In this document: positions 1-64,000 of the stretch, one piece after another
Layout of the letters: each line of letters opens with the position of its first letter
Position numbering within the stretch: position 1 is the stretch's first letter
DNA from: Candidatus Omnitrophota bacterium
GTDB lineage: Bacteria; Omnitrophota; Gorgyraeia; Gygaellales; Profunditerraquicolaceae
Assembly: GCA_041662125.1 (NCBI GenBank)
Contig: JBAZTA010000003.1
Span: 135,992 to 199,991, forward strand
DNA: 64,000 bases
Reading direction: 5' to 3'
Position numbers and translations under genes: made by a program
Notes under the pieces: model-generated
Seen by the model: only the letters and a program-made list of their open reading frames with translations
Databases searched by the model: none
Told to the model about the DNA's origin: nothing

Positions 1-1166
1 CGTAGTAATTCCGGCGGAAGCAGCTGGATATTATTGGCCGTAGCGATGACAAAAACTGAAGATGTTTTTTCCTGGAGCCAGGTTAAAAAAGTGCTAAAGA
101 CACGCGCGGAAGTCCCCGCGTCAGAAAATGTTGAACTCTGCACTCCTGAAAGCCCTTTTTCTATTTCATCGATCCACAGGATAATAGGCGCGAGATTCTC
201 AGCCGCCTTAATTGCTTTACGCATGTTTTCTTCTGAAGAGCCGACGATCCCGCTAAAAACCGCGCCAATATCAAGGCGTAAGAGCGGTATTTTCCATAAG
301 CCCGATATGGCTTTTGCGGTCATGCTTTTTCCGCAACCCTGTACTCCGATGAGCATGATTCCTTTGGGCTGGGGTAATCCGAAATTTTGAGCTTTTTGGG
401 AGAAAGCAGCCCCTCGTTTTGACAGCCAATTTTTTAAAGCTTCCAATCCGCCGATATTGGCGAAGTCTTCTTTGAGCTCGTAATACTCAAGTAATTTTGT
501 TTTTCTGATCGCCTGTTTCTTTTCTTCAAGGATATCTTCAATATCCGTTTCATCAAGTTTTTTATCGATGACGATGACGCGGGCAAAAGCATTCTCAGCT
601 TCAGAACGGGTAAGCCCCATCGCGGCTTTGACGAGCCGTTCTTTACTGTCATCATTGAGAGAGATTTGGATCTCCTGATTTTTCGAGATTACTTCAATGA
701 TCCCCGTGAGCAATTCGCTCATCTCGGTATAATCAGGCAGATCATAATCAACCACTACCAGTTCTTTTTCCAGTTCGATGGGTATTGTTAAAACCGGCGA
801 TAAGAAAATCAGTGTTTCATAGGTGTTTTTTAAGTTGTTAACCAGGTCACGCAGTTTTCTGATTATTGTTTGGTCATTTAAAAATGAGTGAAAATCAAGG
901 AATACGAAGATCGCAGGGTCAGGGCATTTCTCAACATAGGAAAGCGCGTTTATTGGGTCGCGTGTCGCTTCATCAGTCTTGGACGGGTCATCCTCAAGTT
1001 TGTATATCCCGCGGGTGACTGACCAGATCATGAGTTTTTTACTGCGGGCTTCAGACATATCTTTGAGTTTCTCAAGGATGCGCGTTTCTTCCCAGCTTAC
1101 TACATAGATCAAGGGATAGCGGGCCCGAATGAGGATATCAATCTCTTTGTCGCATTTGGTATCCAT
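1..1166 (-). CDS. AAA+ family ATPase (COG0464/SpoVK-like), partial; C-terminus runs off the window start
   Basis: The minus-strand reading frame starts with ATG at 1164-1166 (MDTKCDKEIDIL...) and stays open to position 1. The Walker A motif 'GIMLIGVQGCGKSM' and Walker B 'IILWIDEIEK' are visible. An N-terminal domain of about 280 aa precedes the ATPase core. It is missing from the ORF track because no stop codon falls inside the window. Confidence 0.6.
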   Translation of the reverse strand, partial: MDTKCDKEIDILIRARYPLIYVVSWEETRILEKLKDMSEARSKKLMIWSVTRGIYKLEDDPSKTDEATRDPINALSYVEKCPDPAIFVFLDFHSFLNDQTIIRKLRDLVNNLKNTYETLIFLSPVLTIPIELEKELVVVDYDLPDYTEMSELLTGIIEVISKNQEIQISLNDDSKERLVKAAMGLTRSEAENAFARVIVIDKKLDETDIEDILEEKKQAIRKTKLLEYYELKEDFANIGGLEALKNWLSKRGAAFSQKAQNFGLPQPKGIMLIGVQGCGKSMTAKAISGLWKIPLLRLDIGAVFSGIVGSSEENMRKAIKAAENLAPIILWIDEIEKGLSGVQSSTFSDAGTSARVFSTFLTWLQEKTSSVFVIATANNIQLLPPELL

Positions 1167-1429
1167 AACCTTGAGCGCTCCTTTGTTATCTTTTTGTCAT
1201 CCGCAATAATAGTTCTGGCCGGTACTATATTTTGTTGAAACGGCTTTTACGAAACCGCACGTGCCATTGGTTAACGGCATGAAGGTAATAATTCCTGATT
1301 CGTTAATATAAATCTCAATATAGTTTTGAGGTTTTGCATCCGATTGAGTGCCATGCGTGGTACCTTTGTGGCGTGATGCTTTATGTTGAGATTTTCCAGG
1401 CATGTATGTGTTCGTCAACAAAAATAGCG

Positions 1430-2998
1430 TTATTGATTTTTATCTTTGAGAAGCTTGTATTCGACACTGTCCGCCAGCGCTTGCCACGAAGCTTCTATTA
1501 TGTTTTCAGATACACCGATGGTATTCCAGGTGTCTTTTTCGTCTTGTGACTGGATAAGCACGCGTACAGGGGAAGCCGTGCCAGCCTTTTCTTCGAGCAC
1601 TCGGACTTTAAAATCAGAAAGGTGCATTTTGGATAATGCCGGATAAAATTCTTTGAGGGCTTTGCGCAGCGCGTTGTCCAAGGCATTCACCGGGCCGTCT
1701 CCATCTGCGGCGGTATGCGCTTTGATGCCATTGACCGTGACTTTAATGATCGCTTCTGAGGTGATTTTTTTGTCGGATGTTTTCTCAACGACGACACGGA
1801 AGCCTTCTAAAGAAAAGAATTTCTTATATTTCTTGAGAGCCCGTTTCATGAGCAATTCAAATGAAGCTTCGGCAGCTTCAAAATGATAGCCCTGATGTTC
1901 AAGTTTTTGCATCAGATTTAAAATCTTTTTTGTCTTGGGGTCTTCTTTATTTAAGTTTAAGGAAAGGTCTTTTGCGCGCAGTAAAACGCCTGTTTTTCCT
2001 CCTAATTCTGAGATCAATATCCTGCGGTGGTTTCCGACAAGGACGGGGTCAATATGTTCATATGCTTTCTGATTTTTCATAACAGCGTTTATGTGCATGC
2101 CGCCTTTATGCGCGAACGCCGAAAGCCCTGCATACGGCTGGTCATTTTTCTGTCTCATATTGCTGATTTCACTGACAAAATGTGAAACGGCAGTCAAGTC
2201 TTTGATTTTCTCGTTAGCTATACAATCAAAGCCCATTTTGAGCTTGAGGTTTGCGATGACCGGGATCAAATCGGCATTGCCGCAGCGTTCTCCATACCCA
2301 TTGATGGTGCCTTGCACCATTGAGGCGCCTGCTTCTACCGCGCAGAGCGAATTTGCGATTGCTACCCCGGCATCATTATGGCAATGAATACCGATAGGGA
2401 CTTTGATCTTTGGGCGTAACTGTTGAATAGTTTTAAAGATTTCCGTTGGAAGTGTGCCTCCGTTGGTATCGCATAAAACTATCGCTTGAGCACCCGCCTT
2501 CTGGGCGCAGGCAAGGCATTGCAACGTATATTCTTTATTTGCCTGATACGCGTTAAAAAAATGTTCCGCGTCATAAAAAACAATCAGTCCTTTTGAAGTA
2601 AGAAAACGGATAGTGTCGCGGATCATTTCCAGGTTTTCAGCTAAGGTGGTCTTTAATACATCGGTCACGTGCAGATCCCAGGTTTTTCCAACTATCGTGA
2701 TTATCTTTACCTGAGATTTAATGAGGTCATTTAAATTACTGTCTTCTGCGGCTTTGGTGTGCGGCCTGCGCGTCATGCTGAAAGCCACCAGGCGGGAATT
2801 CTGCAATGGCTTTTTAGCCATTTGCAGGAAAAACTCCATATCTTTCGGATTTGAGCCCGGCCAGCCTCCTTCAATATACGGGATTCCCAGCAAATCTAAT
2901 TCCTGGGCAATACGTATTTTATCCCTGACCGAATAGGAAATCCCCTCTCCTTGGGAACCATCTCGTAATGTGGTATCATAAATTTCTATTCTGCGCAT
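1430..2998 (-). CDS. cimA: (R)-citramalate synthase / 2-isopropylmalate synthase family (CimA-like)
   Basis: 522 aa. The N-terminus 'IYDTTLRDGSQGEGISYSV...IEGGWPGSNPKD' is the HMGL-like pyruvate carboxyltransferase fold. From memory, this N-terminal signature is typical of CimA. A C-terminal LeuA-dimerisation-like region is present. The gene sits in an aspartate/threonine operon. Confidence 0.65.
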   Translation of the reverse strand: MRRIEIYDTTLRDGSQGEGISYSVRDKIRIAQELDLLGIPYIEGGWPGSNPKDMEFFLQMAKKPLQNSRLVAFSMTRRPHTKAAEDSNLNDLIKSQVKIITIVGKTWDLHVTDVLKTTLAENLEMIRDTIRFLTSKGLIVFYDAEHFFNAYQANKEYTLQCLACAQKAGAQAIVLCDTNGGTLPTEIFKTIQQLRPKIKVPIGIHCHNDAGVAIANSLCAVEAGASMVQGTINGYGERCGNADLIPVIANLKLKMGFDCIANEKIKDLTAVSHFVSEISNMRQKNDQPYAGLSAFAHKGGMHINAVMKNQKAYEHIDPVLVGNHRRILISELGGKTGVLLRAKDLSLNLNKEDPKTKKILNLMQKLEHQGYHFEAAEASFELLMKRALKKYKKFFSLEGFRVVVEKTSDKKITSEAIIKVTVNGIKAHTAADGDGPVNALDNALRKALKEFYPALSKMHLSDFKVRVLEEKAGTASPVRVLIQSQDEKDTWNTIGVSENIIEASWQALADSVEYKLLKDKNQ

Positions 2999-3026
2999 TT
3001 ATTGCCTCCAGAGAGGTGGTATCAGT

Positions 3027-4250
3027 CTACCTTTTTTTGTCCAATCCGAATTCTTTATGCAATGCTTTTACCGCGGCTTCTGAGAATTTCTTTTTTATGA
3101 TGCAAGAAATGCTTATTTCCGAGGTAGATATCATTTCGATATTGATCTTATTGTCTGCCAGGGTTTCGAACATTTTAGCGGCAACACCTGAATGAGTTTT
3201 CATGCCGACTCCCACGATGGAAATACGGGAGATATCGTCATCCTGCATGACTTCAAGGTCACCTATGTCCTGGGCAGCTTTTTTTGCAAGCTTAATTGCT
3301 TTCAGGGCGTCACTTTTTAAAACGGTAAAAGATATATCGGTGATGCGTGTGTGCGAGACGTTTTGGACTATCATGTCGACATTGACTCCCCCGAGTGACA
3401 ATTCTTTGAATATTTTAGCCGCGATCCCCGGTTTATCAGGCACATTACAAATGGTGATCTTAGACTCGCTCTTGTTAAGGGTCACTCCGGTGACTAATAC
3501 ATCTTCCATGTGTTTTACCTCCTTAATGATCATGGTGCCTGGCTTTTGTGAAAAAGATGAGCGCACATGTATCGGGACATCAAATTTTTTTGCGACTTCT
3601 ATTGAACGTGCCTGCATAACTTGCGCCCCTAAGGAAGCCATTTCCAGCATTTCATCGTAGGTTATCTCCTTGATTTTCTGGGCTAAAGGTTCTATGCGGG
3701 GATCGGTTGTGTATACGCCTTCAACGTCAGTGTAAATTTCGCATTCGTCAGCGTTTAAGGTTTTTGCCAGGGCTACCGCGGTCAGGTCTGATCCCCCCCG
3801 GCCTAAGGTCGTGATATCCTGGTTGGGTGTCATACCCTGAAAACCGGCAACTATGACTATGTTGCCGTTTTTTAACTCATCACGGAGTTTATCAGCGCTT
3901 ATATTGACTATGCGGGCTTTTGTATGCGTTGTATCGGTAATAATGCCGACTTGCGAACCGGTCAATGAAATAGCTTTGCATCCTAATTCGTGGATCGCCA
4001 TGGCCAGGAGAGCAACTGATATTTGTTCTCCGGTAGAAAGCAACATATCCATTTCCCGTTCGTGAGGGGTAAGGGATATTTTATGTGCCAATTCGATTAA
4101 TTCATCGGTCGTATCTCCCAAAGCTGAAACTACCACGACTAAATCATAGCCTTTTTTCTTGTATTCACAGATTCGTTTGGCGACATTTTTTATTTTCTCC
4201 GGGTTAGCTACGGAAGAGCCGCCGTATTTCTGAACAATAAGCCTACTCAT
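3027..4250 (-). CDS. lysC: aspartate kinase
   Basis: 407 aa. 'LIVQKYGGSSVANPEKIKNVAKRI' is the amino-acid kinase N-terminus. C-terminal ACT domains are present. Confidence 0.9.
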   Translation of the reverse strand: MSRLIVQKYGGSSVANPEKIKNVAKRICEYKKKGYDLVVVVSALGDTTDELIELAHKISLTPHEREMDMLLSTGEQISVALLAMAIHELGCKAISLTGSQVGIITDTTHTKARIVNISADKLRDELKNGNIVIVAGFQGMTPNQDITTLGRGGSDLTAVALAKTLNADECEIYTDVEGVYTTDPRIEPLAQKIKEITYDEMLEMASLGAQVMQARSIEVAKKFDVPIHVRSSFSQKPGTMIIKEVKHMEDVLVTGVTLNKSESKITICNVPDKPGIAAKIFKELSLGGVNVDMIVQNVSHTRITDISFTVLKSDALKAIKLAKKAAQDIGDLEVMQDDDISRISIVGVGMKTHSGVAAKMFETLADNKINIEMISTSEISISCIIKKKFSEAAVKALHKEFGLDKKR

Positions 4251-4641
4251 GATGATCTCCGCATACCGATGGTTTTAACTTTTTATGCTTGGTGAAAGCG
4301 ACTCCAACGACAAACTCTTCTTTATCGTGTATCTTTAAGCAATACACTACTCTTCCCCATACTTTTCCTGCATCTTCATACGTGGTAAAAGGGAATTTAA
4401 TTAATAAGTGTAAAATCTCATTTTCTGCAAATAAGCGTCCGCTAAAAAAAGAAAGGCCTCCCGGATTGATATTATCTACCATGAATTCGGTAGTAACCGA
4501 GCAGTTTTCCGGTTCTGCTATCCGGCAACAAAGTTTTTTCTCAGGCACTTTTACGCGTCCCCATCTTCTTTTATCTTCCATCTTCACCATCCTTCTTATG
4601 TAAGAAGTATTGATTTGGTTAACTACGATTTTCCGTGCCAA
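4243..4641 (-). CDS. PilZ domain protein (putative c-di-GMP receptor)
   Basis: 132 aa with the two PilZ motifs: 'KRRWGRVKV' (RxxxR) and 'VDNINPGGLSFFS' (D/NxSxGG). Its stop overlaps the lysC start by 8 nt. Confidence 0.65.
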   Translation of the reverse strand: MARKIVVNQINTSYIRRMVKMEDKRRWGRVKVPEKKLCCRIAEPENCSVTTEFMVDNINPGGLSFFSGRLFAENEILHLLIKFPFTTYEDAGKVWGRVVYCLKIHDKEEFVVGVAFTKHKKLKPSVCGDHHE

Positions 4642-5827
4642 GAAAGAAATTCATGATTTCATGGCCTTTCTCAAAGAAGAGGCTGCTTTTTTCCGCTTCC
4701 TTCTCTGAATATGCAGGGCATCCTTCTCCCACAATATCTTTCCCGAAGATCACAAATGGCACCGGGTCATTGGTATGGGTCCGTAATGATACCGGTGTCG
4801 GGTGGTCGGGGAGAACAATAAGCCTGAATTTTTCCTTGTTTTTAAATCCATCAAGGATCGTACCGACAATGAACTGGTCAAAACGTTCAATAGCGGTTAT
4901 CTTTTCCCTTAAATCCCCGTTATGGCCGGCTTCGTCAGGAGCCTCAACGTGCACAAAAACAAAATCCTTTTCTTTAAGGCAGCGCAGCGCGGCTTTTGCT
5001 TTTCCTTTGTAATTGGTATCGTAGTAGCCGGTCGCGCCGGGGACATCAATAACATCAAGGCCCAGTATCCGTCCGAGCCCTTTGATCAAGTCAACAGCTG
5101 ATATCACACTTCCGTTTACGCCGAACTTATCAATGAATTTAGGCATCGCTGGTTTTTTGCCTTGCCCCCAGAGCCAGATCATATTCGCGGGATTTTCTTT
5201 TAAGTCAAGACGGACCTGGTTAATTTCATGAGCTTCAAGCAGTTTTTGGGAATCGCGCATCAATTTTATCAGCAGCGCGGCATTTTCACCTTTTGGAAGA
5301 TGTTCAGAGATAGGTTGCCCCAGAATATCGTGGGGTGCTTTGCAAGTGATTTTATCCAAGTGTTCACGCGCCCCGTTTTTTACTACGAGTAAGTTGCGGT
5401 AGCTGATTCCCGGGTAAAACTGCAGCTGTTGGTTCCCCAGGGTTTTGTTTATATACTCTACAAGTTTTGTCCCTTCTTTTGAGCTTATATGCCCGGCGCT
5501 GTAATCAGTCAGCGTATCACCGCAAGCCGTGATCAAGTTAAACCGGAACGCAACATCGTTTTCATTAAGTTCAACGCCTAAATTTGCTGCTTCGAGCGGG
5601 CCCCTGCCGGTATAAAACAATTTCGGATCGTAACCTAAAATGGAAATATTGGCAACATCAGATGCCGGGCTCATTTTATCAGGTATTGTTTTTACCCTCC
5701 CGACCCTGCCGTTACGGGCAAGATAATCCAGGTGCGGGGTCCGCGCAGCCTCCAAAGGAGTTCGATCGTTTAACTCAACGATCGGATAATCAGCCATACC
5801 ATCAGCTACCAGCACAATATACTTCAT
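4619..5827 (-). CDS. apgM: 2,3-bisphosphoglycerate-independent phosphoglycerate mutase, archaeal-type (ApgM family)
   Basis: 402 aa. 'MKYIVLVADGMADYP...' matches the ApgM/metalloenzyme family N-terminus. Confidence 0.8.
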   Translation of the reverse strand: MKYIVLVADGMADYPIVELNDRTPLEAARTPHLDYLARNGRVGRVKTIPDKMSPASDVANISILGYDPKLFYTGRGPLEAANLGVELNENDVAFRFNLITACGDTLTDYSAGHISSKEGTKLVEYINKTLGNQQLQFYPGISYRNLLVVKNGAREHLDKITCKAPHDILGQPISEHLPKGENAALLIKLMRDSQKLLEAHEINQVRLDLKENPANMIWLWGQGKKPAMPKFIDKFGVNGSVISAVDLIKGLGRILGLDVIDVPGATGYYDTNYKGKAKAALRCLKEKDFVFVHVEAPDEAGHNGDLREKITAIERFDQFIVGTILDGFKNKEKFRLIVLPDHPTPVSLRTHTNDPVPFVIFGKDIVGEGCPAYSEKEAEKSSLFFEKGHEIMNFFLGTENRS

Positions 5828-5853
5828 ATTTTTATGCGTTCTCCTGATTTAAA

Positions 5854-6489
5854 TCAATGTAAAACACGCAGTAATGTGTTAACGATGCCATTTTTGTTTT
5901 TAGCTTCCCAAGCCTTGTCTTGAGTAAGAATAACAGCACGATACGGATTAAAACTGTTTGCAACCACTATTTCCGCACCCGCTGCTTGTAAAGCTTTTCG
6001 CGCCCTGCCCAGCAATGTTTTCTTAGAAACATTAATTTCTAATTTGAAGATGACCAATTTTGCCTGCCCGCATAATTTTTTGATATCACTGACAATTTTC
6101 GGCAATGCAGTTAATCGTAAGGTCAAATTCTTATGAGATGGAAGTTTGCCTTTATGTCCGTGCAGCGGTTTAAAATCAGATACTGCTGCCGAATGAATTA
6201 TACTATCGAACTTCCTTTCCTTAAGCTCGCGTATGATTTTATTCCGTAATTCATCAAAGTAACGGAAATGTATTACGGTGATAGAATTGTTAAGAGAAGT
6301 GGCTGCGACCGGCCCTAAAAAAAGAGTAACTTTTGCGCCTAATTTCTGCATTTTTTCTGCCAGCTTGATCCCTGTTTCTCCTGATGCTATGTTACTTATG
6401 ACCCGTACACTGTCAAGAGCAACCCACGTTGGCCCGGCAGTAATGAGGATCTTTTTGCCTTTCAACTTTTGGCTTCTGGCTTCTGGCAT
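5854..6489 (-). CDS. coaB: phosphopantothenate--cysteine ligase (CoaB domain only, no fused CoaC)
   Basis: 211 aa. 'KKILITAGPTWVALDSVRVISNIASGETG' is the DFP/CoaB Rossmann motif. The protein is too short to include the flavoprotein CoaC half. Confidence 0.7.
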   Translation of the reverse strand: MPEARSQKLKGKKILITAGPTWVALDSVRVISNIASGETGIKLAEKMQKLGAKVTLFLGPVAATSLNNSITVIHFRYFDELRNKIIRELKERKFDSIIHSAAVSDFKPLHGHKGKLPSHKNLTLRLTALPKIVSDIKKLCGQAKLVIFKLEINVSKKTLLGRARKALQAAGAEIVVANSFNPYRAVILTQDKAWEAKNKNGIVNTLLRVLH

Positions 6490-6499
6490 GTGACTTTTT

Positions 6500-7573
6500 T
6501 TAGTAACCGATTTCTTTTAAGATCGCTTTAACGTTTACTTTAACGGTTTTTGGTTCTTTTACAGTTTTTATTGCCCTGTCAGGGTCTTTTAATCCGTGCC
6601 CGGTTAGAATGCAGACGATTTTTCTTTTGTCCGGAGCAGAGGACTGTTTTTTGAAATAGCCTTGTTTCTTCAATTTCAATAGTCCGGCAATTGAGGCAGC
6701 AGAAGCAGGTTCTGCAAATACCCCTTCTTTGTTTGCCAGGAGCTTATAGGCAGAGAGGATCTCTGCATCGGTTACCATATCGATCAATCCTCCTGATTCA
6801 TCGCGCGCCGCTTCTGCTTGTTTCCAGCTGGCAGGATTGCCGATACGGATTGCTGTAGCGATTGTTTCAGGATTTTTAATAGGGCGTTTTTTGACGATCG
6901 GCGCAGATCCCGCTGCCTGGAAGCCGAGCATTTTAGGCAACAGAGTGCTTTTACCTTTTGCTTTAAATTCCTGATAGCCTTTCCAATACGCGGTAATATT
7001 ACCGGCATTGCCAACTGGCATGACCTGGAAATCAGGAGCAACACCTAAGGCCTCACAGATCTCAAAACTTGCGGTTTTTTGGCCTTCAATCCGGTATGGG
7101 TTAAGGGAATTGACCAGCGTTAAAGGATACGTATCTGAGATCTCGCGGACAAGAGCTAACGCGTCGTCAAAATTGCCGTCAACAGCTAATACCGTTGCCC
7201 CGTGGATCAACGCTTGGCTGAGCTTACCTAAGGCAATTGCTCCCCGGGGAATGAGCACGATGCATTTTAATCCTGCGCGCGCGGCATACGCCGCCGCTGA
7301 CGCGGAGGTATTGCCGGTTGAAGCGCAAATAACAGCTTTTGAGCCTGCTTCAGAAGCTTTTGAGATCGCCATGGTCATCCCCCTGTCTTTAAAAGAACCG
7401 GTAGGATTTAATCCTTCATATTTTAAGTAAACCCTAAACCCTTCTCCCACCAGATCGCTTAAATAATTCGCAGGTATCAAAGGGGTATTTCCTTCAAGCA
7501 AGGTAATAATAGGTGTTTTCTTGCTTACGGGCAGAAAGTTTTTGTATTTTTCTATCAGTCCGTTATAACTCAA
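6500..7573 (-). CDS. thrC: threonine synthase
   Basis: 357 aa. The PLP-lysine motif '[12 protein letters not shown]' and short-form ThrC architecture are present. Confidence 0.9.
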
Positions 7574-8865
7574 ACTTCCTCCATGCGAATTGCTACTGAT
7601 TTTTGTTTGATGATATCCAATCGATCTATAATTTCCAGTGCACGGCGCAGGTTTTTTTCTTTCGCGTCATGGACAATCATGACTATCGGTACGTTTTGTG
7701 CCTTTTGTTTTTCTTTTTGAGTAACTGAAGCGATACTGATCCCATATCTGGCAAGTATGCCGGAAATCTTAGCTAAAACCCCAGGTTCATCTATTGCCAT
7801 AAAACGGATATAATAACGGCTCTCAGTCTCATCAATTTTACATAATTTCTTTATTGAAGTATCAATGGTGGTATGCAAGATCGGCCTGAATAATCCGGCT
7901 TTAATATCCTGTGTCAGATCTACCAGATCAGAAACTACGGCGGATGCCGCGGATAACTGTCCGGCTCCCGGCCCGTAAAATAATAAGTTGCCCGCTAGAT
8001 CAGACGATACGTAAATTGCGTTAAATACCCCTCCCACTGATGCTAAGAGGTGGCTTTGTGGTATTAATGTCGGATGAACACGTACTTCAAGGCCACCGGC
8101 TTCTTTTTTGGCAATCGCCAGCAGTTTGATCTCGAACCCGAGTTCTTTGGCGTAATTAATATCAGCTAAAGATATACGCGTTATTCCTTCTACGAAACAA
8201 TCATTGAGGTTTATCAGTTTTCCAAAACACAGGTACGTTAAAAGAAGTAATTTATGCGCTGAGTCAATTCCTTCCAGGTCAAGGGTGGGGTCTTTTTCAG
8301 CAAATCCGCGTTTTTTGGCTTCAAGTAAAGCGTCGTTAAATGAACAGTTATCGCGGGACATTTTTGACAAAATGAAATTTGAAGTGCCGTTCACAATCCC
8401 GAATATGCTGTTAAAATTATTGGCGACCAATCCTTCGCGGAGTGCTTTGATAATGGGTATACCAGCGCCAACCGAAGCCTCAAAATAAATGGTTTTCCCG
8501 CAATCAGCGGCAAAAGCGAATAATTCTCTTCCTTCCTGGGATAATAAGGCCTTATTGGCGGTGACGACATTTTTGCCTTTTTTGAGCGCTTCCATAATGA
8601 ATTCTTTTGCTGGATGCAGGCCTCCGATAAGTTCAACAACGATATCAATTTGAGAATCATTCAGGATATCGTGAGGGTCGCGGCTTAAAAGGGCTTTGTC
8701 AACTGTTACGTTTCGTTTCGAAGTAATATCTTTATCGCATATTTTCTTTATATTGATCTCAAGGCCGATCTTATCGAAAAGCAATTTCTTCTTTTCCGCT
8801 AAGATTTTAACAACACCTGCTCCTACGTTTCCAAACCCGATTAACCCTATATTTATTTTCTTCAT
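7570..8865 (-). CDS. hom: homoserine dehydrogenase
   Basis: 431 aa. The NAD-binding N-terminus '[13 protein letters not shown]' and a C-terminal ACT domain are present. It overlaps thrC by 4 nt. Confidence 0.9.
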
Positions 8866-8910
8866 AAGCGCCTCTGTTTATTGTATGGGGAATTCATTTT
8901 TGCAGATAAC

Positions 8911-9264
8911 TTATTTCTTTTTAAGATAATAATCAACTGTTTGCGTAATAACTTTTTTATGTTTTTCATCGATAGAAAGGAATACCAGCCGAGTATCATA
9001 TATTAAATCTTTCGTGACTTCATGCGATTGTATCACTTTGCCGATGATTTTAATTGGATTGACATCAAACGGTAGCCGGATCTCAAGGGAGAGGATGGTA
9101 TCAGGCTTAAAGAAACGGTTTGTGGTCAATAACATACCCCCTAAACTCACATTCTTTGTCTGGGATATATCAAGGCAATCATTGTCATCTTGAATGCGAT
9201 AGGAGACGATAAAACGTCCACTGACACGTGGGTCATTGCGCCTGTCCGGTCCGGCATAGCTCAT
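8911..9264 (-). CDS. PilZ domain protein
   Basis: 117 aa. 'PDRRNDPRV' (RxxxR) and 'QTKNVSLGGMLL' (NxSxGG) are the PilZ motifs. Confidence 0.65.
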   Translation of the reverse strand: MSYAGPDRRNDPRVSGRFIVSYRIQDDNDCLDISQTKNVSLGGMLLTTNRFFKPDTILSLEIRLPFDVNPIKIIGKVIQSHEVTKDLIYDTRLVFLSIDEKHKKVITQTVDYYLKKK

Positions 9265-9283
9265 AACATACCCTCCCTCTTAC

Positions 9284-9607
9284 TTATTTATTAGCAAATA
9301 AGGTGATGTAATCCTTAATGGTTTTTCTTTGTTGTTCGTTTAAATCAATAAATTGCACTCTGGTTATGAATTTCTTTGATTCTATGACCTTAGAATTTAT
9401 TTCCAGGGGCACAGGTGAGACATACGCAAGTTTTAAACGCAGCGTAAGAATGGTGTCTTTAATAAATATGTAATCGGAGTTAATGCAAATTCCCGATTCA
9501 CTGATATCCCGAATGGAAACCATGTCCCAAATATTTCTTTCCTGATTAAAACACTGCACATACAAAGTTTTTTTTACTCGGATATCTTTTCTGCGTTCGT
9601 TTTCCAT
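9284..9607 (-). CDS. PilZ domain protein (start trimmed to the internal Met because the longer ORF overlaps tRNA-Pro)
   Basis: The ORF-track frame 9284..9772 begins with 'GFKRSQVQVLSP', which is a classic tRNA read-through translation. The true start is probably 'MENERRKDIRV' (ATG at 9605-9607). Motifs 'RRKDIR' and 'RDISESGICI' are PilZ motifs. Confidence 0.55.
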   Translation of the reverse strand: MENERRKDIRVKKTLYVQCFNQERNIWDMVSIRDISESGICINSDYIFIKDTILTLRLKLAYVSPVPLEINSKVIESKKFITRVQFIDLNEQQRKTIKDYITLFANK

Positions 9608-9730
9608 GGGTTCGTTAGTTTTTGCTTTGTTACCTGTGATCCCTTGACTAAGCACCTCAAAATTCTCTACGATAATTTTGAGGTAGTCTGCGGGATTATT
9701 TCCTTCTGGCTTGCGCCAGAAGGAAATAAA

Positions 9731-9805
9731 TCGGGGCGACAGGACTTGAACCTGTGACCTCTTGAACCCCATTCAAGCGCTCTAGCCAAACTGAGCCACG
9801 CCCCG
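9731..9805 (-). tRNA. tRNA-Pro (anticodon GGG)
   Basis: Manual cloverleaf fold: acceptor CGGGGCG/CGCCCCG with the bacterial-Pro C1:G72 pair, D-stem GCTC/GAGC, anticodon stem CTTGA/TCAAG, loop ATGGGGT giving anticodon GGG, T-arm ACAGG-TTCAAGT-CCTGT. 75 nt, no encoded CCA. Confidence 0.85.
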
Positions 9806-9816
9806 TTACAAATCAG

Positions 9817-10821
9817 TTATTCCCCTTTTCTCTCTCTTGTCATTAAATCTTTTACTGCTTTAAGCGGGGATTTATTTTTATAAAGAACAGAATAAACTTC
9901 TTTAATGATCGGAACATCAATGCGATATTTTAAACCTAAATCATACGCCGATTTTGCGGTCGGAACGCCTTCAGCAACCATATTCATGCCAGAACTGATC
10001 TCTTTCAATGTTTTTCCTTTTCCTATTTGTTCGCCGACAAAACGGTTACGGCTATAGGGGCTGATGCAGGTCGTGACTAAGTCCCCTAAACCGCTTATGC
10101 CGCTGAAGGTGCTTATTTTTGCTCCCATCGCTTGGCCAAGCCGTGAGATTTCTGCTAATCCCCGGGACAAAATCGCCGCTTTAGTATTCGTGCCAAATCC
10201 CAGCCCGTCAGATATTCCACAGGCTATGGCAATAATGTTTTTCAGGCTGCCTCCTACTTCTACCCCGATAACGTCTTCGTTAGTATACACACGAAACCTT
10301 TCAGACATGAATATATCCTGAAGGTATTTTCCCGTTTTTTTGTCATGTGAAGCAATAACCGCAGTTGTCGGAATGCCTTGAGCGACTTCTTGAGCAATGG
10401 TCGGCCCTGAAAGCACTGCTAGTTTTATATGCCCTAATTCTTCATGAATGATCTCTGATATCCGTTTATGAGAACCAATTTCAATTCCTTTAGTGACACT
10501 TACATAGATGCTCTTGCGCGAATAAGGAAGTGCTTTGATCTTTCGTAATATTTCTCGAATATATTGGGAAGGGATCGCAAGGATAATGATGTCCTTATTT
10601 TTAAGGGTTTTTTCCAAATTACTCGTAATTTCAATCTGCGCAGGGATCTTTATACCCGGCAAAAACTTGGTATTCGTGCGTTTTTTATTGAGTAAGTCAC
10701 TATAATCCTTAAATGCTCCCCAGAGGGTTATGGAAAAGCCTTGACGATAGAGCAGTATTGCTAGTGTTGTCCCCCAGCCTCCATCCCCTAAAATAGCTAT
10801 ATGCGCCTTATTTCTTTTCAT
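9817..10821 (-). CDS. gpsA: NAD(P)H-dependent glycerol-3-phosphate dehydrogenase
   Basis: 334 aa. 'IAILGDGGWGTTLAILL' is the GpsA Rossmann N-terminus. Confidence 0.9.
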   Translation of the reverse strand: MKRNKAHIAILGDGGWGTTLAILLYRQGFSITLWGAFKDYSDLLNKKRTNTKFLPGIKIPAQIEITSNLEKTLKNKDIIILAIPSQYIREILRKIKALPYSRKSIYVSVTKGIEIGSHKRISEIIHEELGHIKLAVLSGPTIAQEVAQGIPTTAVIASHDKKTGKYLQDIFMSERFRVYTNEDVIGVEVGGSLKNIIAIACGISDGLGFGTNTKAAILSRGLAEISRLGQAMGAKISTFSGISGLGDLVTTCISPYSRNRFVGEQIGKGKTLKEISSGMNMVAEGVPTAKSAYDLGLKYRIDVPIIKEVYSVLYKNKSPLKAVKDLMTRERKGE

Positions 10822-11224
10822 TATCCTGTTCTTTTTGTAAGAAAAAACCCTGGGGATAGATATTCGTCAGGTTTTTTTCTTCACGGGTTACAAATTGAAG
10901 CCCGACGGTATAACTGTCAGTATTGATCGATTCGATCCTGACTACTTTTCCGATAACACCATTTTGGTAAATGAAGCTTTTCTTTTCTATGTCTTCGCAG
11001 ACATTTAACACATTGCGGTCAAATGAAAGCCATAAAATATCGTCTTTACGGACTTTGTCTTTGATTTTACACAAAATTCCAGATTCGCTTATATCAGACG
11101 TATATCCCTGAAGCAGTTTTGAAACAGTTTCTTTGGTACATACTTTGTAGGCCAGCGGCGTAATATAATCCAAGCGGACAAACTGCCGCCGTTCAGGCCC
11201 TGGATATTCTTTTTTTTCTGCCAT
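10808..11224 (-). CDS. PilZ domain protein
   Basis: 138 aa. 'PERRQFVRL' (RxxxR) and 'SDISESGIL' (DxSxxG) are the PilZ motifs. Confidence 0.65.
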   Translation of the reverse strand: MAEKKEYPGPERRQFVRLDYITPLAYKVCTKETVSKLLQGYTSDISESGILCKIKDKVRKDDILWLSFDRNVLNVCEDIEKKSFIYQNGVIGKVVRIESINTDSYTVGLQFVTREEKNLTNIYPQGFFLQKEQDNEKK

Positions 11225-11292
11225 TGTCTTTGATCCTGAACAATTCTTTCATGCTGCAACAAAAATTACAGTAAAAAAATTGTTTTATAGTA

Positions 11293-11366
11293 TGGAGCGG
11301 GAGAGGGGAATCGAACCCCCATATATAGCTTGGAAGGCTATTGTTCTACCACTGAACTACTCCCGC
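11293..11366 (-). tRNA. tRNA-Gly (anticodon UCC), CCA encoded
   Basis: Manual fold: GCGGGAG acceptor, GTTC/GAAC D-stem, anticodon loop CTTCCAA giving anticodon TCC, T-loop TTCGATT, 3' CTCCCGC-T-CCA. Confidence 0.85.
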
Positions 11367-11378
11367 GTATTATTATAG

Positions 11379-11462
11379 TGGGCAGGGAGGGATTCGAACC
11401 CCCGAAGCACGAAGTGCAACAGATTTACAGTCTGTCCCCTTTAGCCACTTGGGTACCTGCCC
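11379..11462 (-). tRNA. tRNA-Tyr (anticodon GUA), type II with long variable arm
   Basis: Manual fold: GGGCAGG acceptor, anticodon loop TGTAAAT giving anticodon GTA, long variable arm GCACTTCGTGCTTC, T-loop TTCGAAT. 84 nt, no CCA. Confidence 0.85.
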
Positions 11463-11480
11463 TTATGCTGAATTATAATA

Positions 11481-11553
11481 AGCTGGCGAGAGGAATTGAA
11501 CCCCCGACCCGCGGTTTACAAAACCGCTGCTCTGCCAACTGAGCTACGCCAGC
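11481..11553 (-). tRNA. tRNA-Thr (anticodon UGU)
   Basis: Manual fold: GCTGGCG/CGCCAGC acceptor, D-arm GCTCAGTTGGCAGAGC, anticodon stem GCGGT/ACCGC with loop TTTGTAA giving anticodon TGT, T-loop TTCAATT. Confidence 0.85.
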
Positions 11554-11570
11554 AATTATTGCGTTCTAAA

Positions 11571-12431
11571 CTAACTGCACCGCTTTATAGCCTCAGGGAT
11601 TGTATCAATAATATCTGAAGCAATCAAGGAAATTTGTGATTTTTCTTTTGCGGCTAAATCACCGGCTAAGCCATGAATATATACCGCGTATTTGGCAGCA
11701 TTAAAAATATCAAGCTTTTGCCCGATAAATGCGGCAATAACCCCGCATAAAACATCACCGCTTCCTGCGGTTGCCATACCGGGATTGCCTGTTTTATTAA
11801 GGTAACTGTTCCCTGCGCGATCGGCGATGACTGTGTGGTGGCCTTTTAAAACAACGGTTACATTATAATCGTTTGCGAAGGTTTTTGCAATCATTTCCCT
11901 GTTCTTTTGTACATACGCTGTTTTTACGCCTAAAATCCTCGCCATTTCTCCCGGATGCGGCGTGATTACTATCCGGGATTCAGGAGCCCTTTTTTTTAAA
12001 ATATGTATGTTCCCTTTGAGTGCGTTTAAGCCGTCAGCATCAAGGATCAAAGGTTTGGTATTACTGACGACGATCGAACGTATCAGCTCTTGCGTTGATT
12101 TATTTTGAGAAAGGCCGCACCCGACAACCATGCAGTCACACTCGCTTGAGAAATTCTGTATGATATCCTTGGCGCGTATCCCGATTGTTCCCTCCTTTGT
12201 TTCAGGCAAAGGAAAGGTCATTACTTCCAGCGGTTTGATCTTTATCACTGCGTTATTCAAACTCCGGGGTATCCCTAAACTTACCTTACCTGCTCCCGAA
12301 CGCATAGCCGCGCTGCTGCATAAAACACCTGCACCTGAATATCTTCTTGAACCGGCTACAATGAAAATATGCCCAAAATCGCCTTTGTGGGCATCAGATT
12401 TTCGATGTAATAATAGCGTTGGCAACCGCAT
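11571..12431 (-). CDS. nnrD: ADP-dependent NAD(P)H-hydrate dehydratase (YjeF C-terminal domain)
   Basis: 286 aa. 'HKGDFGHIFIVAGSRRYSGAGVLCSSAAMRSGAG' is the carbohydrate-kinase-like YjeF_C signature. Confidence 0.8.
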   Translation of the reverse strand: MRLPTLLLHRKSDAHKGDFGHIFIVAGSRRYSGAGVLCSSAAMRSGAGKVSLGIPRSLNNAVIKIKPLEVMTFPLPETKEGTIGIRAKDIIQNFSSECDCMVVGCGLSQNKSTQELIRSIVVSNTKPLILDADGLNALKGNIHILKKRAPESRIVITPHPGEMARILGVKTAYVQKNREMIAKTFANDYNVTVVLKGHHTVIADRAGNSYLNKTGNPGMATAGSGDVLCGVIAAFIGQKLDIFNAAKYAVYIHGLAGDLAAKEKSQISLIASDIIDTIPEAIKRCS

Positions 12432-12750
12432 AATTTTTTACGTGAGAAATTGAAACAAAGACGATTATTTTCTTTCCTTTGTTGTTTAAAATACGGCACA
12501 GGGGTTTTCCTTCTTTATCATTCATTATTTCTATATCTTTCCAATTCAAGCGGACGTCACCGGCGGCTTTAAAAACCGCTTCTTTGGCCGCAAAACGGCC
12601 TGCCAGGTGCTGGTAGAGGCTTACGCGAGTTTTTGCATTCTCCAACTCTGCATGGGTGAATATACGAGTTAAGAAGCTCTTCCCCCATCGTTCTACTGCT
12701 TTACGTAACCGCGTTACTTCAGTTATGTCGACGCCTGTGCCAATGATCAT
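12394..12750 (-). CDS. acpS: holo-[acyl-carrier-protein] synthase (4'-phosphopantetheinyl transferase)
   Basis: 118 aa. 'MIIGTGVDITEVTRL...FAAKEAVFKA' are the AcpS motifs. Confidence 0.8.
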   Translation of the reverse strand: MIIGTGVDITEVTRLRKAVERWGKSFLTRIFTHAELENAKTRVSLYQHLAGRFAAKEAVFKAAGDVRLNWKDIEIMNDKEGKPLCRILNNKGKKIIVFVSISHVKNYAVANAIITSKI

Positions 12751-12751
12751 T

Positions 12752-13471
12752 TTAACGGTTTACTATATACTTCATTTCACGGACTGCCTGTTCTAATCCT
12801 ACTATTACCGAGCGGCAGATGATCGAATATCCGATATTAAGCTCTTCTATTTCAGTGATTTGTTTCAGGGCATCTACGTTCTTGTAATCCAGGCCATGTC
12901 CGGCAAAAACACTGAATCCCTGTTCGCTGGCGTAAAAGCTTGCGCTTTTAAGTTCCTGAAAGTAAACTTTTTTTTGGGTTGTTGATTTTGCTTCAGCGTA
13001 GCGGCCGGTATGGAGTTCGATCATTGAAACACCCAAGCTTCTGGCAGCGTCGATCTGGTTTTTATCGGGATCGATAAACAAACTTACCGCGATGCCGGCT
13101 TTCTTGAATTTTAAAAGTGCCGTTTTAAGCCTTTGCTTGTTCCGCAGAACATTGAGTCCGCCTTCAGTGGTTAATTCCTGCCTTTTTTCAGGGACGATGG
13201 TCACCTGTCCAGGTTTTACTTTACAGGCTAACGTTAGTATCGTTTCATTCAAGGACATCTCCAAGTTGAATTTTGTTTTAACCATCTCTTTTAATAAGAA
13301 GATATCCCGGTCTTGTATGTGCCTGCGGTCTTCCCGCAGGTGAGCAACGATACTATCTGCTCCGGCAGCCTCGCATAAAGAGGCGGCTAATACCGGGTCA
13401 GGTTCTGACCCTCCCCGCGCCTGGCGCAGCGTTGCCACATGATCTATATTGACTCCGAGGTTGATCGCCAT
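12752..13471 (-). CDS. pdxJ: pyridoxine 5'-phosphate synthase
   Basis: 239 aa. 'LGVNIDHVATLRQARG...DPV' is the PdxJ N-terminus. Confidence 0.9.
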   Translation of the reverse strand: MAINLGVNIDHVATLRQARGGSEPDPVLAASLCEAAGADSIVAHLREDRRHIQDRDIFLLKEMVKTKFNLEMSLNETILTLACKVKPGQVTIVPEKRQELTTEGGLNVLRNKQRLKTALLKFKKAGIAVSLFIDPDKNQIDAARSLGVSMIELHTGRYAEAKSTTQKKVYFQELKSASFYASEQGFSVFAGHGLDYKNVDALKQITEIEELNIGYSIICRSVIVGLEQAVREMKYIVNR

Positions 13472-13496
13472 AGGGCGCTTATTGAAACGATTTTAT

Positions 13497-13631
13497 TCAA
13501 ATCGTTTCAATTTCTCCTTTAACATAGAACCATACCAGAATAGCTAATAATAATGCGACTATTTTAAGCCACGGGTGGACCTGAAGCCATGCGTCAAGTT
13601 TACCCCGGATACTCGGCCTTTCTTTTTTCAT
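13497..13631 (-). CDS. possible small membrane protein (44 aa), hypothetical
   Basis: Hand-translated minus frame 'MKKERPSIRGKLDAWLQVHPWLKIVALLLAILVWFYVKGEIETI' in the cdaA-pdxJ intergenic region. It has a hydrophobic helix. It is below the ORF-track size cut-off. Confidence 0.2.
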   Translation of the reverse strand: MKKERPSIRGKLDAWLQVHPWLKIVALLLAILVWFYVKGEIETI

Positions 13632-13638
13632 TGAGGAC

Positions 13639-14379
13639 TCACGGTTTAAAGATTTCTTTTACTTTCGAGAACAATTCTTCCCTGCTTAAATCTTTATATA
13701 ATCTTGATTCATAGACCAGCGATATATCCTGGCGTTCTTCAGAAACGACAATGATAACCGCGTCTGTTTCTTCGCTCAGGCCCAGCGCAGCGCGATGCCG
13801 AGTCCCGAAAATCCTGCTTAAGTCTTGGTTTTGCGTAAGCGGGAATAAGCATCCGGCTGCCATGATACGGCCTTGCTGAATGACTAATCCTCCGTCATGC
13901 AATAAACTGTTCGGCGTAAAAATTGTTTGAATTAAGTCAGAAGTCACATCAGCGTTTATAAGGGCGCCGGTTTCGATATATGAGGTTAACGGGTCATTTT
14001 TTTCTATAGTTATCAGTGCCCCGATCTTATTCTTACTGAGGTTTTCAGCAGCTTTACTGATTTGCGTTAAAATATAATCAAACTCTTCTTTTTTTGAATT
14101 CATTCCTGCGCGGTGCCGCTGTCCCAAACGTGCCAGCCCCTGGCGTATTTCAGGATGAAAGATTATTAACGTGGCAATAACTGAAATGGCAAATAGTTTT
14201 GTTAAGAGCCATCCTAAGACTTCAAAGTTCAGTTTTTGGAATAGAAAAAAGGCCAGTAAAAGAATGATAATGCCGCGTAAAACCTGGATAGCCCGGGTTC
14301 CCTCGAAGAAAAGCAATATATGATAAATAACTACCCAAAGAATTATAACTTCAACCATTGTTTTTAGAATAAGTGTCAT
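13639..14379 (-). CDS. cdaA: diadenylate cyclase (c-di-AMP synthase), membrane-anchored CdaA/DacA type
   Basis: 246 aa. Three N-terminal TM helices are followed by DisA_N motifs 'HDGGLVIQ', 'GTRHRAALGLSEETDAVIIVVSEE'. Confidence 0.85.
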   Translation of the reverse strand: MTLILKTMVEVIILWVVIYHILLFFEGTRAIQVLRGIIILLLAFFLFQKLNFEVLGWLLTKLFAISVIATLIIFHPEIRQGLARLGQRHRAGMNSKKEEFDYILTQISKAAENLSKNKIGALITIEKNDPLTSYIETGALINADVTSDLIQTIFTPNSLLHDGGLVIQQGRIMAAGCLFPLTQNQDLSRIFGTRHRAALGLSEETDAVIIVVSEERQDISLVYESRLYKDLSREELFSKVKEIFKP

Positions 14380-14402
14380 TTTCTTGCCACCGTTAAAAGA
14401 TT

Positions 14403-15608
14403 TTAATGATGTTGGATCGCCTCCGCTACTTTTAATGCTTGAGAAACCGCTAAGACATCATGCACCCTGAGTATTTGCGCGCCGTTTTGCGCCGCCACAA
14501 CAGAAGCTGCGAGTGTGCCGAAAATGCGCGCATCTGCGGGTACCTTGAGGATCTTACCGATAAATGATTTTCTCGAAGGGCCCACTAAGACGGGCTTGCC
14601 CAAAACTTTAAGTTCTTTGAGGTGTTTTAAGATTTCAAGGTTATGCCGGTAATCCTTTCCAAAACCGATCCCCGGGTCAATAATGATCTTATTTTCAGCT
14701 ATGCCTGCATCTGTTGCCCGTTTAACAGCACTGCCGAGATACCCAATGATTTCATCCATCACTGATTGATATGACGGTTTTTTTTGCATGGTTTGCGGCG
14801 AGCCTTGCATATGCATAAGCACGACGGTAGCTTTGTATCGCGCTGCGATTTTTGCCATGGCAGGGCAGCGTAACCCCGATATATCATTAACTATAACCGC
14901 GCCATTATCCAAAGCTTGCCGGGCAACTTCGGGCTTATACGTATCAATTGATAGAGGGATTTTAATTTTCTTTGCCAAAAGTTTAACTACCGGAATAGTC
15001 CGTTTTAGTTCTTCTTTGAGTGCAAGCGGTTGAGCTCCCGGCCGGCTTGATTCTCCCCCGATATCAATGATATCGGCGCCATCGTTTTTTAGTTTTTCAG
15101 CGAACATCACGATTTCATTGAATCGTGATGAAGCGATACATTGATAGAGGCCGTCATTGCTGAAGGAATCCGGGGTAAGATTAAGTATACCCATCAGCGC
15201 AGTGCGTTTTTTTAAGGGTATCCGTGTATCCTTGAGCTTCAGGGAAAAATTGTCTTTATGATACTGCGATAATAATACTTTTAACTCTTTTGCAATAAGG
15301 CGCAGGCCAAAGGGTTGCATTGAAAGTTTTTCGATCACGCGAGTTACCTGGGATTGATTGCCGATAATGAGGCAATCGGTTTGCTTGGGTTGTGTTGTTA
15401 GAATATCCCGCGCGACCGCGGCATCCCCTCCCGCTGAAAGCATCTCTTGTTTCAGGATGTTGGCGACAAGAGAGGTTATGCCCTTTATCCTGATGAGGTA
15501 ATTTGCCGCTTTCGGCGCCATTATTTTAATTCCATAGGGGTCTACTTTTAACTCATGGAATATTTTTTTCAAATCCTTCAGGTCGTGTATCTGCAGAATG
15601 CGTATCAT
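14403..15608 (-). CDS. folP: dihydropteroate synthase with an N-terminal extension of about 130 aa
   Basis: 401 aa. The C-terminal 270 aa form the pterin-binding DHPS barrel ('LMGILNLTPDSFSNDG', 'IIDIGGESSRPGA', 'SIDTYK'). The N-terminal 130 aa (15219..15608) are an extra domain. Confidence 0.85.
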   Translation of the reverse strand: MIRILQIHDLKDLKKIFHELKVDPYGIKIMAPKAANYLIRIKGITSLVANILKQEMLSAGGDAAVARDILTTQPKQTDCLIIGNQSQVTRVIEKLSMQPFGLRLIAKELKVLLSQYHKDNFSLKLKDTRIPLKKRTALMGILNLTPDSFSNDGLYQCIASSRFNEIVMFAEKLKNDGADIIDIGGESSRPGAQPLALKEELKRTIPVVKLLAKKIKIPLSIDTYKPEVARQALDNGAVIVNDISGLRCPAMAKIAARYKATVVLMHMQGSPQTMQKKPSYQSVMDEIIGYLGSAVKRATDAGIAENKIIIDPGIGFGKDYRHNLEILKHLKELKVLGKPVLVGPSRKSFIGKILKVPADARIFGTLAASVVAAQNGAQILRVHDVLAVSQALKVAEAIQHH

Positions 15609-15624
15609 TATTAAGAGAAATACT

Positions 15625-17490
15625 TTAAACCAGTTCCTTTTTTTGAATACCGAGTAATTTTTTTACTTCTTCTCCGTCTAAGACTTCTTTTTCCAATAAG
15701 GCGTTTGATAAAATCTTTAACTTATCCATATTTTGCTGTAACATTTCTTTAGCTTTTAAATAGGATTCACTGGCGATTTTTTTGACTTCTTCATCGATGA
15801 TGCGCGCGGTTTCCTCGCTGTAGTTGCGTTCTTCCATGATATCGCGGCCTAAAAACACCAGGCCTTCCCGTTTACCGAGGGTGATATTCCCGAGTTTTTC
15901 CGACATTCCAAACTGGCAGACCATGCGCCGTGCCATTTGCGTCGCCATCTCTAAATCATTTTGCGCGCCGGTAGTTACTTCTTTTAAGGTCAATTCTTCA
16001 GATGCCCTGCCGCCTAACATGAGGGTGATTTCAGCCCGCAATTCGCTCTTGGACCAATAGTGCCTGTCTTCAAGCGGAGGAGTAAACGTATACCCTCCAG
16101 CCAGGCCGCGAGGAATAATGGAAACCTTGCGTAAAGGATTTACTTCGGGTATGAGCAATGATAAAAGTGCATGCCCTGATTCGTGAAGCGAAGTGATCTC
16201 TTTTTCTTTTTTGGAAATAATATGGCTCTTTTTTTCCGGGCCCATGATGACCCGTTCAACTGATTTCTCAAAATCGATCATTTCAACGGATTCTTTGTTA
16301 AACCGGGCACCTAATAATGCCGCTTCGTTGCATAAATTTGCTATGTCAGCACCTGAAAAACCCGGAGTCTGACTGGCGATGACTTTAAAGTCGACTGATG
16401 GGGACAATTTAATCTTACGCGTATGGACTTTTAAGATCTCTTCTCTTCCTTTTATATCGGGAAGGTTTACCACAATGGTACGGTCGAATCTTCCGGGCCG
16501 TAACAGCGCGGGATCGAGCGTGTCAGGCCGGTTGGTCGCTGCGATAAGGATCAATCCCTGCAACGTATCAAAACCGTCCATTTCTACTAACAGCGCGTTT
16601 AAAGTCTGTTCCCTTTCATCATGGCCGCCGCCTATACCGGAAAAACGCAGGCGTCCTACCGCGTCGATTTCATCAATAAAAATAATAGCTCCTTTACCTG
16701 AAGATTTAGCGGCACGCCTTCCTTGTTCGAACAAATCCCGCACCCGGCTGGCGCCGACACCGACAAACATTTCCACAAAATCAGAGCCGCTTAATGAATA
16801 AAACGGGACTTCTGCCTCCCCCGCGACTGCTTTCGCCAGAAGTGTTTTGCCTGTTCCCGGAGGCCCGACCAGTAAGACCCCTTTCGGGATTTTTCCTCCC
16901 AGCTTTTGGAATTTCTTCGGGTCTTTTAAGAATTCAATGACCTCGCTTAATTCTTCTTTAGCTTCATCGACTCCCGCGACATCTTTGAAGGTTATTTTCT
17001 CAGTATCTTTATCGCCGGATATTTTAGTCCTGATTTTTCCAAATGTCATGATTTTGTTGCCTAACTGTTCACCGCGTGAGGCCATCATCCACCAGAAAAT
17101 GATCAAAATAACCACCGGGCCGAGATAGTAAAAAAGATTCGCCCATAATGTCTGCGGTGGCTTTACGTCAAATCGGCTCAAGTTTTTCCTCATGAGGTTA
17201 AGCAGTTCTGTGTCATTCTCCGGGATATGCAGGAAAAACTTGGAACGGTCAATCATCTCTCCTTGCATGAGATTGTCGATTTTGGTTACAGAATAGATCC
17301 GTGCAGGTTCTTCGTTAAGTATTTTATAGAAATCGCTGTAAGTCATTTCTTTAGGGATGCCTGAGAGGTTTACATCAAAACCGCGTATAATTAAAATAAA
17401 GACAAAAAAAGCGATAATCCAGCCGAGCGGCAAACGTTTGAGGAAATTAGTATCTTTTTTTGATTTAGGAGCATTATATTGATTAGCCAT
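15625..17490 (-). CDS. ftsH: ATP-dependent zinc metalloprotease FtsH
   Basis: 621 aa. Two TM segments, Walker A 'GPPGTGKT', the second-region-of-homology motif 'AATNRPD', and the zinc motif 'HESGHAL' are present. Confidence 0.95.
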
Positions 17491-17559
17491 GATAAACCTT
17501 TCTTTTAGTTAAAGATTAGAAAAATTATTATACCGTTAATTATCCCTTAAATCAAGTGA

Positions 17560-18534
17560 TTATTGCTGTTTTTTCAGGTAGAAACGCAGGTTTTTCTTTA
17601 ATTTTACGGCGGAAATACCTTTAGGCAGGTCTACAATGGAGTTTATCGGCCGGTTGTGGATCATGTCTTCGATCTCAAGGATATGGGTAAAATTGATACG
17701 GCGGGTATCGCCGATTATCTGAGTGATCTTTAGCCGTAACAGGAGACGCTGCATGGAAATATGTAATTTTAAGAATTTTTCCAAAGCTATGTCTTTTCCC
17801 ATCTTCTTGATGATATGGAGTGCAGCTTGCCTCAAGTAATCATAGTCATAGCCGGCATTTTCAGCAAGATTACTTAAAAGTTCTTGAATATTGACGTTGT
17901 ATCCCTTTTCCAAGGTTGGAATTAACTGGTTCCTGAGCTTATTTCTAAAATAAACATCGCTGGCATTGGTTTGGTCTATGCAAAAAGAAATCTTTTTGTG
18001 CTTCAAGAATCTTTCAATGTCTTTACGTTGAATTCCCAGTAAGGGGCGGATAATGCAGTGTCCGGCAATCGTGCGTTTAGGCAAGATGCCCGATAACCCG
18101 TATAATCCTGTCCCCCGGATAATACGCATAAGTACTGTTTCTGCCTGGTCATTGAGATTATGGCCTAAGGCGATTTTTGTCGATTTTGTCTGGTTAGCGA
18201 TCTTAAAAAGAAATCCTAATCTTTTTTCCCGCGCAATTTCTTCAATTGAACCTTTGCGGGGAGATTTTCTAACATTAATCTTCTCATTCGAACAGGGGAT
18301 TGATAGGGAATCAGCCAGTTTTTTCACGAACAGAGCATCCCGAGATGAATCTTGGCGTAACATATGGTCAAGATGGGCAATATGCAGCTCAATGCCAAGT
18401 TCTTTTCGTAAGGCGTCAAGGCAGTAGGTTAAGGCAACAGAGTCAGGCCCGCCGGAAACACCAATCAGGATCTTATCTTTTTTGGCGATCAGGGCGTATT
18501 GTTGAATTGTATTCTTTACTTTATCGATAAACAT
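17560..18534 (-). CDS. tilS: tRNA(Ile)-lysidine synthetase
   Basis: 324 aa. The PP-loop 'ILIGVSGGPDSVAL' places it in the TilS/MesJ family. Confidence 0.85.
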   Translation of the reverse strand: MFIDKVKNTIQQYALIAKKDKILIGVSGGPDSVALTYCLDALRKELGIELHIAHLDHMLRQDSSRDALFVKKLADSLSIPCSNEKINVRKSPRKGSIEEIAREKRLGFLFKIANQTKSTKIALGHNLNDQAETVLMRIIRGTGLYGLSGILPKRTIAGHCIIRPLLGIQRKDIERFLKHKKISFCIDQTNASDVYFRNKLRNQLIPTLEKGYNVNIQELLSNLAENAGYDYDYLRQAALHIIKKMGKDIALEKFLKLHISMQRLLLRLKITQIIGDTRRINFTHILEIEDMIHNRPINSIVDLPKGISAVKLKKNLRFYLKKQQ

Positions 18535-18636
18535 GATTTTTTAAACTAGGTAAGTTTCAACAACCAATCGTCAACATTCCCCCTTTGTCTTACCATAGAA
18601 TCGTGGAGGTGAATACTCGAAATTTAATGCGCGTGA

Positions 18637-18855
18637 TTATGATCCAGCTATTATTTCTTTAGCTCGTTGCGTTTCATTGGGGAACAGATCTGCGGGTACT
18701 TTATCTGTCCCTAAGGTTTTAAGGACGAGATACCGTGCGCAACTTGAATTATTACCCTGACAATAGGATTTTTTATAGATTTGAGCGGTAGCGGGGGCAT
18801 TTTTCATTTTGTCGTTAAAGAAAATACACGTGAGCAATTTTTCGCAATCAGCCAT
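18637..18855 (-). CDS. hypothetical small Cys-containing protein (start trimmed away from the tRNA overlap)
   Basis: The ORF-track frame 18637..18924 begins inside the adjacent tRNA. The internal start is 'MADCEKLL...' with ATG at 18853-18855. There is no recognisable domain. Confidence 0.25.
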   Translation of the reverse strand: MADCEKLLTCIFFNDKMKNAPATAQIYKKSYCQGNNSSCARYLVLKTLGTDKVPADLFPNETQRAKEIIAGS

Positions 18856-18893
18856 AGTTAAGCTCCTTTTATTTCGAGGTTTTAAAATTTTAG

Positions 18894-18967
18894 TGGCGGA
18901 GAGAGGATTTAAACCTCCGACCAAGCGGGTATGAGCCGCGTGCTCTATCAGGCTGAGCTACTCCGCC
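18894..18967 (-). tRNA. tRNA with CAU anticodon (elongator Met or, plausibly, tRNA-Ile2 / lysidine type)
   Basis: Manual fold: GGCGGAG/CTCCGCC acceptor with 1:72 paired, so it is not an initiator. D-arm GCTCAGCCTGATAGAGC, anticodon loop CTCATAC giving anticodon CAT, variable loop TTGGTC, T-arm GGAGG-TTTAAAT-CCTCT. No CCA. It sits immediately upstream of tilS. Confidence 0.8.
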
Positions 18968-19026
18968 AAGTGAGATTAGAAAAGTAATAGTAGCATAAAT
19001 TTACTAAAAAGCAAATGGAGTTTATC

Positions 19027-19296
19027 TCACTTCAACATTGCATCGATTTCTTGGGCCTTGCTGGACATCCTCTCGGTAGCCTTATGGATCTTTTCCTGGC
19101 TGGTATTTACCAGAGAGTTATACCCGGTAGCATCAATACCGTCTTCTTGCAGGGTTTTTACCTCTTTTTGATTAAGCGATGGTTTTAGAAAATATTTATT
19201 AATTAGAATGGAGCTCAGCCATGCAATGATCGCTATGGAAATCAACAGCTGTAACAATAAAGATCCTCGTTTGCTATTCATAGATTTTGCGGCCAT
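19027..19296 (-). CDS. hypothetical small membrane protein
   Basis: 89 aa with a single predicted TM helix ('LLLQLLISIAIIAWLSSILI'). No recognisable domain. Confidence 0.3.
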   Translation of the reverse strand: MAAKSMNSKRGSLLLQLLISIAIIAWLSSILINKYFLKPSLNQKEVKTLQEDGIDATGYNSLVNTSQEKIHKATERMSSKAQEIDAMLK

Positions 19297-19312
19297 AGGT
19301 TTTTAAAAACAG

Positions 19313-19600
19313 TTAAAGCAGTTGGTTTGAGATTTGGCGTAAGCTTAGGAATGCGGAATTAAAGACCCGCATTAAATACCAGCTTATACTTAAAACCACA
19401 AGAGTGATAATTATTTTAGAACGCAGGCGAAATACCGGACTAAACCATAGCAAAGGTAATGCAAAAGGCCCTGCGCATAAAAGCGCGGTAATTGTTGTTG
19501 ATTTTTTCCAATACCAGGGGAGTTGTTTTTGTTCATCGAGCGTTTTTCCGCAGGATTGGCACTGGATGTGAGTTTGGTTTCCGCAATAAGGGCAAAGCAT
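19313..19600 (-). CDS. zinc-ribbon domain membrane protein, hypothetical
   Basis: 95 aa. N-terminal 'CPYCGNQTHIQCQSCGK' is a CxxC...CxxC motif. Two hydrophobic segments follow. Confidence 0.4.
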   Translation of the reverse strand: MLCPYCGNQTHIQCQSCGKTLDEQKQLPWYWKKSTTITALLCAGPFALPLLWFSPVFRLRSKIIITLVVLSISWYLMRVFNSAFLSLRQISNQLL

Positions 19601-19605
19601 ATGTA

Positions 19606-19977
19606 TTATCCTAATATTTCCGTGATTGTATCGAGTAATTCTTTGAAAGTAGACGGCTTAGGAAGAAATCCGCAGGCTCCTAATTCGTTGTTTCGCCGAT
19701 TGATGCTTTGCGGGTCTAAATCTTTCCCGGTTAAAAATACAACAGGGATCTCTTTAGTCTTGATGTTCTTCTTAAGTTCTTGACACGTTTCATAGCCGTC
19801 CATAATCGGCATGGCAACATCAAGCAAGATGAGGTCGGGTTGTTCGTTTACTGCCACGCGCAGTGCTTCTTTTCCATCTCCGGCGCTGGAAACCGCGTAG
19901 TTGTTTTTAAGCAGTTTTTCAACCATCAGTTCCCGGAGTTCTTTTTCGTCGTCAACGACAAGGATCTTTTTCATCAC
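19606..19977 (-). CDS. single-domain response regulator (CheY-like receiver)
   Basis: 123 aa. 'KILVVDDEKELREL...DLILLDVAMPIMDGYE' contains the phospho-acceptor Asp pocket. Confidence 0.8.
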   Translation of the reverse strand: MMKKILVVDDEKELRELMVEKLLKNNYAVSSAGDGKEALRVAVNEQPDLILLDVAMPIMDGYETCQELKKNIKTKEIPVVFLTGKDLDPQSINRRNNELGACGFLPKPSTFKELLDTITEILG

Positions 19978-19986
19978 TTCCTCCCG

Positions 19987-20388
19987 CTACTGCAATATTC
20001 TTTTGCCGAAAAGGATACAGCCGACAGCAAAAGCATTGATACAGGTCAATAAAACCACTGCCGCAGAAATATCCTTCAGCAATTTTATCAGTGTGTAATA
20101 TTTTCGCGTGAACATATCAATCATCATTTCGATCGCCGTATTTATGATTTCAGCGATAAAAACCAGAGTGATCGTAATACAGAGGGCAGCTAATTCAATC
20201 CCTTTTAATTTATAATGAAAACCTGCGGCTATAGCGGCAAAGCCCATAAAAAAGATAATGCGCATATTCCGGTGGTAGATGAAAAGATACCCTATTCCCT
20301 GGACTGCTAAGAGTAAACTCTCCCTAAAACCGTGAAAACGGAAAATGTGCCGGAAAAGTTTTCGCCTTTTTAAACGATGAACATTCAT
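19987..20388 (-). CDS. dgkA: diacylglycerol kinase / undecaprenol kinase family (DAGK_prokar)
   Basis: 133 aa, three TM helices. 'IAEIINTAIE' resembles the DgkA catalytic motif. Confidence 0.7.
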   Translation of the reverse strand: MNVHRLKRRKLFRHIFRFHGFRESLLLAVQGIGYLFIYHRNMRIIFFMGFAAIAAGFHYKLKGIELAALCITITLVFIAEIINTAIEMMIDMFTRKYYTLIKLLKDISAAVVLLTCINAFAVGCILFGKRILQ

Positions 20389-20397
20389 GCTTTTGTG

Positions 20398-20697
20398 TTA
20401 TCCTCGGAAAATAATATAAATCATTAATACTATAACGATCAGTGATAATATATAGAAATCATTAAAATAAAAGAAGTCAACAACCTTATCTTTTATCGAA
20501 AATTGATGCACCTGTGTGCTTTTGGGAGAATGCATTTTTTTTCGGAAGTCTTCAACTTGTTCCCGTTTAAAACGTAAATAGACCCCTGCGATCTTGTAGG
20601 CAGGGATGGTCCCTTCATCGGCGAGATCCAAGACTTCCCTTTCAGTAACACCTAATAATAAAGCGACATCTCTGACGGTAAGTAATTTTTCAGTCAT
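20398..20697 (-). CDS. HTH_17 (excisionase/MerR-like) DNA-binding domain protein with C-terminal TM helix
   Basis: 99 aa. 'LLTVRDVALLLGVTEREVLDLADEGTIPAYKIAG.YLRFKREQVEDF' is a helix-turn-helix. The C-terminus 'YILSLIVIVLMIYIIF' is hydrophobic. Confidence 0.5.
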   Translation of the reverse strand: MTEKLLTVRDVALLLGVTEREVLDLADEGTIPAYKIAGVYLRFKREQVEDFRKKMHSPKSTQVHQFSIKDKVVDFFYFNDFYILSLIVIVLMIYIIFRG

Positions 20698-20728
20698 ATA
20701 CTCCTGTTATCGATTCTGCTTAAAAAAT

Positions 20729-21244
20729 TTAACTGCCTACTTTGCCTAGCGCGACCCAGGAATCAATTGCTTTGCGTTCGAATTTCCAATTGGTCCCTTC
20801 TTTTAAAGCGGGGATTTTTCCTGAATTTGCCCATTCCTGAATAGACCCGAGATCTACTTCCAAATAGCGCGCCAATTCTTCTGTGTTTAAGAAATCGTGC
20901 AGCATGAAACACTTACCTTCAAATATCGCGCCTTCTGCAATGATCAATTTAGCGGGATAAATATCCCCTTCAATGATCGATGTTGATAAGAGCGTTAAGC
21001 ATTCAGTGGCTATGATCTTTCCTTTAATCCTTCCATTAACGGAAATATTTTCTCCCCGTATATCCGCAAAAACGATCGCGGTCGGGCCAATTGTCAGGTT
21101 CCCTTTTGTCTCTAGATTACCTTCAAACCTGCCGTTAATACTTAAGTTTACCGGGTCTTTGAAAGTAAGTGTCCCTTGCATAGATGCATCAACATTTAAA
21201 CTTTTCTCTTCAAGCTTTTTTTTGTTAAAAGCCATACGTATCAC
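20729..21244 (-). CDS. bactofilin-domain protein fused to a C-terminal HTH_17 domain
   Basis: 171 aa. Repetitive beta-helix-like segments 'INGRFEGNLETKGNLTIGPTAIVFADIRGENISVNGRIKGKI' match bactofilin/CcmA. The C-terminus 'LNTEELARYLEVDLGSIQEWANSGKIPALKEGTNWKFERKAIDSWV' is an HTH. Confidence 0.65.
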   Translation of the reverse strand: MIRMAFNKKKLEEKSLNVDASMQGTLTFKDPVNLSINGRFEGNLETKGNLTIGPTAIVFADIRGENISVNGRIKGKIIATECLTLLSTSIIEGDIYPAKLIIAEGAIFEGKCFMLHDFLNTEELARYLEVDLGSIQEWANSGKIPALKEGTNWKFERKAIDSWVALGKVGS

Positions 21245-21310
21245 CTCCTTTAAAAATAACCTGATGGTTATTTATTGTTTTGGGAAAACTGCGGTAATAG
21301 ACGCTTTTGA

Positions 21311-21772
21311 TCAATTTTCGCTTTTCTTTGTTTCTTCTTTCCCAATGATCATGCCGTCTACACGGCGTAATACCAATAAGACTATTAACGCAAGGAACGC
21401 TGACATGACTCCCGCGCTGTAAAAACCGCATCCGACTGCTAAACCGATGCCGGCGACAACCCAAAGGCTGGCAGCGGTGGTTAATCCTCGTATTCCTTCT
21501 TTGTCTCGTATAATGGCGCCTGCTCCCAGGAACCCGATGCCTGTTATGATACCAGCTGCTATACGGCTGGGGTCAACCGGGGCTATATCCTTATATATAT
21601 CAAAAACGAACAGTGATGTCAACATGATAAGACAGGAACCTAAGCTTACCATGATATGGGTCCGTAATCCCGCGGAACGCCGGTGAAACTGACGTTCCAA
21701 GCCGATACAACCACTTAACAAAATTGATAACGTTAATCGTATGAATACATCACCGTCAGTTAACATCATCAC
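21311..21772 (-). CDS. MgtC/SapB family membrane protein
   Basis: 153 aa. 'GLERQ...GLRTHIMV' is the MgtC N-domain signature. Confidence 0.7.
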   Translation of the reverse strand: MMMLTDGDVFIRLTLSILLSGCIGLERQFHRRSAGLRTHIMVSLGSCLIMLTSLFVFDIYKDIAPVDPSRIAAGIITGIGFLGAGAIIRDKEGIRGLTTAASLWVVAGIGLAVGCGFYSAGVMSAFLALIVLLVLRRVDGMIIGKEETKKSEN

Positions 21773-22731
21773 CTCCCTTTTTTGAATACCTGAAAGCCTA
21801 GTCCGGCAACCATTGCTGCGTTATCAGTACACAGTCTTTGCGCTGGGAAAAAACATTTTAAATTATTTTCTTCGGCAGCGCGGAAGAATTTTTCCCGGAG
21901 GCGGTTGTTAGCAGCTACCCCACCTGCTACGATAAAATTCCTGATTTTTTTTATTTTACATGCCAAAAGTGTTTTTTCAATAAGCGTATTGATGGCTGTT
22001 TCCTGGAATGAAGCGCAAATATCGGCCCTGAGTGCGGGTTGCAACGCTTGCAATCGGCTGTTTTTCTGCAGGAAGTATAGCACCGCTGTTTTTATACCGC
22101 TGAAGCTGAAATCAAACTCATTTTTAGTCTTCGAACATCCGAATTTTACGCTGTGGGGATTTCCTTTTTTACTCATCTGTTCGATCACCGGCCCTCCGGG
22201 ATAGCCTAACCCAAGGATTTTTGCTACTTTATCAAATGCTTCCCCGCAGGCATCGTCATGGGTTGATCCAAGAAGTGTTATAGTATTAAAATCTTTAAGA
22301 TAAAAAAGGCTGGTATGCCCTCCAGAAACTACTAACGCGATTAACGGGAACCGCGGGATCCTTTCTTCAAGGAAAGCAGCGTAAATATGGCTATAGAGAT
22401 GGTTCACTTTTACCATGGGTGTGCCTAAACCAAAACTGATTGCTTGGGCAAATGACATGCCGGTCAGAAGCGAGCCAATAAGCCCGGGGTTTTCTGTTAC
22501 ACTGATAAGGCCTATTCCTTTGGTGGTGATCCCTGCTTCTTCAACCGCGCAATTAACTACTCCTGTTATTGCTTCTAACTGCATGCGAAAAGCTATTTCA
22601 GGAATGATCCCGCCGTATTTTTTATGGAATTGCTCGCTGGAACTGATGACATTTGAAATGACTTTCCTGCCGTCTTTTACAATAGAAGCGGAAGTCTCGT
22701 CGCACGAAGTTTCGATGCCTAATACATTCAT
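21769..22731 (-). CDS. tsaD: tRNA N6-adenosine threonylcarbamoyltransferase
   Basis: 320 aa. 'MNVLGIETSCDETSASIV' is the Kae1/TsaD N-terminus. The 'VSGGHT' motif is present. Confidence 0.9.
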   Translation of the reverse strand: MNVLGIETSCDETSASIVKDGRKVISNVISSSEQFHKKYGGIIPEIAFRMQLEAITGVVNCAVEEAGITTKGIGLISVTENPGLIGSLLTGMSFAQAISFGLGTPMVKVNHLYSHIYAAFLEERIPRFPLIALVVSGGHTSLFYLKDFNTITLLGSTHDDACGEAFDKVAKILGLGYPGGPVIEQMSKKGNPHSVKFGCSKTKNEFDFSFSGIKTAVLYFLQKNSRLQALQPALRADICASFQETAINTLIEKTLLACKIKKIRNFIVAGGVAANNRLREKFFRAAEENNLKCFFPAQRLCTDNAAMVAGLGFQVFKKGR

Positions 22732-22762
22732 TCTCGTATAAAAATTTTAATAGTGCTCTCGC

Positions 22763-23542
22763 TCAACGGACCAATTCAGAAACAAATACGAATTCATATC
22801 CGGCTTTTTGCAGTTCAGGCAGTATTTCTTTTAAGACCAGTAAGGTCGTTCTGCGGTCATGTCCAATTCCAATAGCCTGGCCATACTTATCAGCTTTCTT
22901 TTTAAGCTTGTAGAGCTGCTGTTTTATGTATTCTTTATTTTGTTCGTTATCAAGGAAAATGTCGCGTTTGGCAAACGGTATAGTTATTTTACGCGCCAAG
23001 GCAGCGCAGACAGATTGAGATGATACAAAGCTGTCAAGGAAATAGAGGTTTTTCTTTTTCAATTCTTTGAAAATAATCCCCATTGTCCGGCTGTCTTCAG
23101 TTGCGCGGGACCCCATATGGTTTGATACCCCTTTTACGTAGGTGAGGCTTTCTACATCCTGAGCAATAATATCCGCAATTGACTTTTCGTTTAAGTTTGT
23201 CAAGATAGTATTTTTTTCCAGTTTTAATTTATCATGCGACTCCATCGGCAGATGAAGTATGATTTCAAAGCCTGCTGAATGTAATGCTTCGCTCATGGAA
23301 CGGGAATAGGGGAGGTTTGGAAGAATTGAAGCCGTGAGGGGATAGGGTATCTGTGCTGCAATTTCCAGGTTGTTGGAATTATAACCCCAATCGTCAATTA
23401 CTATAGCGATCTTAGCAATCTGTTTTTCGGCGGGTTTGCGCGTAATTCCCGGCTGTGGTTTTTTACTGATGACGAACCATTGCGCAATGATAAAAAGGAG
23501 CAATATGCCAATAATGATTTTGTACGCTTTATTATTGTCCAT
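22763..23542 (-). CDS. divergent polysaccharide deacetylase family protein (YibQ-like)
   Basis: 259 aa. A signal/TM segment is followed by 'IAIVIDDWGYN' and 'ILHLPME', which are family motifs. Confidence 0.65.
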   Translation of the reverse strand: MDNNKAYKIIIGILLLFIIAQWFVISKKPQPGITRKPAEKQIAKIAIVIDDWGYNSNNLEIAAQIPYPLTASILPNLPYSRSMSEALHSAGFEIILHLPMESHDKLKLEKNTILTNLNEKSIADIIAQDVESLTYVKGVSNHMGSRATEDSRTMGIIFKELKKKNLYFLDSFVSSQSVCAALARKITIPFAKRDIFLDNEQNKEYIKQQLYKLKKKADKYGQAIGIGHDRRTTLLVLKEILPELQKAGYEFVFVSELVR

Positions 23543-23552
23543 GGGAAACCTG

Positions 23553-24896
23553 TTACCTGCTTATTTGTTTTGAAGTTTCTTTTTCGTCAATACTTTTGTA
23601 GATCTTAATGGCTTTGAGTATATCGATAGCGTTAATTAACTGGTTATCTGATTTATAGTCAAAGGCTTTTTCATTCTTTTCAGGCTTTTCCTGCTTTTCT
23701 TTCTTGCTTTGATCATTTTGGCCTTTATTTTCTATATCGTCGAAAACTTCGTTTTTGTTCTCTTTACCTTTGTCTTCATTTTTAGGCGTAACCTGTAATT
23801 TTGCTTCTTGAATAATAATATCCGGCATAACTCCTTTTCCATGGATAACCCTGTTTGCTGGAGTAAAATATTTGCTGGTAGTAAGGCGCAGCGCCGAACC
23901 ATCACTTAACGGAAGGACTGTCTGGACTGATCCTTTTCCAAACGATTTCGTTCCCACGATGATGGCCCTTTTATAATCCTGCAAAGCGCCAGCAACGATC
24001 TCGCTGCCTGAAGCAGAACCTTCATTTATCATGACTACCATGGGAATGTCCAGGTATGGATGCGATGTGTTTGCGTAAAACTCGAGATTCTGAGAGGTTT
24101 TCCTCCCCTTTGTTGAGACGACGATCTTTCCTTTTTCAATGAACTCAGCAGTGACTTTGACCGCGGAATCTAAAAGGCCTCCGGGGTTATTCCGCAAATC
24201 TAAAATTAAGGCGTTTAATCCAAGTTTTTTTAGATCGTTTAATCTCGTATTTAAGTCTTCCGGAGTATTTTCCCGAAACTCGATTAAGCGGATGTAACCG
24301 ATGCCGTCTTCAAGTATGCGCGATTCTTTTATGTCTTTTATTTTGATGATATCACGCACAATTTTAAGCTCTAATATCTTTTTTTCACTTTCACGCAATA
24401 CGGTTATCGTTACTGCTTCTCCCGGTTTTCCCCGAAGTTTTTTTACCGCCTCAGTTAGCGTCATGTCACGGGTAATTTCATCATTGATCTTGACGATCTT
24501 GTCTCCTGCTTTGATGCCGGCATTCCAGGCGGGGGTATCTTCAATGGGAGTAACGATCGTTAAAAGACCGTCTTTGATTGTAATTTCGATCCCCAGCCCC
24601 CCAAATCTGCCTTCGGTATCAATTTTAAGTTCAGTGTAGGTTTCCGGGTCCATAAACTGGCTATGCGGATCTAAAGAAGAAAGCATTCCTTTGAGCGCCC
24701 CGTAAATGAGGTCTTTGGCATTGATCTCATCGACATAATCCGTCTGAATGATAGCCAAGGTATCTGAAAATAATTGTACTTTCTTAAAAAGTTCATCTTG
24801 TTTCTTTTTGTCGATCTCTGAAGTGGCAATGGATCTAAAGACAAAAACCCCGATAGCGACAAGTATGATTAACACTAAGTTGAATCTTTTACGCAT
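23553..24896 (-). CDS. ctpA: carboxyl-terminal processing protease (S41 family)
   Basis: 447 aa. A TM anchor, PDZ domain, and the S41 catalytic region 'NEGSASGSEIVAGALQD...GKGSVQT' are present. Confidence 0.85.
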   Translation of the reverse strand: MRKRFNLVLIILVAIGVFVFRSIATSEIDKKKQDELFKKVQLFSDTLAIIQTDYVDEINAKDLIYGALKGMLSSLDPHSQFMDPETYTELKIDTEGRFGGLGIEITIKDGLLTIVTPIEDTPAWNAGIKAGDKIVKINDEITRDMTLTEAVKKLRGKPGEAVTITVLRESEKKILELKIVRDIIKIKDIKESRILEDGIGYIRLIEFRENTPEDLNTRLNDLKKLGLNALILDLRNNPGGLLDSAVKVTAEFIEKGKIVVSTKGRKTSQNLEFYANTSHPYLDIPMVVMINEGSASGSEIVAGALQDYKRAIIVGTKSFGKGSVQTVLPLSDGSALRLTTSKYFTPANRVIHGKGVMPDIIIQEAKLQVTPKNEDKGKENKNEVFDDIENKGQNDQSKKEKQEKPEKNEKAFDYKSDNQLINAIDILKAIKIYKSIDEKETSKQISR

Positions 24897-26322
24897 CCGA
24901 CAACCTCCTCTTTAATAATTCTCCAACGACTTTCGGATTTGCCCGTGAACCGGTTTTTTTCATCACTTGGCCGACTAAGAACATACAAGCGTTTTCCTTT
25001 CCGGCTTTATAATCCTGTACTGATTTCTGGTTCGCATTAAGAATTTCTTCAATGATCCCTTGTAAACTTTCCGTGTCTGAAATTTGAATTAAATCTTTTT
25101 CTTTAATAATAAGCGATGCCGTTTTTTTTGACTTGACCATTTCGCTTAAAACCGATTTAGCGGTCAGATGGGATATTTGCTGTTTTTCAACAAAACTGAT
25201 GAGTTCGATTAAATGCGCCGGGCTTACTCCCGTTTCACAAATCCCGCAATTGAGGCTGTGAGCTTCACTTAATAACGGCCCTATTAACCAGTTGGCAATC
25301 GGTTTTTTATCAGCAGGAGCGTAGCTCATAAGGCAGTTTTCAGCGTAATCAGCATCTTTTCGATCTAAAACTAAAATTCCGGCATCATATTCTGTTAAAC
25401 CGTACTCGCGTATCAAGCGCAGCGCCTTCTCTTTGGGGAGTTCAGGGATGGTTGTCCGTATTTTGTCTATTTTTTCTTTCGTTATAAGAAAAGGCGTTAG
25501 ATCAGGTTCAGGAAAATAGCGATAATCTTTGGCTTCTTCTTTGGAACGCATAGAAACCGTTTTTAATTCTTTAGCGTCCCAGAGGCGCGTTTCTTGAATG
25601 ATTTTTTCTCCCCTCCCTAAAATTTCGGCTTGTCGTTTGATTTCGAAAGTTAATGAGTCTTTAACGGCTTTAAAAGAGTTCAGGTTTTTAAGTTCCGCCT
25701 TAGTCCCCAGCCGTTGCTCGCCAATTTGACGTAAAGAAATGTTAGCGTCGCAGCGCAGCGAGCCTTTTTCCATATCGCAATCTGATACATCAAGATACTG
25801 AATAATACTTTTGAGAATAGTCAAATAATCATACGCTTCTTGGGGTGAATGCAAATCAGGCTCACTGACGATTTCCAACAACGGCATCCCGGTGCGATTA
25901 AAATCAACCAGGCTCAACTCGTCTTTATGCATAAGCTTGCCTGCATCCTCTTCCATGTGGACCCGAAGGATATTAATGCGTTTGGAGGCAGCGTTTGTAT
26001 TGATCTCAATAAAGCCATGTAATGCCAGCGGTAAATCGTATTGAGAGATCTGATAATTTTTCGGCAGGTCGGGATAAAAATAGTTCTTTCGGTCGAATTT
26101 CGTAAATTCTTGAATGGTGCAATTTAACGCTAACCCGACTTTAATCGCAGAATCCAGGAATTTACTATTTAAAACAGGCAGTGTTCCAGGAAAACCTAAA
26201 CATACGGGGCAAACCTGGGAATTTGCTTGGTTGCCAAATTGAGTTGAACAGCCGCAAAAAGCTTTGGTAGCTGTTTTAACATGCACATGTACTTCAAGCC
26301 CTATAACAGATTCATACTCCAT
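24889..26322 (-). CDS. gatB: Asp-tRNA(Asn)/Glu-tRNA(Gln) amidotransferase subunit B
   Basis: 477 aa. 'YESVIGLEVHVHVKT' is the GatB N-terminus. Confidence 0.9.
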   Translation of the reverse strand: MEYESVIGLEVHVHVKTATKAFCGCSTQFGNQANSQVCPVCLGFPGTLPVLNSKFLDSAIKVGLALNCTIQEFTKFDRKNYFYPDLPKNYQISQYDLPLALHGFIEINTNAASKRINILRVHMEEDAGKLMHKDELSLVDFNRTGMPLLEIVSEPDLHSPQEAYDYLTILKSIIQYLDVSDCDMEKGSLRCDANISLRQIGEQRLGTKAELKNLNSFKAVKDSLTFEIKRQAEILGRGEKIIQETRLWDAKELKTVSMRSKEEAKDYRYFPEPDLTPFLITKEKIDKIRTTIPELPKEKALRLIREYGLTEYDAGILVLDRKDADYAENCLMSYAPADKKPIANWLIGPLLSEAHSLNCGICETGVSPAHLIELISFVEKQQISHLTAKSVLSEMVKSKKTASLIIKEKDLIQISDTESLQGIIEEILNANQKSVQDYKAGKENACMFLVGQVMKKTGSRANPKVVGELLKRRLSDA

Positions 26323-26328
26323 ACATAC

Positions 26329-27777
26329 TTATAGCTTTGGCTTTTTAAGGTGCCACGGGGTATTTTGTTCAAACGTATAGGCGACCTTAAAAAGCATTTC
26401 TTCGTTAAATGTCTGAGCGAGGATCTGTAATCCGACGGGCAGCCCCTTTTTCGTAAAACCGCATGGTATCGATATCGCCGGGATTCCCGCTAAGTTTGGA
26501 GAGATCGTAAAAATATCGGAAAGATACATTTGTAAGGGGTTTTTTGACTTTTCGCCGATACCAAACGCAGGGGTCGGTGTTGTCGGAGTGATAATACAGT
26601 CAAAATCTTTAAATACGGCGTCAAAATCCTCTTTGATACGGGTGCGGACTTTGAGCGCGCGTAAATAATATGCGTCATAATACCCGTGAGACAGCGCAAA
26701 CGTGCCCAGTAAAATTCTTCGTTTTGCTTCTTCTCCAAACCCTTCCCCGCGCGTCTTTTTGTACATATCCAGTAATGACTGGCGCGATTGACAACTGCGA
26801 AATCCATATTGAACGCCATCATAGCGAGCCAGATTTGAACTTGCTTCGGCAGTCGCGATAAGGTAATAAACAGGGACAGCATATTCCGTATGAGGCAGTG
26901 ATACCGGTTTGTGAATGGCCCCAAGGAGGGTAAGTTTTGCAATAGCTGCCTCTACAATTTCTTTAACTTCAGGGTCAATTCCTTCAATAAAATATTCTTG
27001 AGGGATACCGATTCTTATCCCTGTAACGTCATTAATGAGTGCCTGGGTGTAATCTGGCACTATTCGATTAACTGAAGTTGAATCTTTGCTGTCATAGCCG
27101 GAAATAACATTCATTACGAGCGCGCAATCTCTGACGTCTTTTGTTAACGGGCCTATTTGATCGAGGCTGGAAGCAAAGGCAATGAGCCCATAGCGCGAAA
27201 CACTTCCATACGTAGGTTTTAACCCGACAATCCCGCAAAAAGCTGCGGGTTGCCGGATTGACCCGCCGGTGTCAGAGCCTAACGCGAAGACCGCTTCGTC
27301 AGCCGCAACTGCGGCAGCAGACCCTCCTGAGGAGCCACCCGGAACACAATCCTGCTGCCAAGGGTTGTGGGTCGGGCCAAAACAAGAATTTTCAGTCGAA
27401 GAACCGAACGCGAATTCATCCATATTGGTTTTTGTCTTGATAATACTGGCGCCGGCATCTTTTAATTTTTGAATAACTGTTGCGTCATAAGGAGGTTTAA
27501 ACCCTCCTAAAATCCGAGAACAACATTCAGTGTTAATTCCTTCGGTACAAATATTGTCTTTGATTGAGGCAGGGATACCTTGTAAGCTTAATGCACTGTT
27601 GGCATTGTGCGTGTGTTCGCAGGTAAAATCATTGATATTTAACCTGACATAAGCATTGACTTTACTTTCAGTTAATTCAATTCTGTCTTTAAGCGATCGG
27701 ATAATCTGCTGCGAGGAAGTTTTTTCCTCATTGATTTTTGACAACAGTTCATGGCAGGTTAATTCGTATAGTTCCAT
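26329..27777 (-). CDS. gatA: Asp-tRNA(Asn)/Glu-tRNA(Gln) amidotransferase subunit A
   Basis: 482 aa. The amidase signature 'GGSSGGSAAAVAAD' is present. Confidence 0.9.
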   Translation of the reverse strand: MELYELTCHELLSKINEEKTSSQQIIRSLKDRIELTESKVNAYVRLNINDFTCEHTHNANSALSLQGIPASIKDNICTEGINTECCSRILGGFKPPYDATVIQKLKDAGASIIKTKTNMDEFAFGSSTENSCFGPTHNPWQQDCVPGGSSGGSAAAVAADEAVFALGSDTGGSIRQPAAFCGIVGLKPTYGSVSRYGLIAFASSLDQIGPLTKDVRDCALVMNVISGYDSKDSTSVNRIVPDYTQALINDVTGIRIGIPQEYFIEGIDPEVKEIVEAAIAKLTLLGAIHKPVSLPHTEYAVPVYYLIATAEASSNLARYDGVQYGFRSCQSRQSLLDMYKKTRGEGFGEEAKRRILLGTFALSHGYYDAYYLRALKVRTRIKEDFDAVFKDFDCIITPTTPTPAFGIGEKSKNPLQMYLSDIFTISPNLAGIPAISIPCGFTKKGLPVGLQILAQTFNEEMLFKVAYTFEQNTPWHLKKPKL

Positions 27778-27819
27778 AGGTTTTTATGTAAAAGCCGGGG
27801 TCTTTCCTTTTTTTCGCAA

Positions 27820-28107
27820 CTATTCAATGACCTTAGGTACGCCAAAAAAAGAACCTTTGCGTTCCGGAGCATTGCCTAATGCCTTTTCAATAGGCAAGGA
27901 TTCAACAAGGGTATCTTCTCTTAAGACGTTCTGCAGAGGTAAGATATGGCTTGTAGGGTTTATAGCATTAATATCAACTTCTCTTAACATATCAATAAAA
28001 GCAACGATATCCTGCAACTGGTTGGAAATAATTTCCAGTTCTTGCGCCTTGAGCTCAATACGAGCTAAATGAGCTACATATTTGACAGTATCTAAAGAAA
28101 ATGGCAT
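27820..28107 (-). CDS. gatC: Asp-tRNA(Asn)/Glu-tRNA(Gln) amidotransferase subunit C
   Basis: 95 aa. 'VKYVAHLARIEL' resembles GatC. Its position directly 5' of gatA on the minus strand supports the call. Confidence 0.8.
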   Translation of the reverse strand: MPFSLDTVKYVAHLARIELKAQELEIISNQLQDIVAFIDMLREVDINAINPTSHILPLQNVLREDTLVESLPIEKALGNAPERKGSFFGVPKVIE

Positions 28108-28260
28108 TGTTTTTAGTGTTTTATGATGGTTATCCCTTTATTGTAATGATAGTAGCATCAATTCTCGAAAAAGTCAATTAGCACGTAATCGTAAAGTTGC
28201 GTGGTGTGAGTAATTGCGTTCATACTAGAGGTGAGGCTGATTTTGATGGGAGCTTAATTA

Positions 28261-28551
28261 TTATTCTTTTTCTTCGTTCTGCTCTTCTTTTTTTTTCTTC
28301 TTCCTCTCTTCTCTGCTTTGAGTCCCTTTATCGTTTTTCTCAATTTTTACAATATATTCCCTTTGAATGAGCATCCTCCAGTATGTTTCTTTGTTAAAAA
28401 GGATAATAAAATCAGGCTGGTCACTTAATATAATGCCGTCGGCCGATGAATTATTACTTAAAAATACGGTGTCGGCAAAGCTGCTCTTACTAAAAATCAA
28501 CGAGCCAAACAGAAGTGCGAACAAAAATATTTTCTTGAATTTTAGGTGCAT
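28261..28551 (-). CDS. hypothetical small secreted protein with Lys/Glu-rich tail
   Basis: 96 aa. A signal peptide 'LFALLFGSLIFSKSSFA' is followed by a highly charged C-terminus (KKKKKEEQNEEKE). Confidence 0.3.
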   Translation of the reverse strand: MHLKFKKIFLFALLFGSLIFSKSSFADTVFLSNNSSADGIILSDQPDFIILFNKETYWRMLIQREYIVKIEKNDKGTQSREERKKKKKEEQNEEKE

Positions 28552-28563
28552 AAATCCTCCTTC

Positions 28564-29748
28564 TTAAAGTATAAATCTTTGCAATATGCTTTGTCCAAAA
28601 GACGCGCACCACGCGCTATCTAAAATTACCCCTTTTTTCAAGATTGTCAGGAATACTCCTATAAAAATAAAAGGAGTTAAGGGGAAAGTTTTGCTGATAC
28701 TTATTTCAGAAAGCCCCGGCTCATTGAGCCCAATTTCCTTAATATACGCAGCTTGTTCTTCTGTTAATCCGTCAGGGTAAAACTTCTCATTGACCCCCTT
28801 TATCTTGAAAATCTCGCAAATTTTTATCATGGATTCATGCGATAAGAGCATTCCTTTACGCAGGTCATCTTTCTTTATTTTCTTTACCTCGCGCGTATTG
28901 AGGAAAGATTGAATCAGAATCGAAAAAATCGTACAGGCCAAGAGAAAAAAGGTAAAATTTTGGAATAAGCCTTGTATTACACGTGGTATGTCTTTTGCCT
29001 CAAAGACAATGATCGCTAAAAACACTATATTGAGAGCTGTGGTGGCGATAATAACATTTTTCTTTTTGAACAAAACAGTTAACTTTTGGAAACCAAAACT
29101 GATGATGATGCAGATAATCCCGAACAATGATGAAAAGCGGCTTTGCGCTTTCATGAAACCGATAAGCCGTATGATATTCATGAACATGAATATACTCAAA
29201 TATCCTAATGCGATCTTAGCGTAATCTTTTTTATGAACATTAAGCAAGTTTATTCTTTCAACCGCATACGTAATGCTTGCTTTAAAATTGAGTTGTATAA
29301 GGGATATTCCTTTAAGAAAAACAAACAACTGCAGCACGAGCTTTATGAATATTTCTAGGATAATAAATAAAAAGACGATACTAAAAGCGTTAGCGAGTAA
29401 AATGAATGAAGGGAAATTAGGGATAGGATAGCTGTCGCCGTAATAGTGCAGAGGAACTAAGAATGAAAAGAGCATAAAAAGTTTGGCGTCACCTGCTGAC
29501 CAAAAACCAAAATACCAGATAAAAAATGATACGGTGCATGAAATGGCAACATTTTTTAGAAAAATTGAAACAGGGAAAATAACAGGGGCATGAAAGAATA
29601 TAATTTTGGCCGCGAGTATACAATAACAAATGATGCCGCTTAAGGCCCCGTAGATAATATATTTATTTTTAACTTTACCTATGCGCAGGTCATCAAATGA
29701 AGTGATAGCTCCCAGTATAAATAATATTGCCAAGAAGAGAAAATCCAT
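28564..29748 (-). CDS. A24-family (prepilin peptidase / TadV-CpaA-like) membrane protein with C-terminal extension
   Basis: 394 aa, polytopic. Two aspartyl-protease motifs typical of A24 peptidases are present: 'ITSFDDLRIGKVKNKY' (first Asp) and 'WSAGDAKLFMLF' (GxGDxKL, second Asp). It lacks the PilD N-terminal Cys box. A roughly 100-aa soluble C-terminal tail follows. Confidence 0.5.
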   Translation of the reverse strand: MDFLFLAILFILGAITSFDDLRIGKVKNKYIIYGALSGIICYCILAAKIIFFHAPVIFPVSIFLKNVAISCTVSFFIWYFGFWSAGDAKLFMLFSFLVPLHYYGDSYPIPNFPSFILLANAFSIVFLFIILEIFIKLVLQLFVFLKGISLIQLNFKASITYAVERINLLNVHKKDYAKIALGYLSIFMFMNIIRLIGFMKAQSRFSSLFGIICIIISFGFQKLTVLFKKKNVIIATTALNIVFLAIIVFEAKDIPRVIQGLFQNFTFFLLACTIFSILIQSFLNTREVKKIKKDDLRKGMLLSHESMIKICEIFKIKGVNEKFYPDGLTEEQAAYIKEIGLNEPGLSEISISKTFPLTPFIFIGVFLTILKKGVILDSAWCASFGQSILQRFIL

Positions 29749-29802
29749 TATTAAAACTTCTGATAAACCATCAGAGAACCGGCCTGATCCATGGAAGCGG
29801 TA

Positions 29803-30141
29803 TTACCATTGTCCGTGAGAGCCATGAGAGCCATGAGAGCCGTGAGAGCCGTGAGAACCGTGTGAGCCGTGAGAGCCATGTGAGCCGTGAGAGCCGTGAG
29901 AGCCGTGAGAGCCGTGAGAACCATGTGAAACGTGCCTTCCGGTGACAGGGTCATTATCCATATAGGAAGTCTGTGTATACGGTTGTGCCGCTGCCTGTTT
30001 TTGTATGAAGCTATTGACCATCCCCAATGTTAAGAGGATCCCCGCGCTTAAACGTAAAGCGTTTTTTCTGGTAATCTTAGCTTCTTCACTGTTTAAAAAC
30101 ATTTTTAAGTCTTTTTTAACTTTAGGGAAATCTTTTTTCAT
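29803..30141 (-). CDS. membrane-anchored His-Xaa-Ser tandem-repeat protein (HxsA-like)
   Basis: 112 aa. An N-terminal signal/TM segment 'LRLSAGILLTLGMVNSF' is followed by VSHG plus 12 perfect SHG repeats and ends ...GQW. It is encoded by a 9-bp DNA tandem repeat and is the only frame with a start codon and a signal peptide. The stop of the upstream gene overlaps its ATG (TGACATG). Confidence 0.6.
   Translation of the reverse strand: MKKDFPKVKKDLKMFLNSEEAKITRKNALRLSAGILLTLGMVNSFIQKQAAAQPYTQTSYMDNDPVTGRHVSHGSHGSHGSHGSHGSHGSHGSHGSHGSHGSHGSHGSHGQW
29815..29931. repeat. 9-bp tandem repeat (about 13 units of GTGAGAGCC and variants) encoding (Ser-His-Gly)n
   Basis: Direct reading: gtgagagcc / atgagagcc / gtgagaacc / gtgtgagcc units head-to-tail. 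All three plus-frames and three minus-frames give repetitive peptides. Only the minus frame (GSH) is part of a full ORF. Confidence 0.9.
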
Positions 30142-30142
30142 G

Positions 30143-30886
30143 TCAGTTAACGCCTCCTTTTATTTGCTCTTGCTCACCAGGATTGTTAGTGATTATTTCT
30201 CTTAATTTAGATTCATCGAATTCTTGGGTGAGAGGGTCATAACTGAACTGTTGATATATTTGTTTTTTTACATCTTCAAACAGGGTAATAATCTGTTCTT
30301 CGGAAAAGCCGGCTTGCTTTTTTTGTTCATAAAAGATCGGCCACGATCCAAGAGCTTGCTGCATTCTTTCTTTATACGCTTTGAGCCTTTCTTGCATCAA
30401 TTGTTCAGCGATTTCTTCTGGCTGTTGCGCCAGAGAGTTTTGCAAAGTTGAAGCGCTGGTTATTTCTTCGCATGTGGAATTGATCTTAGTTTTACAGGCG
30501 TACTTTCCTTTATTACAAATATAGCGCATAGTGATAAGCTCTTTTTTACAGTTGTCACAGGGTTCAAAGCTTGCTTTTTTATCAGCAGAGGTATAAATGA
30601 TCATTTTTAAAGAATTATCGTTTCTATCGAGCAGTTTCTTTTCTTCTTTCGACAACGTATCTACCCAGGTTGTCGAGAGGCGTTCATCGGCAATATAGCC
30701 TTCTCTTACTTCTGATAAAGGTAAACCGCAAACAGGGCATTTTGTGATCATCTTGTGGTCAATTTGGACGAGCGTGTCGGTAGGGCAGCCTTGAATTCTC
30801 GATTCAGCAGCACAGAAAGTGATATTTGTTAGGACAATACAGGCCAATACAAAACATTGATAGAGTCTAAACTGATTCTTTTGCAT
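30143..30886 (-). CDS. Cys-rich secreted protein with C-terminal Gln/Glu-rich helical region, hypothetical
   Basis: 247 aa. A signal peptide is followed by CxxC pairs 'CPTDT...CPVCG' and 'CDNCKK...CNKGKYAC...C'. It is translationally coupled to the repeat protein. Confidence 0.45.
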   Translation of the reverse strand: MQKNQFRLYQCFVLACIVLTNITFCAAESRIQGCPTDTLVQIDHKMITKCPVCGLPLSEVREGYIADERLSTTWVDTLSKEEKKLLDRNDNSLKMIIYTSADKKASFEPCDNCKKELITMRYICNKGKYACKTKINSTCEEITSASTLQNSLAQQPEEIAEQLMQERLKAYKERMQQALGSWPIFYEQKKQAGFSEEQIITLFEDVKKQIYQQFSYDPLTQEFDESKLREIITNNPGEQEQIKGGVN

Positions 30887-30900
30887 ACGTTGCCCTTTCT

Positions 30901-31113
30901 TTATTTTTCCGTCGCCGCTAAAGATAAAACATAATTTGAGAATTCATCTTTTACGAAAGGCCTGAGTTCTTTTTTTCTAATGTTATCAATCGTAACGATG
31001 ATCCGGCTTTTTTTGTTTTGCACCATAAAATCAGCAAGCCCCCGGTAATCTTTTATTGCTTTTTTGACAGAAGCCAGCGGATAAAAGTCTTCAGCAAAAG
31101 TGATTTTTAGCAT
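30901..31113 (-). CDS. small hypothetical protein (70 aa)
   Basis: No signal peptide. Its start overlaps the stop of the upstream gene by 7 nt. 'FSNYVLSL' weakly resembles the motif in the upstream neighbour. Confidence 0.35.
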   Translation of the reverse strand: MLKITFAEDFYPLASVKKAIKDYRGLADFMVQNKKSRIIVTIDNIRKKELRPFVKDEFSNYVLSLAATEK

Positions 31114-31556
31114 TTTTTTGGCTTTCGTTTTTTTGCCTGCGCAGTTTTATGTTTTTCTTCCCAGGGTATCGCTATCTTTAAAGGGTCTTCTTCCCAGTCC
31201 TGCTCAAGGCCTATTTCTTGCTGGCCTTCGAAAGTTGTTTTCTCAACAGGCGCAGAAGCCTGTGAGAAAAACAAAGCGGTTTTTATGATATGTTCCCGGA
31301 TATCTTTATTGCGCAGTGCGATATTGTAACGCAGCGTATTACTGATAAGCTCATTTTTAAAACTTTCTCGTAAATCGGCAAGTGATACATGGGAATCCTT
31401 GGGGGTCAAGCAAACATTGATATCATTGCTTTGTCCGGGAAGTTTTTCCAAGAAAGCATACGTGTCGTTTAAAAACTGACAACAGGTAGTAATAACCGCT
31501 TCTTTAGAAAAGATATCGCTTGATAATTTAAGTTCAATCGTTTTTGTTTTTTTCAT
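31107..31556 (-). CDS. hypothetical protein with 'LNDTYAFLE' motif (possible HxsD-like accessory protein)
   Basis: 149 aa, cytoplasmic. 'CCQFLNDTYAFLEKL' near the N-terminus resembles the motif I recall as the HxsD family signature (LLNDYxLRE). The C-terminus is Lys-rich. Confidence 0.4.
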   Translation of the reverse strand: MKKTKTIELKLSSDIFSKEAVITTCCQFLNDTYAFLEKLPGQSNDINVCLTPKDSHVSLADLRESFKNELISNTLRYNIALRNKDIREHIIKTALFFSQASAPVEKTTFEGQQEIGLEQDWEEDPLKIAIPWEEKHKTAQAKKRKPKKC

Positions 31557-31574
31557 AAATGCTCCATTCTTTTT

Positions 31575-32123
31575 TTAATGGCACAGCATATATCCGGATG
31601 TATCTAATAAACCTGGATTAGCGATAACAAAAGGACTAACGGGAGAACCACCTAAGGTGAACACATTGATCACATGCATGAACGCAGGGTCACACCAAGT
31701 AACCCTTGCTCCCGGGTCAATTCCTGAAAGCGGAACCACCGGGAACGGGTCATATCTAACAAATCTTGGTTGAATAAACAAAGGGAACCATAAACCTGAA
31801 CTTGTGTAATAGAATAAAGCGTGATAATTAATGTCATAGTATATTTGGCCATCTGCCGGATTTGTGGGAGGGGTTGGCCTTGGATCTAGTGATAGTACCC
31901 CATCATCAACCAAATATGCAGCACCGCTATTGGGATCGCGAGAGCGTCCTACGGTCATTCTATGTGCTTTTACCGTGTCATATAAACCGGTGAGGCTCGG
32001 ATAATACGTTGTTATTACTATTTCTTCTTGGGCTGATGCTTGAGTAATGCAAAGGATTATTAAACTTATAATAGGAATAATTGTTAAGAATATGTTTTCT
32101 TTGTTTAAGTATTTGATGAGCAT
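31575..32123 (-). CDS. secreted protein, paralog 1 of a three-member local family (unknown function)
   Basis: 182 aa. Signal peptide ...'ITQASA'. The mature N-terminus 'QEEIVITTYYPS...YD' and the motifs 'DGVLSLDPR', 'GQIYYD', 'FYY', 'WFP' and two Cys are shared with the next two genes. Confidence 0.6.
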   Translation of the reverse strand: MLIKYLNKENIFLTIIPIISLIILCITQASAQEEIVITTYYPSLTGLYDTVKAHRMTVGRSRDPNSGAAYLVDDGVLSLDPRPTPPTNPADGQIYYDINYHALFYYTSSGLWFPLFIQPRFVRYDPFPVVPLSGIDPGARVTWCDPAFMHVINVFTLGGSPVSPFVIANPGLLDTSGYMLCH

Positions 32124-32140
32124 AGGTTAAAAGTATTTTG

Positions 32141-32608
32141 TTAAATACAAATCAAAAATCCGTTTGGCGGAGGAGCGCTAAAATCTGCCCTGTTTTTATT
32201 CAAATCAAGTACATTCACTGCCGTTGCGTTTTGCAAGCCCAATGGGTTTATTGGTGCATTACAAGAAAACGTTCCTGGGCCATATGGTATCTCACGGGCA
32301 CTACCCAAAGCCGGCAGCCATATGGTTGCATTAAAAAAATAAAATGATCTGTCTATTCCATAGTAAAAGATATCTCCCTGTCTGGGGGCAAGTCCGGGAA
32401 AAGTTGCGCGAGGCCCAAAACTAAGAACACCATCTCTGGTTAGTTCAGGAGTACTATTTGTGCCAATGCCTACTTTATTTGCGATAAGCCTGTCATACGC
32501 TGCGTTCGCAGAAGGAAAATATGTTGTGATGTAAATATCTTCAGCAAAGCCGTACTGCGCAATTCCTACTATACAAAATAATAAGAGTAATGATAGTCTT
32601 TTTGTCAT
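32141..32608 (-). CDS. secreted protein, paralog 2
   Basis: 155 aa. Signal peptide ...'AQYGFA'. Mature 'EDIYITTYFPS...YD...DGVLSFGPR...GDIFYYG...FYFF...WLP...PPPNGFLICI'. Confidence 0.6.
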   Translation of the reverse strand: MTKRLSLLLLFCIVGIAQYGFAEDIYITTYFPSANAAYDRLIANKVGIGTNSTPELTRDGVLSFGPRATFPGLAPRQGDIFYYGIDRSFYFFNATIWLPALGSAREIPYGPGTFSCNAPINPLGLQNATAVNVLDLNKNRADFSAPPPNGFLICI

Positions 32609-32622
32609 TTTCTCATGAGCCT

Positions 32623-33072
32623 CTAATCACACAGTAACCATCCTCCGCCCGGTGGCGGAGCCAACCAATTTACTAACCGTCCGGTTTGATCCATGACATT
32701 AATTAAAGTCATACCATATGGGCAACCAGACCATAAGTCAGGGGTATACACTTTCATAGCAACTCCGGGATTTGCATACCACCGTGTCCCATCATTATAA
32801 AAAAACATTAACAACGCGCTATTATAATAAATACTGCCTGGAATATTCCCCGGAGGAGCTGCAACCCTGGGAGAAAAAGCAATTGTTGCATCATCTGAAT
32901 TATTATGCATAGCACTTTCGCCGACATTAAGTTTGTGTACTTTAATGGAGTCGTAACTCCCAAAAGGCGAAGGATGGTAAGTGCTGATAACAATATCTTT
33001 ATCAGTAGCAAAGCTGATCGAATAATAACATAATAAAACAGCTAAACTTATGTAAATTTTACGCATATGCAT
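32623..33072 (-). CDS. secreted protein, paralog 3 (start trimmed to internal Met preceding the signal peptide)
   Basis: The ORF-track frame runs to 33258 but overlaps the upstream rSAM gene. The probable start is 'MHMRKIYISLAVLLCYYSISFA' (ATG 33070-33072 or 33064-33066). Mature 'TDKDIVISTYHPS...YD...PGSIYYN...FFY...W...APPPGGGWLLCD'. Confidence 0.55.
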   Translation of the reverse strand: MHMRKIYISLAVLLCYYSISFATDKDIVISTYHPSPFGSYDSIKVHKLNVGESAMHNNSDDATIAFSPRVAAPPGNIPGSIYYNSALLMFFYNDGTRWYANPGVAMKVYTPDLWSGCPYGMTLINVMDQTGRLVNWLAPPPGGGWLLCD

Positions 33073-33103
33073 AGTAATTAATATATCAAATAACCGATTC
33101 TTG

Positions 33104-34057
33104 TCAATTATTTTTATGAGGCACTGTAATAGCTTTAAACTCTTTAACACCAAACTGTTTCGTATAATATTTCCAGGCCCCTTCACAATATAAATTATAC
33201 ACGCAAATTTTACAACAAGCAAATTTAATTTTTGAGTCTCTTCTCCTTCTTTTTTCAATAAAAAATGATTCTCTTCCCCGAGTGCCTATCGCTGTTTTCC
33301 TTTGTCCATCCTTGAATTCACCAACTATACCTTGAAAATTCGGGATCCCGGCTAATATGCAAAAGGGGATATCTCCCACAGTGAGATTAAGTTTCATCTT
33401 TTTCGCAAGGCCAACTGCTGCAGTAAGATGCTTTTTTATTGCAGTATAGCGAGGTACTAATAAATCAAAATTACGCCGTCCTCTTCCTTCCGGATTAATA
33501 AAGTTTAGCCGAAAATCCCTTAATTGGAACTTTTGGGAGAAAAAGCGGATCATTTTCGAAAGATCACGGTAATTTAATTTATTAATAACTATATTGAGCA
33601 ATATATTATCTTTAATGATCCCTTTTTTTCTGAGTATTGCTAAATAACGCAGCCCTTGTGTTTTTTCAGAAAAGCCTCCTTTTACCGCGGTCAGAAAATC
33701 TTCGGTTGCGGCTTTATGGCTGTGAATAGAAATATAAAAGCGTGACGCTCCGGCCTGTATGATTTTTTTGAGGAATACCGCGTCAGAGTAACGCCTGCCG
33801 TTGCTGACCAAATAAACACCCTGGAATCCGAGCTTTCTGGCAAAGAGAATCGATTCTACGAGATGGGGGTATAGTGTCGGCTCACCTCCCAGAAAACCGA
33901 TCATACGGTAGCCCTGTTTGTAAAAATCCAGGAGCTCTTTTTTTACTTCTGTGACAGGGATGAATTTCTGCTCTTCGCGCGGGACGTCACTCATGCAAAA
34001 TTTGCAGCGGTTATTACAGAGAAACCCCAGGTTAATTTCAGCTTTTTTATCTTCCAT
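33104..34057 (-). CDS. radical SAM enzyme, roughly 300-aa 'type B' (N-terminal CxxxCxxC, C-terminal CxxC...C cluster)
   Basis: 317 aa. 'CNNRCKFC', 'LGGEPTL', and C-terminal 'CCKICVYNLYCEG' are present. Confidence 0.8.
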   Translation of the reverse strand: MEDKKAEINLGFLCNNRCKFCMSDVPREEQKFIPVTEVKKELLDFYKQGYRMIGFLGGEPTLYPHLVESILFARKLGFQGVYLVSNGRRYSDAVFLKKIIQAGASRFYISIHSHKAATEDFLTAVKGGFSEKTQGLRYLAILRKKGIIKDNILLNIVINKLNYRDLSKMIRFFSQKFQLRDFRLNFINPEGRGRRNFDLLVPRYTAIKKHLTAAVGLAKKMKLNLTVGDIPFCILAGIPNFQGIVGEFKDGQRKTAIGTRGRESFFIEKRRRRDSKIKFACCKICVYNLYCEGAWKYYTKQFGVKEFKAITVPHKNN

Positions 34058-34994
34058 GAAGTATTTTGGCCGTGATCGCTTCTTTACTCACAAATACAGG
34101 ATGAAGCTCTTTTGAGGAATAAAATTTGTCCATTTGATATAACCCGGGGCATATGCTGTCAAGGAAACAGGTTTTGCAGCAGTCTGTTTTGTCATATCCC
34201 CATTTTTTCTTCCAATCGTTTTCATAATGAAAACCGCGGTTGTCCAGGAAAAATGTTACGCGGTTCTCTTTTTTTACCAGTTTTCTGGTCTCATTGAGGA
34301 CGTGTTCAAACTCGGGAAGCGCGCAGAGCGGCAAGCGCTCTACTCTGAAAGTTTTATGGTGTTTTTCCAGGAATACCAGCGCACGGTGCAATGATAATTC
34401 AATTTCTGACAAGCGGGGTATCGTATCCGGATTTTCCTTGGCCCTGTCCATGTAGGGGTCAAGGTTATTCCAAACAAAATGGCGCACAAAGGAGAAGTTT
34501 TTTACGATCCAGGATACATTTTCATACAAATGGCCGGCATTATAGTGGTTGATCACGATATTCATATCAACTCTGATCTTTGGAAGTTTCTCTAAATTCC
34601 TTAAAGCTTTAATAATATTGTCCAGGGCGTCTTTGTTTTGAGTTAAAAACGATTGGATCTCTTTTTTATACGAATAAAAAGAAAGATGCAACTGCTGTAA
34701 TCCCGCTTTTTTCAACTCCAGCAGGTAAGAATAATCGGCTAACTTCTGCCCATTTGTGATGATACGGCAGGGCATGTTTTTTACCCGGCAATAGCTGATT
34801 AAATCACCTAAGAACGGAGAAAGTGTTGGTTCTCCCCCGGTAAATATGATCCCATCATAGGATTTCTTAATATAGAGATCGATTAATTTCTTGCCTTGTT
34901 CAAGGGTGAGTGTTTTTTTTGTCGGAGGATTCGAACAAAAACGGCATTGCTGGTTACATTCCCTGGTGAGTTGGATATACGCTAATGACGCCAC
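34047..34994 (-). CDS. radical SAM enzyme, type B paralog
   Basis: 315 aa. 'CNQQCRFC', 'FTGGEPTL', and C-terminal 'CCKTCFLDSICPG' are present. Confidence 0.8.
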   Translation of the reverse strand: MASLAYIQLTRECNQQCRFCSNPPTKKTLTLEQGKKLIDLYIKKSYDGIIFTGGEPTLSPFLGDLISYCRVKNMPCRIITNGQKLADYSYLLELKKAGLQQLHLSFYSYKKEIQSFLTQNKDALDNIIKALRNLEKLPKIRVDMNIVINHYNAGHLYENVSWIVKNFSFVRHFVWNNLDPYMDRAKENPDTIPRLSEIELSLHRALVFLEKHHKTFRVERLPLCALPEFEHVLNETRKLVKKENRVTFFLDNRGFHYENDWKKKWGYDKTDCCKTCFLDSICPGLYQMDKFYSSKELHPVFVSKEAITAKILHGR

Positions 34995-35037
34995 AGTGTT
35001 GACCTCGCTTTGTACATGTTTTGATCTGACAGTTGGC

Positions 35038-36231
35038 TCATATGTTTTTTAAGATCTTAAAGCCTTTTTCCCGTATCAGCCTGATAGGGGCTCCGTTGCA
35101 GTTTTTATGCGCTTTACAGAGATCGCACCTCAAGCTTTTCAAGAAAAACCTTTCATTGATAAAAAAATCCAAAAACGCGTTAATATCAATTGTGCCCTGC
35201 GTAAGAAATCGTTTGAACCTGCGCCGGTGCGTTTGAATGCAAACACCTGTTTCTTTTGACACTATTTGTTTATCTTTCTTTAGTTTGACCAGGTCGTTAC
35301 AAAAATCTTCGATAAAACAATAGCGGCATTGAGCTCCAAAGCACGGCATAAGTTCGCCTCGCTTGATAAACCGAGAAAACAGCGACATTCTTCCCCTGAT
35401 CTCATCTTTTAATTTTTCCGGGTGCTGGATCAATTCTTCAAATCCTTCCAAGAACCGGGCAGGGAACCGATTGGTCCAGATATAAATATCAGGGAACTCA
35501 TATTGCAGCTGAAAGGCTTTTTTGAGATACGGTGCGGCTGCAGGTATTGTATACAGGACTTTCTCCTTATTCTTCCAGGCAGAGCCAAACGGCGTCACTT
35601 GGAGCAGATCAAATTCGGTTATATTGCGAGAAATAAAAAATCTCATAATATCCTCCAGATGCCGATAATTGATCTTATTGATAACGATATCAATATTTAT
35701 AATCAGGCGGTTGGACTCCAATGCGTTTGTCAGTCCCGCCATTGCCTGCGCAAATGAACCTGTAACGCCTGATTGCTTCTCATAAAGCGTTTTCGTATGG
35801 CCGTGCATCGAAAAAGTTATTTCACTGACTCCCGCAGCGACTGCTTTATTGAGAAAAGACCGGTAGTAAAACATGCGGCCGTTTGTCACGACTTGGACCT
35901 GCGCATAGCCTAAGGTTTTTGCAAGTTCCACAATACGCAGGAAATGGGGATGCAGGGTAGGTTCTCCTCCTGAAAGGATAAGTTTAACAGAACCCTCAGA
36001 GATTCCCTGTTCCATTTCCTTTTTTAAGGCAAGAATGCTTCGAGAAGTTCCATTGTGATGAACGCTATCGAGGCAGAAAACGCAGTTGTTATTACAAAAA
36101 TTCGTCAATCGCAGCCAGAATTTTTTTTTCTGCGCGGCCTCTTTACGTTGCGTTATTCGAGTTTTTAACTGGTTCAAGCTCTTTATCTCCATAGAGTGAG
36201 TAATAGTGCTCAAATATCCCGCCGCAAACAC
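35038..36231 (-). CDS. radical SAM enzyme with extended Cys-rich C-terminus
   Basis: 397 aa. 'CNNNCVFC', 'SGGEPTL', and C-terminal clusters 'CFGAQCRYC...C' and 'CDLCKAHKNC' are present. An alternative start at ATG 36190-36192 would reduce the 89-nt overlap with the upstream gene. Confidence 0.75.
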   Translation of the reverse strand: MFAAGYLSTITHSMEIKSLNQLKTRITQRKEAAQKKKFWLRLTNFCNNNCVFCLDSVHHNGTSRSILALKKEMEQGISEGSVKLILSGGEPTLHPHFLRIVELAKTLGYAQVQVVTNGRMFYYRSFLNKAVAAGVSEITFSMHGHTKTLYEKQSGVTGSFAQAMAGLTNALESNRLIINIDIVINKINYRHLEDIMRFFISRNITEFDLLQVTPFGSAWKNKEKVLYTIPAAAPYLKKAFQLQYEFPDIYIWTNRFPARFLEGFEELIQHPEKLKDEIRGRMSLFSRFIKRGELMPCFGAQCRYCFIEDFCNDLVKLKKDKQIVSKETGVCIQTHRRRFKRFLTQGTIDINAFLDFFINERFFLKSLRCDLCKAHKNCNGAPIRLIREKGFKILKNI

Positions 36232-37066
36232 TCTTGTACAAACAACAACGGCATACGGCGGTCTTTATTCTTTTTCTTGTTGGACGCATGCATCTTTCTT
36301 CTTTTACATAGTTTTTTTTACCCGCGGCAAGTTCAAGCGTAAGGCGTTCATCCCAATAGAAATCGTTTGAATAACAGGCGAAATCACCTAAAATACAAGC
36401 CGGCATGCCAAAAAACCTGATAATACTTTTATGCGCATTAGCCTTTTTAATCAAAACCGGTATTTTTGTTTTGATTTCAGAGAGCCTGACGGCTAATGCT
36501 TGGTAATCGCGTAACCCTCTTCCTTCCGGAGCAAGATTCGAAAAAAGCATGTGTTTGATCTTTTTCTTCAAGAGAAATGTTTCTATTTTTTCGAGGGAAT
36601 TAAAATTAAGCCTGCTGATTACTGTGTTGCTAAAGATCCTGATCGGATAATCAGACAACCATGCTAATGCCCGGGATAGATTGCTAAAACTCCCCTGGGT
36701 TTTTACGATCATATTATGCTCTTTCGCCGAATGCCCATGGATGGAAAAACATACTTCATCAAGGTATGCGGCTACCTGTGAGCAAAACTTTTTTTCTGAA
36801 AATCTACCCCCATTAGTGCCCACGCGGATCGAATAACCCATTTTCCTGGTTTCCTGTGCCAGCTCCGTAAAAAACGGGACAAGGGTCGCTTCTCCTCCGG
36901 TAAAATGCACGCTCGTAAAGCCTTTCTTTTTCTTTTCTTTTAACAACGTAAGAATCGGATCAAGGGCAAGCGGTTGTCTGTGAAACCGGCCGATAGCATC
37001 GGAAGAACTGCAAAACACACATTTCTGTGAGCAGGTATATGAGATATGAAAGTCAATATGTTCCAT
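36143..37066 (-). CDS. radical SAM enzyme, type B paralog
   Basis: 307 aa. 'CSQKCVFC', 'FTGGEATL', and C-terminal 'CRCCLYKSVCGG' are present. Confidence 0.8.
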   Translation of the reverse strand: MEHIDFHISYTCSQKCVFCSSSDAIGRFHRQPLALDPILTLLKEKKKKGFTSVHFTGGEATLVPFFTELAQETRKMGYSIRVGTNGGRFSEKKFCSQVAAYLDEVCFSIHGHSAKEHNMIVKTQGSFSNLSRALAWLSDYPIRIFSNTVISRLNFNSLEKIETFLLKKKIKHMLFSNLAPEGRGLRDYQALAVRLSEIKTKIPVLIKKANAHKSIIRFFGMPACILGDFACYSNDFYWDERLTLELAAGKKNYVKEERCMRPTRKRIKTAVCRCCLYKSVCGGIFEHYYSLYGDKELEPVKNSNNAT

Positions 37067-37093
37067 TTAAAGATTTTAGCACAGTAATACCAT

Positions 37094-39025
37094 TCATACA
37101 CGGCATTTCGCTTTAATCCGGCAAATCTCATCCGCCCCATAAAGAGTGCGATAGCCGTTAATGATTCCCAAACACTTTTGTTTGAATAAACATTCCTTGC
37201 ATTCTTTTAGTTTGATAAATCTTTGGTCAAGCAGGTAAATCTTCATTGAGTCGGAGATTTCGTCAGCGCTTTTAATCAGGTCTTTTTGAACTTTTTGTAC
37301 AACACAAAGGGGAAAAGCGACTAAACAATTTATTCCCTGTAAAAGGCTTTTTATATCTGCGTATGAAGGCATGAGGTTTTGCAGAGGCATATTTGCTGTT
37401 TTCGGCCTTACCGGCAACGCGATAAAGGGTTTATTCATCTCTCCCTTGACAAATTCTTCTAAGGCTAAAAGATGCCCTATATTCTGTTTTAATACATTGG
37501 TATGGATATACGTGCGCGCGCCGTATTCTGCCGCGTTTTTTATCCCCCGTAAGACTTTCCGGTAACTGCCCCTGGTTCCAACAATAGTATCATGAACGCG
37601 CGGGTCATTGGAAAAAAGCGGAAGTGAGAATGAACTGGCCCCCCGCTGAATGAGGCAACGCGTAAACGCCTTATCTGCCAAGCATTCCCCGGAGGTCATG
37701 ATCTCTATAGTTTCAAAGCCGTTGGTTTTTGCAAGTTCGACTACTTCAAATATATCGTCATATAAAAGAGGATCGTTGCCGATAACGCAGAGCTTTTTCA
37801 CGCGCAGGACTCTGTTTTCTTTAAGCTTTATTTTGATCCTTAACAGGTCAGCCTGCCCTTCCCCTTGTTTTTTGGTACAAAAGATGCAATCGTTCGCGCA
37901 GGGCCCATCGATGTATAAAAATAAAGAATTGATGCTTAATTGTTTGCTCTGCTCTTTTTGAAGCTTGAAAGCACCTCGTATGAACGGGATGAGCGCAGGA
38001 TGTTCATTCGAGCGTAAGGCTTCCTGAGGAGCTGCGTTAAAGAAATCATCGAGTGTAATCCCTAAGTCAATATTATTATCTAAGATGTCACGTTGCTTCA
38101 AAGAGCAGGCTTTATTAAATATTTTATACAAGCTGTATTTGGTTTTAAAGAACGAATCAATGTGTTGTTCCTGAAAGACATCTCCCAGGAAATAATATTT
38201 GCGTAACTCAGGGAATGTTTTCTCCATAAAAATAGCGGCGTCAAAATACATCTTGCCGTCTGTATCTACTAATATTTCCTGGCTCAACATCGTAGGTTCG
38301 CAGTGGTTGGTAAAATTCATCAGAAAAGAACTGCTTGCGGGCAGAGCGCGTATTTTGGCAAGTTCATTTATGAGCCGGTCTTTTTCATCCTTGAGCCAGC
38401 GTATGCCGGTCTGATAACAGAGTTGGATCCTCTCCACCGCATGTGTTCGCAGGAAACATATACTCTTTAATAATTCAGTTGTGGTATCCGGGGCCACGAC
38501 CATATTGACAAAAAAAGGGATACCGGATTTCTTCAGGCATTCTAAATTAGCCAGGAGCGGCCCATAATAATCCTGTTTATGCAAAGCAAACCGGTGCCGC
38601 AAAGTCAAGCGCCGGCCTCCGTCTAAAGAAAACATGATCTCGACCGGATATTTTTTAAGGAAGCTGATTTTTTTACTATCAAGGAGCAGGCCGTTCGTGG
38701 TTATCATAAAGGTGATCTTTTTTTTTCGTTTGAACGCCTGTTTTTGCGCGTATACAATTGCATCTTTGATGAAATCCCATTGTAATAACGGTTCCCCTCC
38801 CCAAAACCTAAGCCTGCATTCCGCTTCGTGAGTGCTTAAAAGTAGCGCTACCGCTTTGCGTAAGACAGGCCTGGTCATTGATGAGCTTGTGCGTCGTATT
38901 TCGCAATAATCACAGTTTAATTGGCAACGATAGGTACACATGATCATCAGGCTGTTAACGTACGTATGGTGTTGGGGTTCTAAAGAATCTCTCGTTATAT
39001 CAATAGTCAGGGTTTTTTTCTGCAT
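37094..39025 (-). CDS. double radical SAM fusion protein (type A N-domain plus type B C-domain)
   Basis: 643 aa. N-domain 'CTYRCQLNCDYC' and 'WGGEPLL' is a paralog of the 39970..41187 ORF. C-domain 'CANDCIFC' with terminal 'CKECLFKQKCLG' is a paralog of the 300-aa type B enzymes. Confidence 0.8.
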   Translation of the reverse strand: MQKKTLTIDITRDSLEPQHHTYVNSLMIMCTYRCQLNCDYCEIRRTSSSMTRPVLRKAVALLLSTHEAECRLRFWGGEPLLQWDFIKDAIVYAQKQAFKRKKKITFMITTNGLLLDSKKISFLKKYPVEIMFSLDGGRRLTLRHRFALHKQDYYGPLLANLECLKKSGIPFFVNMVVAPDTTTELLKSICFLRTHAVERIQLCYQTGIRWLKDEKDRLINELAKIRALPASSSFLMNFTNHCEPTMLSQEILVDTDGKMYFDAAIFMEKTFPELRKYYFLGDVFQEQHIDSFFKTKYSLYKIFNKACSLKQRDILDNNIDLGITLDDFFNAAPQEALRSNEHPALIPFIRGAFKLQKEQSKQLSINSLFLYIDGPCANDCIFCTKKQGEGQADLLRIKIKLKENRVLRVKKLCVIGNDPLLYDDIFEVVELAKTNGFETIEIMTSGECLADKAFTRCLIQRGASSFSLPLFSNDPRVHDTIVGTRGSYRKVLRGIKNAAEYGARTYIHTNVLKQNIGHLLALEEFVKGEMNKPFIALPVRPKTANMPLQNLMPSYADIKSLLQGINCLVAFPLCVVQKVQKDLIKSADEISDSMKIYLLDQRFIKLKECKECLFKQKCLGIINGYRTLYGADEICRIKAKCRV

Positions 39026-39100
39026 AGTATTTCCTTAGCCTTCCGACAGGGCATATGCTTTTATCTTTTGTTCAGGCTTATAGCTATTCTAAAACAATGA

Positions 39101-39979
39101 TTAATCTGTGAAATAACGTTTTTGCAGCCCCTTGCAGGAGTGCGCAAAACGGCAATCGACGCAAAATGGCCTTTTACTGAATAGCCTGTTGAATTTAGAC
39201 ATATAGGCTGATTTCTTTGTTTTTGCTTGGATCAAAGTATCTACTTCATGATTTTCTCTTATACTGGCCGGGTGAAAACCTTTAAGGTCGTTTTGCCTGC
39301 GGTTGGCTGATTCAGGATACAGTAAGCAGGGCGCAAAACCGCGAAAGACTATGCGAGCCTGGCGCAGGCCAAGAGTGCGTATACGGGTCAAATAATCTTT
39401 GATTTCCGGCAAACTCAAATGGCTCGCCTTGCCCTTTGGTATGATTTCTTCGGCGATTATAAAATCCCTGATTGATGCTTTATAGAGTGAAGTAATTGTT
39501 TTTTCCAAATCGCGATAATTAAAAGAGCTCAATACAGTGTTGATCCGTATCGAAATATCGAACTTTTTACGCAATGCGATAAGGTTGCGGATACCCGCTT
39601 TTGTTTCCCGGCAGCTTCCTGTTCTTTGAGTTATTCGATCATGTGTTATATCCCGTACGCTATACAAGGAAACCGCGAATTCATTGACACCAGCGATCAA
39701 TAAATCGCGGGTGAAAGCGGGGTTTTTCAATAATCGCGCGTTCGTGATGATTCCTATTGCACGAAAACCCCTTATTTTGCAGTGTTTAACTATTCGTATC
39801 AGCCCGCGCAACATCGTTACTTCCCCGCCGGTAAGGGTGATCGTCTGGCTTGTTTCTCGCGTCTTATTGATACTATGGTAAATTTGCTTAAGGGAGTTGC
39901 AACTGATAATGGCATGGAACTCATGCCGGGGGCAAAACAAACAATCATTATTGCACTTCAGGCTTAAGGTTATATCCAT
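39101..39979 (-). CDS. radical SAM enzyme, type B paralog
   Basis: 292 aa. 'CNNDCLFC', 'TGGEVT', and C-terminal 'CVDCRFAHSCKG' are present. Confidence 0.8.
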   Translation of the reverse strand: MDITLSLKCNNDCLFCPRHEFHAIISCNSLKQIYHSINKTRETSQTITLTGGEVTMLRGLIRIVKHCKIRGFRAIGIITNARLLKNPAFTRDLLIAGVNEFAVSLYSVRDITHDRITQRTGSCRETKAGIRNLIALRKKFDISIRINTVLSSFNYRDLEKTITSLYKASIRDFIIAEEIIPKGKASHLSLPEIKDYLTRIRTLGLRQARIVFRGFAPCLLYPESANRRQNDLKGFHPASIRENHEVDTLIQAKTKKSAYMSKFNRLFSKRPFCVDCRFAHSCKGLQKRYFTD

Positions 39980-41187
39980 AATTTCTTAATGAATATGCTA
40001 TATTGTGATCCAAGGTTTATGTTGTTGAGGATAATTTTCCTCATGCCTTGCCCCCCTGCACCATAGGCTCTTGATAAAAGGTAGAAATTAGTTAGTGGGC
40101 TTACGCTTAAAAGATTAATATTGCCTGCTTTTTTTACGTCTGTGACAAAGAACTTTTTTTTCATTGATTTAAAATCTTCTTCCAGGCATATCCCTGTTTC
40201 CCGGAAAATCTCTCCGTTACAGTCAACGGTGAGCTCCGCGTTTAACACGACAGGCTCTTTTCTTTCATCAGAAAAATTTAAAAACTTGATTTCTTTGTGC
40301 TTGCGCAGATAGCGAGCGATCTTCGCGGTCTCTTTAAAAAGTGTCGCTACAGCATTGTCAGGCCAGAAAACGCCAAGCGCGTAATTAGCCTGAAGTTTTT
40401 TGAACCCGAGTTTAACGAGGTATTTAAAACTTTCAAATAGTTTGCCGGCATCCTGAGGCATGAAAACGCTGATCGAATAATGAGGGAGCGTTGAATCAAA
40501 CAAAGCAGAGAAGTTCTTTGTAACAATGTCATAATAATTGTTTTCGTTTCGATGCCCCCTGTTCTTAAGTTGACGCTGTATTTCCCCGTCAATACTGCAT
40601 TCGACGCAAAAATTGTGTTTGGAGAAATAATCGATGGTTTCTTTCGTTAAACAAATGCCGTTTGTGGTCAAAAGAAAACTCACGGTTTTTTTTACAGCAG
40701 GCTTCAGGCTCCGGGCGTATGCAACGGCTTTTTTTATAAGGTCAAAGCGTAAAAGCGGTTCTCCGCCGAAAAATTGCAGTTGGATATGCCTGCGGTTACT
40801 GGTAAAGAGCAGATCTATGGATTGACGTAATACCCTCTCATCCATGGAGTCAGTGTACTTTTTCACCCGGCAGTAGCGGCAGCGCAACTGGCAGCGGTGA
40901 GTCAACAGGACGATTAACCGCTCAGGCGGCTGAAAGATCCTTTCTTCAAGCAGGCTGGCCGCAAGCATGCGCGTCCGAAGCAGCCTTTTATAAACTAAAC
41001 CCCGCAGATCATGGTATCGATTAACAAGAATTTCCAGCTGTTTTACTGTCTTGTTTGCTTTGTTTTCTAAAAGCAAACATTCTTTCTTGACCAAGAGCGA
41101 GTACAGTATGGATTCCGCGCGCTCCAGTTTTCTTATGTCAAAATCAAAGATAAATGATTGTAACAAGCCTTCAATTCGATTGACCAT
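39970..41187 (-). CDS. radical SAM enzyme, type A (stand-alone)
   Basis: 405 aa. 'LTHRCQLRCRYC' and 'FGGEPLLRFDL' are present. It aligns by eye with the N-domains of 37094..39025 and 44873..46660 and with the C-domain of 41171..43948. Confidence 0.8.
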   Translation of the reverse strand: MVNRIEGLLQSFIFDFDIRKLERAESILYSLLVKKECLLLENKANKTVKQLEILVNRYHDLRGLVYKRLLRTRMLAASLLEERIFQPPERLIVLLTHRCQLRCRYCRVKKYTDSMDERVLRQSIDLLFTSNRRHIQLQFFGGEPLLRFDLIKKAVAYARSLKPAVKKTVSFLLTTNGICLTKETIDYFSKHNFCVECSIDGEIQRQLKNRGHRNENNYYDIVTKNFSALFDSTLPHYSISVFMPQDAGKLFESFKYLVKLGFKKLQANYALGVFWPDNAVATLFKETAKIARYLRKHKEIKFLNFSDERKEPVVLNAELTVDCNGEIFRETGICLEEDFKSMKKKFFVTDVKKAGNINLLSVSPLTNFYLLSRAYGAGGQGMRKIILNNINLGSQYSIFIKKLWI

Positions 41188-43948
41188 TTTTCTTGAAATA
41201 TGCCCCGGTTAATTTGCCCATGGTAATATTATTTAAAATTACTTCTTTGCTGTGGGTATCCTGGTAATAGTTTAAGAGATGGTATAAAATCAGGAATTTA
41301 GAGATCACGATATCATTTATATCCCTACAGGCTGCAATGGTAGTAACCGGCGGGAGGCGTGATTTTGTTTTATTTTCGAATAATAAATCAGTCAAAAAAT
41401 AGATCGAGCCATCACAATCGACCATTATCTCTGCGTTTAAGACCGCCGGTTCAACCCGTGACCCCCCATTGCTTAATCGAACAATGCCTTTTTTAATAAA
41501 CCGGCCGGCTTTCTTTTGAATGATATCAAGTTCGCGAAAAAAAATCTTTCGGGAAGCTTCGTCCCAGATAGTGCCGAGGGAATAATTAATCCCGATATTC
41601 CTGATGCCTAACGTCAAAAGATGGTAGAAATTGCGTGAAAGGTGTTTCACTGTCCCGGGAGTAGTGACCATGACTGCATAATGCGGGATATTCCGGCATA
41701 AGATATACTGCAGCCGGGATGTTGTCACTTGATACGGATTCTTGACGCGCGAGCAGGCTTTATTGCGGTTATGGAATGATTCTTCGCCGTCAATTGATAA
41801 TTCAAGAAAAATATCTTCTTTTGCCAGGAAATCAGCTATCTCTTTGTTAAGCGCTATAAGGTTGGATACCAGGTAAAAGGATATCTTCTTATTCTTTTTC
41901 TGAGCGATCTTTTTTGCGTAGTGTACTCCTTGTTTGAGGAGATCAAAGCGTAATAAAGGCTCTCCTCCCGTGAAATCAAGCCTCAAATGCTGCCTTCGGG
42001 AAGTAAAGAGCAAATCGATCGATTTACGCAACGTATTTTCATCCATATCAGCATTGCGCTTGGTGATTGGGCAATAGGCGCAGCGCAACTGGCATCTTCT
42101 GGTGAGCATCAGTTGGATATTACATCTGCTATTCCCGATTCCTCTGCCGGTTTTTTTGCGGATAATTTCTGGGTATGAGGCGAATTCATCGATTACGCGC
42201 GTTATCGCATCTTTTGCAGTCGGCAGGCGCTCCTTGAGCAAAAGCAATTCAAAAAGAAAATCATCAAGAATTTTGATGTAATCCGCCTCTGACCTAAAAA
42301 GGCCATCTAAAAAAGGTATCATTGCCTTGACCGCTTTATCCATAGGTATGTCATGGTTAATGAGAGGATAATCAAACTCGGGGTACCCCTTGACAGTCAG
42401 CTTTCTGGTAACAGCTAAGTATCTGTTGAGATTGTTTAAGCGAGCGATCCTATAGCTGGCAGAAGGAAAAAGCGAGACTAAATACGGGATGATCGGCGTT
42501 AGGATCCCAAAAAACCTGCCGCATGAAATTTGAAATTGCGCTATCGATATTAAATTAACGACAATGTTTTTAAGCGATGTTGCATGATTACTGGCGATAA
42601 AATGGTGGCTTTGATTGATTTTCTTTCTCGATAATACGCGTACTACTTTTTCGATTTTTACAGCAGTATAGCCTTTTCCCAGCCTTTGTAACTCTTCGTC
42701 GCAAAAATTTTCAGACCCCAGGTATATATTTTGCTGTTTTCGGGAAAAAGCAGAGGCAGATATATGCGTGAGCAGTTTTGTATCAAGCGAGGCAGTCCTG
42801 CGTCCGCGCTTTACGGTATAAAATGAATTAATTCCCGCTTGGAAAAAATTGACTTTAAAAGGCGTGCGGGGAAGGTAATCGAAGAATAACGCCGCTCTTT
42901 TGGCATCAGCAAAGAAATCGTCGTCATGGAATGAGATCTGGAGGGCAGTTTGAGGAATTGACCGCGGAAAAAGATGCTTAAGCCGGCTGTAATAATCCTT
43001 AAGGATGAGTTTTATGTTTTGAAAACTTTTACCGCAGTACTGCCCTTTCCCGGGAGTTGTGCAAAAAAAACAATTATTAAAACAGCCGCGGGAAGTGTAC
43101 AGGTTTATTCCCTCCTGCACATTTTCCTTCTCGATAAAACTAAAATCAAGAATTGAGGCGTCATAATTTTTAAGGCAATTTACTTTATCGAGGTTAGCAA
43201 TAATGAGCTGGGATGAATTCTGAAATATAAAGCCGTTAAGCTGCAAAAGGCTTTCTATGCGCGCCTGGGATAAGGCGCTATCTGGATGAAATCCGGTTAA
43301 ACATTTGACGATTTGAGGAAAAATGTACTCACCGCTGCCTCTTACTAAAAAATTGACACGGGGTAAATGGATGAAGGTGTGCTCAGGTGTGAGTGTCGGC
43401 ATAACACCTCCGACTCCAATAAAAGAGCGTGTTCGCCGCGATAGAAAATCGATCAATGCTTTCACCTGGCGGAAATAATCTTCACAAAGGCTGATTCCGA
43501 CGCAGAGTATATCCGGATTATTCATTAAGAGCGTTTCTAATTCGTTTTTTCCGGTAATAAACTTATCTGGATCAAGGGAAACTTTTGCGTCACTGAGAAG
43601 AACGGATATTCCCGATTTTTTTAAACCCGAAGCTAAGTATAAAGTGCCCGCGCTTATCCAATTTGTATTTTCTTTATTGCCTGAATTGTAAATATTCTTA
43701 AAGAGGAGCACTTTGGGTACGCGCAGCTTGTAGCCGGATGTCCGCTTCTTTTCTTTATGATGAGCCTGTTTGCCTGTTGAAAGTTCGATGATCGCAGGCG
43801 TGCCACTTTTTTTATAATACGTATTCGCAATTTTAAGCAGGTAAGCATTTTGAAGCTGGCAGTAGCCTTGCGTGCCGTTAAAACACAGGGAACCTGAAAA
43901 TGCAACGCTATCAGTTAGTTTGAGGCAGAGAGATTTTTTACGAAGCAT
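41171..43948 (-). CDS. tri-domain protein: B12-binding domain, class-B-like radical SAM, and type A radical SAM
   Basis: 925 aa. The N-terminal Rossmann-like cobalamin-binding region ('VLLFKNIYN...LYLASGLKKSGISVLL...IGVGGVMPTLTPEH') is followed by 'YTSRGCFNNCFFCTTPG'. Near residue 600 a second core starts: 'LTRRCQLRCAYC', 'FTGGEPLLRFDL'. Confidence 0.75.
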   Translation of the reverse strand: MLRKKSLCLKLTDSVAFSGSLCFNGTQGYCQLQNAYLLKIANTYYKKSGTPAIIELSTGKQAHHKEKKRTSGYKLRVPKVLLFKNIYNSGNKENTNWISAGTLYLASGLKKSGISVLLSDAKVSLDPDKFITGKNELETLLMNNPDILCVGISLCEDYFRQVKALIDFLSRRTRSFIGVGGVMPTLTPEHTFIHLPRVNFLVRGSGEYIFPQIVKCLTGFHPDSALSQARIESLLQLNGFIFQNSSQLIIANLDKVNCLKNYDASILDFSFIEKENVQEGINLYTSRGCFNNCFFCTTPGKGQYCGKSFQNIKLILKDYYSRLKHLFPRSIPQTALQISFHDDDFFADAKRAALFFDYLPRTPFKVNFFQAGINSFYTVKRGRRTASLDTKLLTHISASAFSRKQQNIYLGSENFCDEELQRLGKGYTAVKIEKVVRVLSRKKINQSHHFIASNHATSLKNIVVNLISIAQFQISCGRFFGILTPIIPYLVSLFPSASYRIARLNNLNRYLAVTRKLTVKGYPEFDYPLINHDIPMDKAVKAMIPFLDGLFRSEADYIKILDDFLFELLLLKERLPTAKDAITRVIDEFASYPEIIRKKTGRGIGNSRCNIQLMLTRRCQLRCAYCPITKRNADMDENTLRKSIDLLFTSRRQHLRLDFTGGEPLLRFDLLKQGVHYAKKIAQKKNKKISFYLVSNLIALNKEIADFLAKEDIFLELSIDGEESFHNRNKACSRVKNPYQVTTSRLQYILCRNIPHYAVMVTTPGTVKHLSRNFYHLLTLGIRNIGINYSLGTIWDEASRKIFFRELDIIQKKAGRFIKKGIVRLSNGGSRVEPAVLNAEIMVDCDGSIYFLTDLLFENKTKSRLPPVTTIAACRDINDIVISKFLILYHLLNYYQDTHSKEVILNNITMGKLTGAYFKKNGQSN

Positions 43949-43971
43949 TGTATAATCAAATCGTTTTAAAA

Positions 43972-44886
43972 CTACTCAATTACTGGTTTAAATTCAACCC
44001 AACCGTTTCGTTTTATATATGGTTCCCAGACGCCATCACAGATGGTAGCGTAAATACATTTTTCACAAGAAACCCCTTTTATTCTTTTGGGGTTCCTGCG
44101 TTCAACCCTCACATTTTTATTTTTGCTTAATAAAATCGATTCGAAGCTACCCAAGAGGTTCTCAAATCCTCTTAATACGCATGCCGGTAACCCAACGATA
44201 CCTATGCCGACCCTGCGATGTGATCTGGCATCAAGTTTTAACGCAGTAACGGAATTCTTAAAAGCTTCGGCCAAAAACGTGTAGTTAGGGCTCAAACGGT
44301 TTAAAAAAAACAATCCATTGCCAGCGGGTATAACGCAATTTACACCGATACTTTCTACAGATTTAAAACCGAGCGCTAAACGATAAAAATCAATCAGGTT
44401 AGAAGCATTTATCGCATTAAGCGTTATATTAATCCGCCAAATAAAATTGTTTGTTTGTCTTAAAATATCAAGATTCCCGCAGGCTTTCGTTGTTTGTTCA
44501 AAACTCCCCTTGGTACGGGTTAAGGCATCATGAATTTTACTGGTACTCCCATGGAGAGAGACTATTATTTCAGTAATCCCGCTTGATAACAAGGCTTTTG
44601 CATAGTGTATATAGCTCAGGCGCCTCGCGTTGGTGATCAAGCGGATGTTTGAATAACCTGCTGCCCTCGCAGTTTTTATATACTCTGTGAGAGAGTCATT
44701 GACGGTTGGTTCAGGCCCTGTGAAAATAATGTTTTTTGTCCTGCGGACGCCTTTTTTTAAAAGCTGATGAAGCTGACGGGGTGATTTCGCAGTACTGCTA
44801 TGATTAACCTTATCGATGCAAAACAAGCAATTGTTATTACAGCGGTCATTAATAATACACTGGAGCGTAACTTCATTTTGCAGCAT
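43972..44886 (-). CDS. radical SAM enzyme, type B paralog
   Basis: 304 aa. 'CNNNCLFC', 'TGPEPTV', and C-terminal 'CEKCIYATICDG' are present. Confidence 0.8.
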   Translation of the reverse strand: MLQNEVTLQCIINDRCNNNCLFCIDKVNHSSTAKSPRQLHQLLKKGVRRTKNIIFTGPEPTVNDSLTEYIKTARAAGYSNIRLITNARRLSYIHYAKALLSSGITEIIVSLHGSTSKIHDALTRTKGSFEQTTKACGNLDILRQTNNFIWRINITLNAINASNLIDFYRLALGFKSVESIGVNCVIPAGNGLFFLNRLSPNYTFLAEAFKNSVTALKLDARSHRRVGIGIVGLPACVLRGFENLLGSFESILLSKNKNVRVERRNPKRIKGVSCEKCIYATICDGVWEPYIKRNGWVEFKPVIE

Positions 44887-46660
44887 GGGTGCCTTTCACC
44901 GGGACAAATTCATTCCAACCGAAAAAAGCGGGATATTCAATCCACGTTCCTTCACAGCGGGCATAATAGATGCAGTTTTTGCAGTTTTCTGCTTTAGTTT
45001 TTGCTAAGCCAGGACGAAGCTTGTCAAAATCAATTATTTCGTCAGGAAACTCGTAGATTTTAGTAGACGGGATACAGCGTTCCGCGATAAACCTGTTATA
45101 AGAACCCAGCATGCAAGAGGGTATTGCTTCAGTCATTACCGTAATACCGGCGTTTATGCCGATGGTTAGGGCTTCTTTGATATAGGGGATCACTAAGCTC
45201 ATGCGCGGGACTATAGAATTGAAATTTTCAGCGGCAGAGCCGAGCGCATGGACGAAAGCTAACTGGAACTGTTTTACCCCCAGATATACCAAAAGCCGCG
45301 CGATTTCAGGAAGCTGCCGATAATTCGATTGAGTAATAACCGTGTTTGAATAAACCGGTACGTTAAGCTTGGTCAAATTTGTAATTGCTTTGACGGTTTG
45401 AGCAAAACTTCCCGGGGTAGATGTAAGATAATCATGCATCGCAGGAATATGCCCGTGAATGGCGACCCCAAATTCATTGGCGCCTGAATCGATTGTTTTA
45501 ACACAAAAATCTTTATACGCGAACATGCGGGCGTTCGTCTGGATCTGTATCCTGCGGTAACCCAATTTCTTTGCAAAGCTCACAAGCGTAAAAAAATCCT
45601 CACGGATCGTAGGCTCGCCTCCGGTGAAAACAACTCCGTTAGAAGTTGCCCGCGCTTCTCGCAGTATTTTCTGAACATCGTGCGTTGACTTATCCTGCAG
45701 TATTTCTTTTTTCTTGCCTTGAACGCAGAATTTACAATTGTTATTGCACGAATATCCGATTTTAATATCCGCCCGAACGATCTTGATCTTGAGGCTATCC
45801 ACAAAATTACACAATAACCGGTCAACAATGTAGGTATCGCTTATGATATCTTTGGAAAAGGCCTTTTTGATTATTATCGGCATTTGGCGCGCATCAAAGC
45901 GCAATGCGCTATTCGATATAGAATTGACGTGCCCAAGAAATAACTTATTTTTTTCGTTAGCCATGTTCTTAAAAAGGACGCAATTGCTTGCGTAGAAGTT
46001 TCCAAAGGGATCACAGGTCAGCCCGGTATTAAAAAGCGGGACATCTCCTTTTACCTCTGAATTCTTAAAATAGATTTCTGGTTTGTCGCATGCAAACAGA
46101 GAGATCTTTTTGAATTGGCGTTCTAAGTTTTTTATGTGGAGCCCCTTCCAGTCCACATAGTAATTCGGTAAAATGTTAAAACGCCTGAAACCTGACGCAT
46201 AGAGTTTTTTGAAATCAGAAAAAGCATGACAGGCGCCTTTTGGCGTGATATTAACGGTAATGGTTAAGAAAGGATACTTGGGAAGCGTAAGCGTGGCTTT
46301 GATTTTCTTGATATGGTAGGAATCAACCACGATTTCTATCTCGTGTTTCAAGCAAAATTTCACTATTGTTTCATCAATGAGAGTGCCATTGGTAGCCAGG
46401 ACAAAATTGATTCTTTTATGGAGCCGGCGCGCAATATGATCCGCGTAGATGACTATATCTTTGAGCAGCGAAACCTCAAGAAGCGGTTCTCCTCCAAAAA
46501 ACTTTATCGTCTTCTGTTCTCCGTGAGTCTGTAAAAAGAACAAAACCGCTTTCCGGGCGATCTCCTTTTTTATTGAAATATTTGTTTTCTCGATGCCGCA
46601 AAAAGAACAGCCTTCGTTGCAATTTTGAGTTAAAACAAGAGTCAGGAAAGTATTGTCCAC
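44873..46660 (-). CDS. double radical SAM fusion protein (type A N-domain plus type B C-domain)
   Basis: 595 aa. N-domain 'CNEGCSFC'/'FGGEPLL'. C-domain 'CNNNCKFC'/'TGGEPTI' with terminal 'CKNCIYYARCEG'. Confidence 0.8.
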   Translation of the reverse strand: MDNTFLTLVLTQNCNEGCSFCGIEKTNISIKKEIARKAVLFFLQTHGEQKTIKFFGGEPLLEVSLLKDIVIYADHIARRLHKRINFVLATNGTLIDETIVKFCLKHEIEIVVDSYHIKKIKATLTLPKYPFLTITVNITPKGACHAFSDFKKLYASGFRRFNILPNYYVDWKGLHIKNLERQFKKISLFACDKPEIYFKNSEVKGDVPLFNTGLTCDPFGNFYASNCVLFKNMANEKNKLFLGHVNSISNSALRFDARQMPIIIKKAFSKDIISDTYIVDRLLCNFVDSLKIKIVRADIKIGYSCNNNCKFCVQGKKKEILQDKSTHDVQKILREARATSNGVVFTGGEPTIREDFFTLVSFAKKLGYRRIQIQTNARMFAYKDFCVKTIDSGANEFGVAIHGHIPAMHDYLTSTPGSFAQTVKAITNLTKLNVPVYSNTVITQSNYRQLPEIARLLVYLGVKQFQLAFVHALGSAAENFNSIVPRMSLVIPYIKEALTIGINAGITVMTEAIPSCMLGSYNRFIAERCIPSTKIYEFPDEIIDFDKLRPGLAKTKAENCKNCIYYARCEGTWIEYPAFFGWNEFVPVKGTHAAK

Positions 46661-46743
46661 GTATGTATAACGGATTTATAAGGTTACGTACGTTTGGCAC
46701 CCGTGTAGCTAAATGCAGGGATTAACACAATGAATGTAAGCAG

Positions 46744-48237
46744 TTATTGTGAACCGGCTGGTAATGTGTAATTTGCCCATTTATAAAACAATTTCTTTAC
46801 CTTTGTATTCCTTAATTTATCAAACAAAAAGTCAAGTATCCCTTTATTGATTATGCAGCGGGGATTTGAACTTATATGAGAAAAGATATTGCCTTCATAC
46901 GACCAGTTAAATATAGGGCAAACTCCGCAGTAGGGTTTATACGCGCATAAATCACAGCTGGTGTTATCCAGGCAGGAAGCCATACTTAAGACTTTTACCG
47001 TAGAATGGTTCACGATTTCTTTGTATTTATTTTTTGATACATTCCCTATGCAGAATATTTCATCGCCGACCATTCGCCCTTCATCGCAGGTATAGACCTT
47101 TCCGTCATAGTTATAGAGCAGTTGGCCTATCCCGGCACCGCAGGGAGAACGCAACTCAAGAAAATTCGGGTCATAGTCGGTAATGATCTTGGCAAGGAAT
47201 ATCTTAGCGGTGTTCTCATGAAAATGGCTTTTGGGGTGTTTTAACGCGTAGGATATGACACGGTTAAGTGCCCGCGTATAGAATTTCAAGTATTCTTGCG
47301 GGGTATAGCCGATATCTTCCCACATGTTTTTCGCGATACCCAGGGGAGTCATCGGGCGCAAAAAAATAAATTCAAGGCCCCTTGTAATATATTCATTGAC
47401 GATTGCTTCAGGGCATTTCAAAGAATCTTTGCTTACGGTAAGAAGAGCCCCGGGCTTGAATTTATTATCAAGTTTTGATTTGTAAACTTTTTGGGCTTTT
47501 TTGAGCCAGCGAACCGCTTGACGATGATTATTCCCTTTGCTCCAGATACGGTTCTTATTATGGATATGTTCCGGGCCATCAAGAGAAGTACAAACAGTAA
47601 CTGAGTTTGCTACGAGAAATTTAAGTTTTGCCTCATCCATTAAAGAAAAGTTAGAAACAAGCCGTAGCTCAAGATTCTTCTTTTCCACCTTGTTCTTGGT
47701 TTTACTGTATTCAATAATGAATTTAACGGTTTGCCAATTAAGCAGCGGTTCGCCTCCCTGAAACTCAAGAGCAATTGTTTTCGAAGGAGACAAAAAGATC
47801 ATATCGACGATTTTTTTGGCGGTGGCGATGTCCAGGTCAAAGCCTTTTTCTGATTCTGCTCGGGACGAGCTTTGGCAATAAATACATTTTTGATTACAGC
47901 GCAGCGTGACAACGATGATATGCAGAGACGGGCCCTGCCATAAGAATAAATTCTTTTTCTGGTATTTTAACACAATATCCGCAGTATTGATCTTATCCCG
48001 GATCAATCCTTGTGTCTTTAATATTTCAAAGATCGGGCCATGCTGAGGCAACGTTCCTTCCAGAAAACTCGTAAAATTCTTTTCGGAGAGTATCACGTAT
48101 TCTCCGACATCATTGGTGAGCAGATAATCGGATGCGCCCTGTTTTTTAAATCTAAAAAATCCGACTTTCTCCCAATCAACTTTTTTTATTATAGATTGAT
48201 TCATGTTCGCTCCTGTATCCAATGCTCCTTTACTCAA
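46744..48237 (-). CDS. radical SAM/SPASM-domain enzyme (anSME/HxsB-like maturase) with an N-terminal extension of about 95 aa
   Basis: 497 aa. 'LRCNQKCIYC', 'QGGEPLL', and the C-terminal SPASM pattern 'CGAG...C' and 'CDLCAYKPYCGVC' are present. Confidence 0.75.
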   Translation of the reverse strand: MSKGALDTGANMNQSIIKKVDWEKVGFFRFKKQGASDYLLTNDVGEYVILSEKNFTSFLEGTLPQHGPIFEILKTQGLIRDKINTADIVLKYQKKNLFLWQGPSLHIIVVTLRCNQKCIYCQSSSRAESEKGFDLDIATAKKIVDMIFLSPSKTIALEFQGGEPLLNWQTVKFIIEYSKTKNKVEKKNLELRLVSNFSLMDEAKLKFLVANSVTVCTSLDGPEHIHNKNRIWSKGNNHRQAVRWLKKAQKVYKSKLDNKFKPGALLTVSKDSLKCPEAIVNEYITRGLEFIFLRPMTPLGIAKNMWEDIGYTPQEYLKFYTRALNRVISYALKHPKSHFHENTAKIFLAKIITDYDPNFLELRSPCGAGIGQLLYNYDGKVYTCDEGRMVGDEIFCIGNVSKNKYKEIVNHSTVKVLSMASCLDNTSCDLCAYKPYCGVCPIFNWSYEGNIFSHISSNPRCIINKGILDFLFDKLRNTKVKKLFYKWANYTLPAGSQ

Positions 48238-48341
48238 CGAAGTATATAACTATGAACCGAATGAATGTTTTATTATATCACATTTACACTTTTTTCATGA
48301 TAAATTCTGCTTCCTTAACCATTCACGGAAAAATCTTTTGC

Positions 48342-49604
48342 TTATTGCGCGGTCGTTATGTTGTTGTTAATTGACGTTATTTTTAAGAAAACAAGTTTAT
48401 TCTTCAAGTTATCATTTGACCGCGTCGTTATCTTAATGTAGTTATCGCTATAACCTTCCCAGGAGAAGGATGTATCACTAGTTTTCGATTCTATAAGTAC
48501 GGGGACTTGTTTATTGAGGAATCGCCTACGAAACGCTAAAGACATTTGGCTCTCTATTTTTTTGAGTGCCGCAACACGGGCATGAATAGTACGTATATGA
48601 ATTTCCGGTTTAAAATGGAATGCTTTGGTGTGTTCTCGGGGGCTATACGGAAATATATGCACCTTCAGAGGCTTTATCGCGCGCACGAGCTTTATCGTAT
48701 TATCAAAATGAGCTTGGGTTTCACCGGGGAACCCGACTAATACATCGGTAGTGATCGCGATCCCGGGAACAACCCTCTTTATCTCTTTTACCAGGTCAAT
48801 ATACTGTTTTCGATTATATTTTCGGTTCATTTTCATGAGGATTTCGTCATCCCCGCTTTGCATCGGGATATGCAAATGCCGGCACAATTTTCCAGACGAT
48901 GAAAGTTTATGTATTAATTCTGGCGTGACGTCGGATGCTTCAAGAGAACTCAGCCGTATACGTAACAGTCCTTTTATTGTTTCAAGTTCTTCGATGATTC
49001 CTACGAGGTTTTGCCGGCCAGACAAGTCTTTACCATATGCTCCCAGGCAGATACCGGTAAGGACAATTTCTTTAAAACCATGAGCAACTAAGCTTTGAGC
49101 TTCAGCGTAAATGTCGCCTTTTGCCTTACTTTTTGATTTTCCCCTGACCAGGGGTACTTTACAGTATGAACAACCATTGTTACACCCATCCTGGATCTTT
49201 AGAAAAGCCCTGGTATGGCCTTTAAAAGAGGTAATTGCTTCTTTTTGTGCTAATCCTGGTTTCTTTTTCCCCGGCAAATATTTTTGAATATTGGCCTTAT
49301 CTTGGTTACGCACAACCAGTATTGACCGGGATATATCCTTGATCTTATTCTTATCTAACTGCGCTAAACATCCGGTTACGATTATTTTTGTTTGAGGGTC
49401 CTCTTTTTTTAACCGCGTGATCAATTTGAAAGCTTCTGAGTCGGCTTTATGGGTAACCGTGCAGGTATTGATCAAACAAATATGAGCACGTTTTAAATGG
49501 CCGACTTCTCTATAACCATTAAGCGTAAGTTTTTCTCTCATATCCTGGGTGTCGTATTGGTTAGCTTTACATCCAAATGAGTAAAATCGTACGGTTTTTT
49601 CCAT
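48342..49604 (-). CDS. MiaB/RimO/MtaB-family radical SAM methylthiotransferase (start trimmed to internal Met)
   Basis: The probable start is 'MEKTVRFYSFGCKANQYD' (ATG 49602-49604). The MTTase N-domain Cys are FGC, NTC and TGC. Radical-SAM 'CNNGCSYC' and a C-terminal TRAM-like region are present. The 37 aa upstream in the ORF-track frame have no counterpart in the family. Confidence 0.75.
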   Translation of the reverse strand: MEKTVRFYSFGCKANQYDTQDMREKLTLNGYREVGHLKRAHICLINTCTVTHKADSEAFKLITRLKKEDPQTKIIVTGCLAQLDKNKIKDISRSILVVRNQDKANIQKYLPGKKKPGLAQKEAITSFKGHTRAFLKIQDGCNNGCSYCKVPLVRGKSKSKAKGDIYAEAQSLVAHGFKEIVLTGICLGAYGKDLSGRQNLVGIIEELETIKGLLRIRLSSLEASDVTPELIHKLSSSGKLCRHLHIPMQSGDDEILMKMNRKYNRKQYIDLVKEIKRVVPGIAITTDVLVGFPGETQAHFDNTIKLVRAIKPLKVHIFPYSPREHTKAFHFKPEIHIRTIHARVAALKKIESQMSLAFRRRFLNKQVPVLIESKTSDTSFSWEGYSDNYIKITTRSNDNLKNKLVFLKITSINNNITTAQ

Positions 49605-49618
49605 GTGAGTAATATTTG

Positions 49619-50359
49619 TTAATCTGATCCGTAATAAAATCTGATAAAACCGGCTATAGCTATGGCTGCGGTATCCACACGCAGAACCAGATTCCCAAGC
49701 GAAACAGGGATACATCCCGCTTTTTTGGCCTGATTAGTTTCTTGTTCCGTAAAATCACCTTCAGGCCCTATCAGTACCAGAATTTGGCGTGGGTGTTTAA
49801 AATCTGAGAAAATTTCAATGGCTTTCTTCCGATTTCCTTCTAAGGTTGGGATCAATTTCAGGTCAAATTCACAAGAAGTATCTAAGAGTTCACCAAAAGA
49901 GGTTATAGCGCTAATTTCCGGAATTGTGCTGCGTTGGCTCTGTTGACAGGCATTCTGAGCTATTCTACGCCAGCGTTTTAGCCTGAGGGCCTCTTTCTGT
50001 TTGTTTATTTTTACAATGACCCTCTCTGATAAGAGCGGAATGATCCGGTCGACGCCTAACTGTGTTAATGTATTGATTATATCATCCATTCTTGCATTCT
50101 TAGGTATTGCACAGGCAATCGTAAGATGCGTATTTACCGCGGCACTGGCGTTTTTGACCGAATGTATCTTTAAGGTGATTTGATGTGGTAGAATTGTTTC
50201 CGTTTCACAGGTATACTCAAGCCCGGTATTATTACAAACAATAAGCATAGCATCCGTTTTTAACCGCAGGACGTCTTTGAGGTAATGGATCAATACTGGG
50301 TCAGTGATCCGTATGTAACCTGACGCAATATATTCTTCAGGGCAAAAAATTCTTTTCAT
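49619..50359 (-). CDS. rsmE: 16S rRNA (uracil1498-N3)-methyltransferase
   Basis: 246 aa with RsmE/DUF558 architecture: PUA-like N-domain and SPOUT C-domain 'LVLIGPEGDFT'. Confidence 0.75.
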   Translation of the reverse strand: MKRIFCPEEYIASGYIRITDPVLIHYLKDVLRLKTDAMLIVCNNTGLEYTCETETILPHQITLKIHSVKNASAAVNTHLTIACAIPKNARMDDIINTLTQLGVDRIIPLLSERVIVKINKQKEALRLKRWRRIAQNACQQSQRSTIPEISAITSFGELLDTSCEFDLKLIPTLEGNRKKAIEIFSDFKHPRQILVLIGPEGDFTEQETNQAKKAGCIPVSLGNLVLRVDTAAIAIAGFIRFYYGSD

Positions 50360-50391
50360 GCGTTATCAACTCCTTTGCGAACTTACGATGC

Positions 50392-51045
50392 CTAAAAAGC
50401 ATTAACGATAAAGGTAATACCGATACCAATAATGATTAAACCGCACATAATACCTGTAATCCGGCCATACAACTCTGTTTTTCTCGCCAATACTTGATTA
50501 AAGAATCCTGCGCCGATCATTATAACAAGTAATACTGAAAAAAAAGTCCCTAGGCTAAAAGAAAAACAATAAACAACAGCCTGGATCCAGGATTGAGCTA
50601 ATAAGAGTATATATGAAAAAACGGCGATCAGGGACGCGCATGGTAAAAACCCCAAAATAACCCCCAGAAAAATTGCCTGTATTGAATCTGTTTGCAGCAT
50701 TGTATTATGTTTAAAAGTACAAAACAGGTTCGCTCGTTTTTTATCAAGAATGATCATTGTCCCCAAAAAAATAATCAGGAGTCCCCCCCCTAGTGAGAAA
50801 TATCGGGCAGTTGCTTGCGTGAACTTTTCAAAAATAGGCTTTCCTAAGAAAAAAAGAATGACTATAAAGATCAAATACACAACTATACGCCCCAAGGAGA
50901 AAAAAAGATAGATCAAAAAACTCGCGGCAGGTTTTCTTTGGCAGCCCGTTACATATGATACCAGTACCGGGCCGCAACTAACCAAACAAGGGCCTGACCC
51001 TAAACATACGCCCATGATAAATAAATATATAATATTTTTAGTCAT
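50392..51045 (-). CDS. polytopic membrane protein with Cys-containing TM motifs (CcdA/DsbD-like?), start trimmed
   Basis: A start at 'MTKNIIYLF' (ATG 51043-51045) avoids the 100-nt overlap with the upstream gene. 'GSGPCLVSCGP' and 'LPCASL' lie in hydrophobic helices. Family assignment is uncertain. Confidence 0.35.
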   Translation of the reverse strand: MTKNIIYLFIMGVCLGSGPCLVSCGPVLVSYVTGCQRKPAASFLIYLFFSLGRIVVYLIFIVILFFLGKPIFEKFTQATARYFSLGGGLLIIFLGTMIILDKKRANLFCTFKHNTMLQTDSIQAIFLGVILGFLPCASLIAVFSYILLLAQSWIQAVVYCFSFSLGTFFSVLLVIMIGAGFFNQVLARKTELYGRITGIMCGLIIIGIGITFIVNAF

Positions 51046-51053
51046 CGTTTGGC

Positions 51054-52583
51054 CTATAAATCCTTTTCCGAAAAAACTTCCGCTGTGAACACATACAATT
51101 CTGTCGCACTTTCTTTCCATGCACCAGAAGGCAATCCAGCTTTTTGAGCGCATAAGTTCGATAAAAACTCTTCTTTAGACCAACCAGTCTCATTGGCAAC
51201 TTGTGGAAGAAAAACCCCTTGGCGCAAGCCGCGTTTTACTAAGACTCCCTGCCCCGGTATCTTGATTGCATCAGCAGAGGATACTTTTACCAAAGGCGAA
51301 AGCACGGAAATTTCGATCTCAATGTCGTTTAATTCCTGAGAAGTCACCCTTTGAAAACGGGGGTCTCCTGTCGCTGCTTCAATAGCCATATCCCGTATGG
51401 TCAGATATAATGCTTGCGTGCCTATAATGTTTCCGATACATCCGCGCAGTTGGCCGTGTTTATGGAGACTGACAAAAGCGCCGCATTTCTCCATGAAAAC
51501 TTGATCTGTTTCGTTTATTTTCTCTCGAGTGCCGCTTTTTAAAAAAGAGGCAATTGCTGCCCTGGCTATTGTAAGGGCTTTTGCTCGCTGTTCTTTATTT
51601 AACATAGTATGGCCTCCATCCTCTCCTTTTGAACCAACAGTTTCTGGATTCTGTTTATCAGCTGAATACGCTTGGCCTATAACACAACTGGCATAACCTA
51701 CCGTCCAAATTCCCGGGGTTTTCTTGCCGGTAATTTCTGCGGAATTTGTGTATTTTAAGACAGAAACGTTGTGATAGCCTAAGGCTTTTGCAACCAAAAG
51801 TGTTGTAATTACCGGATACCCGCCGCATAATTGCAGGGAACCATTGGTAAGCCCGGTAAAGAGCCCTTCGGTATCCATAGAGCAAATATACGTTAACGTG
51901 CGTTTGTCAACAAGCGGGGTTTCTTGGTAGTTATAACCATGATACATGTCAGTCGATGCGATTATCAAAACATCGGTGCGTCCGGCGATTGCTACTCTTA
52001 GCGCTTCAGCAAGCGAGTTACACGTTTCTAAATCAACCTGACCCATAATAAGAGGAACGATTTTGAAATTCGATAAAACTTTCTGCAGAAACGGCAGTTG
52101 GACCTCGATTGAATGCTCTTTGAGGAAGGCATTTGGCTCAAAACGTATTAATGGCGATCTCGAGAGCAGTTTTTTACTAAAATCAGTATCGACAAAAAGC
52201 TCACCCAACGGAGTTTCAAATGATCCTTGAGGATAAAGAGAAACACCTTTAAATCCATAGTAATGGCTGGAGCCGATAATAATAACTGTTTTATACCCCT
52301 TATTTTTTATCAACGAATACCCATAGGCTGCTACTTTCCCAGAAAATTCATATCCTGCGTGGGGAGACAGTAAAGCAAAGATTGTACCGCTTTGCGGCTC
52401 GGGGTGAGCAAGAGATAAATACGTGTCAAGTACTGCTGAAAGTTCTTGGGGATTTTTGGGGTAAAATGACCCTGCCACAGATGATTTCTTAGTTCCCTCA
52501 GCAAAGCTAAGGCAAAAAAACGTATTCATACATATATGCAATAAAAGTATCGACAAGAAACGTTTTTGATTAAGGATTTTCAT
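51054..52583 (-). CDS. MEMO1-family protein fused to AMMECR1 domain (AmmeMemoRadiSam system proteins B plus A in one polypeptide), with N-terminal hydrophobic anchor
   Basis: 509 aa. N-terminus 'FLSILLLHICMNTFFCLSFA' is a signal/anchor. The Memo core shows 'AGSFYP', 'SPHAGYEFSG' and 'GSSHY'. The C-terminal 170 aa show the AMMECR1 motifs 'CGAFVSLHKHGQLRGCIG'. Confidence 0.8.
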   Translation of the reverse strand: MKILNQKRFLSILLLHICMNTFFCLSFAEGTKKSSVAGSFYPKNPQELSAVLDTYLSLAHPEPQSGTIFALLSPHAGYEFSGKVAAYGYSLIKNKGYKTVIIIGSSHYYGFKGVSLYPQGSFETPLGELFVDTDFSKKLLSRSPLIRFEPNAFLKEHSIEVQLPFLQKVLSNFKIVPLIMGQVDLETCNSLAEALRVAIAGRTDVLIIASTDMYHGYNYQETPLVDKRTLTYICSMDTEGLFTGLTNGSLQLCGGYPVITTLLVAKALGYHNVSVLKYTNSAEITGKKTPGIWTVGYASCVIGQAYSADKQNPETVGSKGEDGGHTMLNKEQRAKALTIARAAIASFLKSGTREKINETDQVFMEKCGAFVSLHKHGQLRGCIGNIIGTQALYLTIRDMAIEAATGDPRFQRVTSQELNDIEIEISVLSPLVKVSSADAIKIPGQGVLVKRGLRQGVFLPQVANETGWSKEEFLSNLCAQKAGLPSGAWKESATELYVFTAEVFSEKDL

Positions 52584-53685
52584 TCCAAACTCCTTCGATC
52601 TTTTCCGCGCAAAAGGCGCATGCTTGGTTCTTTAAGTTTTTCTCTACTATAAAATATCCGTTACGTTTAATGACGATCTTATGGCAGCGGGGACAATACG
52701 TATGCTCCCCTTGGTTTCCCGGGAGGTTGCCGATATAAACATATTTTAATCCACGTGAAAGCGCGATTTGACGGGAAGCTTGCAGAGTTTCAGCCGGAGT
52801 CGGGCTTAGGGAAAGGAGCTTATACATCGGAAAAAAACGGGAGAAATGTAACGGTGTATCAATTCCAAGGTTTTCTTTAATCCAATCGCACATTTGAGCT
52901 ATTGAATTTTGAGTGTCGTTATATCCCGGGATCAAAAGAGCCGTGATCTCCAGATGCACCCCGAATTCTTTCAAGATTTTAAGGCTCTTGAGCACCGGCG
53001 CTAAACTGCCTTGCGTCATTTTGTGATAAAAGTCTTCAGTAAAACCCTTGATGTCAATATTTGCAGCGTCCAGATACGGCGCTAACCGCCGTAACGGCTC
53101 TTCGTTAATATAACCGCTTGAATGCATAACATTACGTATCCCTGCTTTCTTTGCCAGCTGAGCGGTTTCCAGCATATATTCATAAAAGATCGTCGGTTCA
53201 GTATAGGTGTAGGCGATAACAGGAGATTTTGACTCTTGAACCTTTTTTATTAAATCTTTGGGTTCAAGAAAAATGTACCGGAGAGTTTCAGAAGGTACTT
53301 GAGAGATCTCCCAATTCTGGCAAAACGCGCACTTTAAATTACATCCCGCAGCAGCAATAGAAAAAGCAGTTGTTCCAGGGAGAAAATGAAACAAAGGTTT
53401 TTTCTCAATCGGGTCTATGTGAATAGCAACCAGTTTAGCAAATGATTCGCTGTACAATTCACCATTACTATTTTGCCTAACACCGCAGAAACCTTTTTTC
53501 CCCAGGCTGATATAACATTCTCGCGGGCATAACCGGCATTGGACAGCTTTTCCGTTGAGTTTTTCATAGAAAAGGGCAATTTTTTGGAATGGTTGAGCAA
53601 TAGTGCAGTTAAATTGACGCGTAAAGATAATACATGCGCAGATAAAGAAAGCAACAGTGATACTTAACAGAAGTATTCTTTTCAT
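52570..53685 (-). CDS. AmmeMemoRadiSam system radical SAM enzyme (PflA-like activase family), with N-terminal hydrophobic anchor
   Basis: 371 aa. N-terminus 'ILLLSITVAFFICACIIF' is hydrophobic. Then 'CRLCPREC' and the rSAM cluster 'GCNLKCAFCQNW' follow. It overlaps the Memo-AMMECR1 gene. Confidence 0.8.
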   Translation of the reverse strand: MKRILLLSITVAFFICACIIFTRQFNCTIAQPFQKIALFYEKLNGKAVQCRLCPRECYISLGKKGFCGVRQNSNGELYSESFAKLVAIHIDPIEKKPLFHFLPGTTAFSIAAAGCNLKCAFCQNWEISQVPSETLRYIFLEPKDLIKKVQESKSPVIAYTYTEPTIFYEYMLETAQLAKKAGIRNVMHSSGYINEEPLRRLAPYLDAANIDIKGFTEDFYHKMTQGSLAPVLKSLKILKEFGVHLEITALLIPGYNDTQNSIAQMCDWIKENLGIDTPLHFSRFFPMYKLLSLSPTPAETLQASRQIALSRGLKYVYIGNLPGNQGEHTYCPRCHKIVIKRNGYFIVEKNLKNQACAFCAEKIEGVWNENP

Positions 53686-53744
53686 AAAACAGGAATAGCA
53701 GGATTAAGCTCAATGCAGATGAATTTGAAATGAACAATACTATG

Positions 53745-53817
53745 TGGAGCAGGGGAGGATCGAACTCCCGGCCTTCGCATTGCGAACGCGACGCTCTCCC
53801 AGCTGAGCTACTGCCCC
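53745..53817 (-). tRNA. tRNA-Ala (anticodon CGC)
   Basis: Manual fold: GGGGCAG/CTGCTCC acceptor with the Ala identity pair G3:U70, D-arm GCTCAGCTGGGAGAGC, anticodon loop TTCGCAA giving anticodon CGC, T-arm GGGAG-TTCGATC-CTCCC. No CCA. Confidence 0.85.
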
Positions 53818-53911
53818 AATTCAAAACTATGATGTATTAGTTGTTTAGATAATGTACCACAAAATAACCATACAATCAAATAAAAAACAATACTTCAGCG
53901 CGTGATCGCTT

Positions 53912-54502
53912 TTAATTTACGGATACGGAAGGCATAAAAAGATTGGATCGCATAGTAATTTCAGGATTCTCGGAAGTACCACAAGGATACGAGACCTCAT
54001 CAGGATCAAAACAGGCAGTAATATCAACAACAGCGTAATTTTCACTCATAGGCATCCCTAGTTTAGTAAAAGTAAAAACAGTGACCCTATTACTTAAATC
54101 CTGCCAACTCGATGTGGCCGTAGAACCGGTAAAGGCAGGAGTATAACGGACGAGATTTCCCGTGAACCAGTAAGCAGCAAATCCATCATCACGTACACCG
54201 TTAAAGTTAGAATCAACATATATTTGCACTAAACTTGGAGAGCGATTAATAACAGTAGCATTACCATAAAATAGTTCATTGCCTATGATATTTAAGAATT
54301 GAGTTTGCATGTGCGCTAGAACAAACCCAATATCATTTTGCACCTTTACCGTTCGTTCAGAATGTTTAACCTCATAAATACTATACAGATGCATACTTCC
54401 TATGAGAAGTAAAATACTAGAAACTAATACTGAGGCGATCAGTAATTCAATAAGTGAAAATCCCTTGTTTCTCTTCGTTATATATATCCAATTATTATAC
54501 AT
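53912..54502 (-). CDS. type IV minor pilin (prepilin-type N-terminal cleavage/methylation domain)
   Basis: 196 aa. 'KRNKGFSLIELLIASVLV' is the class III signal peptide with Glu+5. Confidence 0.7.
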   Translation of the reverse strand: MYNNWIYITKRNKGFSLIELLIASVLVSSILLLIGSMHLYSIYEVKHSERTVKVQNDIGFVLAHMQTQFLNIIGNELFYGNATVINRSPSLVQIYVDSNFNGVRDDGFAAYWFTGNLVRYTPAFTGSTATSSWQDLSNRVTVFTFTKLGMPMSENYAVVDITACFDPDEVSYPCGTSENPEITMRSNLFMPSVSVN

Positions 54503-54863
54503 CAGTCCAATGTACTGTGATTTTTACACGGCGTAAAGGAAGGCCGGCAACAGTATTCATCATATACGTGGTAAGATAGGTGATTCGATTTATTGTCGTA
54601 TCAACTGTTGCAGGAGACGGGCAGTGCGTTGTTCCTCCACTATTCAAGCAGTTCGGTAAGTTAAAATCAGTGGCATCCTGGCGGACTTCCATTTGGAGCG
54701 GATCAAGAAACATACGGCCAAGATTTGCAGCTGCAAGCCTTGCGCGGCTGTGATATAAATATTTCCTGCTGGCAACAGAAATATTAGTAACACTCAGCAT
54801 GACCAGCGTTAAAAGAATTACACCAACTATTACTTCAAGTAAGGTAAATGCTTTTTTTCGCAT
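54495..54863 (-). CDS. type IV minor pilin (start trimmed to Met preceding the prepilin motif)
   Basis: 'MRKKAFTLLEVIVGVILLTL' is the prepilin N-terminus. The ORF-track start at 54926 adds 21 non-conserved residues. Confidence 0.6.
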   Translation of the reverse strand: MRKKAFTLLEVIVGVILLTLVMLSVTNISVASRKYLYHSRARLAAANLGRMFLDPLQMEVRQDATDFNLPNCLNSGGTTHCPSPATVDTTINRITYLTTYMMNTVAGLPLRRVKITVHWTDV

Positions 54864-54947
54864 AAATGAATTATTCACCATCAATACGCAAGGGCATCTT
54901 ATAAAAAAGATGCCCTTGCGTACCAAAACTTGGCCAAAAGATCTGGT

Positions 54948-55301
54948 TTACGGACAGACAGAACTTACAGGAGTATCTTCTGCTTGCCGTAATCTCCACT
55001 GGATCACGCCTCTGGTCGCTTGACCGCATCCGGTTGCCTCAGATGAATATGACCACACCGTATCAGTTGGTATTGTCAATTTTAGATTAGTGTTTAAATC
55101 AACACGACTTGGGCAATTAATAAAAGCTCCATATTCCATCCGGTATATTCTTTGTGCCGATTGAATAAGCATCAAATTTGCTTTTGCTTCTCCTTCAAGC
55201 ACCCGTTCTTGAGTGACTCGATACGCAGGTAAAGCAAATGCGACCAATATGCCAACAATAAGCACCACTACTACTAATTCAACTAAGGTAAAACTTCTCA
55301 T
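54948..55301 (-). CDS. type IV pilin-like protein
   Basis: 117 aa. 'MRSFTLVELVVVVLIVGIL' is the prepilin N-terminus. Confidence 0.7.
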   Translation of the reverse strand: MRSFTLVELVVVVLIVGILVAFALPAYRVTQERVLEGEAKANLMLIQSAQRIYRMEYGAFINCPSRVDLNTNLKLTIPTDTVWSYSSEATGCGQATRGVIQWRLRQAEDTPVSSVCP

Positions 55302-55337
55302 GTAAGAACCTTAATGTACTCCGGTAATTAAGGTACG

Positions 55338-55736
55338 TTACGGAGTAAAAGCATCAGTCCACACGCCAGCTTCAGTAAGAGATATTTGTTCGCCTGCATT
55401 ATTGCCATCTACTCTAACTGCAATAAGAGTAAAGCTATCTGTATCAGCATCAGTAATATCATAGGTCCAATCAGGATCGAGGTCAATGTCACCTATTTCC
55501 GAAAAATCACCTAATCCCGGAGAAGTATTTGCGGTTCCTTCAGCGATATTTATATATGTATCGTTATCAGCGCGATACATTTTCTCAGCTTGCGCAATTA
55601 TTCCCATCGCATGCTTAGCTTTTGCTGCTTTAGCGCGTTCTGTTGATTTTAGATACTGCGGAACAGCCAGTGTTGCCAAAACTCCAATGATTATGATTAC
55701 TATGATAAGTTCAATAAGTGTAAACCCTTTTTTCAT
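55338..55736 (-). CDS. pilA: type IV major pilin (PilA-like)
   Basis: 132 aa. 'MKKGFTLIELIIVIIIIGVLA' is the canonical prepilin leader with hydrophobic alpha1-N. It is first in the pilin gene run and sits behind a consensus promoter. Confidence 0.75.
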   Translation of the reverse strand: MKKGFTLIELIIVIIIIGVLATLAVPQYLKSTERAKAAKAKHAMGIIAQAEKMYRADNDTYINIAEGTANTSPGLGDFSEIGDIDLDPDWTYDITDADTDSFTLIAVRVDGNNAGEQISLTEAGVWTDAFTP

Positions 55737-55816
55737 CTTCTCCCCCTTTTTAATAAGATTGAGTATTTACTACGTTTTATTTCTTCTCTCACCACCTCCT
55801 TTTCTTATATATAATA

Positions 55817-55845
55817 ATTATAACCTATAATAAAAGTAATGTCAA
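55817..55845 (-). promoter_or_regulatory. consensus sigma-70 promoter upstream of pilA (TTGACA-N17-TATAAT on the minus strand)
   Basis: The minus strand reads ttgacattacttttattataggttataat. Perfect -35 and -10 hexamers with 17-nt spacing lie about 75 nt upstream of the pilA ATG. The RBS 'gggggag' precedes the start. Confidence 0.6.
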
Positions 55846-55861
55846 AGAATAATGTACTCAC

Positions 55862-57085
55862 TTAGTGTATCTGGCTGATCTGGAAAATAGGCATAAACAT
55901 GCCAATAATGATAAACCCGGCGCCTACCCCTATTACCATCAGTAATATCGGTTCAAACATTGCCGTGACGCGTGTTAAAAAAGTATCGACGTAATCTTGA
56001 TAAAAAACATTTAACTTTTTGAGCATGCTTGATAATTCGCCGACTTCTTCTCCTATCGCGATCATTTGAACTGTCATTGGATCAAAGAAGCCGCTTTTTT
56101 CAATCGGGACGCTTAAAGGCTTGCCTTCCCTGACCTCATCCTTTATCTTATGGATTATTTCTCCTAAGGTAATATTATTGACACTGTGTTCTGCGATCTC
56201 CAATGAAAACAGGATGGGTACCCCACTTTCAACTAAAGTCGACATTTCAGAGGTAAATCTTTCTACCACAAGGACTTTAAAAAATTCACCTACCTGGGGT
56301 AAATGGAATAAGAAATTTTCAAAAACTTTCCTGCCATTATGCGTGCTTAAATAAATCCGCAGGAGATAAACTCCAAAGATACCCGCAAAAAGAGTTACAA
56401 CAAAATAATCCTTGATCGCTGCGCTCACGGTGATCAAAATTTGAGTGATCAAGGGTAACTGAATATTAAAACCTTTAAATAAACTGGCAAACTGAGGTAT
56501 GATCTTCATACTCAGGAACATTAAAGCAGAAACACACGCTATGAGCAGAATGACAGGATAAACTAATGCCGATACAATCTTGCGTTTAAAAGCTTCATTG
56601 CGTTCCAAATACCCTGCTAAACGGGCTAATACCATAGCCAAACTTCCGGAGGCTTCTCCACTTTCAACCAGATTTACCCAAAGTTCTGAGAATATCGCGG
56701 AATGGCGCGCCATAGCTTCATGAAAGCTTAATCCAGCTTCCATGTCGTGCTGTAATGCTTTGATAACATTATAAAGCTTTACACTTGTCACCTGCTGTGA
56801 AATGATCTCAAGGCTGCGTAAAATGGTGACTCCGGCGCCTAATAATGTTGCTAACTGGCGGCAAAAAAGAACGAGGTCTTCGCTGGTATAAGAAAAGTGT
56901 TTTCTTCTTGAACTTGATTTGCTCGTTGTGTCAGCAGTAGCAAGGTTGCTATCGAGCGAGATATTGATAATGATCCATTCTTTTTCTTGCAGGCGGCTGA
57001 TAAGTTCGTCATGCGAACCAGCTTCTTCAATTCCTTCAACTTTTTTACCGGTTCTATCCCGGCAGGTATAAATATATTTAGGCAT
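55862..57085 (-). CDS. pilC: type IV pilus assembly platform protein PilC (GspF family)
   Basis: 407 aa. Two T2SSF repeats, each followed by a TM helix. Position next to pilB. Confidence 0.85.
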   Translation of the reverse strand: MPKYIYTCRDRTGKKVEGIEEAGSHDELISRLQEKEWIIINISLDSNLATADTTSKSSSRRKHFSYTSEDLVLFCRQLATLLGAGVTILRSLEIISQQVTSVKLYNVIKALQHDMEAGLSFHEAMARHSAIFSELWVNLVESGEASGSLAMVLARLAGYLERNEAFKRKIVSALVYPVILLIACVSALMFLSMKIIPQFASLFKGFNIQLPLITQILITVSAAIKDYFVVTLFAGIFGVYLLRIYLSTHNGRKVFENFLFHLPQVGEFFKVLVVERFTSEMSTLVESGVPILFSLEIAEHSVNNITLGEIIHKIKDEVREGKPLSVPIEKSGFFDPMTVQMIAIGEEVGELSSMLKKLNVFYQDYVDTFLTRVTAMFEPILLMVIGVGAGFIIIGMFMPIFQISQIH

Positions 57086-57104
57086 TTTTTTTCGCGGGAG
57101 TTTC

Positions 57105-58835
57105 TTAGGAGATGTATTCAGATCCTAAGGTGATCGCCAAAACTTCTTCTAATGAAGTAATCCCATCAAGCGCTTTCTTAATGGCTGAATCGTAAAGGGT
57201 CTGCATACCCGCTGATCTCGCCACTTCACGGATTGCCTGAAACGTAGCCTTTTGAGAGACTAACGCGCGGATCTTGTCTTCAACAACCATGACTTCTGAA
57301 ATAGAGAGCCTCCCCTTATATCCGATATGGTTGCATTTAGGGCAGCCTTTCGCGCGGTATAAAAGCTCAGCCTTAAATTGAGCCGCCCGTAACTGTTCGG
57401 CAGAGGGCTCATAGGCTTCTTTACATTCAGGGCATAATTTACGTATTAAACGTTGAGCCACAACAAGTAAAAGCGAAGGCGCAAGCATATATGGTTCTAT
57501 TCCAATATCGATCAACCTGCTGATAGCCGAAGGCGCGTCATTAGTATGTAATGTACTTAAGACTAAATGTCCGGTTAAAGCAGAGCGGATGCAAATTTCA
57601 GCAGTTTCCAGATCACGGACTTCTCCCACGAGTATAACATTCGGGTCCTGCCGCAAAAAACTACGCAAAGCGCTTGAGAAGGTAAGGCCGATTTCTGGCT
57701 TTACCTGGACCTGGTTTATGCCATCAAGTTTATATTCAACAGGGTCTTCTATCGTGACAATGTTCTTGGTGGGGTTTTTAATTTCGCTCAAAATAGCATA
57801 TAACGTCGTTGTTTTTCCGCTTCCGGTAGGGCCGGTCAAGAATACTAAACCGTAGGGGGAATTGATGGCAGAACGGATTTGTTCAAGTTGCCTTGTGTCA
57901 AAACCAAGCTGCCGCAAATCAAGCACAACATGGCTTCTGTCCAAGATACGCATAACTACCTTTTCCCCGTAAATTGTCGGGATGGTAGATATTCTCAAAT
58001 CAATAGGCCGATCGCCAATACGGACTAAAAATGCTCCGTCTTGCGGCAGTCGTTTTTCAGCGATATCAAGCTTACTTAAAATCTTTACGCGCGAAATAAT
58101 CGGCATATGTAAATGTTTAGCCGGAGGGGGGATCTCATAGAGTTTTCCGTCAATACGGTAACGCAATGATATCCGGTCTTTAAAAGGCTCAATATGGATA
58201 TCTGAAGCGTGTTCGTCAATCGCCTGGCGTATGATCAAATCAACCAATTTGACAACGGGAGCTTCTTCTGCACGCGCAATAAGTTTATCTAAGCTTAACT
58301 CTTGCTCAGTGCCTTCGAGCTCAAGTGAAGCAGCGTCAGAAGAAGAGCGGGTATAACTTGCTTCCACCGCTTCTTTAAACATCGTTGATTTTCCATAAAA
58401 ATCTTCAACAGCTTTCATGATCTCAGATTTGATGGCTAAAACTGAATTAATCTCAAAACCGGTGAGTTTGCGAAGGCTATCAATCAAAATTAAATCGAGC
58501 GGGTCAGTCATTGCTACCGTTAATGACTTAAGGGTGCGGGATAAAGGTAAAACCACATTTTTCATCGCGAACTCTTGCGGGATAAGCCGTTCCAACCCCT
58601 GATCGGCAACAGGCTTTAATGTTTCTTTTCCCGCAGTGTAATAAGGCAAGCCCAGCTGCTTGCTTAAAACGGTGACGATTTGCTCTTCTCTAACGAGGCC
58701 TAATTTAATAATAACTTCGCCGAGCCTGCCGCCCTCGTTTCGCTGTATCGTGATAGCATGGTTTAATTGAGCCTCGGTCAGTAAACCTTCTTTAATTAAA
58801 AGTTCACCAAGCCGAAGATAGGTGTCTTTAGACAT
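57105..58835 (-). CDS. pilB: type IV pilus assembly ATPase PilB (GspE family)
   Basis: 576 aa. N-terminal GSPII_E_N domain, Walker A 'LTGPTGSGKTTTL', tetracysteine 'CPECK...CPKC'. Confidence 0.9.
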   Translation of the reverse strand: MSKDTYLRLGELLIKEGLLTEAQLNHAITIQRNEGGRLGEVIIKLGLVREEQIVTVLSKQLGLPYYTAGKETLKPVADQGLERLIPQEFAMKNVVLPLSRTLKSLTVAMTDPLDLILIDSLRKLTGFEINSVLAIKSEIMKAVEDFYGKSTMFKEAVEASYTRSSSDAASLELEGTEQELSLDKLIARAEEAPVVKLVDLIIRQAIDEHASDIHIEPFKDRISLRYRIDGKLYEIPPPAKHLHMPIISRVKILSKLDIAEKRLPQDGAFLVRIGDRPIDLRISTIPTIYGEKVVMRILDRSHVVLDLRQLGFDTRQLEQIRSAINSPYGLVFLTGPTGSGKTTTLYAILSEIKNPTKNIVTIEDPVEYKLDGINQVQVKPEIGLTFSSALRSFLRQDPNVILVGEVRDLETAEICIRSALTGHLVLSTLHTNDAPSAISRLIDIGIEPYMLAPSLLLVVAQRLIRKLCPECKEAYEPSAEQLRAAQFKAELLYRAKGCPKCNHIGYKGRLSISEVMVVEDKIRALVSQKATFQAIREVARSAGMQTLYDSAIKKALDGITSLEEVLAITLGSEYIS

Positions 58836-58837
58836 TA

Positions 58838-60355
58838 TTAATCTTTCTGCTCAAATCGATTTAAACTTGAATTTATGGAAGAAAAACGGTCAAAACCTAC
58901 AGATGCTGATTGTTCCCTGTCGGGTAAGACAACTTTTTTTGATTTGGCAAGCCTGAAACTTGAATCTTTTATAATATGGGGAGTAATAAATACCAGTAAT
59001 TCTCTTTCTCTGTTAATATCAGCATTTTTGTGCCTGAATAACGCGCCAATGATCGGCATATCACCGAAAATCGGAAGTTTAGTTTCACTTTGAGATAATT
59101 CCGTGCGGATCAAACCTCCCAGGATGATCGTTTCTCCATCTTTGATCCTGACGGTTGATTTTGTCGATCTGATTTCCGGATCTTTATATTGGGTTCCGTC
59201 AAACGTAGCACCAAGTTTTGCCTCGGAGACAGTGGGTACAAGAAACATCGTGATATCCCCGCTTTCAACATTGACCTGCGGAGTAACTTTTAATGATACA
59301 CCTGTTTCTTCTCGTTCAGCTGATTTTGTTGTAGTTGCTTCTCCCGATGAGCCCCCGACAACTGACGTTGCAAGGCCAATAGCCTCATTCGTGGTGATCT
59401 TTATTTCCGCGGTTTCATTATTGAGAGTTAGTATTTTTGGCCTCGCCAGTGATTTAGTGTCAGTCAGTACCCTTAAGAAATCAAGCGTAAGCCCCAGATT
59501 GGAGAACGTAACAACACCTTTATCTGTTACCCCTGTACCGTCACCTTGCTGTATAATACCATGTTCGCTTGGCGGGTTAGTATTAAACGCTCCAAAGGGA
59601 AATGTAGTATAGCGCGCGGCACTCATGACCGAAAGAGTAAATGAACCCGCAGACGACCAATTAAACCCTAATTTATCAACGGTATTTTTGCTCACATCAA
59701 GCATTTCCACCTCAAGCATGATTTGCGGTTGGGCAACATCAATTTCAGCGATCAATTTTTCAATGTTTCTCATGCGGCTGGGAATATCGGTTACGATAAC
59801 GCTATTTGTCCGTTTGTCTTCAACCACTGAGCCGTTTTCACTGAGCATTTTATCAATCACAGCTAAAAGGCCAATATCTTCCGATTTCGTAGATGTGGTG
59901 CTAGACGATGAAGTACTTTCCAGCGCATCTTTTTTTTCTTTTTCTATATTGGAGGAATCAACAGACGCATACTTAAGACAAAAAACTTTCGTAATAGTTT
60001 CTATCTGCGGTTTTCCCCAATCTTTTACGATAAAAATATTCGAATCCTGTTCTAATTCGTATGTTAAATTATTCGCTTTAAACAATTTATCCATAGCTGA
60101 TCTTATTTCCACTTTTTCTAAGAATACGGTAATTTTTCTGTCTTTAACTGATTCCGAAGCAATAAAATTTAATCCTGACTGGATAGATAAGATCTTCAGT
60201 ATATCATTAAGCCGTGCATCCTGAAAATCCATCGAAATAGTAAGCTCAGGGTCATTAAAAGGTAATTCTGGCGCAGCATATGTTATCCCAAGTGAGAGCA
60301 CTATTAAAAAAGATGACAGGGCAATACTGAATAGAGTATTACTTCGCATTTGCAT
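58838..60355 (-). CDS. pilQ: type IV pilus secretin PilQ
   Basis: 505 aa. Signal peptide, N-domains, and the C-terminal secretin core 'ETIILGGLI...LLVFITPHII' are present. Confidence 0.85.
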   Translation of the reverse strand: MQMRSNTLFSIALSSFLIVLSLGITYAAPELPFNDPELTISMDFQDARLNDILKILSIQSGLNFIASESVKDRKITVFLEKVEIRSAMDKLFKANNLTYELEQDSNIFIVKDWGKPQIETITKVFCLKYASVDSSNIEKEKKDALESTSSSSTTSTKSEDIGLLAVIDKMLSENGSVVEDKRTNSVIVTDIPSRMRNIEKLIAEIDVAQPQIMLEVEMLDVSKNTVDKLGFNWSSAGSFTLSVMSAARYTTFPFGAFNTNPPSEHGIIQQGDGTGVTDKGVVTFSNLGLTLDFLRVLTDTKSLARPKILTLNNETAEIKITTNEAIGLATSVVGGSSGEATTTKSAEREETGVSLKVTPQVNVESGDITMFLVPTVSEAKLGATFDGTQYKDPEIRSTKSTVRIKDGETIILGGLIRTELSQSETKLPIFGDMPIIGALFRHKNADINRERELLVFITPHIIKDSSFRLAKSKKVVLPDREQSASVGFDRFSSINSSLNRFEQKD

Positions 60356-60363
60356 ACCTCCTT

Positions 60364-60858
60364 TTACTTCTTTTTAGTAGTAACTTTTTTTAAATTAGTA
60401 ATGAAATCAACTGCAGGCGCATTAACGATGTACTGCTTGTTCATATATAAGACAACAATCCCATTCTTGGAAATTTCTATAATACGGGCACTGGCAATCA
60501 TATCCCCTTCTTTAACAACCTTATCATTAACAATCGCTTGTTTTAAACTGCCCCCCCAGATAATACCCTGGATTGTCAAAGCAGGAAGTGTCTTAGTTGT
60601 GGATGAATCAGTTTTTAATGGAGTTTTAGAAGTTATTTCCGCGCTATCAGGAATAAGTAAGTTTTTAAAAGGGTCTCGCCCAACATCCACATCATACTCA
60701 ACTGCAGGCCGGATTATTTTAAATTCTTCCTTTTTAATGTTCTGCCTTTTATCTAATTCATCAATAAGCCTGTCTGATTTAGTGTACGCCAAGACGGGAG
60801 TGCAGGCAAGAGTAGTAAAAATAACAAAAACTATTAACGTCAGTAATTTGCGGGCCAC
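60364..60858 (-). CDS. pilP: pilus assembly protein PilP-like (periplasmic/lipoprotein)
   Basis: 164 aa, signal peptide, beta-rich C-domain. Position between pilO and pilQ. Confidence 0.5.
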   Translation of the reverse strand: MARKLLTLIVFVIFTTLACTPVLAYTKSDRLIDELDKRQNIKKEEFKIIRPAVEYDVDVGRDPFKNLLIPDSAEITSKTPLKTDSSTTKTLPALTIQGIIWGGSLKQAIVNDKVVKEGDMIASARIIEISKNGIVVLYMNKQYIVNAPAVDFITNLKKVTTKKK

Positions 60859-61412
60859 TATTTTCGATACTCCTTTATTAAAAGCGTGCTGATCAAAAAC
60901 TCAGCTTCTATCTTTTTTGAGCTGCTCCCTGCATCACCCGAGGTTTGGGCAGTTACCGACAAACTATCGATCAAAAACACTTCGTTGCTATTTTCTAACG
61001 ATTTAACAAGTTGGCCTATCTTATGAAAACTATCTGTACTGATAGTCATTTCAAACGAATAATATGTATATAAAGGATACTCTTTCTGCATTTGCGGTTT
61101 CATCGAAAGTATTTTAACTAATGAGTTCTTTGCTAAAGTTGAAATAGAATTTAATATCACTCCGGGATCTTTTACATTAAGCAGCCCTTTATAGGCAGTG
61201 TATTGTTTCTCCGAGACAACTATTTCAGTTAAAATTGTATTTGCGACTTTTCCCTTTTCTTGCTCCAGCGTTAACTTCTTGAGGTCTTTTTGACCCGCGA
61301 TAAAAATATTACGCGCGATCATTGCACATATGCAAACAAATACAATATGAATTAACTTGCTTTTATTAATTTTACGCCCTTCAGCTAAATTGCGAAGAAT
61401 AGTAGTATCCAT
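60858..61412 (-). CDS. pilO: pilus assembly protein PilO-like
   Basis: 184 aa, one N-terminal TM and a coiled-coil. Synteny supports the call. Confidence 0.5.
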   Translation of the reverse strand: MDTTILRNLAEGRKINKSKLIHIVFVCICAMIARNIFIAGQKDLKKLTLEQEKGKVANTILTEIVVSEKQYTAYKGLLNVKDPGVILNSISTLAKNSLVKILSMKPQMQKEYPLYTYYSFEMTISTDSFHKIGQLVKSLENSNEVFLIDSLSVTAQTSGDAGSSSKKIEAEFLISTLLIKEYRK

Positions 61413-61423
61413 TTTTTTGAGTT

Positions 61424-62986
61424 TTAATTGGCCTTACAAATGATCGTAAATTTAGTTACCACAGTATCCTGCATACGCTTGTTCTCGATCGATTCAATTC
61501 TGATCAGTTTAAAGATTTTATTAAAAGACTCGTTAGCTTTCAAGGTCGACACATAAGAATTTGCCGCCCCGATTTCTTTATCATTATCCCCCAAATAAGC
61601 CACACAGGATAATCTCATTTCTGCCGGCGTATCTCTATCGCTTGAAATATCTTTCCTAAACTTGAACTCTTCAATCCATATCCCTGATGGCAGGAGTTTC
61701 ACTATTACGCTTAATTGAGGAGTGATAAAAACCTGTTTTTCGATGATTTTTTTTATAGCCCCTAATTTATCTTTTAAGTCAGTATTAAGTGTTTTTAATT
61801 GATCATTAGTTGAAGTATTGGCTGCGAAGCTGACTTGAGGCCTTTTTGCAACAAGATCGCTAATGTTGTTCTTAATCGGTGATTTTATATATATGTTAAA
61901 GAGTATTGAAGCCACAATAATACAAATACCCAAAACGATCATTTTAGGCTCTATACTGATCCCTTGCACCAGCGTTTCAACGTGACGGTCAACAGTTGAT
62001 TGTTTTTTAGAAGTCTTAGGCTTATCTTTTGAAGTCAATAAATTGATCTTGATGGATGTTTTTATGCCTTCGAATAAAGCGCCCGCATATGCTTTTAATA
62101 CGACCAGAGAAAATGGAGCGGCTTTGCCAAGAATGCTCTTCTGGTCTATGAAATGAGAGATAATATCTTTTTCTTGCGCTATCGACTCCAAGGCGCTGCG
62201 CAATTCTTCATTGGCGAGGAAATACGAATTTTCGATCTTTTTTGAAGGAAACTTACGGTTATAAAAATCAATAGAAACACGCAACTCCGCCTTTATTTTT
62301 TCTACATCAACAACACTTTCTTTTGGTTCTGATCCCGGCGCTGTTTGCTCGGAATCGCTTTTTAAAATAATGTCGCGGGAAAATAAAGGAAACCCGTCCT
62401 GCAAAACAAGAAAATTAACCTCATCATTCTCAATACTGTCGATATTGAGAACAACTGAAATGCCCTTTTCTTTAACACCCGCCATTTTTAATAAACGGAT
62501 GGCACTGAATGCCGAATATTCAATCGAACGAATTTCAAGGTTAAGCTGTTTAAACATGGCAAAGTACTGCTCGAGAACATCCCTTTTTATCCCGACCAGT
62601 AATACCATGCTTTTCTTCGAAACATGGTCAAGCGATAAATAATAATCAAAGACCAATTCTTCTAATTTAAAAGGGATATATTTTTTTGCTTCAAAGGTTA
62701 CCGCGCTATAAATCTCATCACGGGGGAGTACCGGGATATCAAAAGTACGAATAACCAGGGAATTTCCCGATAAAACCAGGTCAAATTTCTTGGCCGACAG
62801 CTTATTTTTCCTAAACTCATCTTTGAGCAGGGCTATCATTTTAATTTCTTCCGGGACTTTGTCTTCAACGGTATTAGAAGACAAAGTTAACCGAGAGACC
62901 TTAATTTGATTGATAATTTTCTTGCCTGAAACTTCAACAACACTTATATCCCGAGGCCCAAAATATATTCCAGCCGAATTGCTCAT
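61424..62986 (-). CDS. pilM: PilM-PilN fusion (actin-like ATPase fold plus TM/coiled-coil PilN-like C-terminus)
   Basis: 520 aa. The N-terminal roughly 350 aa have a PilM-like architecture. A TM helix 'MIVLGICIIVASILFNIY' and a periplasmic region follow, where a separate pilN would normally sit. Confidence 0.55.
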   Translation of the reverse strand: MSNSAGIYFGPRDISVVEVSGKKIINQIKVSRLTLSSNTVEDKVPEEIKMIALLKDEFRKNKLSAKKFDLVLSGNSLVIRTFDIPVLPRDEIYSAVTFEAKKYIPFKLEELVFDYYLSLDHVSKKSMVLLVGIKRDVLEQYFAMFKQLNLEIRSIEYSAFSAIRLLKMAGVKEKGISVVLNIDSIENDEVNFLVLQDGFPLFSRDIILKSDSEQTAPGSEPKESVVDVEKIKAELRVSIDFYNRKFPSKKIENSYFLANEELRSALESIAQEKDIISHFIDQKSILGKAAPFSLVVLKAYAGALFEGIKTSIKINLLTSKDKPKTSKKQSTVDRHVETLVQGISIEPKMIVLGICIIVASILFNIYIKSPIKNNISDLVAKRPQVSFAANTSTNDQLKTLNTDLKDKLGAIKKIIEKQVFITPQLSVIVKLLPSGIWIEEFKFRKDISSDRDTPAEMRLSCVAYLGDNDKEIGAANSYVSTLKANESFNKIFKLIRIESIENKRMQDTVVTKFTIICKAN

Positions 62987-63174
62987 TGTTTATCCTCTAC
63001 TTTAGATGTTGTCCTTCTGCTGCGCAACCATGTATCAACATCTCTGCGATTAAACCTCCAGACCCCTCCAACTTTTATGCCGGAAAGCTTCCCTTGAGAA
63101 AGCCAGTTATAAATCGTCTGTTTTTGTAATCGCAGATAATCAGCTAATTCGTCTATGTTCATTAACCGTGTCAT
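62983..63174 (-). CDS. HTH_17 (excisionase/MerR-like) DNA-binding protein
   Basis: 63 aa. 'MNIDELADYLRLQKQTIYNWLSQGKLSGIKVGGVWRFNRRDVDTWL'. It overlaps the pilMN start by 4 nt. Confidence 0.6.
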   Translation of the reverse strand: MTRLMNIDELADYLRLQKQTIYNWLSQGKLSGIKVGGVWRFNRRDVDTWLRSRRTTSKVEDKQ

Positions 63175-63300
63175 TCTTCTACCTTTGCTGTTTTACATAA
63201 CTGTTAATATTCAAACATAATGTATCCATTTTGTCAACTGTTTTTTTACTTATACTTACTTATAGTTACTTTACTAAGAATCTTCGACGGAGATTTGGCT

Positions 63301-63332
63301 ATAACAAACTTATGTAAAACATAACAAACTTA
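63301..63332. promoter_or_regulatory. 12-bp direct repeat ATAACAAACTTA, two copies 20 bp centre-to-centre, in the promoter region upstream of the HTH/pilMNOPQ operon
   Basis: Direct reading gives ataacaaactta-tgtaaaac-ataacaaactta. A nearby reiterated 'ttact' tract lies at 63248-63278. Confidence 0.35.
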
Positions 63333-63455
63333 CTTGCTTTATAATATCTTCATGAAATTAACATAAAAAACCCTCTAAGAACAATCTCTGATCAAAGAAG
63401 GTTCTCAACGAAAATAGAATCGAATATTCTATAATAAATAGGATGACGTATTAAA

Positions 63456-63812
63456 TTAAGGATAGGTGTAATCTGTATGCAGCAAAATTTGACGAATGCC
63501 ATTAGCATTAGGAGCGCCAACGGTTATAGTGACCCTATAGGGGATATCCGGATCATTTACTGTACAGCCAGAGCTGCACAGTGTGTAGGTATTAGTTGTC
63601 CAGTTTTGCAATCGAAGGTTTTCTCGGGTTAAATTCATTGCCGCCAAAACAGCATAATACGCCTGAAGCCGGCTCACCTGGTGATAGTTAAGCCTTGACT
63701 GATTTAAGATGATGTTCAGGACCACTTGACTTAACGCGGCAACAATAAGCAAGGTGATCAAAACAATGAATATGACTACGCCGCGCTTATTGTTCCTCTT
63801 AAGCTTAACCAT
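63456..63812 (-). CDS. PilX-like / pseudopilin-like protein (N-terminal TM, no canonical prepilin cleavage motif)
   Basis: 118 aa. 'KRGVVIFIVLITLLIVAALSQVVLN' resembles PilX N-termini. Confidence 0.4.
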   Translation of the reverse strand: MVKLKRNNKRGVVIFIVLITLLIVAALSQVVLNIILNQSRLNYHQVSRLQAYYAVLAAMNLTRENLRLQNWTTNTYTLCSSGCTVNDPDIPYRVTITVGAPNANGIRQILLHTDYTYP

Positions 63813-64000
63813 TTTTTCTTAAAGCGACGTTGTATTCATTATTCGTTTTTTGTAAAACAACATGCCCTTCACGAGCCAGCCATCCCAAACTCATCAAAAC
63901 TTCATCACGAGGCTTATCTATACCTTGTATCAAAACATGTAAATCGACTTGCCCGTGCTGGTCTAAATAATGCCAAATCTCTCCGGCAATAATGCCGATT
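63805..64000 (-). CDS. winged-helix domain protein, partial (N-terminus beyond window end)
   Basis: Hand translation gives '...IGIIAGEIWHYLDQHGQVDLHVLIQGIDKPRDEVLMSLGWLAREGHVVLQKTNNEYNVALRKNG*'. Its stop overlaps the start of the next gene in an ATGGTTAA arrangement. Confidence 0.4.
   Translation of the reverse strand, partial: IGIIAGEIWHYLDQHGQVDLHVLIQGIDKPRDEVLMSLGWLAREGHVVLQKTNNEYNVALRKNG

What the first reader, a model, noticed from the sequence alone, without database searches (positions are those of the whole stretch)
29803..49715. A roughly 20 kb co-directional array of 12 radical-SAM ORFs (about 16 rSAM domains) coupled to a His-Xaa-Ser repeat protein and small secreted paralogs: a candidate expanded Hxs-like maturation system
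Reading 5' to 3' on the minus strand, the array runs as follows:
- a MiaB-like methylthiotransferase;
- a SPASM-type rSAM;
- 10 further rSAM ORFs in two recurring paralog types, A (about 400 aa) and B (about 300 aa with a C-terminal CxxC..C);
- three paralogous signal-peptide proteins;
- a protein with an HxsD-like 'LNDTYAFLE' motif;
- a Cys-rich secreted protein;
- a (Ser-His-Gly)12 repeat protein;
- an A24 peptidase-like protein.

Genes are separated by 0-30 nt or overlap, which suggests one or two long operons.

From memory, the His-Xaa-Ser (Hxs) system described by Haft comprises a repeat protein HxsA, two rSAM maturases HxsB (SPASM) and HxsC, and HxsD. Here every one of those roles has a candidate, but the rSAM component is amplified roughly 6-fold and has been shuffled into fusions. 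I know of no characterised system with this architecture.

The sheer number of distinct rSAM catalytic domains suggests a multi-step or multi-site modification of one or a few substrates. The substrates could be the repeat protein and/or the three secreted paralogs.
Basis: partly seen in the sequence, partly recalled or inferred. Interest (0 to 1): 0.92.

Follow-up and report, generated by a model that had tools for sequence, protein, structure and literature searches.

The report
Expanded multi-radical-SAM His-Xaa-Ser maturation system
A 20 kb gene cluster in an uncultured Omnitrophota bacterium is an uncharacterised, greatly enlarged relative of the His-Xaa-Ser (HXS) system, with 14 radical-SAM catalytic domains, a dedicated membrane protease and a (Ser-His-Gly)13 repeat protein; the same kit recurs across phyla, including next to the unexplained "group VI" nitrogenase-like genes of Elusimicrobia.

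Summary

**What the curated models say**
- HxsB, the repeat protein (HxsA4 type) and a 70-aa HxsD-like protein all score above NCBIfam cut-offs.
- The 149-aa HxsD scores just below its cut-off.
- Eight "type B" radical-SAM (rSAM) domains are HxsC/HxsC4-like, but all below cut-off.
- Four "type A" domains are HxsB-like cores lacking the SPASM cysteines.
- One domain is a B12-binding rSAM.

- There are 15 CxxxCxxC motifs, not 16.
- One motif belongs to housekeeping MtaB, leaving 11 ORFs and 14 domains in the system.
- There are 13 SHG units, not 12.
- The paralogs are ancient orthogroups, not a recent amplification.
- The three secreted paralogs are lineage-specific and unlikely to be substrates.

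**Distribution and best model**
The kit recurs in Omnitrophota, Elusimicrobiota and other MAGs, always with an (S-H-x)n protein, nearly always ending SHGSHGQW. In Elusimicrobia it is the "extensive radical SAM suite" reported beside group VI nitrogenase-like genes.

The best model is multi-step cytoplasmic radical modification of HxsA4, followed by leader cleavage and export. The chemistry and the biological role are unknown.

This is a new variant of a known kind. Interest 0.72.

The parts
46744..48237 (-). HxsB, a SPASM radical-SAM maturase. The likely true start is at 48222, giving 492 aa.
   Evidence: NCBIfam TIGR03978 scores 475.8 bits (cut-off 370) and aligns 3-466 of 466. Reciprocal best hits are 47-87% identical in L002, L004, L007 and L008.
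44873..46660 (-). 595-aa fusion of a type A (SPASM-less HxsB-like) domain and a type B (HxsC-like) domain.
   Evidence: It has two CxxxCxxC motifs, at residues 14 and 305. HxsC4 scores 179.7 bits and HxsC 136 bits, both below cut-off. The B half is 50% identical to Elusimicrobia L008 17081-17986.
43972..44886 (-). 304-aa type B (HxsC-like) rSAM.
   Evidence: HxsC4 scores 163 bits against a cut-off of 500. Orthologs lie at L012 6262-7182 (44% identity) and L044 4439-5365 (45%).
41171..43948 (-). 925-aa fusion of a B12-binding rSAM and a type A rSAM.
   Evidence: Pfam B12-binding scores 32.8 bits and Radical_SAM covers residues 615-765. The motifs sit at residues 289 and 619. The fusion is conserved in L002, L004, L007, L012 and L019; in L008 the two halves are adjacent genes.
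39970..41187 (-). 405-aa type A rSAM with an N-terminal extension of about 95 aa.
   Evidence: It has 1829 homologs, the closest in Omnitrophota and Elusimicrobia. The closest solved structure is CteB 5WGG, E 4e-37. It lacks the SPASM cysteine block.
39101..39979 (-). 292-aa type B rSAM.
   Evidence: HxsC4 scores 80.5 bits and HxsC 72.7 bits, both below cut-off. Reciprocal best hits are found in L007 and L019.
37094..39025 (-). 643-aa type A + type B fusion.
   Evidence: Motifs sit at residues 34 and 376. The same fusion is conserved in L008 (622 aa), L012, L019 and L044.
36143..37066 (-). 307-aa type B rSAM.
   Evidence: HxsC4 scores 103.6 bits. The reciprocal best hit is L008 15211-16143 at 36% identity.
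35038..36231 (-). Type B-like rSAM with an extra C-terminal Cys-rich tail. It is called as 384 aa, starting at 36192.
   Evidence: HxsC4 scores 99 bits and HxsC 94.5 bits. The ortholog at L041 6987-8090 is 40% identical.
34047..34994 (-). 315-aa type B rSAM.
   Evidence: HxsC scores 93.6 bits. The reciprocal best hit is L008 16143-17084 at 45% identity.
33104..34057 (-). 317-aa type B rSAM.
   Evidence: HxsC4 scores 138.7 bits and aligns over the full model, 14-334 of 335.
31575..33072 (-). Three paralogous small secreted proteins of 149, 155 and 182 aa. They are a lineage-specific accessory of unknown function.
31107..31556 (-). HxsD-type small protein (149 aa) with a conserved C-terminal DPLxIAIPWEEK motif and a basic tail.
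   Evidence: TIGR03976 gives E 1.8e-10 and 41 bits against a cut-off of 50. A precomputed Pfam PF27806 HxsD hit exists. Homologs lie beside HxsB in L007, L008, L012, L019, L041 and L087.
30901..31113 (-). HxsD-like protein, 70 aa.
   Evidence: NF038315 scores 56.9 bits against a cut-off of 41. Homologs are L087_70 and L012_75.
30143..30886 (-). Secreted Cys-rich protein of 247 aa with 11 Cys.
   Evidence: It has an N-terminal hydrophobic segment at residues 8-30. L087_211 is a homolog (E 2.9e-13). In L007, L012, L019 and L041, signal-bearing proteins with 10-15 Cys sit next to HxsA4 (L008 has a similar 15-Cys protein upstream of HxsD), but they show no detectable sequence similarity.
29803..30141 (-). 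HxsA4 repeat precursor. It has a conserved Lys-rich leader (KVKKDLKMFLNSEEAKITRK), a moderately hydrophobic segment, a linker, (Ser-His-Gly)13 and a terminal Gln-Trp.
   Evidence: NF038313 scores 87.2 bits against a cut-off of 55. It has 336 homologs, some named HxsA4 by NCBI. A leader HMM finds exactly one copy in the window and 27 ORFs across related loci; nearly all of the complete ones end SHGSHGQW.
28564..29748 (-). FlaK-like GxGD (peptidase A24B-type) membrane protease with extra TM helices and a small C-terminal domain.
28261..28551 (-). Small secreted protein (96 aa) with a Lys/Glu-rich tail. It is probably the last gene of the cluster.
   Evidence: It starts 12 nt after the protease gene. 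A homolog holds the same position in L087 (E 2.5e-13). Synteny breaks after it: GatCAB follows here, pilus genes follow in L087.
48342..49715 (-). MtaB tRNA methylthiotransferase. It is a housekeeping neighbour and not part of the system.
   Evidence: TIGR01579 scores 428.8 bits against a cut-off of 357. It follows RsmE by 14 nt and precedes HxsB by 119 nt. No MtaB equivalog is adjacent in L008, L012, L019 or L041.

Best explanation
This is an HxsA4-type His-Xaa-Ser maturation system: a protein- or peptide-modification pathway built around one precursor, HxsA4.

**Shown here**
- The cluster encodes bona fide HxsB, HxsA4 and HxsD-like proteins.
- It also encodes 8 HxsC-like domains, 4 SPASM-less HxsB-like domains and 1 B12-binding radical-SAM domain.
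- Each of these is an old, separately conserved orthogroup.
- A dedicated FlaK-like GxGD membrane protease and several secreted proteins complete the set.

**Inferred**
1. In the cytoplasm the conserved N-terminal leader of HxsA4 is held by HxsD, the HxsD-like protein and HxsB.
2. A/B radical-SAM pairs, often fused, work as HxsB and HxsC do in the canonical system. Together with the B12 enzyme they install a series of different radical modifications (cross-links, C-additions or methylations) on the His and Ser residues of the (SHG)13 tract, and perhaps on the invariant C-terminal Gln-Trp.
3. The hydrophobic segment then engages the membrane, and the FlaK-like protease clips off the leader.
4. 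The modified His-rich tail ends up outside the cytoplasm, alongside the co-encoded Cys-rich, 'sec' and Lys-rich proteins.

The final biological role is not established. It could be an envelope effector like canonical HxsA, or a metal- or redox-active structure.
For: - **HMM membership.** HxsB, HxsA4 and HxsD-like score above curated cut-offs.
- **Type B.** The best families are always HxsC4 and HxsC. Type B domains keep four extra cysteines, as expected for a second cluster (canonical HxsC has a second Fe-S motif, PMC13128918).
- **Type A.** These domains are closest to peptide- and protein-modifying enzymes: PapB, HxsB, CteB 5WGG and anSME.
- **Old orthogroups.** Ten of 14 domains have reciprocal best hits in an Elusimicrobia locus that score higher than any in-genome paralog. 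Most of the remainder have them in other loci. The A+B and B12+A fusions are conserved.
- **Co-occurrence.** The leader-plus-(SHx)n protein (ending GQW wherever complete) is found in about 22 distinct loci, and in every locus where HxsB is in range apart from L004, whose HxsA4 lies further along the same contig, in L087.
- **One precursor.** Only one leader-bearing ORF exists in the window.
- **Cytoplasmic enzymes.** No rSAM ORF has an N-terminal signal-like segment.
[quoted passage not shown] HxsC binds HxsD (PMC13128918).
Against: - No chemistry, expression or product data exist.
- All HxsC-like domains are below the HxsC and HxsC4 cut-offs, and the 149-aa HxsD is below TIGR03976.
- Repeat number (5 to 37) does not track rSAM number across loci. 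The reason for needing 14 domains is therefore unexplained.
- The protease cleavage site is not identified. The by-eye resemblance of the leader to Flp prepilin leaders got no Pfam support.
- HxsA4 lacks the peptidoglycan-binding domain of canonical HxsA, and its repeats are not basic. The canonical DNA-trapping mechanism cannot simply be transferred.
- The hydrophobic segment is only moderately hydrophobic.
Confidence: 0.62

Rival explanations
1. Peptide-derived cofactor or metallophore pathway, in the manner of PQQ or mycofactocin. HxsA4 is a sacrificial precursor. The rSAM battery converts His/Ser/Gly units, or the invariant C-terminal SHGSHGQW, into a small heteroaromatic or metal-binding molecule. 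A peptidase releases it. In some lineages the group VI nitrogenase-like reductase (NflHD/K) reduces it further.
For: - The architecture parallels PqqA/PqqE/PqqD and MftA/MftC/MftB: a SPASM rSAM, a small partner protein, a short precursor with an invariant C-terminus, and a peptidase. This parallel rests on established knowledge of those families.
- NflH/NflD-like genes lie directly beside HxsB, HxsD, HxsA4 and the rSAMs in L008, L029 and L062, beside HxsA4 and the rSAMs in L031 and L033 (HxsB and HxsD out of range there), and in ERZ1426844.
- The cluster holds a stable position between housekeeping genes in three Omnitrophota lineages. That fits a physiological rather than an accessory role.
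- His-rich repeats are typical metal ligands.
Against: - The precursor carries a signal-like hydrophobic segment and sits among secreted proteins, which suggests the peptide itself is exported.
- Repeat tracts of up to 37 units are wasteful if only the C-terminus is used.
- No Nfl genes occur in this window or in the other Omnitrophota loci.
- C-terminal endings vary across the wider family: GQW, GSW, RGGWC and CCCGTTGY.
Confidence: 0.2
2. The system acts as an anti-phage barrier like canonical HXS. Matured HxsA4 sits in the periplasm and blocks phage DNA entry. This is a claim about function and is compatible with the maturation model above.
For: Canonical HxsABCD is a broad anti-phage system whose matured HxS-repeat effector acts in the periplasm (PMC13128918). 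HxsB here is an equivalog. The product is predicted to be extracytoplasmic.
Against: - The flanks are housekeeping genes (GatCAB, TsaD, RsmE, MtaB, AmmeMemoRadiSam) and not a defence island.
- Upstream synteny is conserved down to 53% identity relatives.
- PADLOC gives only generic rSAM-core similarity to viperins.
- HxsA4 has no peptidoglycan-binding domain and few basic residues in the repeats.
- Fourteen rSAM domains are a costly way to make a barrier that E. coli makes with two.
Confidence: 0.12
3. The rSAM array modifies a tetrapyrrole-type cofactor, as proposed for the Elusimicrobia suite. The Hxs genes are merely adjacent.
For: - Meheust et al. proposed tetrapyrrole reduction for group VI NFL on the basis of the neighbouring rSAM and B12 genes (bioRxiv 10.1101/765248). 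The function is still listed as unknown in 2026 (PMC13474568).
- Type B domains give secondary hits to AhbD and NirJ of up to about 104 bits.
Against: - HxsC and HxsC4 always outscore AhbD and NirJ.
- Type A domains resemble peptide maturases.
- HxsB, HxsD and HxsA4 are inside the arrays across phyla, whereas Nfl genes are present only in a subset.
- No tetrapyrrole genes were found among the ten flanking genes scanned.
Confidence: 0.06

Closest known systems
Canonical His-Xaa-Ser (HXS) system HxsD-HxsB-HxsC-HxsA of Pseudomonadota (Haft and Basu 2011, cited from my own knowledge; Li et al., Nat Commun 2026, PMC13128918)
   Same: - HxsB equivalog.
- HxsD-family partner protein.
- HxsC-like rSAMs with a second Cys motif.
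- A precursor with tandem His-Xaa-Ser units and an N-terminal export or processing signal.
- Cytoplasmic enzymes and an extracytoplasmic product.
   Different: - 14 rSAM domains instead of 2.
- SPASM-less HxsB-like enzymes, a B12-rSAM, and A+B / B12+A fusions.
- Two HxsD-type proteins.
- A dedicated FlaK-like protease.
- Co-encoded Cys-rich and other secreted proteins.
- A short precursor (112 aa) with no peptidoglycan-binding domain, 13 (up to 37) SHG units and an invariant GQW end.
- Hosts are Omnitrophota, Elusimicrobiota and others, whereas 99.7% of canonical systems are in Pseudomonadota.
- The genomic context is housekeeping genes.
NCBIfam 'type 4' Hxs models: HxsA4 (NF038313), HxsC4 (NF038332) and HxsD-like (NF038315)
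   Same: HxsA4 and HxsD-like are met above cut-off. NCBI already names some MAG homologs 'His-Xaa-Ser repeat protein HxsA4'.
   Different: No HxsC-like domain here, nor any of the ten from related loci that were scanned, reaches the HxsC4 cut-off. The best score is 197 of 500 bits. I found no publication describing the multi-rSAM architecture.
The 'extensive suite of radical SAM proteins' next to group VI nitrogenase-like paralogs in groundwater Elusimicrobia (Meheust et al. 2020, bioRxiv 10.1101/765248; reviewed in PMC13474568)
   Same: The gene families are orthologous. The loci include genomes named in that paper (GWA2_69_24 = L017, GWF2_62_30 = L040). Reciprocal best hits to the window's domains are 35-50% identical.
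   Different: That work did not recognise HxsB, HxsD or HxsA4 in the suite and proposed tetrapyrrole chemistry. The window has no Nfl genes.
Peptide-derived cofactor and RiPP pathways that pair a SPASM rSAM with a small partner protein: PqqE/PqqD, MftC/MftB, and the CteB/SCIFF and PapB ranthipeptide maturases
   Same: The type A cores are closest in sequence to CteB, PapB and anSME. The logic of leader, partner protein and peptidase is shared.
   Different: - The type A enzymes lack the SPASM cysteine block.
- The number of rSAM domains is several-fold higher than in these pathways.
- The substrate is a long tandem repeat.
FlaK / preflagellin peptidase (peptidase A24B, PDB 3S0X)
   Different: - About 200 extra residues, comprising more TM helices and a small alpha/beta C-terminal domain.
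- The Pfam score is below the gathering threshold.
- The gene is linked to Hxs genes rather than to archaellin or pilin genes.

Membership tests
His-Xaa-Ser system (Hxs) | HxsB: a SPASM radical-SAM maturase matching TIGR03978 above cut-off. | tested here: met
   It scores 475.8 bits against 370 and aligns over the full length.
His-Xaa-Ser system (Hxs) | A repeat protein with tandem His-Xaa-Ser units encoded in the cluster. | tested here: met
   There are 13 H-G-S units. HxsA4 NF038313 scores 87.2 bits against 55.
His-Xaa-Ser system (Hxs) | HxsC: a second rSAM paired with HxsB (TIGR03977 or NF038332 above cut-off). | tested here: not met
   Eight domains have HxsC4 or HxsC as their best family. 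Scores are 54-180 bits against 500, and 67-136 bits against 267.9. They are HxsC-like, not equivalogs.
His-Xaa-Ser system (Hxs) | An HxsD small protein (TIGR03976, NF038315 or PF27806). | tested here: met
   The 70-aa protein scores 56.9 bits against 41 on NF038315. The 149-aa protein scores 41 bits against 50 on TIGR03976, but has a precomputed PF27806 hit.
His-Xaa-Ser system (Hxs) | A four-gene HxsD-B-C-A organisation, as in more than 99% of canonical systems. | tested here: not met
   There are about 20 genes and 14 rSAM domains, with HxsB first and HxsD, HxsD-like and HxsA4 last (PMC13128918 section 10).
His-Xaa-Ser system (Hxs) | rSAM-dependent N-terminal processing and covalent modification of HxsA, with anti-phage activity. 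| not testable with these tools
   This needs expression, mass spectrometry and phage assays.
Peptidase A24 / GxGD membrane aspartyl proteases | Two catalytic Asp residues in TM helices, the second in a GxGD-type motif. | tested here: met
   D20 and G86-D87 (AGDAK) are invariant in 22 homologs.
Peptidase A24 / GxGD membrane aspartyl proteases | The family fold. | tested here: met
Peptidase A24 / GxGD membrane aspartyl proteases | Pfam PF01478 above its gathering score. | tested here: not met
   The score is 17.5-22 bits against 26.5. Fourteen of 31 homologs carry a precomputed PF01478 hit.
MtaB (tRNA ms2t6A methylthiotransferase) | TIGR01579 above cut-off. | tested here: met
   It scores 428.8 bits against 357. 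It is therefore filed as a housekeeping gene and not as part of the array.
Class B (B12-binding) radical SAM enzymes | An N-terminal B12-binding domain followed by a CxxxCxxC rSAM core. | tested here: inconclusive
   PF02310 scores 32.8 bits against 32.1, which is borderline. The motif CFNNCFFC sits at residue 289, but Pfam Radical_SAM did not score this half. BchE scores 43.5 bits against 481.
Tetrapyrrole-modifying rSAMs (AhbD, NirJ) | An equivalog HMM above cut-off. | tested here: not met
   The best scores are 103.9 bits against 500 for AhbD and about 82 bits against 500-650 for the NirJ models. These are always below the HxsC-type hits.
Flp/Tad-type prepilin (as a model for the HxsA4 leader) | A match to the Pfam Flp_Fap family. 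| tested here: not met
   Four HxsA4-type N-termini gave no hit at E up to 10.

The most novel reading that the evidence does not exclude
A conserved assembly line of 14 radical-SAM domains turns a genetically encoded (Ser-His-Gly)n polymer into a new kind of exported, heavily cross-linked or heteroaromatic His-derived material or cofactor. The unexplained group VI nitrogenase-like reductases of Elusimicrobia would then act on this peptide-derived product rather than on a tetrapyrrole.
Probability: 0.15. Interest if true: 0.92.

Novelty: new variant of a known kind. Interest (0 to 1): 0.72.

Why it matters
- **Range of the Hxs family.** The canonical two-enzyme HXS system was shown to be an anti-phage barrier only in 2026, and its chemistry (+8 Da on SHRSS) is still unsolved. 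This cluster shows that the same precursor logic supports a pathway about seven times larger. Each enzyme is separately conserved across phyla, which implies a long series of distinct radical reactions on one short repeat peptide.
- **A candidate processing protease.** The cluster supplies a dedicated protease for the N-terminal processing step. That protease is unidentified in the canonical system.
- **The Elusimicrobia rSAM suite.** The "extensive radical SAM suite" beside group VI nitrogenase-like genes turns out to be an Hxs-type peptide system. The open question of what those reductases do becomes testable with a defined candidate substrate, HxsA4.
- **Conservation in Omnitrophota.** The cluster holds a stable chromosomal position in Omnitrophota, a phylum of ultra-small, largely uncultured bacteria. 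This suggests an important envelope or cofactor function.

Tried and rejected
1. **MtaB as part of the array: rejected.** It is an equivalog of the tRNA enzyme, follows RsmE, and is absent from other arrays. A different MiaB-like gene does sit inside the L007 array.
2. **Recent amplification of rSAM genes: rejected.** Paralogs are only 21-38% identical and have closer orthologs in another phylum.
3. **One rSAM per repeat: rejected.** L007 has 5 repeats and 18 motifs, whereas L008 has 27 repeats and 11 motifs.
4. **Secreted paralogs as substrates: judged unlikely.**
   - They have no leader motif and are lineage-specific.
   - The family is tiny.
   - Their fold could not be identified.
   - Only a short motif is shared with fibre-like repeats DUF5907, DUF2793 and DUF7360.
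5. **Flp-prepilin-like leader: no HMM support**.
7. **Operon signals.** Promoter and terminator scans were at chance level.
8. **Defence-system HMMs.** PADLOC gave only generic viperin-core hits.
9. **Nitrogenase-like genes.** None are present in the window.
10. **The original Haft and Basu paper** could not be retrieved.

Full report
**1. What is in the sequence**

The region is a tight run of minus-strand genes. Reading 5' to 3', the genes are:
- RsmE (49619-50359)
- MtaB (48342-49715)
- HxsB (46744-48237)
- ten further radical-SAM (rSAM) ORFs (33104-46660)
- three small secreted paralogs (31575-33072)
- HxsD (31107-31556)
- a 70-aa HxsD-like gene (30901-31113)
- a secreted Cys-rich protein (30143-30886)
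- the repeat protein (29803-30141)
- a polytopic membrane protein (28564-29748)
- a 96-aa secreted Lys-rich protein (28261-28551)
- then GatC, GatA and GatB

Gaps between system genes run from -50 to +83 nt. The gap from MtaB to HxsB is 119 nt and the gap from the 96-aa gene to GatC is 153 nt.

The 12 rSAM ORFs carry 15 CxxxCxxC motifs. The repeat protein has 13 Ser-His-Gly units, encoded by a 9-nt tandem repeat.

Almost the whole window is coded on the minus strand. Promoter and terminator counts do not exceed shuffled controls. Operon structure is therefore plausible but not shown.

**2. Family assignments**

| Gene | Model | Score / cut-off (bits) |
|---|---|---|
| 48342-49715 | MtaB TIGR01579 | 428.8 / 357 |
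| 46744-48237 | HxsB TIGR03978 | 475.8 / 370, full length |
| 29803-30141 | HxsA4 NF038313 | 87.2 / 55 |
| 30901-31113 (70 aa) | HxsD-like NF038315 | 56.9 / 41 |
| 31107-31556 (149 aa) | HxsD TIGR03976 | 41 / 50, plus a precomputed PF27806 HxsD hit |

All eight type B domains have HxsC4 (NF038332) or HxsC (TIGR03977) as their best family. All fall far below the cut-offs: 54-180 of 500 bits and 67-136 of 268 bits. Ten B-type enzymes from other loci were also scanned and none reaches the cut-off either, the maximum being 197 bits.

Type A domains match only the N-terminal rSAM core of PapB, HxsB, CcpM and SCIFF-type peptide maturases. Their closest solved structure is CteB, followed by anSME. 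Aligned with HxsB, they lack the SPASM cysteine block.

Type B domains conserve four additional cysteines, P-x-C-x-L plus CxxCx5CxG. This agrees with the second Fe-S motif reported for canonical HxsC (PMC13128918).

The N-terminal half of the 925-aa protein is a borderline B12-binding domain followed by a rSAM motif.

The three secreted paralogs, the Cys-rich protein and the 96-aa protein match no family.

**3. The paralog types are real and old**

All-against-all BLASTP separates the domains into three groups:
- type A: five domains including HxsB, 25-38% identical
- type B: eight domains, 21-32% identical
- two singletons: MtaB and the B12-rSAM

Ten of the 14 system domains have reciprocal best hits in an Elusimicrobia locus (L008) at 28-50% identity. 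Their bit scores exceed those to any in-genome paralog. Most of the rest have such partners in L007, L012, L019, L041 or L044.

The A+B fusion (643 aa) and the B12+A fusion (925 aa) are themselves conserved. Other loci carry A-A-A-B, A-A and B-A-B fusions.

This is a differentiated multi-enzyme set, not a recent amplification. The recurrent fusions argue that A and B domains work together.

**4. Source and distribution**

The window comes from a Candidatus Omnitrophota MAG (100% match on a 395,841-bp contig).

The 405-aa type A enzyme has 1829 homologs. A scan of one genome per species returned 77 loci.

I scored every locus with the window's proteins and with an HMM of the HxsA4 leader. The leader-plus-(S-H-x)n protein occurs in about 22 distinct loci, with 5 to 37 repeats, nearly always ending SHGSHGQW. 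These loci come from Omnitrophota, Elusimicrobiota, and MAGs labelled Planctomycetia and Methanosarcinales. The protein is present in every locus where HxsB lies within the ±10 kb range, with one exception: L004, whose HxsA4 lies further along the same contig, in L087.

Arrays with no repeat protein in range are mostly cut by contig ends. Others, such as L014 and L035, fill the whole fetched range with the array. More distant loci (about 30% identity, Myxococcota and "Rickettsiales" MAGs) have no such precursor in range and may be other systems.

The usual gene order elsewhere is HxsD-(HxsD-like)-HxsB-Cys-rich-HxsA4-rSAMs. In this window HxsB comes first and the D/D-like/Cys-rich/A4 block comes last.

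The HxsA4 family has 336 members in the large protein collection. Some are already named "His-Xaa-Ser repeat protein HxsA4" by NCBI. The leader (K-K-D-I/L-K-x-F-L-x-S-E-E-G/A-K-I-x-K-K) is conserved. Cores and C-termini vary: GQW, GSW, RGGWC and CCCGTTGY. One relative has a non-repeat Cys/His core (L089). A conserved leader with a variable core is the usual pattern for precursors of modified peptides.

**5. The membrane protein is a FlaK-like protease and belongs to the system**

- Pfam gives only a sub-threshold A24 hit.
- An alignment of 22 homologs has invariant D20 and G86-D87-A88-K89.
- Homologs lie inside rSAM arrays in L044 and L041. All four homologs that I looked up sit beside Hxs genes. 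L087 and ERZ1426844 have the same D/D-like/Cys-rich/A4/protease order as the window, L088 follows a rSAM array, and L089 is divergent from HxsD and an HxsB-like gene.

Canonical HxsA undergoes non-canonical N-terminal processing by an unidentified activity (PMC13128918). A dedicated GxGD protease is therefore a natural candidate for leader removal here. The cleavage site is not known. My by-eye comparison with Flp prepilin leaders received no HMM support.

**6. Boundaries**

- Upstream: MtaB is a housekeeping equivalog that follows RsmE, and it is not found next to arrays in other lineages.
- Downstream: a homolog of the 96-aa gene follows the protease in L087. After that gene the synteny breaks (GatCAB here, pilus genes there).

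The system therefore spans about 28261-48237: 11 rSAM ORFs with 14 domains, plus nine non-rSAM genes.

**7. Link to published work**

Canonical HXS has four genes and 99.7% of examples are in Pseudomonadota. It blocks phage DNA entry. HxsB, HxsC and HxsD are needed for N-terminal processing, a +8 Da change within SHRSS, and export. HxsC binds HxsD (PMC13128918).

[quoted passage not shown] They suggested tetrapyrrole chemistry (bioRxiv 10.1101/765248). A 2026 review still lists the function as unknown (PMC13474568).

The loci fetched here include genomes named in that paper (L017, L040). NflH/D-like genes lie directly beside HxsB, HxsD, HxsA4 and orthologs of the window's rSAMs in L008, L029 and L062. 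In L031 and L033 they lie beside HxsA4 and the rSAMs, with HxsB and HxsD out of range. The same holds in a contig carrying the protease module (ERZ1426844).

Nfl genes are absent from this window and from the other Omnitrophota loci. The constant partner of the rSAM suite is therefore HxsA4, not Nfl.

I found no paper making this connection.

**8. Most likely mechanism**

Shown:
- the gene content
- the family relationships
- the conservation and co-occurrence
- the absence of N-terminal signal-like segments on all rSAM enzymes
- the presence of such segments on the Cys-rich, secreted-paralog and 96-aa proteins

Inferred:
1. HxsA4 is modified in the cytoplasm. Its leader is presented by HxsD-type proteins and HxsB.
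2. A/B pairs and the B12 enzyme carry out a series of different radical reactions on the SHG tract, and possibly on the Gln-Trp end.
3. The GxGD protease removes the leader at the membrane.
4. The modified tail functions outside the cytoplasm together with the secreted partners.

Rivals are a peptide-derived cofactor or metallophore, an HXS-like phage barrier, and an unrelated tetrapyrrole pathway. They are weighed in the Rival explanations section. Housekeeping flanks and conserved synteny argue against a typical defence island.

**9. Verdict**

The finding is real and the Hxs interpretation is supported. The system is an uncharacterised, much enlarged variant of a known kind. Why 14 distinct radical enzymes are needed for one short repeat peptide remains unexplained, and that is the main reason for interest.

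Noticed in passing
window 51054-53685: An AmmeMemoRadiSam-type set lies just upstream of the cluster. It comprises a Memo + AMMECR1 fusion (51054-52583) and a separate radical-SAM gene (52570-53685). This 13th rSAM ORF in the neighbourhood is unrelated to the Hxs array, since no system query hit it in tblastn.
   Followed up: partly
window 53912-58835; L087 11946-21152: Type IV pilus / T2SS genes lie near the Hxs cluster: an N_methyl pilin, T2SS F and T2SS E in the window, and pilins, PilM, PilO and a secretin in L087. In L087 they directly follow the cluster. Given the FlaK-like protease and the pilin-like layout of HxsA4 (charged leader followed by a hydrophobic segment), a link to a filament or secretion machine is conceivable but untested.
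   Followed up: no
L007 14896-16032: A MiaB-like gene (UPF0004 + rSAM, 378 aa, 28% identical to the window's MtaB) sits inside the rSAM array of another Omnitrophota genome. A methylthiotransferase-type enzyme may therefore be a true component in some lineages, even though the window's MtaB is housekeeping.
   Followed up: partly
L008 6592-9003: In one Elusimicrobia locus the HxsA4 leader and 27 repeats run in frame into the B12-rSAM as an 803-aa ORF. Related loci (L022, L057) have a separate HxsA4 ending GQW. This is probably a frameshift or assembly error within the repeat, but a real fusion is not excluded.
   Followed up: partly
L010 and L055; L015 and L044: Some Omnitrophota MAGs carry two separate multi-rSAM arrays on different contigs.
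   Followed up: no
P0121-P0240; L089 7445-7792: HxsA4-type precursors share the leader but end differently: GQW, GSW, RGGWC and CCCGTTGY-type tails. One has a non-repeat Cys/His-rich core. This suggests sub-families with different final chemistry.
   Followed up: no
window 33080-33107 (minus strand): This is the single strong sigma-70-like site (11 of 12 matches, with an extended TG). It lies in the 31-nt gap before the first secreted paralog, whose ATG is at 33072. It would give a nearly leaderless transcript. It could be an internal promoter or a chance match.
   Followed up: no
window 29751-29954 (minus strand): A 67-aa ORF overlaps the repeat region in another frame (…LTALTALTA…). It is a by-product of the 9-nt repeat and not a gene.
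   Followed up: yes
window 31575-33072; alignment A3: In the secreted paralog family, the most conserved part is the first 30 or so residues after the signal peptide (ITITTYYPSPxGSY…). AlphaFold leaves this segment disordered in the monomer. A later G-x-Y-Y…W motif recurs as a repeat in long fibre-like proteins (DUF5907, DUF2793). Oligomerisation or strand exchange is possible but untested.
   Followed up: partly
ENA ERZ1426844 contig: One contig has NflD, NflK and NflH co-directional with and directly upstream of four rSAMs. These are followed by the same secreted-paralog/HxsD/HxsD-like/Cys-rich/HxsA4/protease module as the window. No DNA was available for it, so its taxon and details could not be checked.
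   Followed up: no

What the first reader, a model, noticed from the sequence alone, without database searches (positions are those of the whole stretch)
29803..30141. Perfect 9-bp tandem DNA repeat encoding a membrane-anchored (Ser-His-Gly)12 module
Thirteen head-to-tail 9-bp units (29815-29931) encode VSHG followed by 12 exact SHG repeats. The repeat follows a signal/TM segment and ends in GQW.

His-Xaa-Ser periodicity is exactly the pattern expected for an rSAM target of the Hxs type.

Alternatively, 13 evenly spaced imidazoles would be a strong Ni/Zn/Cu-binding tail, so a metal-handling role cannot be excluded.

Because the unit is 9 bp, slipped-strand copy-number changes keep the reading frame. 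That makes the locus a candidate for length polymorphism between strains.

The ORF is translationally coupled (TGACATG) to the upstream Cys-rich secreted protein.
Basis: seen in the sequence. Interest (0 to 1): 0.8.

Follow-up and report, generated by a model that had tools for sequence, protein, structure and literature searches.

The report
HxsA4 His-Xaa-Ser repeat precursor protein
The (Ser-His-Gly)13 gene is real and belongs to a catalogued family (HxsA4), the target protein of a radical-SAM "His-Xaa-Ser" modification system; here it lies in a 20-kb operon with 14 radical-SAM domains and a dedicated membrane protease, an arrangement no searchable paper describes.

Summary
A 112-aa ORF on the minus strand (29803-30141) ends in 13 exact Ser-His-Gly units followed by Gln-Trp. 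The DNA repeat is not perfect: there are six different 9-mers, and 7 of 13 units match the consensus.

The protein scores 87.2 bits on NCBIfam NF038313 (HxsA4, cutoff 55). It sits in one minus-strand operon (28564-48237) that also holds:
- a bona fide HxsB;
- two HxsD-type proteins;
- ten further radical-SAM genes, giving 14 CX3CX2C motifs in 11 genes.

Two points are new here:
- The many radical-SAM paralogs are ancient and are conserved in MAGs assigned to several phyla.

Repeat number varies from 3 to 30 across 121 family members, and is 12 to 13 in the closest relatives. An independent assembly is 100% identical over 11 of the 13 units.

The canonical four-gene HXS system was shown in 2026 to block phage DNA entry. 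This locus is a divergent variant of it, and its chemistry and role are untested. Verdict: a new member of a known kind, of moderate interest.

The parts
29803..30141 (-). hxsA4: 112-aa precursor/effector. Conserved leader, hydrophobic segment, AAA|Q site, linker, (SHG)13, QW.
   Evidence: ORF and translation. NF038313 HxsA4 87.2 bits against cutoff 55. Family alignment A1.
29812..29928 (-). 13 x 9-nt units encoding Ser-His-Gly. Peptide perfect, DNA degenerate with 6 variants.
30061..30141 (-). Leader n-region (residues 1-27) with the family motif K-K-D-[IL]-K-x-F-L-x-S-E-E-[GA]-K. Inferred recognition element for the maturases.
   Evidence: F15 is invariant; L16, E19 and E20 are conserved in >=90% of 37 family members. 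The same leader occurs on a non-repeat precursor in L011.
29986..30060 (-). Hydrophobic segment (about A28-I46) and AxA-type motif A50-A51-A52|Q53.
   Evidence: Read from the sequence and alignment A1. Cleavage is inferred, not tested.
28564..29748 (-). 394-aa polytopic membrane protein: GxGD (A24/FlaK-type) aspartyl protease domain plus a C-terminal extension. Candidate leader peptidase.
30143..30886 (-). 247-aa secreted Cys-rich protein directly upstream of hxsA4. No family match.
   Evidence: Orthologues found only in the Omnitrophota-type loci; just 2 of 11 Cys are invariant.
30901..31113 (-). 70-aa HxsD-like protein.
   Evidence: NF038315, 56.9 bits against cutoff 41.
31107..31556 (-). 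149-aa HxsD-type protein.
   Evidence: TIGR03976, 41 bits, below the cutoff of 50. The orthologue in L001 carries Pfam PF27806 HxsD.
31575..33258 (-). Three paralogous secreted proteins (31575-32123, 32141-32608, 32623-33258) with an ITTYYPSPxGxY motif and a conserved Cys pair. Lineage-specific accessory genes.
   Evidence: No Pfam or NCBIfam match.
33104..37066 (-). Four HxsC-like radical-SAM genes: 33104-34057, 34047-34994, 35038-36231, 36143-37066.
   Evidence: Best hits are HxsC4/HxsC, far below cutoffs. One CX3CX2C motif each.
37094..39025 (-). 643-aa fusion of an HxsB-like and an HxsC-like radical-SAM domain.
   Evidence: Two CX3CX2C motifs.
39101..41187 (-). HxsC-like (39101-39979) and HxsB/PapB-like (39970-41187) radical-SAM genes.
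41171..43948 (-). 925-aa fusion: B12-binding radical-SAM domain plus HxsB-like radical-SAM domain.
   Evidence: PF02310 and PF04055. Two CX3CX2C motifs.
43972..46660 (-). HxsC4-like gene (43972-44886) and a 595-aa HxsB-like/HxsC-like fusion (44873-46660).
   Evidence: NF038332 scores 163 and 180 against a cutoff of 500. Motifs.
46744..48237 (-). hxsB: radical-SAM/SPASM maturase, first gene of the cluster.
   Evidence: TIGR03978, 475.8 bits against cutoff 370; SPASM domain PF13186.
28261..28551 (-). 96-aa small secreted protein, last gene before gatC. Conserved in the Omnitrophota-type loci.

Best explanation
The ORF encodes HxsA4. This is the ribosomally made substrate, and probably the final effector, of an expanded His-Xaa-Ser (Hxs) radical-SAM maturation system in a Candidatus Omnitrophota genome.

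Proposed mechanism:
1. The 112-aa precursor is translated from its own strong ribosome-binding site at the distal end of a ~20-kb operon. [Shown.]
2. Its conserved N-terminal leader (KKDLKMFLNSEEAK...) is recognised in the cytoplasm by the HxsD / HxsD-like proteins together with the radical-SAM enzymes. [Inferred from the HxsC-HxsD complex of the E. coli system.]
3. HxsB, four further HxsB-like domains, eight HxsC-like domains and one B12-radical-SAM domain install covalent modifications on the 13 HxS units. The paralogs are ancient and individually conserved, so several different, sequential reactions are likely, rather than one enzyme per repeat. [Inferred; the chemistry is unknown. Precedents are the +8 Da change on SHRSS in E. 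coli HxsA, and His-C2 cross-links made by radical-SAM cyclophane synthases.]
4. The hydrophobic segment enters the membrane. The dedicated GxGD (FlaK/prepilin-peptidase-type) protease encoded immediately downstream removes the cytoplasmic leader. Signal peptidase I may also cut at AAA|Q, releasing a ~60-aa, 6.2-kDa peptide of pI ~7. [Inferred.]
5. The modified His/Ser ladder then acts in the periplasm or at the cell surface. The only experimentally supported role for any Hxs system is envelope-level blocking of phage DNA entry, so that is the leading guess. It fits this uncharged, domain-less HxsA4 only weakly.
For: - Family membership: NF038313 HxsA4, 87.2 bits against cutoff 55.
- 336 homologues share the same leader / hydrophobic segment / (SHx)n / Trp-end architecture.
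- Operon partners: HxsB 475.8 against 370; HxsD_rel 56.9 against 41 and HxsD 41 bits; 14 CX3CX2C motifs in 11 genes with overlapping or short gaps.
- The same gene set recurs around HxsA4 in MAGs assigned to Omnitrophota, Spirochaetes, Parcubacteria and Saccharibacteria.
- Window paralogs are 22-38% identical to each other. They are 42-66% identical to their one-to-one orthologues in the Spirochaetes and Parcubacteria loci.
- Canonical system: HxsB/C/D-dependent N-terminal processing, a +8 Da modification in an HxS repeat, and periplasmic action (PMC13128918).
- Synonymous variation inside the repeat, and in-frame orthologues at ~75% DNA identity, show purifying selection on the peptide.
Against: - No radical-SAM gene here reaches the curated HxsC (best 136 against 267.9) or HxsC4 (best 180 against 500) cutoffs. 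Their assignment rests on best-hit ranking and synteny.
- No modification, cleavage site or localisation has been measured for any HxsA4.
- The E. coli HxsA has a peptidoglycan-binding domain and basic-residue-enriched repeats that bind DNA. HxsA4 has neither: no Lys or Arg in the repeats, and net charge ~0 at pH 7.
- The locus lies between housekeeping genes (mtaB/rsmE and gatCAB) and is syntenic in relatives. That is not typical of defence islands.
- A GxGD protease and an AxA site give two competing processing routes.
Confidence: 0.75

Rival explanations
1. The mature product is primarily a metal-binding (Ni/Zn/Cu) or pH-sensing His-rich peptide of the envelope. On this view the radical-SAM chemistry only rigidifies or tunes the imidazole array.
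For: - There are 14 His in the last 43 residues, and the calculated charge switches from ~0 at pH 7 to +9.6 at pH 5.5.
- The repeats carry no basic residues, so the DNA-binding model of the E. coli system transfers poorly.
- The chromosomal context is stable and housekeeping.
Against: - No metal transporter, hydrogenase, urease or chaperone genes lie in the operon.
- Ser is as invariant as His across the family, while the third position varies: G 52%, S 20%, A 16%. That fits an enzyme recognition motif better than a simple chelator.
- No metal-chaperone family was matched.
Confidence: 0.15
2. It works exactly like the canonical HXS antiphage system: a periplasmic effector that blocks phage genome entry.
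For: - Homologous HxsB and HxsD components, and a homologous leader (HxsA3/A4 models).
- The only experimental data for any Hxs system show antiphage activity (PMC13128918).
Against: - The canonical system has four genes and is 99.7% confined to Pseudomonadota.
- This locus has 11 radical-SAM genes, a protease, no peptidoglycan-binding domain and no basic residues in the repeats.
- PADLOC models give no defence-system match beyond generic viperin-like radical-SAM similarity.
- There are no mobile-element or defence-island neighbours.
Confidence: 0.25
3. The Gly-X-Y periodicity makes it a short bacterial collagen-like triple-helix protein.
For: Pfam Collagen PF01391 scores 30.0 bits against a gathering score of 27.2. 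There are also weak hits to the Scl/Lcl adhesin models.
Against: - In the family the 'Gly' position is Gly in only 52% of units (Ser 20%, Ala 16%), whereas Ser and His are the conserved residues.
- There is no Pro, and only 13 triplets.
- The N-terminal domain matches the HxsA3/A4 models, not collagen-like adhesins.
Confidence: 0.02
4. The repeat is an assembly artefact or a non-coding simple repeat, and the ORF is spurious.
For: A k-mer assembly (Logan) breaks inside the four identical units. The exact 112-aa product is not on record in the gene-position index.
Against: - The Logan contig is 100% identical over the other 11 units and 8.7 kb downstream.
- Interspersed synonymous variants anchor the array.
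- Orthologues with 12-13 units occur in two syntenic MAGs, and hundreds of homologues exist.
- The curated HMM match covers the non-repeat N-terminus.
Confidence: 0.02

Closest known systems
HxsA4 family (NCBIfam NF038313) with its companion models HxsD_rel (NF038315) and 'rare' HxsC4 (NF038332)
   Same: - Score above the curated cutoff.
- Same leader / hydrophobic segment / (SHx)n / C-terminal Trp architecture.
- HxsD_rel partner above cutoff.
- Records in NCBI already carry the name 'His-Xaa-Ser repeat protein HxsA4' for homologues.
   Different: - None of the 11 radical-SAM proteins reaches the HxsC4 cutoff: best 180 against 500.
- I found no paper that mentions HxsA4 or HxsC4.
- The conserved GxGD protease partner matched no NCBIfam model and is named 'hypothetical protein' in the source record.
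Canonical HxsABCD / HXS antiphage system of E. coli and Klebsiella (Li et al., Nat Commun 2026, PMC13128918)
   Same: - His-Xaa-Ser repeat substrate.
- Bona fide HxsB orthologue, HxsC-related enzymes and HxsD-type small proteins.
- An N-terminal segment that is processed, with an extracytoplasmic destination expected.
   Different: - Four genes and two radical-SAM enzymes there, against about 18-19 genes and 14 radical-SAM domains here.
[quoted passage not shown] HxsA4 here is 112 aa, has 13 uncharged SHG units and no other domain.
- The canonical system has no dedicated protease.
- The canonical system is 99.7% Pseudomonadota, whereas HxsA4 is found in MAGs labelled Omnitrophota, CPR, Elusimicrobia and DPANN.
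Three-residue-motif radical-SAM cyclophane RiPPs (triceptides: XyeB, GrrM, FxsB, HtkB/HaaB)
   Same: - Tandem aromatic-X-X three-residue motifs modified by radical-SAM/SPASM enzymes.
- There is precedent for a His-C2 to Lys-Cbeta cross-link made by HtkB (PMC11499958 abstract; PMC10114670).
   Different: - HxsB and the HxsB-like proteins score far below the cutoffs of the XyeB, GrrM, FxsB and YhhB models.
- The one measured Hxs modification is +8 Da, not the -2 Da expected of a cyclophane.
- Those systems use one enzyme per pathway, not 14 domains.
Type IV prepilin / archaeal preflagellin processing by A24 GxGD peptidases (PilD, FlaK)
   Same: - The substrate has a charged N-terminal leader followed by a hydrophobic helix.
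- The adjacent enzyme has the FlaK fold and both catalytic Asp motifs.
   Different: - HxsA4 has no G|FxxxE prepilin motif.
- The protease has a ~270-aa extra C-terminal membrane/soluble region.
- Its Pfam score is below the gathering threshold: 17.5 against 26.5.
- Cleavage has not been demonstrated.

Membership tests
HxsA4 (NCBIfam NF038313) | Whole-protein HMM score at or above the curated cutoff (55 bits) | tested here: met
   87.2 bits, E 1.1e-24, covering residues 5-112 against profile positions 2-93 of 93.
HxsA4 (NCBIfam NF038313) | Tandem His-Xaa-Ser repeats after an N-terminal leader and a hydrophobic segment | tested here: met
   13 HxS motifs. The leader motif and hydrophobic segment align with 36 family members.
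Hxs system (Haft-type His-Xaa-Ser radical-SAM system) | HxsB radical-SAM/SPASM maturase in the same locus (TIGR03978, cutoff 370) | tested here: met
   46744-48237 scores 475.8 bits.
Hxs system (Haft-type His-Xaa-Ser radical-SAM system) | HxsC radical-SAM maturase (TIGR03977, cutoff 267.9) or HxsC4 (NF038332, cutoff 500) | tested here: not met
   Best scores are 136 (HxsC) and 179.7 (HxsC4), both for 44873-46660. Eight domains have HxsC/HxsC4 as best hit, but all are sub-threshold.
Hxs system (Haft-type His-Xaa-Ser radical-SAM system) | HxsD small protein (TIGR03976, cutoff 50) or HxsD-like protein (NF038315, cutoff 41) | tested here: met
   HxsD_rel scores 56.9 for 30901-31113. TIGR03976 scores only 41 for 31107-31556, but the orthologue in L001 carries Pfam PF27806 HxsD.
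Canonical HXS antiphage system (PMC13128918) | [quoted passage not shown] | tested here: not met
   The only His-Xaa-Ser repeat-protein models matched at E<=0.1 were HxsA4 and HxsA3. There are 11 radical-SAM genes. No further domain was matched, and there is no Lys or Arg in the repeats.
Canonical HXS antiphage system (PMC13128918) | Radical-SAM-dependent covalent modification and N-terminal processing of HxsA; protection against phage | not testable with these tools
   Requires mass spectrometry and phage challenge.
Collagen triple-helix repeat (PF01391) | Conserved Gly at every third residue across homologues | tested here: not met
   The window protein scores 30.0 against 27.2. In 121 family members, however, that position is Gly in only 52% of units.
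Peptidase A24 / GxGD aspartyl membrane proteases (partner gene 28564-29748) | Two catalytic Asp (the second in a GxGD-type motif) on a FlaK/PilD-like polytopic fold | tested here: met
Cyclophane-forming radical-SAM maturases (XyeB, GrrM, FxsB, YhhB models) | Score above the curated cutoffs of those NCBIfam models | tested here: not met
   All scores are at most ~65 bits, against cutoffs of 310-450.

The most novel reading that the evidence does not exclude
HxsA4 systems may be a distinct, undescribed class of protein maturation pathway. In this reading a prepilin-like precursor has every His-Xaa-Ser unit rebuilt by a conserved assembly line of roughly 9-14 radical-SAM domains, including a B12-dependent one. 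A dedicated GxGD protease then cuts it, leaving a heavily cross-linked His/Ser ladder on the cell surface. The pathway takes ~15-20 kb in this window and at least ~10 kb in lineages known for small genomes (Omnitrophota, CPR, DPANN). That cost would suggest a central role in envelope biology, attachment or phage exclusion rather than a minor accessory trait.
Probability: 0.2. Interest if true: 0.75.

Novelty: new member of a known kind. Interest (0 to 1): 0.45.

Why it matters
- The His-Xaa-Ser systems were a bioinformatic curiosity for over a decade. In 2026 the four-gene version was shown to stop phage DNA at the envelope, but its radical chemistry is still unsolved.
- The HxsA4 variant offers a much more regular substrate: up to dozens of identical SHG units on a ~60-aa peptide.
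- It also carries a far larger, individually conserved set of radical-SAM enzymes, plus a dedicated leader protease.
- That makes it a promising system for working out what Hxs enzymes do to His and Ser.
- It is also a way to ask whether lineages known for very small genomes spend this much coding capacity (~20 kb here) on defence, metal handling or surface structure.
- For annotation, the result shows that the ~390-aa 'hypothetical' membrane protein next to HxsA4 is a GxGD protease and belongs to the system.

Tried and rejected
- **One radical-SAM domain per repeat (14 domains against 13-14 His).** Rejected. A relative with 5 units has at least 7 domains within 10 kb. Relatives with 25 and 41 units have at least 9 and at least 6.
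- **Exact-sequence lookup of the 112-aa product.** Not on record. The source was identified instead through the neighbouring membrane protein, which is 100% identical to WDL87_05980 of a Candidatus Omnitrophota MAG.
- **Genome-collection scan with the broad 37-sequence alignment.** Failed because no block was conserved enough. A 7-sequence alignment worked.
- **Exhaustive phmmer search with the 71-aa leader against 1.84 billion representatives.** Only 12 weak hits, because the query is too short for that database size. It says nothing about family size.
- **PADLOC.** No defence-system model matched beyond generic viperin-like radical-SAM similarity.
- **Homologue search with the 155-aa ITTYYPS paralog.** Returned only the protein itself.
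- **Promoter and terminator scan around the gene.** Counts were no higher than in shuffled sequence, and no terminator follows hxsA4.
- **Second HxS-type or leader-bearing ORF in the window.** None found.

Full report
**1. What is in the sequence**

The feature lies on the minus strand. ORF 29803..30141 encodes 112 aa:

MKKDFPKVKKDLKMFLNSEEAKITRKNALRLSAGILLTLGMVNSFIQKQAAAQPYTQTSYMDNDPVTGRHV(SHG)13QW.

- The 13 Ser-His-Gly units occupy 29812-29928.
- At the protein level the repeat is perfect. At the DNA level it is not.
- Six different 9-mers are used, only 7 of 13 units are TCTCACGGC, and every difference is synonymous.
- Tandem Repeats Finder reports 89% matches.
- The longest perfectly periodic stretch is four identical units (units 2-5).
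The ORF also has its own GGAGG 11 nt upstream of the ATG.

**2. Is it real?**

- The neighbouring membrane protein is 100% identical to WDL87_05980 of a Candidatus Omnitrophota MAG, on a 395,841-bp contig.
- An independent Logan assembly of run SRR18595301 (L010) is 100% identical to window 29911->21207. It begins inside the four identical units, where a k-mer assembler would be expected to break. It therefore confirms 11 of the 13 units.
- Two syntenic MAG contigs carry in-frame orthologues with 12 and 13 SHx units and a few Gly-to-Ala changes. These are L005 (labelled Omnitrophota, ~75% DNA identity across window 39980-19940) and L006.
- An assembly artefact or a spurious ORF is therefore very unlikely.

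**3. What it is**

- NCBIfam places the protein in NF038313, 'His-Xaa-Ser repeat protein HxsA4': 87.2 bits against a cutoff of 55, with the match covering the non-repeat N-terminus as well.
- HxsA3 scores below its cutoff. No other His-Xaa-Ser repeat-protein model was matched at E<=0.1.
- A search of 5.8 billion protein clusters found 336 homologues.
- Source names, where given, include Omnitrophota, Elusimicrobiales, Actinobacteria and a DPANN archaeon (Diapherotrites). A few records are already named HxsA4 by NCBI.
- The genome scan added loci from MAGs labelled Parcubacteria, Saccharibacteria and Spirochaetes.

The family architecture is constant:
- a leader with the motif [IV]KKD[IL]KxFLxSEE[GA]K;
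- a hydrophobic segment;
- a small-x-small (AxA-like) motif, often followed by His;
- a short linker;
- a run of S-H-x units;
- usually a C-terminal GQW, GSW or RGGWC.

In 121 sequences the longest run has 3-30 units, with a median of 10. The variable position is Gly 52%, Ser 20% and Ala 16%.

That variability rules out the collagen reading raised by a marginal Pfam Collagen hit of 30.0 against 27.2. Ser and His are the conserved residues, not Gly.

**4. The surrounding system**

Every gene from 48237 down to 28564 is on the minus strand, with overlaps or gaps of at most 83 nt. The cluster is bounded by mtaB/rsmE on one side and gatCAB on the other.

Gene content, in operon order:

| Coordinates | Product | Evidence |
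|---|---|---|
| 46744-48237 | Bona fide HxsB | TIGR03978, 475.8 against 370 |
| 33104-46660 | Ten further radical-SAM genes | |
| 31575-33258 | Three paralogous secreted proteins | |
| 31107-31556 | 149-aa HxsD-type protein | TIGR03976, 41 bits |
| 30901-31113 | 70-aa HxsD-like protein | NF038315, 56.9 against 41 |
| 30143-30886 | Secreted Cys-rich protein | no family |
| 29803-30141 | HxsA4 | |
| 28564-29748 | 394-aa membrane protein | |
| 28261-28551 | Small secreted protein | |

- The 11 radical-SAM genes carry 14 CX3CX2C motifs.
- Best-hit ranking and pairwise comparison divide them into five HxsB-like domains, eight HxsC-like domains and one B12-binding radical-SAM domain.
- None of the HxsC-like proteins reaches the curated HxsC or HxsC4 cutoffs.

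**5. The large radical-SAM set is a feature of the HxsA4 type, not a local amplification**

- Other HxsA4 loci, seen only within ±10 kb, have at least 7, at least 9, 9, at least 9 and at least 6 such motifs. Their repeat counts are 5, 16, 12, 25 and 41.
- So there is no one-enzyme-per-repeat rule.
- Window paralogs are 22-38% identical to each other.
- They are 42-66% identical to one-to-one orthologues in the locus labelled Spirochaetes (L008), and 45-56% in the Parcubacteria-labelled locus (L007).
- In L008, HxsA4 sits in the middle of the same enzymes and the three secreted paralogs are absent. The enzymes therefore belong to HxsA4.
- I infer several distinct, non-redundant reactions or a multi-subunit machine. 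Which it is cannot be decided with these tools.

**6. A new component: a dedicated GxGD protease**

- The 394-aa membrane protein matched no NCBIfam model and gave only a sub-threshold Pfam A24 hit.
- Its 27-member family has invariant D20, N28, W78, G86-D87-A88-K89 and L97. These include the two-Asp signature of GxGD proteases.
- Homologues lie next to HxsA4 in L001 and L004-L008.
- Distant members also sit beside radical-SAM genes in L011 and L012. L011 additionally has HxsB (383.9 against 370), HxsD and HxsD_rel.
- In L011 the precursor has the same leader but no repeat core.
- By analogy with prepilin and preflagellin processing, this protease is the obvious candidate to remove the HxsA4 leader at the cytoplasmic face.
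- The family-wide AxA motif (AAA|Q53 in the window) equally allows signal-peptidase release of a 60-aa, 6.2-kDa peptide of pI ~7.

**7. Comparison with what is known**

- The canonical HxsABCD system was characterised in 2026 (PMC13128918).
- Mature HxsA is periplasmic, binds DNA, and blocks phage genome entry.
- The system has four genes and is 99.7% confined to Pseudomonadota.
- The present locus shares HxsB, the HxsD-type proteins, the HxS motif and a processed N-terminus.
- It differs in gene number, in having a protease, and in the substrate: no peptidoglycan-binding domain, no basic residues, and 13 uniform units.
- PADLOC offers no defence-system match, and the neighbourhood is housekeeping and syntenic. 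The antiphage role therefore transfers only weakly.
- Radical-SAM cyclophane synthases provide a chemical precedent for His-centred three-residue cross-links (PMC11499958; PMC10114670). The enzymes here do not belong to those families.
- I found no paper that mentions HxsA4 or HxsC4, and no description of this cluster in Omnitrophota.

**8. Verdict**

- The gene is a new member of a catalogued family, and the family's own biology remains untested.
- The added value here is threefold: the GxGD protease partner, the ancient set of 14 radical-SAM domains, and the shared leader.
- Interest is moderate. It would rise if the pathway proves to be a distinct maturation and export route.

Noticed in passing
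window 31575-33258 (-): Three paralogous secreted proteins (about 150-180 aa mature). They have an ITTYYPSPxGxY motif right after the signal peptide and a conserved C-terminal Cys pair (...C[HID] end). No Pfam or NCBIfam family matches, and the word-indexed homologue search returned only the query itself. Relatives occur in the Omnitrophota-type Hxs loci L001, L004 and L005.
   Followed up: partly
window 41171-43948 (-): A 925-aa fusion of a B12-binding radical-SAM domain (CFNNCFFC at residue 289) with an HxsB-like radical-SAM domain. A B12/radical-SAM protein also occurs in the HxsA4 locus L004 (738 aa). This hints at a methylation-type step in the pathway.
   Followed up: no
L007 9499-9807 (MAG labelled Parcubacteria): The HxsA4 orthologue has a DNA-perfect array of about ten TCGCATGGT units. 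The window's array is degenerate. This suggests recent slipped-strand expansion in some lineages.
   Followed up: partly
L011 7445-7792 (-): A 115-aa protein carries the HxsA-type leader (LPRIKKEVCSFLSDESGRISK) but has a Cys/His-rich core without repeats. It lies next to HxsB, HxsD, HxsD_rel and the GxGD protease. The leader/protease module is therefore broader than the HxS-repeat substrates.
   Followed up: partly
L006 (CAZPNW010000010.1): This contig is labelled 'uncultured Planctomycetales' but is syntenic with the window and with the Omnitrophota-labelled L005 at ~70-77% DNA identity. The MAG's taxonomic label or its binning is probably wrong.
   Followed up: no
window 51054-53685 (-): A complete AmmeMemoRadiSam system: a fused B+A protein of 509 aa and the radical-SAM partner of 371 aa. 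It lies just upstream of rsmE/mtaB and is another uncharacterised radical-SAM system in the same window.
   Followed up: no
window 53912-57085 (-); L001 12194-20255: Type IV pilus / type II secretion genes (pilins, PilC/GspF) lie ~6 kb upstream of the Hxs cluster in the window. In L001 they lie immediately downstream of the GxGD protease (pilins, PilM, PilO, secretin). This could be coincidence or a functional link to the prepilin-peptidase-like enzyme.
   Followed up: no
window 30143-30886 (-): The Cys-rich secreted protein upstream of hxsA4 evolves fast: 58%, 40% and 28% identity to its orthologues. Only 2 of its 11 Cys are invariant, so a conserved metal or disulfide cluster is doubtful.
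   Followed up: partly
window 23663-23699: An 18-bp tandem duplication (2 copies, 84% match) within the Lys/Glu-rich C-terminal tail of the S41 (CtpA-like) protease gene.
   Followed up: no

What the first reader, a model, noticed from the sequence alone, without database searches (positions are those of the whole stretch)
31575..33072. Three tandem paralogous small secreted proteins immediately downstream of the rSAM array: candidate substrates or products
Three consecutive ORFs encode 150-180-aa signal-peptide proteins. They share a motif series by eye, with a conserved pair of Cys near the C-terminus:
- E[ED]I[VY]I[TS]TY[YFH]PS near the mature N-terminus;
- YD;
- GVLS[LF]xPR;
- G[QDS]I[YF]YY;
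- F[YF][YF];
- W[FLY]P;
- a C-terminal (A)PPPxGxxL[IL]C.

They are diverged from one another, so this is an old duplication and not a recent one.

By analogy, anSME-type rSAM/SPASM enzymes modify Sec substrates before export. So rSAM modification of these proteins in the cytoplasm prior to secretion is conceivable. They could equally be structural or adhesin components unrelated to the rSAMs.

I do not recognise the family.
Basis: seen in the sequence. Interest (0 to 1): 0.7.

Follow-up and report, generated by a model that had tools for sequence, protein, structure and literature searches.

The report
Exported partner proteins of HXS cluster
The three small secreted paralogs are real and belong to an undescribed, Omnitrophota-specific family of fibre-like exported proteins; their subfamily always sits in one operon with the His-Xaa-Ser (HXS) radical-SAM system, whose expected substrate is a different, overlooked gene 1.4 kb downstream.

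Summary
Three minus-strand genes (31575-32123, 32141-32608, 32623-33072) encode Sec-type secreted paralogs that are 32-35% identical, each with exactly two Cys in the mature part.

The rSAM array is an expanded His-Xaa-Ser (HXS) system, with HxsB, about ten HxsC-like rSAMs, HxsD and HxsD_rel.

The trio belongs to a large Omnitrophota-only family with no Pfam or NCBIfam model. Members have a signal peptide, then a conserved mature N-terminus (TITTYYPSPYGSY...GxxYYN...W), then variable C-terminal domains. Some of those are phage-type Peptidase_S74 or tail-collar domains. Most members lie far from any rSAM gene.

The trio's own subfamily was found in 13 of 13 clusters in the same slot: last rSAM, then this gene, then hxsD. 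It sits behind a conserved sigma-70-like promoter and is co-oriented with hxsD, hxsA4 and an A24-like membrane peptidase.

Cys counts are even in every HXS-linked member listed, which points to disulfides.

Best reading: these are dedicated exported, probably oligomeric accessory proteins of an HxsA4-type system. That they are also rSAM substrates is not excluded. No fold could be assigned.

The parts
32623..33072 (-). P3, 149 aa. First of the three secreted paralogs. Signal peptide is residues 1-22 (33007-33072). Mature N-terminus TDKDIVISTYHPSPFGSYD; C-terminus ...APPPGGGWLLCD.
   Evidence: 59% identical to its positional ortholog in L082
32141..32608 (-). P2, 155 aa. Second paralog. Signal peptide is residues 1-22 (32543-32608). 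Identical to NCBI WDL87_06010, annotated 'hypothetical protein', Candidatus Omnitrophota MAG.
31575..32123 (-). P1, 182 aa. Third paralog. Signal peptide is residues 1-31 (32031-32123). Its stop lies 18 nt before the hxsD-like start. Corresponds to WDL87_06005.
   Evidence: 62% identical to the L082 ortholog
33080..33107 (-). Sigma-70-like promoter TTGACA-N16-TATATT, preceded by TG, matching 11 of 12 positions. The -10 hexamer ends 8 nt before the P3 ATG, so the P3 mRNA may be leaderless. The -35 hexamer overlaps the stop codon of the last rSAM gene.
   Evidence: The same consensus lies within 200 nt upstream of the family gene in 8 of 9 assessable related clusters, against a background density of 0.16 per kb.
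31107..31556 (-). HxsD-like protein, 149 aa, with C-terminal DPLxIAIPWEEKH motif.
   Evidence: TIGR03976 at 41 bits, below the cutoff of 50; precomputed hit to PF27806 HxsD
30901..31113 (-). HxsD_rel, 70 aa.
   Evidence: NF038315 at 56.9 bits, above the cutoff of 41
30143..30886 (-). 247-aa exported protein whose N-terminal half is Cys-rich. It is a conserved member of this cluster type.
   Evidence: homologs occupy the same slot in L082-L085 and L087, and genes of similar size occupy it
29803..30141 (-). HxsA4, the His-Xaa-Ser repeat protein and expected rSAM substrate. It has a K/R-rich leader, a hydrophobic segment, then ...GRHVSHG(SHG)n...SHGQW. Pfam mislabels it 'Collagen'.
   Evidence: sequence; NF038313 at 87.2 bits, above the cutoff of 55
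28564..29748 (-). 394-aa polytopic membrane protein resembling an A24 (prepilin-type) aspartyl peptidase, with FDDLRIGKVKN and SAGDAKLF motifs.
   Evidence: Pfam Peptidase_A24 at E = 0.0059 and 17.5 bits, below the cutoff of 26.5; a homolog in L164 carries a precomputed weak PF01478 hit; conserved in L005, L084, L085, L087
33104..46660 (-). Array of ten rSAM genes: 33104-34057, 34047-34994, 35038-36231, 36143-37066, 37094-39025 (two rSAM domains), 39101-39979, 39970-41187, 41171-43948 (B12-binding plus rSAM), 43972-44886, 44873-46660 (two rSAM stretches). Best hits are HxsC, HxsC4, HxsB or PapB-like, all below the curated cutoffs.
46744..48237 (-). HxsB, the His-Xaa-Ser system rSAM/SPASM maturase.
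   Evidence: TIGR03978 at 475.8 bits, above the cutoff of 370

Best explanation
P3, P2 and P1 are dedicated, Sec-exported accessory proteins of an expanded HxsA4-type His-Xaa-Ser (HXS) radical-SAM system in an Omnitrophota bacterium.

**Shown**
- They are the promoter-proximal genes of a tightly packed, co-oriented gene run: P3, P2, P1, hxsD, hxsD_rel, a 247-aa exported protein, hxsA4, an A24-like peptidase. The run lies directly after the rSAM array.
- Each protein has a cleavable-looking signal peptide and an N-terminal module shared with a large Omnitrophota-only family of exported proteins.
- Each also has a C-terminal beta-rich domain with one Cys pair. In this sampling that domain occurs only inside such clusters.

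**Inferred**
- The proteins fold outside the cytoplasm and form a disulfide.
- They probably oligomerise like the family's fibre-type members. With three paralogs kept apart since before speciation, they may form a heterotrimer.
- They act together with the matured His-rich HxsA4 peptide in the envelope. For example, they could position or anchor it, the role that a peptidoglycan-binding domain fused to HxsA plays in E. coli.
- On this reading they are not the primary substrate of the rSAM enzymes; HxsA4 is.
For: **The system**
- HxsB scores above its cutoff, as do HxsD_rel and HxsA4.
- An HxsD-like protein is present.
- The rSAM genes score best against HxsC and HxsC4.

**Linkage**
- All 13 clusters containing a protein with the trio's C-terminal domain have the order rSAM(s), this gene, HxsD, 70-aa HxsD_rel, a protein of about 230 aa, HxsA4, an A24-like protein.
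- An HMM of that C-terminal domain hits none of the 96 family ORFs in genome loci chosen by the N-terminal motif alone.
- Gaps between the family gene and hxsD are 33 nt or less, or the genes overlap, in every case I measured.
- A metagenome scan anchored on HxsD, not on the family, found a family member directly upstream of hxsD in 15 loci. One further locus has a partial copy, and two have a member one gene further upstream.
- Two family members chosen only for an 'SG.YLCC' C-terminus, with their context unknown at the time, both turned out to sit directly upstream of hxsD-hxsB.

**Operon**
- A TTGAC[AT]-N16-18-TAnnnT promoter consensus lies within 200 nt upstream of the family gene in 8 of 9 assessable clusters. 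The background density is 0.16 per kb, and it is often the only match in the locus.
- The window's copy matches 11 of 12 positions.

**Exported and structural**
- In about 100 small relatives the conserved motif begins at roughly residue 17-54, that is, straight after a signal peptide.
- The number of mature Cys is even (2, 4 or 6) in all 22 HXS-linked members listed.
- Extra Cys appear in pairs inside insertions.
- The same N-terminal module heads proteins with Peptidase_S74 chaperone domains or a tail-collar domain.
- AF2 leaves the N-module at low confidence in a monomer and gives a beta-rich C-terminal half at pLDDT about 75-84.

**Not the main substrate**
- The trio has no HxS repeats.
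- HxsA4 co-occurs with the family gene in every sufficiently long cluster.
- Many HxsA4-type clusters lack any such gene.

**Each copy is maintained**
- Positional orthologs are 53-62% identical, against 24-35% between the paralogs.
Against: - There is no direct evidence of any physical or functional interaction with HxsA4. The anchoring or positioning role is an analogy to the peptidoglycan-binding domain of E. coli HxsA (PMC13128918).
- The antiphage function has been shown only for the four-gene proteobacterial system, not for HxsA4-type clusters.
- 'Fibre-like' and 'trimeric' therefore rest on shared modules, not on a fold.
- Ten or more rSAM genes is a lot for one short repeat peptide, which leaves room for extra substrates.
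- All HXS-linked exported proteins, including some without the family's N-module, end in a similar [STND]-G-x-aromatic/aliphatic-aliphatic-Cys(-Cys) strand. That strand could be a recognition or modification site.
- Signal peptides were judged by eye only.
Confidence: 0.5

Rival explanations
1. The three proteins are themselves substrates of some of the ten or so HxsC/HxsB-like rSAM enzymes. They would be modified in the cytoplasm, for instance at the conserved C-terminal ...[SN]G[YFW]xxC strand or in the Tyr/Pro-rich N-terminus, and then exported by Sec.
For: - They sit strictly between the rSAM array and hxsD.
- The system has a precedent: HxsA has a signal peptide and is modified before export (PMC13128918).
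- There are far more rSAM domains than the two used by the canonical system.
- HXS-linked exported proteins with different N-terminal architectures share a similar C-terminal Cys-containing strand.
- Being promoter-proximal is typical of precursors, which are made in excess over their enzymes.
Against: - The trio has no HxS repeats and no leader-like region other than an ordinary signal peptide.
- Cys numbers are always even, and extra Cys are gained in pairs, which fits disulfides.
- The Tyr/Pro-rich N-terminal motif is shared by many family members that have no rSAM gene within 10 kb, so it is not an rSAM recognition site.
- Clusters with one family gene and clusters with three have similarly large rSAM arrays.
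- HxsA4-type clusters with two HxsD-like proteins exist without any family gene.
Confidence: 0.25
2. The three proteins are cell-surface fibre or adhesin proteins with a function of their own, such as attachment to prey or host cells or masking of a phage receptor. They would merely share a promoter and locus with the HXS genes, with no mechanistic coupling.
For: - The wider family is large, has several copies per genome, and is mostly unlinked to rSAM genes.
- Members carry phage-type receptor-binding or fibre modules, namely Peptidase_S74 and Collar.
- A family member directly follows mtaB in several genomes, with or without Hxs genes. This suggests an ancestral synteny block next to which Hxs genes sit.
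Against: - The type-1 C-terminal domain was found only inside Hxs clusters, in 13 of 13 cases, and in none of the 96 family ORFs from genome loci chosen by the N-terminal motif.
- The pairing of family gene and hxsD survives rearrangements that separate it from mtaB and from hxsB (L005, L085, L087, L094, L097, L116).
- The predictive test from C-terminal motif to context succeeded in 2 of 2 cases.
Confidence: 0.15
3. They are pilin-like or lipoprotein substrates of the A24-like peptidase encoded in the same operon.
For: - An A24-like membrane protein is a conserved member of the cluster.
- One related cluster is followed by an N_methyl pilin gene.
- All three signal peptides contain a Cys.
Against: - The N-termini are Sec type I, with a long hydrophobic region followed by AXA. 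They lack the G|F/M-xxxE prepilin motif and have no N_methyl hit.
- The residue before the signal-peptide Cys is L, F or L, so there is no lipobox. The Cys position is also not conserved in relatives.
- HxsA4, not the trio, has the charged leader followed by G and a hydrophobic stretch that looks like a class III signal.
Confidence: 0.03

Closest known systems
HXS (His-Xaa-Ser) antiphage system HxsABCD (TIGR03976-03979; Li et al., Nat Commun 2026, PMC13128918)
   Same: - The window has a genuine HxsB, HxsC-like rSAMs, an HxsD-like protein and a His-Xaa-Ser repeat protein with an N-terminal export signal, all co-oriented in one cluster.
- The effector or precursor is an exported protein matured by cytoplasmic rSAM enzymes.
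   Different: - The canonical system has four genes in the order D-B-C-A. [quoted passage not shown]
- Here there are ten extra rSAM genes, a second HxsD-like protein, and a minimal HxsA4 consisting of a leader plus (SHG)n.
- Here there are also an A24-like peptidase, a Cys-rich exported protein, and the three secreted paralogs. The paper describes no counterpart to the paralogs.
- Function has not been tested for this type.
NCBIfam 'type 4' Hxs models: HxsA4 (NF038313), HxsC4 (NF038332), HxsD_rel (NF038315)
   Same: - HxsA4 and HxsD_rel in the window pass the curated cutoffs.
- Several of the rSAMs have HxsC4 as their best hit.
   Different: - No rSAM here reaches the HxsC4 cutoff (best score 179.7 against 500).
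- No NCBIfam model covers the three paralogs or any relative tested.
Cellular 'tail fiber domain-containing proteins' with the Peptidase_S74 intramolecular chaperone (PF13884), and phage tail-fibre hairpin repeats (DUF2793/DUF5907-type)
   Same: - The N-terminal module of the trio also heads Omnitrophota proteins that end in Peptidase_S74 or tail-collar domains.
- The central P..G.IYY....FYY...W hairpin recurs as a repeat in very long proteins, and one long hit tested carries a DUF5907 repeat.
- It gives weak hits to tail-fibre PHROGs and to BFVD models.
   Different: - The trio has no S74, collar or other Pfam domain.
- It carries a Sec signal peptide.
- It has no relatives in 2.9 million IMG/VR contigs or in GenBank phages.
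- It has a small two-Cys C-terminal domain of its own.
anSME-type maturation of Sec/Tat-exported sulfatases
   Same: An rSAM/SPASM enzyme acts in the cytoplasm on a protein that carries a signal peptide.
   Different: - The (C/S)-x-(P/A)-x-R sulfatase motif is absent. The 'xPR' of P1-P3 has the wrong spacing and is not conserved in the subfamily.
- There is no sulfatase domain.
- The rSAMs here score best against Hxs families, not against anSME.

Membership tests
HXS / His-Xaa-Ser rSAM system (the gene cluster as a whole) | HxsB rSAM/SPASM maturase (TIGR03978) | tested here: met
   46744-48237 scores 475.8 bits against a cutoff of 370
HXS / His-Xaa-Ser rSAM system (the gene cluster as a whole) | HxsC rSAM maturase (TIGR03977, or HxsC4 NF038332) | tested here: inconclusive
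   HxsC or HxsC4 is the best hit for most of the array. The best scores are 136 bits (cutoff 267.9) and 179.7 bits (cutoff 500), so all are below the curated cutoffs.
HXS / His-Xaa-Ser rSAM system (the gene cluster as a whole) | HxsD small protein (TIGR03976 / PF27806), or HxsD_rel (NF038315) | tested here: met
   HxsD_rel scores 56.9 bits against a cutoff of 41. The 149-aa protein scores 41 bits against a cutoff of 50 for TIGR03976, but has a precomputed PF27806 hit.
HXS / His-Xaa-Ser rSAM system (the gene cluster as a whole) | A His-Xaa-Ser repeat protein (HxsA family) encoded in the cluster | tested here: met
   29803-30141 contains (SHG)n and scores 87.2 bits on NF038313 HxsA4, against a cutoff of 55
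HXS / His-Xaa-Ser rSAM system (the gene cluster as a whole) | Antiphage activity by blocking DNA entry | not testable with these tools
   Shown only for the E. coli four-gene system (PMC13128918)
HxsA-type substrate (applied to the three paralogs) | Tandem His-Xaa-Ser repeats | tested here: not met
   P1-P3 contain no HxS repeats (sequences) and give no hit to any HxsA model
RiPP precursor peptide (applied to the three paralogs) | A short leader-core peptide without its own folded domain, encoded next to its maturase | tested here: not met
   The proteins are 149-182 aa with a Sec-type signal peptide and a predicted beta-rich domain. Only the adjacency criterion is met.
Omnitrophota 'TITTYYPSPYGSY' exported protein family (undescribed; defined here) | A signal peptide followed directly by the [IL]T[IL]TTYYP[SA]P.G.Y module and the G..YYN.....F.Y..G..W hairpin | tested here: met
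   An HMM built from seven other members hits P1-P3 at E = 1e-18 to 3e-21. There were 396 hits in the exhaustive search. Of 229 confirmed genome loci, the best 80 are all Omnitrophota or MAGs labelled 'uncultured Planctomycetales/Planctomycetia'.
Peptidase_S74 tail-fibre-like proteins | A C-terminal intramolecular chaperone domain (PF13884) | tested here: not met
   P1-P3 give no Pfam hit at E up to 0.1. The domain is present in other proteins that carry the same N-module.
Type IV pilin / prepilin | An N_methyl class III signal (G|F/M-xxxE) cleaved by an A24 peptidase | tested here: not met
   No N_methyl hit. The N-termini are Sec type I by inspection.
anSME substrates (sulfatases) | The (C/S)-x-(P/A)-x-R motif within a sulfatase domain | tested here: not met
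   The motif spacing is wrong and the motif is not conserved in the subfamily. There is no sulfatase domain.

The most novel reading that the evidence does not exclude
The three paralogs assemble into a disulfide-locked heterotrimeric fibre. This fibre would either be modified itself by members of the tenfold rSAM array before Sec export, or would carry the rSAM-matured His-rich HxsA4 peptide on the cell envelope. Either way it would be a new class of rSAM-dependent envelope structure in ultra-small Omnitrophota, used as a barrier against phage or in contact with host or prey cells. HXS-type systems in general would then need a separately encoded, lineage-specific exported partner wherever HxsA lacks its own anchoring domain.
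Probability: 0.2. Interest if true: 0.75.

Novelty: new variant of a known kind. Interest (0 to 1): 0.55.

Why it matters
HXS was shown only in 2026 to be an antiphage system in which rSAM enzymes mature an exported effector, and it was reported as almost exclusively proteobacterial.

In the variant, the repeat peptide is minimal and the operon begins with dedicated exported proteins from an undescribed family. The finding:
- gives concrete candidates for how the effector is positioned outside the cytoplasm;
- offers a clean test case for whether rSAM enzymes modify folded Sec-exported proteins;
- provides a first functional handle on a large, unannotated family of Omnitrophota surface proteins.

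Tried and rejected
- **Family libraries.** Pfam, NCBIfam and PHROGs scans of P1-P3 gave no family. The only hit was a weak one to an unknown-function PHROG, through the central hairpin.
- **Word-indexed protein search.** Searching with P2 alone found only P2 itself. The alignment-based searches returned few hits. The family became visible only in the exhaustive HMMER search.
- **A24-like protein against solved structures.** No match by sequence.
- **First genome scan.** It failed because the alignment had no stretch conserved enough to search with. I repeated it with a consensus N-module alignment.
- **Viral origin.** No relatives in IMG/VR or GenBank phages, so a prophage or phage-tail origin for these genes was rejected.
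- **Lipoprotein and prepilin readings.** Both were rejected on the signal-peptide features.
- **Sulfatase-type motif.** Rejected.
- **The N-terminal Tyr/Pro motif as an rSAM recognition site.** Rejected, because most carriers of that motif have no rSAM gene within 10 kb.
- **Literature.** Searches found no description of this family or of Hxs clusters in Omnitrophota.
Full report
**Observation.**

The three ORFs are on the minus strand at the stated coordinates:
- P1: 31575-32123, 182 aa.
- P2: 32141-32608, 155 aa.
- P3: 32623-33072, 149 aa.

They are 32-35% identical pairwise, with BLASTP E = 2e-14 to 3e-18. Each begins with a Sec-type signal peptide ending in an AXA-like site; I read this by eye. 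Each mature protein has exactly two Cys, one penultimate and one 31-38 residues upstream. P2 is identical to a 'hypothetical protein' from a Candidatus Omnitrophota MAG on a 395,841-bp contig.

**What the rSAM array is.**

All genes from 48237 down to 28564 are on the minus strand.
- 46744-48237 is a genuine HxsB (TIGR03978, 475.8 bits against a cutoff of 370).
- The ten rSAM genes from 46660 down to 33104 have HxsC, HxsC4, HxsB or PapB-like best hits, all below the curated cutoffs.
- Downstream of the trio lie an HxsD-like protein (31107-31556; TIGR03976 at 41 bits against a cutoff of 50, plus a precomputed PF27806 hit) and HxsD_rel (30901-31113; NF038315 at 56.9 bits against a cutoff of 41).
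- The 112-aa ORF at 29803-30141, which Pfam calls 'Collagen', reads ...GRHVSHG(SHG)n...SHGQW. It is HxsA4 (NF038313, 87.2 bits against a cutoff of 55).

The array is therefore an expanded His-Xaa-Ser (HXS) system, and its catalogued substrate type is encoded 1.4 kb downstream of the trio.

The canonical four-gene HXS system was recently shown to be antiphage. HxsB, HxsC and HxsD mature HxsA, which carries a signal peptide. Maturation involves N-terminal processing and a +8 Da modification in an HxS motif. HxsA then blocks phage DNA entry from the periplasm (PMC13128918). That paper reports the gene order D-B-C-A and a distribution that is 99.7% Pseudomonadota.

**What the three proteins are.**

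No Pfam, NCBIfam or informative PHROG family matches them. An exhaustive HMMER search with the three mature sequences gave 396 hits at E of 1e-3 or better. The hits are of two kinds.

The first kind is about 100 small proteins. In these the match begins right after a signal peptide, at a very conserved mature N-terminus: E-[ES]-[IL]-T-[IL]-T-T-Y-Y-P-[SA]-P-x-G-x-Y. A hairpin of the form G..YYN.....F.Y..G..W follows, and then variable C-termini.

The second kind is very long proteins that match only through repeats of the hairpin. One long hit tested carries a DUF5907 repeat.

A genome scan for [IL]TITTYYPS gave 229 confirmed loci. The best 80 are all Omnitrophota, or MAGs labelled 'uncultured Planctomycetales/Planctomycetia'.

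Members carrying this N-module end in several kinds of domain:
- Peptidase_S74 chaperone domains (L065, L081, L040, P0157).
- A phage tail-collar domain (P0020).
- Small Cys-rich domains.

No relatives exist in IMG/VR or GenBank phages. The family is therefore cellular, exported, and fibre-like by its module content.

Two AF2 models reached pLDDT 65.8 and 64.7. The N-module stayed below 50, and the C-terminal half was beta-rich at about 75-84. Neither model gave a significant fold match.

**Linkage to the rSAM system.**

*Broad family.* In the 80 genome loci chosen by the N-terminal motif, only L005 and L053 have an Hxs cluster next to the family gene. L030 has a single rSAM gene nearby. The family as a whole is not rSAM-linked.

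*The trio's own subfamily.* This subfamily has the same C-terminal domain: ...C.P.GTHV..V...[SNG]G[YFW]xxC[HIND] at the C-terminus. I could place it in 13 distinct clusters, and all have the same order. The order is rSAM(s), this gene, HxsD, a 70-aa HxsD_rel, a protein of about 230 aa, HxsA4, and an A24-like protein of about 400 aa. The 13 clusters are:
- the window;
- the contig carrying P0003;
- L082/L083, L084, L085 and L087;
- the contigs carrying P0163, P0166, P0014, P0012, P0010, P0009 and P0027.

An HMM of that C-terminal domain hits none of the 96 family ORFs in the genome loci chosen by the N-terminal motif.

*Reverse test.* I ran a metagenome scan anchored on the Omnitrophota-type HxsD, not on the family. 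It returned 80 loci, typically arranged as HxsD, HxsD_rel, HxsB, HxsA with 5 to 149 HxS repeats, then further rSAMs.
- In 15 loci a family member lies directly upstream of hxsD, with a gap of 33 nt or less or an overlap.
- One more locus has a partial copy, and two have a member one gene further upstream.
- These members have other C-terminal types but end in a similar [STND]-G-x-Φ-Φ-C-C strand.
- A few upstream proteins that lack the N-module share that ending (L103, L104, L143/L144).
- About 20 loci have a different membrane-anchored protein in this slot.
- Others have a housekeeping gene upstream, so the system can exist without such a partner.

*Predictive test.* I picked P0048 and P0029 from the context-free hit list solely for an 'SG.YLCC' C-terminus. 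Both lie directly upstream of hxsD-hxsB.

*Not explained by mtaB synteny.* mtaB often precedes the family gene, with or without Hxs genes. The pairing of family gene and hxsD nevertheless persists where mtaB is not adjacent (L005, L085, L087, L094, L097, L116).

**Operon structure.**

The window has a promoter-like site matching 11 of 12 positions: TTGACA-N16-TATATT with an upstream TG, at 33107..33080. It overlaps the stop codon of the last rSAM gene and ends 8 nt before the P3 ATG.

The same consensus, TTGAC[AT]-N16-18-TAnnnT, lies within 200 nt upstream of the family gene in 8 of 9 assessable related clusters. Its density on that strand is 0.16 per kb, and it is often the only match in the locus. 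In the ninth cluster (L087) a match lies just upstream of the first hxsD, at the rSAM boundary (position 9915; HxsD ORF 9995-10414).

The trio is therefore promoter-proximal in a transcription unit with hxsD, hxsD_rel, the 247-aa exported protein, hxsA4 and the A24-like gene. This unit is separate from the rSAM array.

**History of the triplication.**

L082 carries P3-, P2- and P1-like genes in the same order. They are 59, 53 and 62% identical to their window counterparts. The paralogs themselves are 24-35% identical. The contig carrying P0003 also has three genes in this slot. Other lineages have one copy. The duplication is old and each copy has been kept.

**Mechanism.**

*Shown.*
- The proteins have signal-peptide-like N-termini and are co-oriented and tightly packed behind a conserved promoter with hxsD and hxsA4.
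- The subfamily's association with the cluster was strict in this sampling.
- The mature parts of all 22 HXS-linked members listed have an even number of Cys (2, 4 or 6). Extra Cys are gained in pairs inside insertions.
- The N-module also heads proteins that carry Peptidase_S74 domains.

*Inferred.*
- The proteins fold in the envelope with disulfides.
- They probably oligomerise; three maintained paralogs might form a heterotrimer.
- They act with the matured HxsA4 peptide, for example by positioning it. E. coli HxsA does this through its own peptidoglycan-binding domain, and HxsA4 has no such domain.

I put the accessory reading at about 0.5. The rival that they are themselves rSAM substrates is at about 0.25. 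Supporting that rival are the large number of rSAMs, the shared C-terminal strand and the promoter-proximal position. Against it are the even Cys counts, the absence of HxS repeats, the lack of any relation between the number of family genes and the number of rSAMs, and the existence of Hxs clusters without the gene. A functionally independent surface protein sharing the operon is at about 0.15. Pilin or lipoprotein readings are at about 0.03.

**Comparison with known systems, and novelty.**

The cluster is an HXS system by HxsB, HxsD_rel and HxsA4. The HxsC criterion is inconclusive at the curated cutoffs.

The trio is not an HxsA, not a typical RiPP precursor, not an S74 fibre, not a pilin and not an anSME substrate. 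Each of these was tested and not met.

It belongs to an undescribed Omnitrophota family. Within that family, it belongs to a subfamily found here only in HxsA4-type clusters. I found no paper describing this.

I rate it a new variant of a known kind: a known rSAM system type with a previously unnoticed, dedicated exported component.

Noticed in passing
window 29803-30141 (-); also L005 15568-15930, L053 3777-4085: HxsA4 proteins have a conserved K/R-rich leader (..FL[LN]SEE[GA]K..), then a Gly and a hydrophobic stretch, which resembles a class III (prepilin-like) signal. The same operon encodes an A24-like peptidase. This suggests that a dedicated membrane protease carries out the N-terminal processing of HxsA4.
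   Followed up: partly
window 28564-29748 (-): A 394-aa polytopic membrane protein with FDDLRIGKVKN and SAGDAKLF motifs gives a weak Peptidase_A24 hit (E = 0.0059). It is conserved at the end of HxsA4-type clusters (L005, L084, L085, L087, L164), and no curated family covers it.
   Followed up: partly
window 33072-33107 (-): The promoter's -10 hexamer ends 8 nt before the P3 ATG, and no Shine-Dalgarno sequence is visible, so P3 may be translated from a leaderless mRNA. Related clusters have 30-100-nt leaders containing GGAGG-like sites instead.
   Followed up: partly
window 48342-49715 (-); L022, L026, L066, L053, L089, L092, L102, L105, L118: mtaB (tRNA methylthiotransferase) lies directly upstream of a member of the TITTYYPSP family in many Omnitrophota genomes, with or without Hxs genes downstream. 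In the window mtaB directly precedes hxsB. The reason for this recurrent neighbourhood is unknown.
   Followed up: partly
L099 5164-6684; L136 12243-14054; L109, L143, L157: Some metagenomic HxsA-like proteins carry dozens of His-Xaa-Ser repeats, and one carries at least 149 before it runs off the contig end. This is far beyond the five repeats of E. coli HxsA.
   Followed up: no
window 30143-30886 (-): A 247-aa exported protein has several CxxC-like pairs in its N-terminal half and is conserved between HxsD_rel and HxsA4 in this cluster type. Other Cys-rich exported proteins sit between HxsB and HxsA in L005 and L053. It could be another substrate or partner.
   Followed up: no
contig of P0163, upstream of its rSAM array: Four nitrogenase-component-like genes (PF00148) and a NifH-like ATPase lie directly upstream of the HxsC-like rSAM genes in one related cluster.
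   Followed up: no
L112, L121, L124-L127, L133, L140-L142, L145, L147-L149: In about 20 HxsD-anchored metagenome loci the gene upstream of hxsD encodes a different small membrane-anchored family (MNKKIF..TM..DG.F.K..YI.P...ALIVR). This suggests that lineage-specific exported partners are a general feature of these clusters.
   Followed up: no
L005 10796-12043: A transposase-like gene pair sits between two family members, just upstream of the Hxs cluster.
   Followed up: no
L168 2839-3321: One related cluster has an extra 160-aa protein with an Lcl_C (PF07603) domain and a 107-aa ORF between the last rSAM and the family gene.
   Followed up: no
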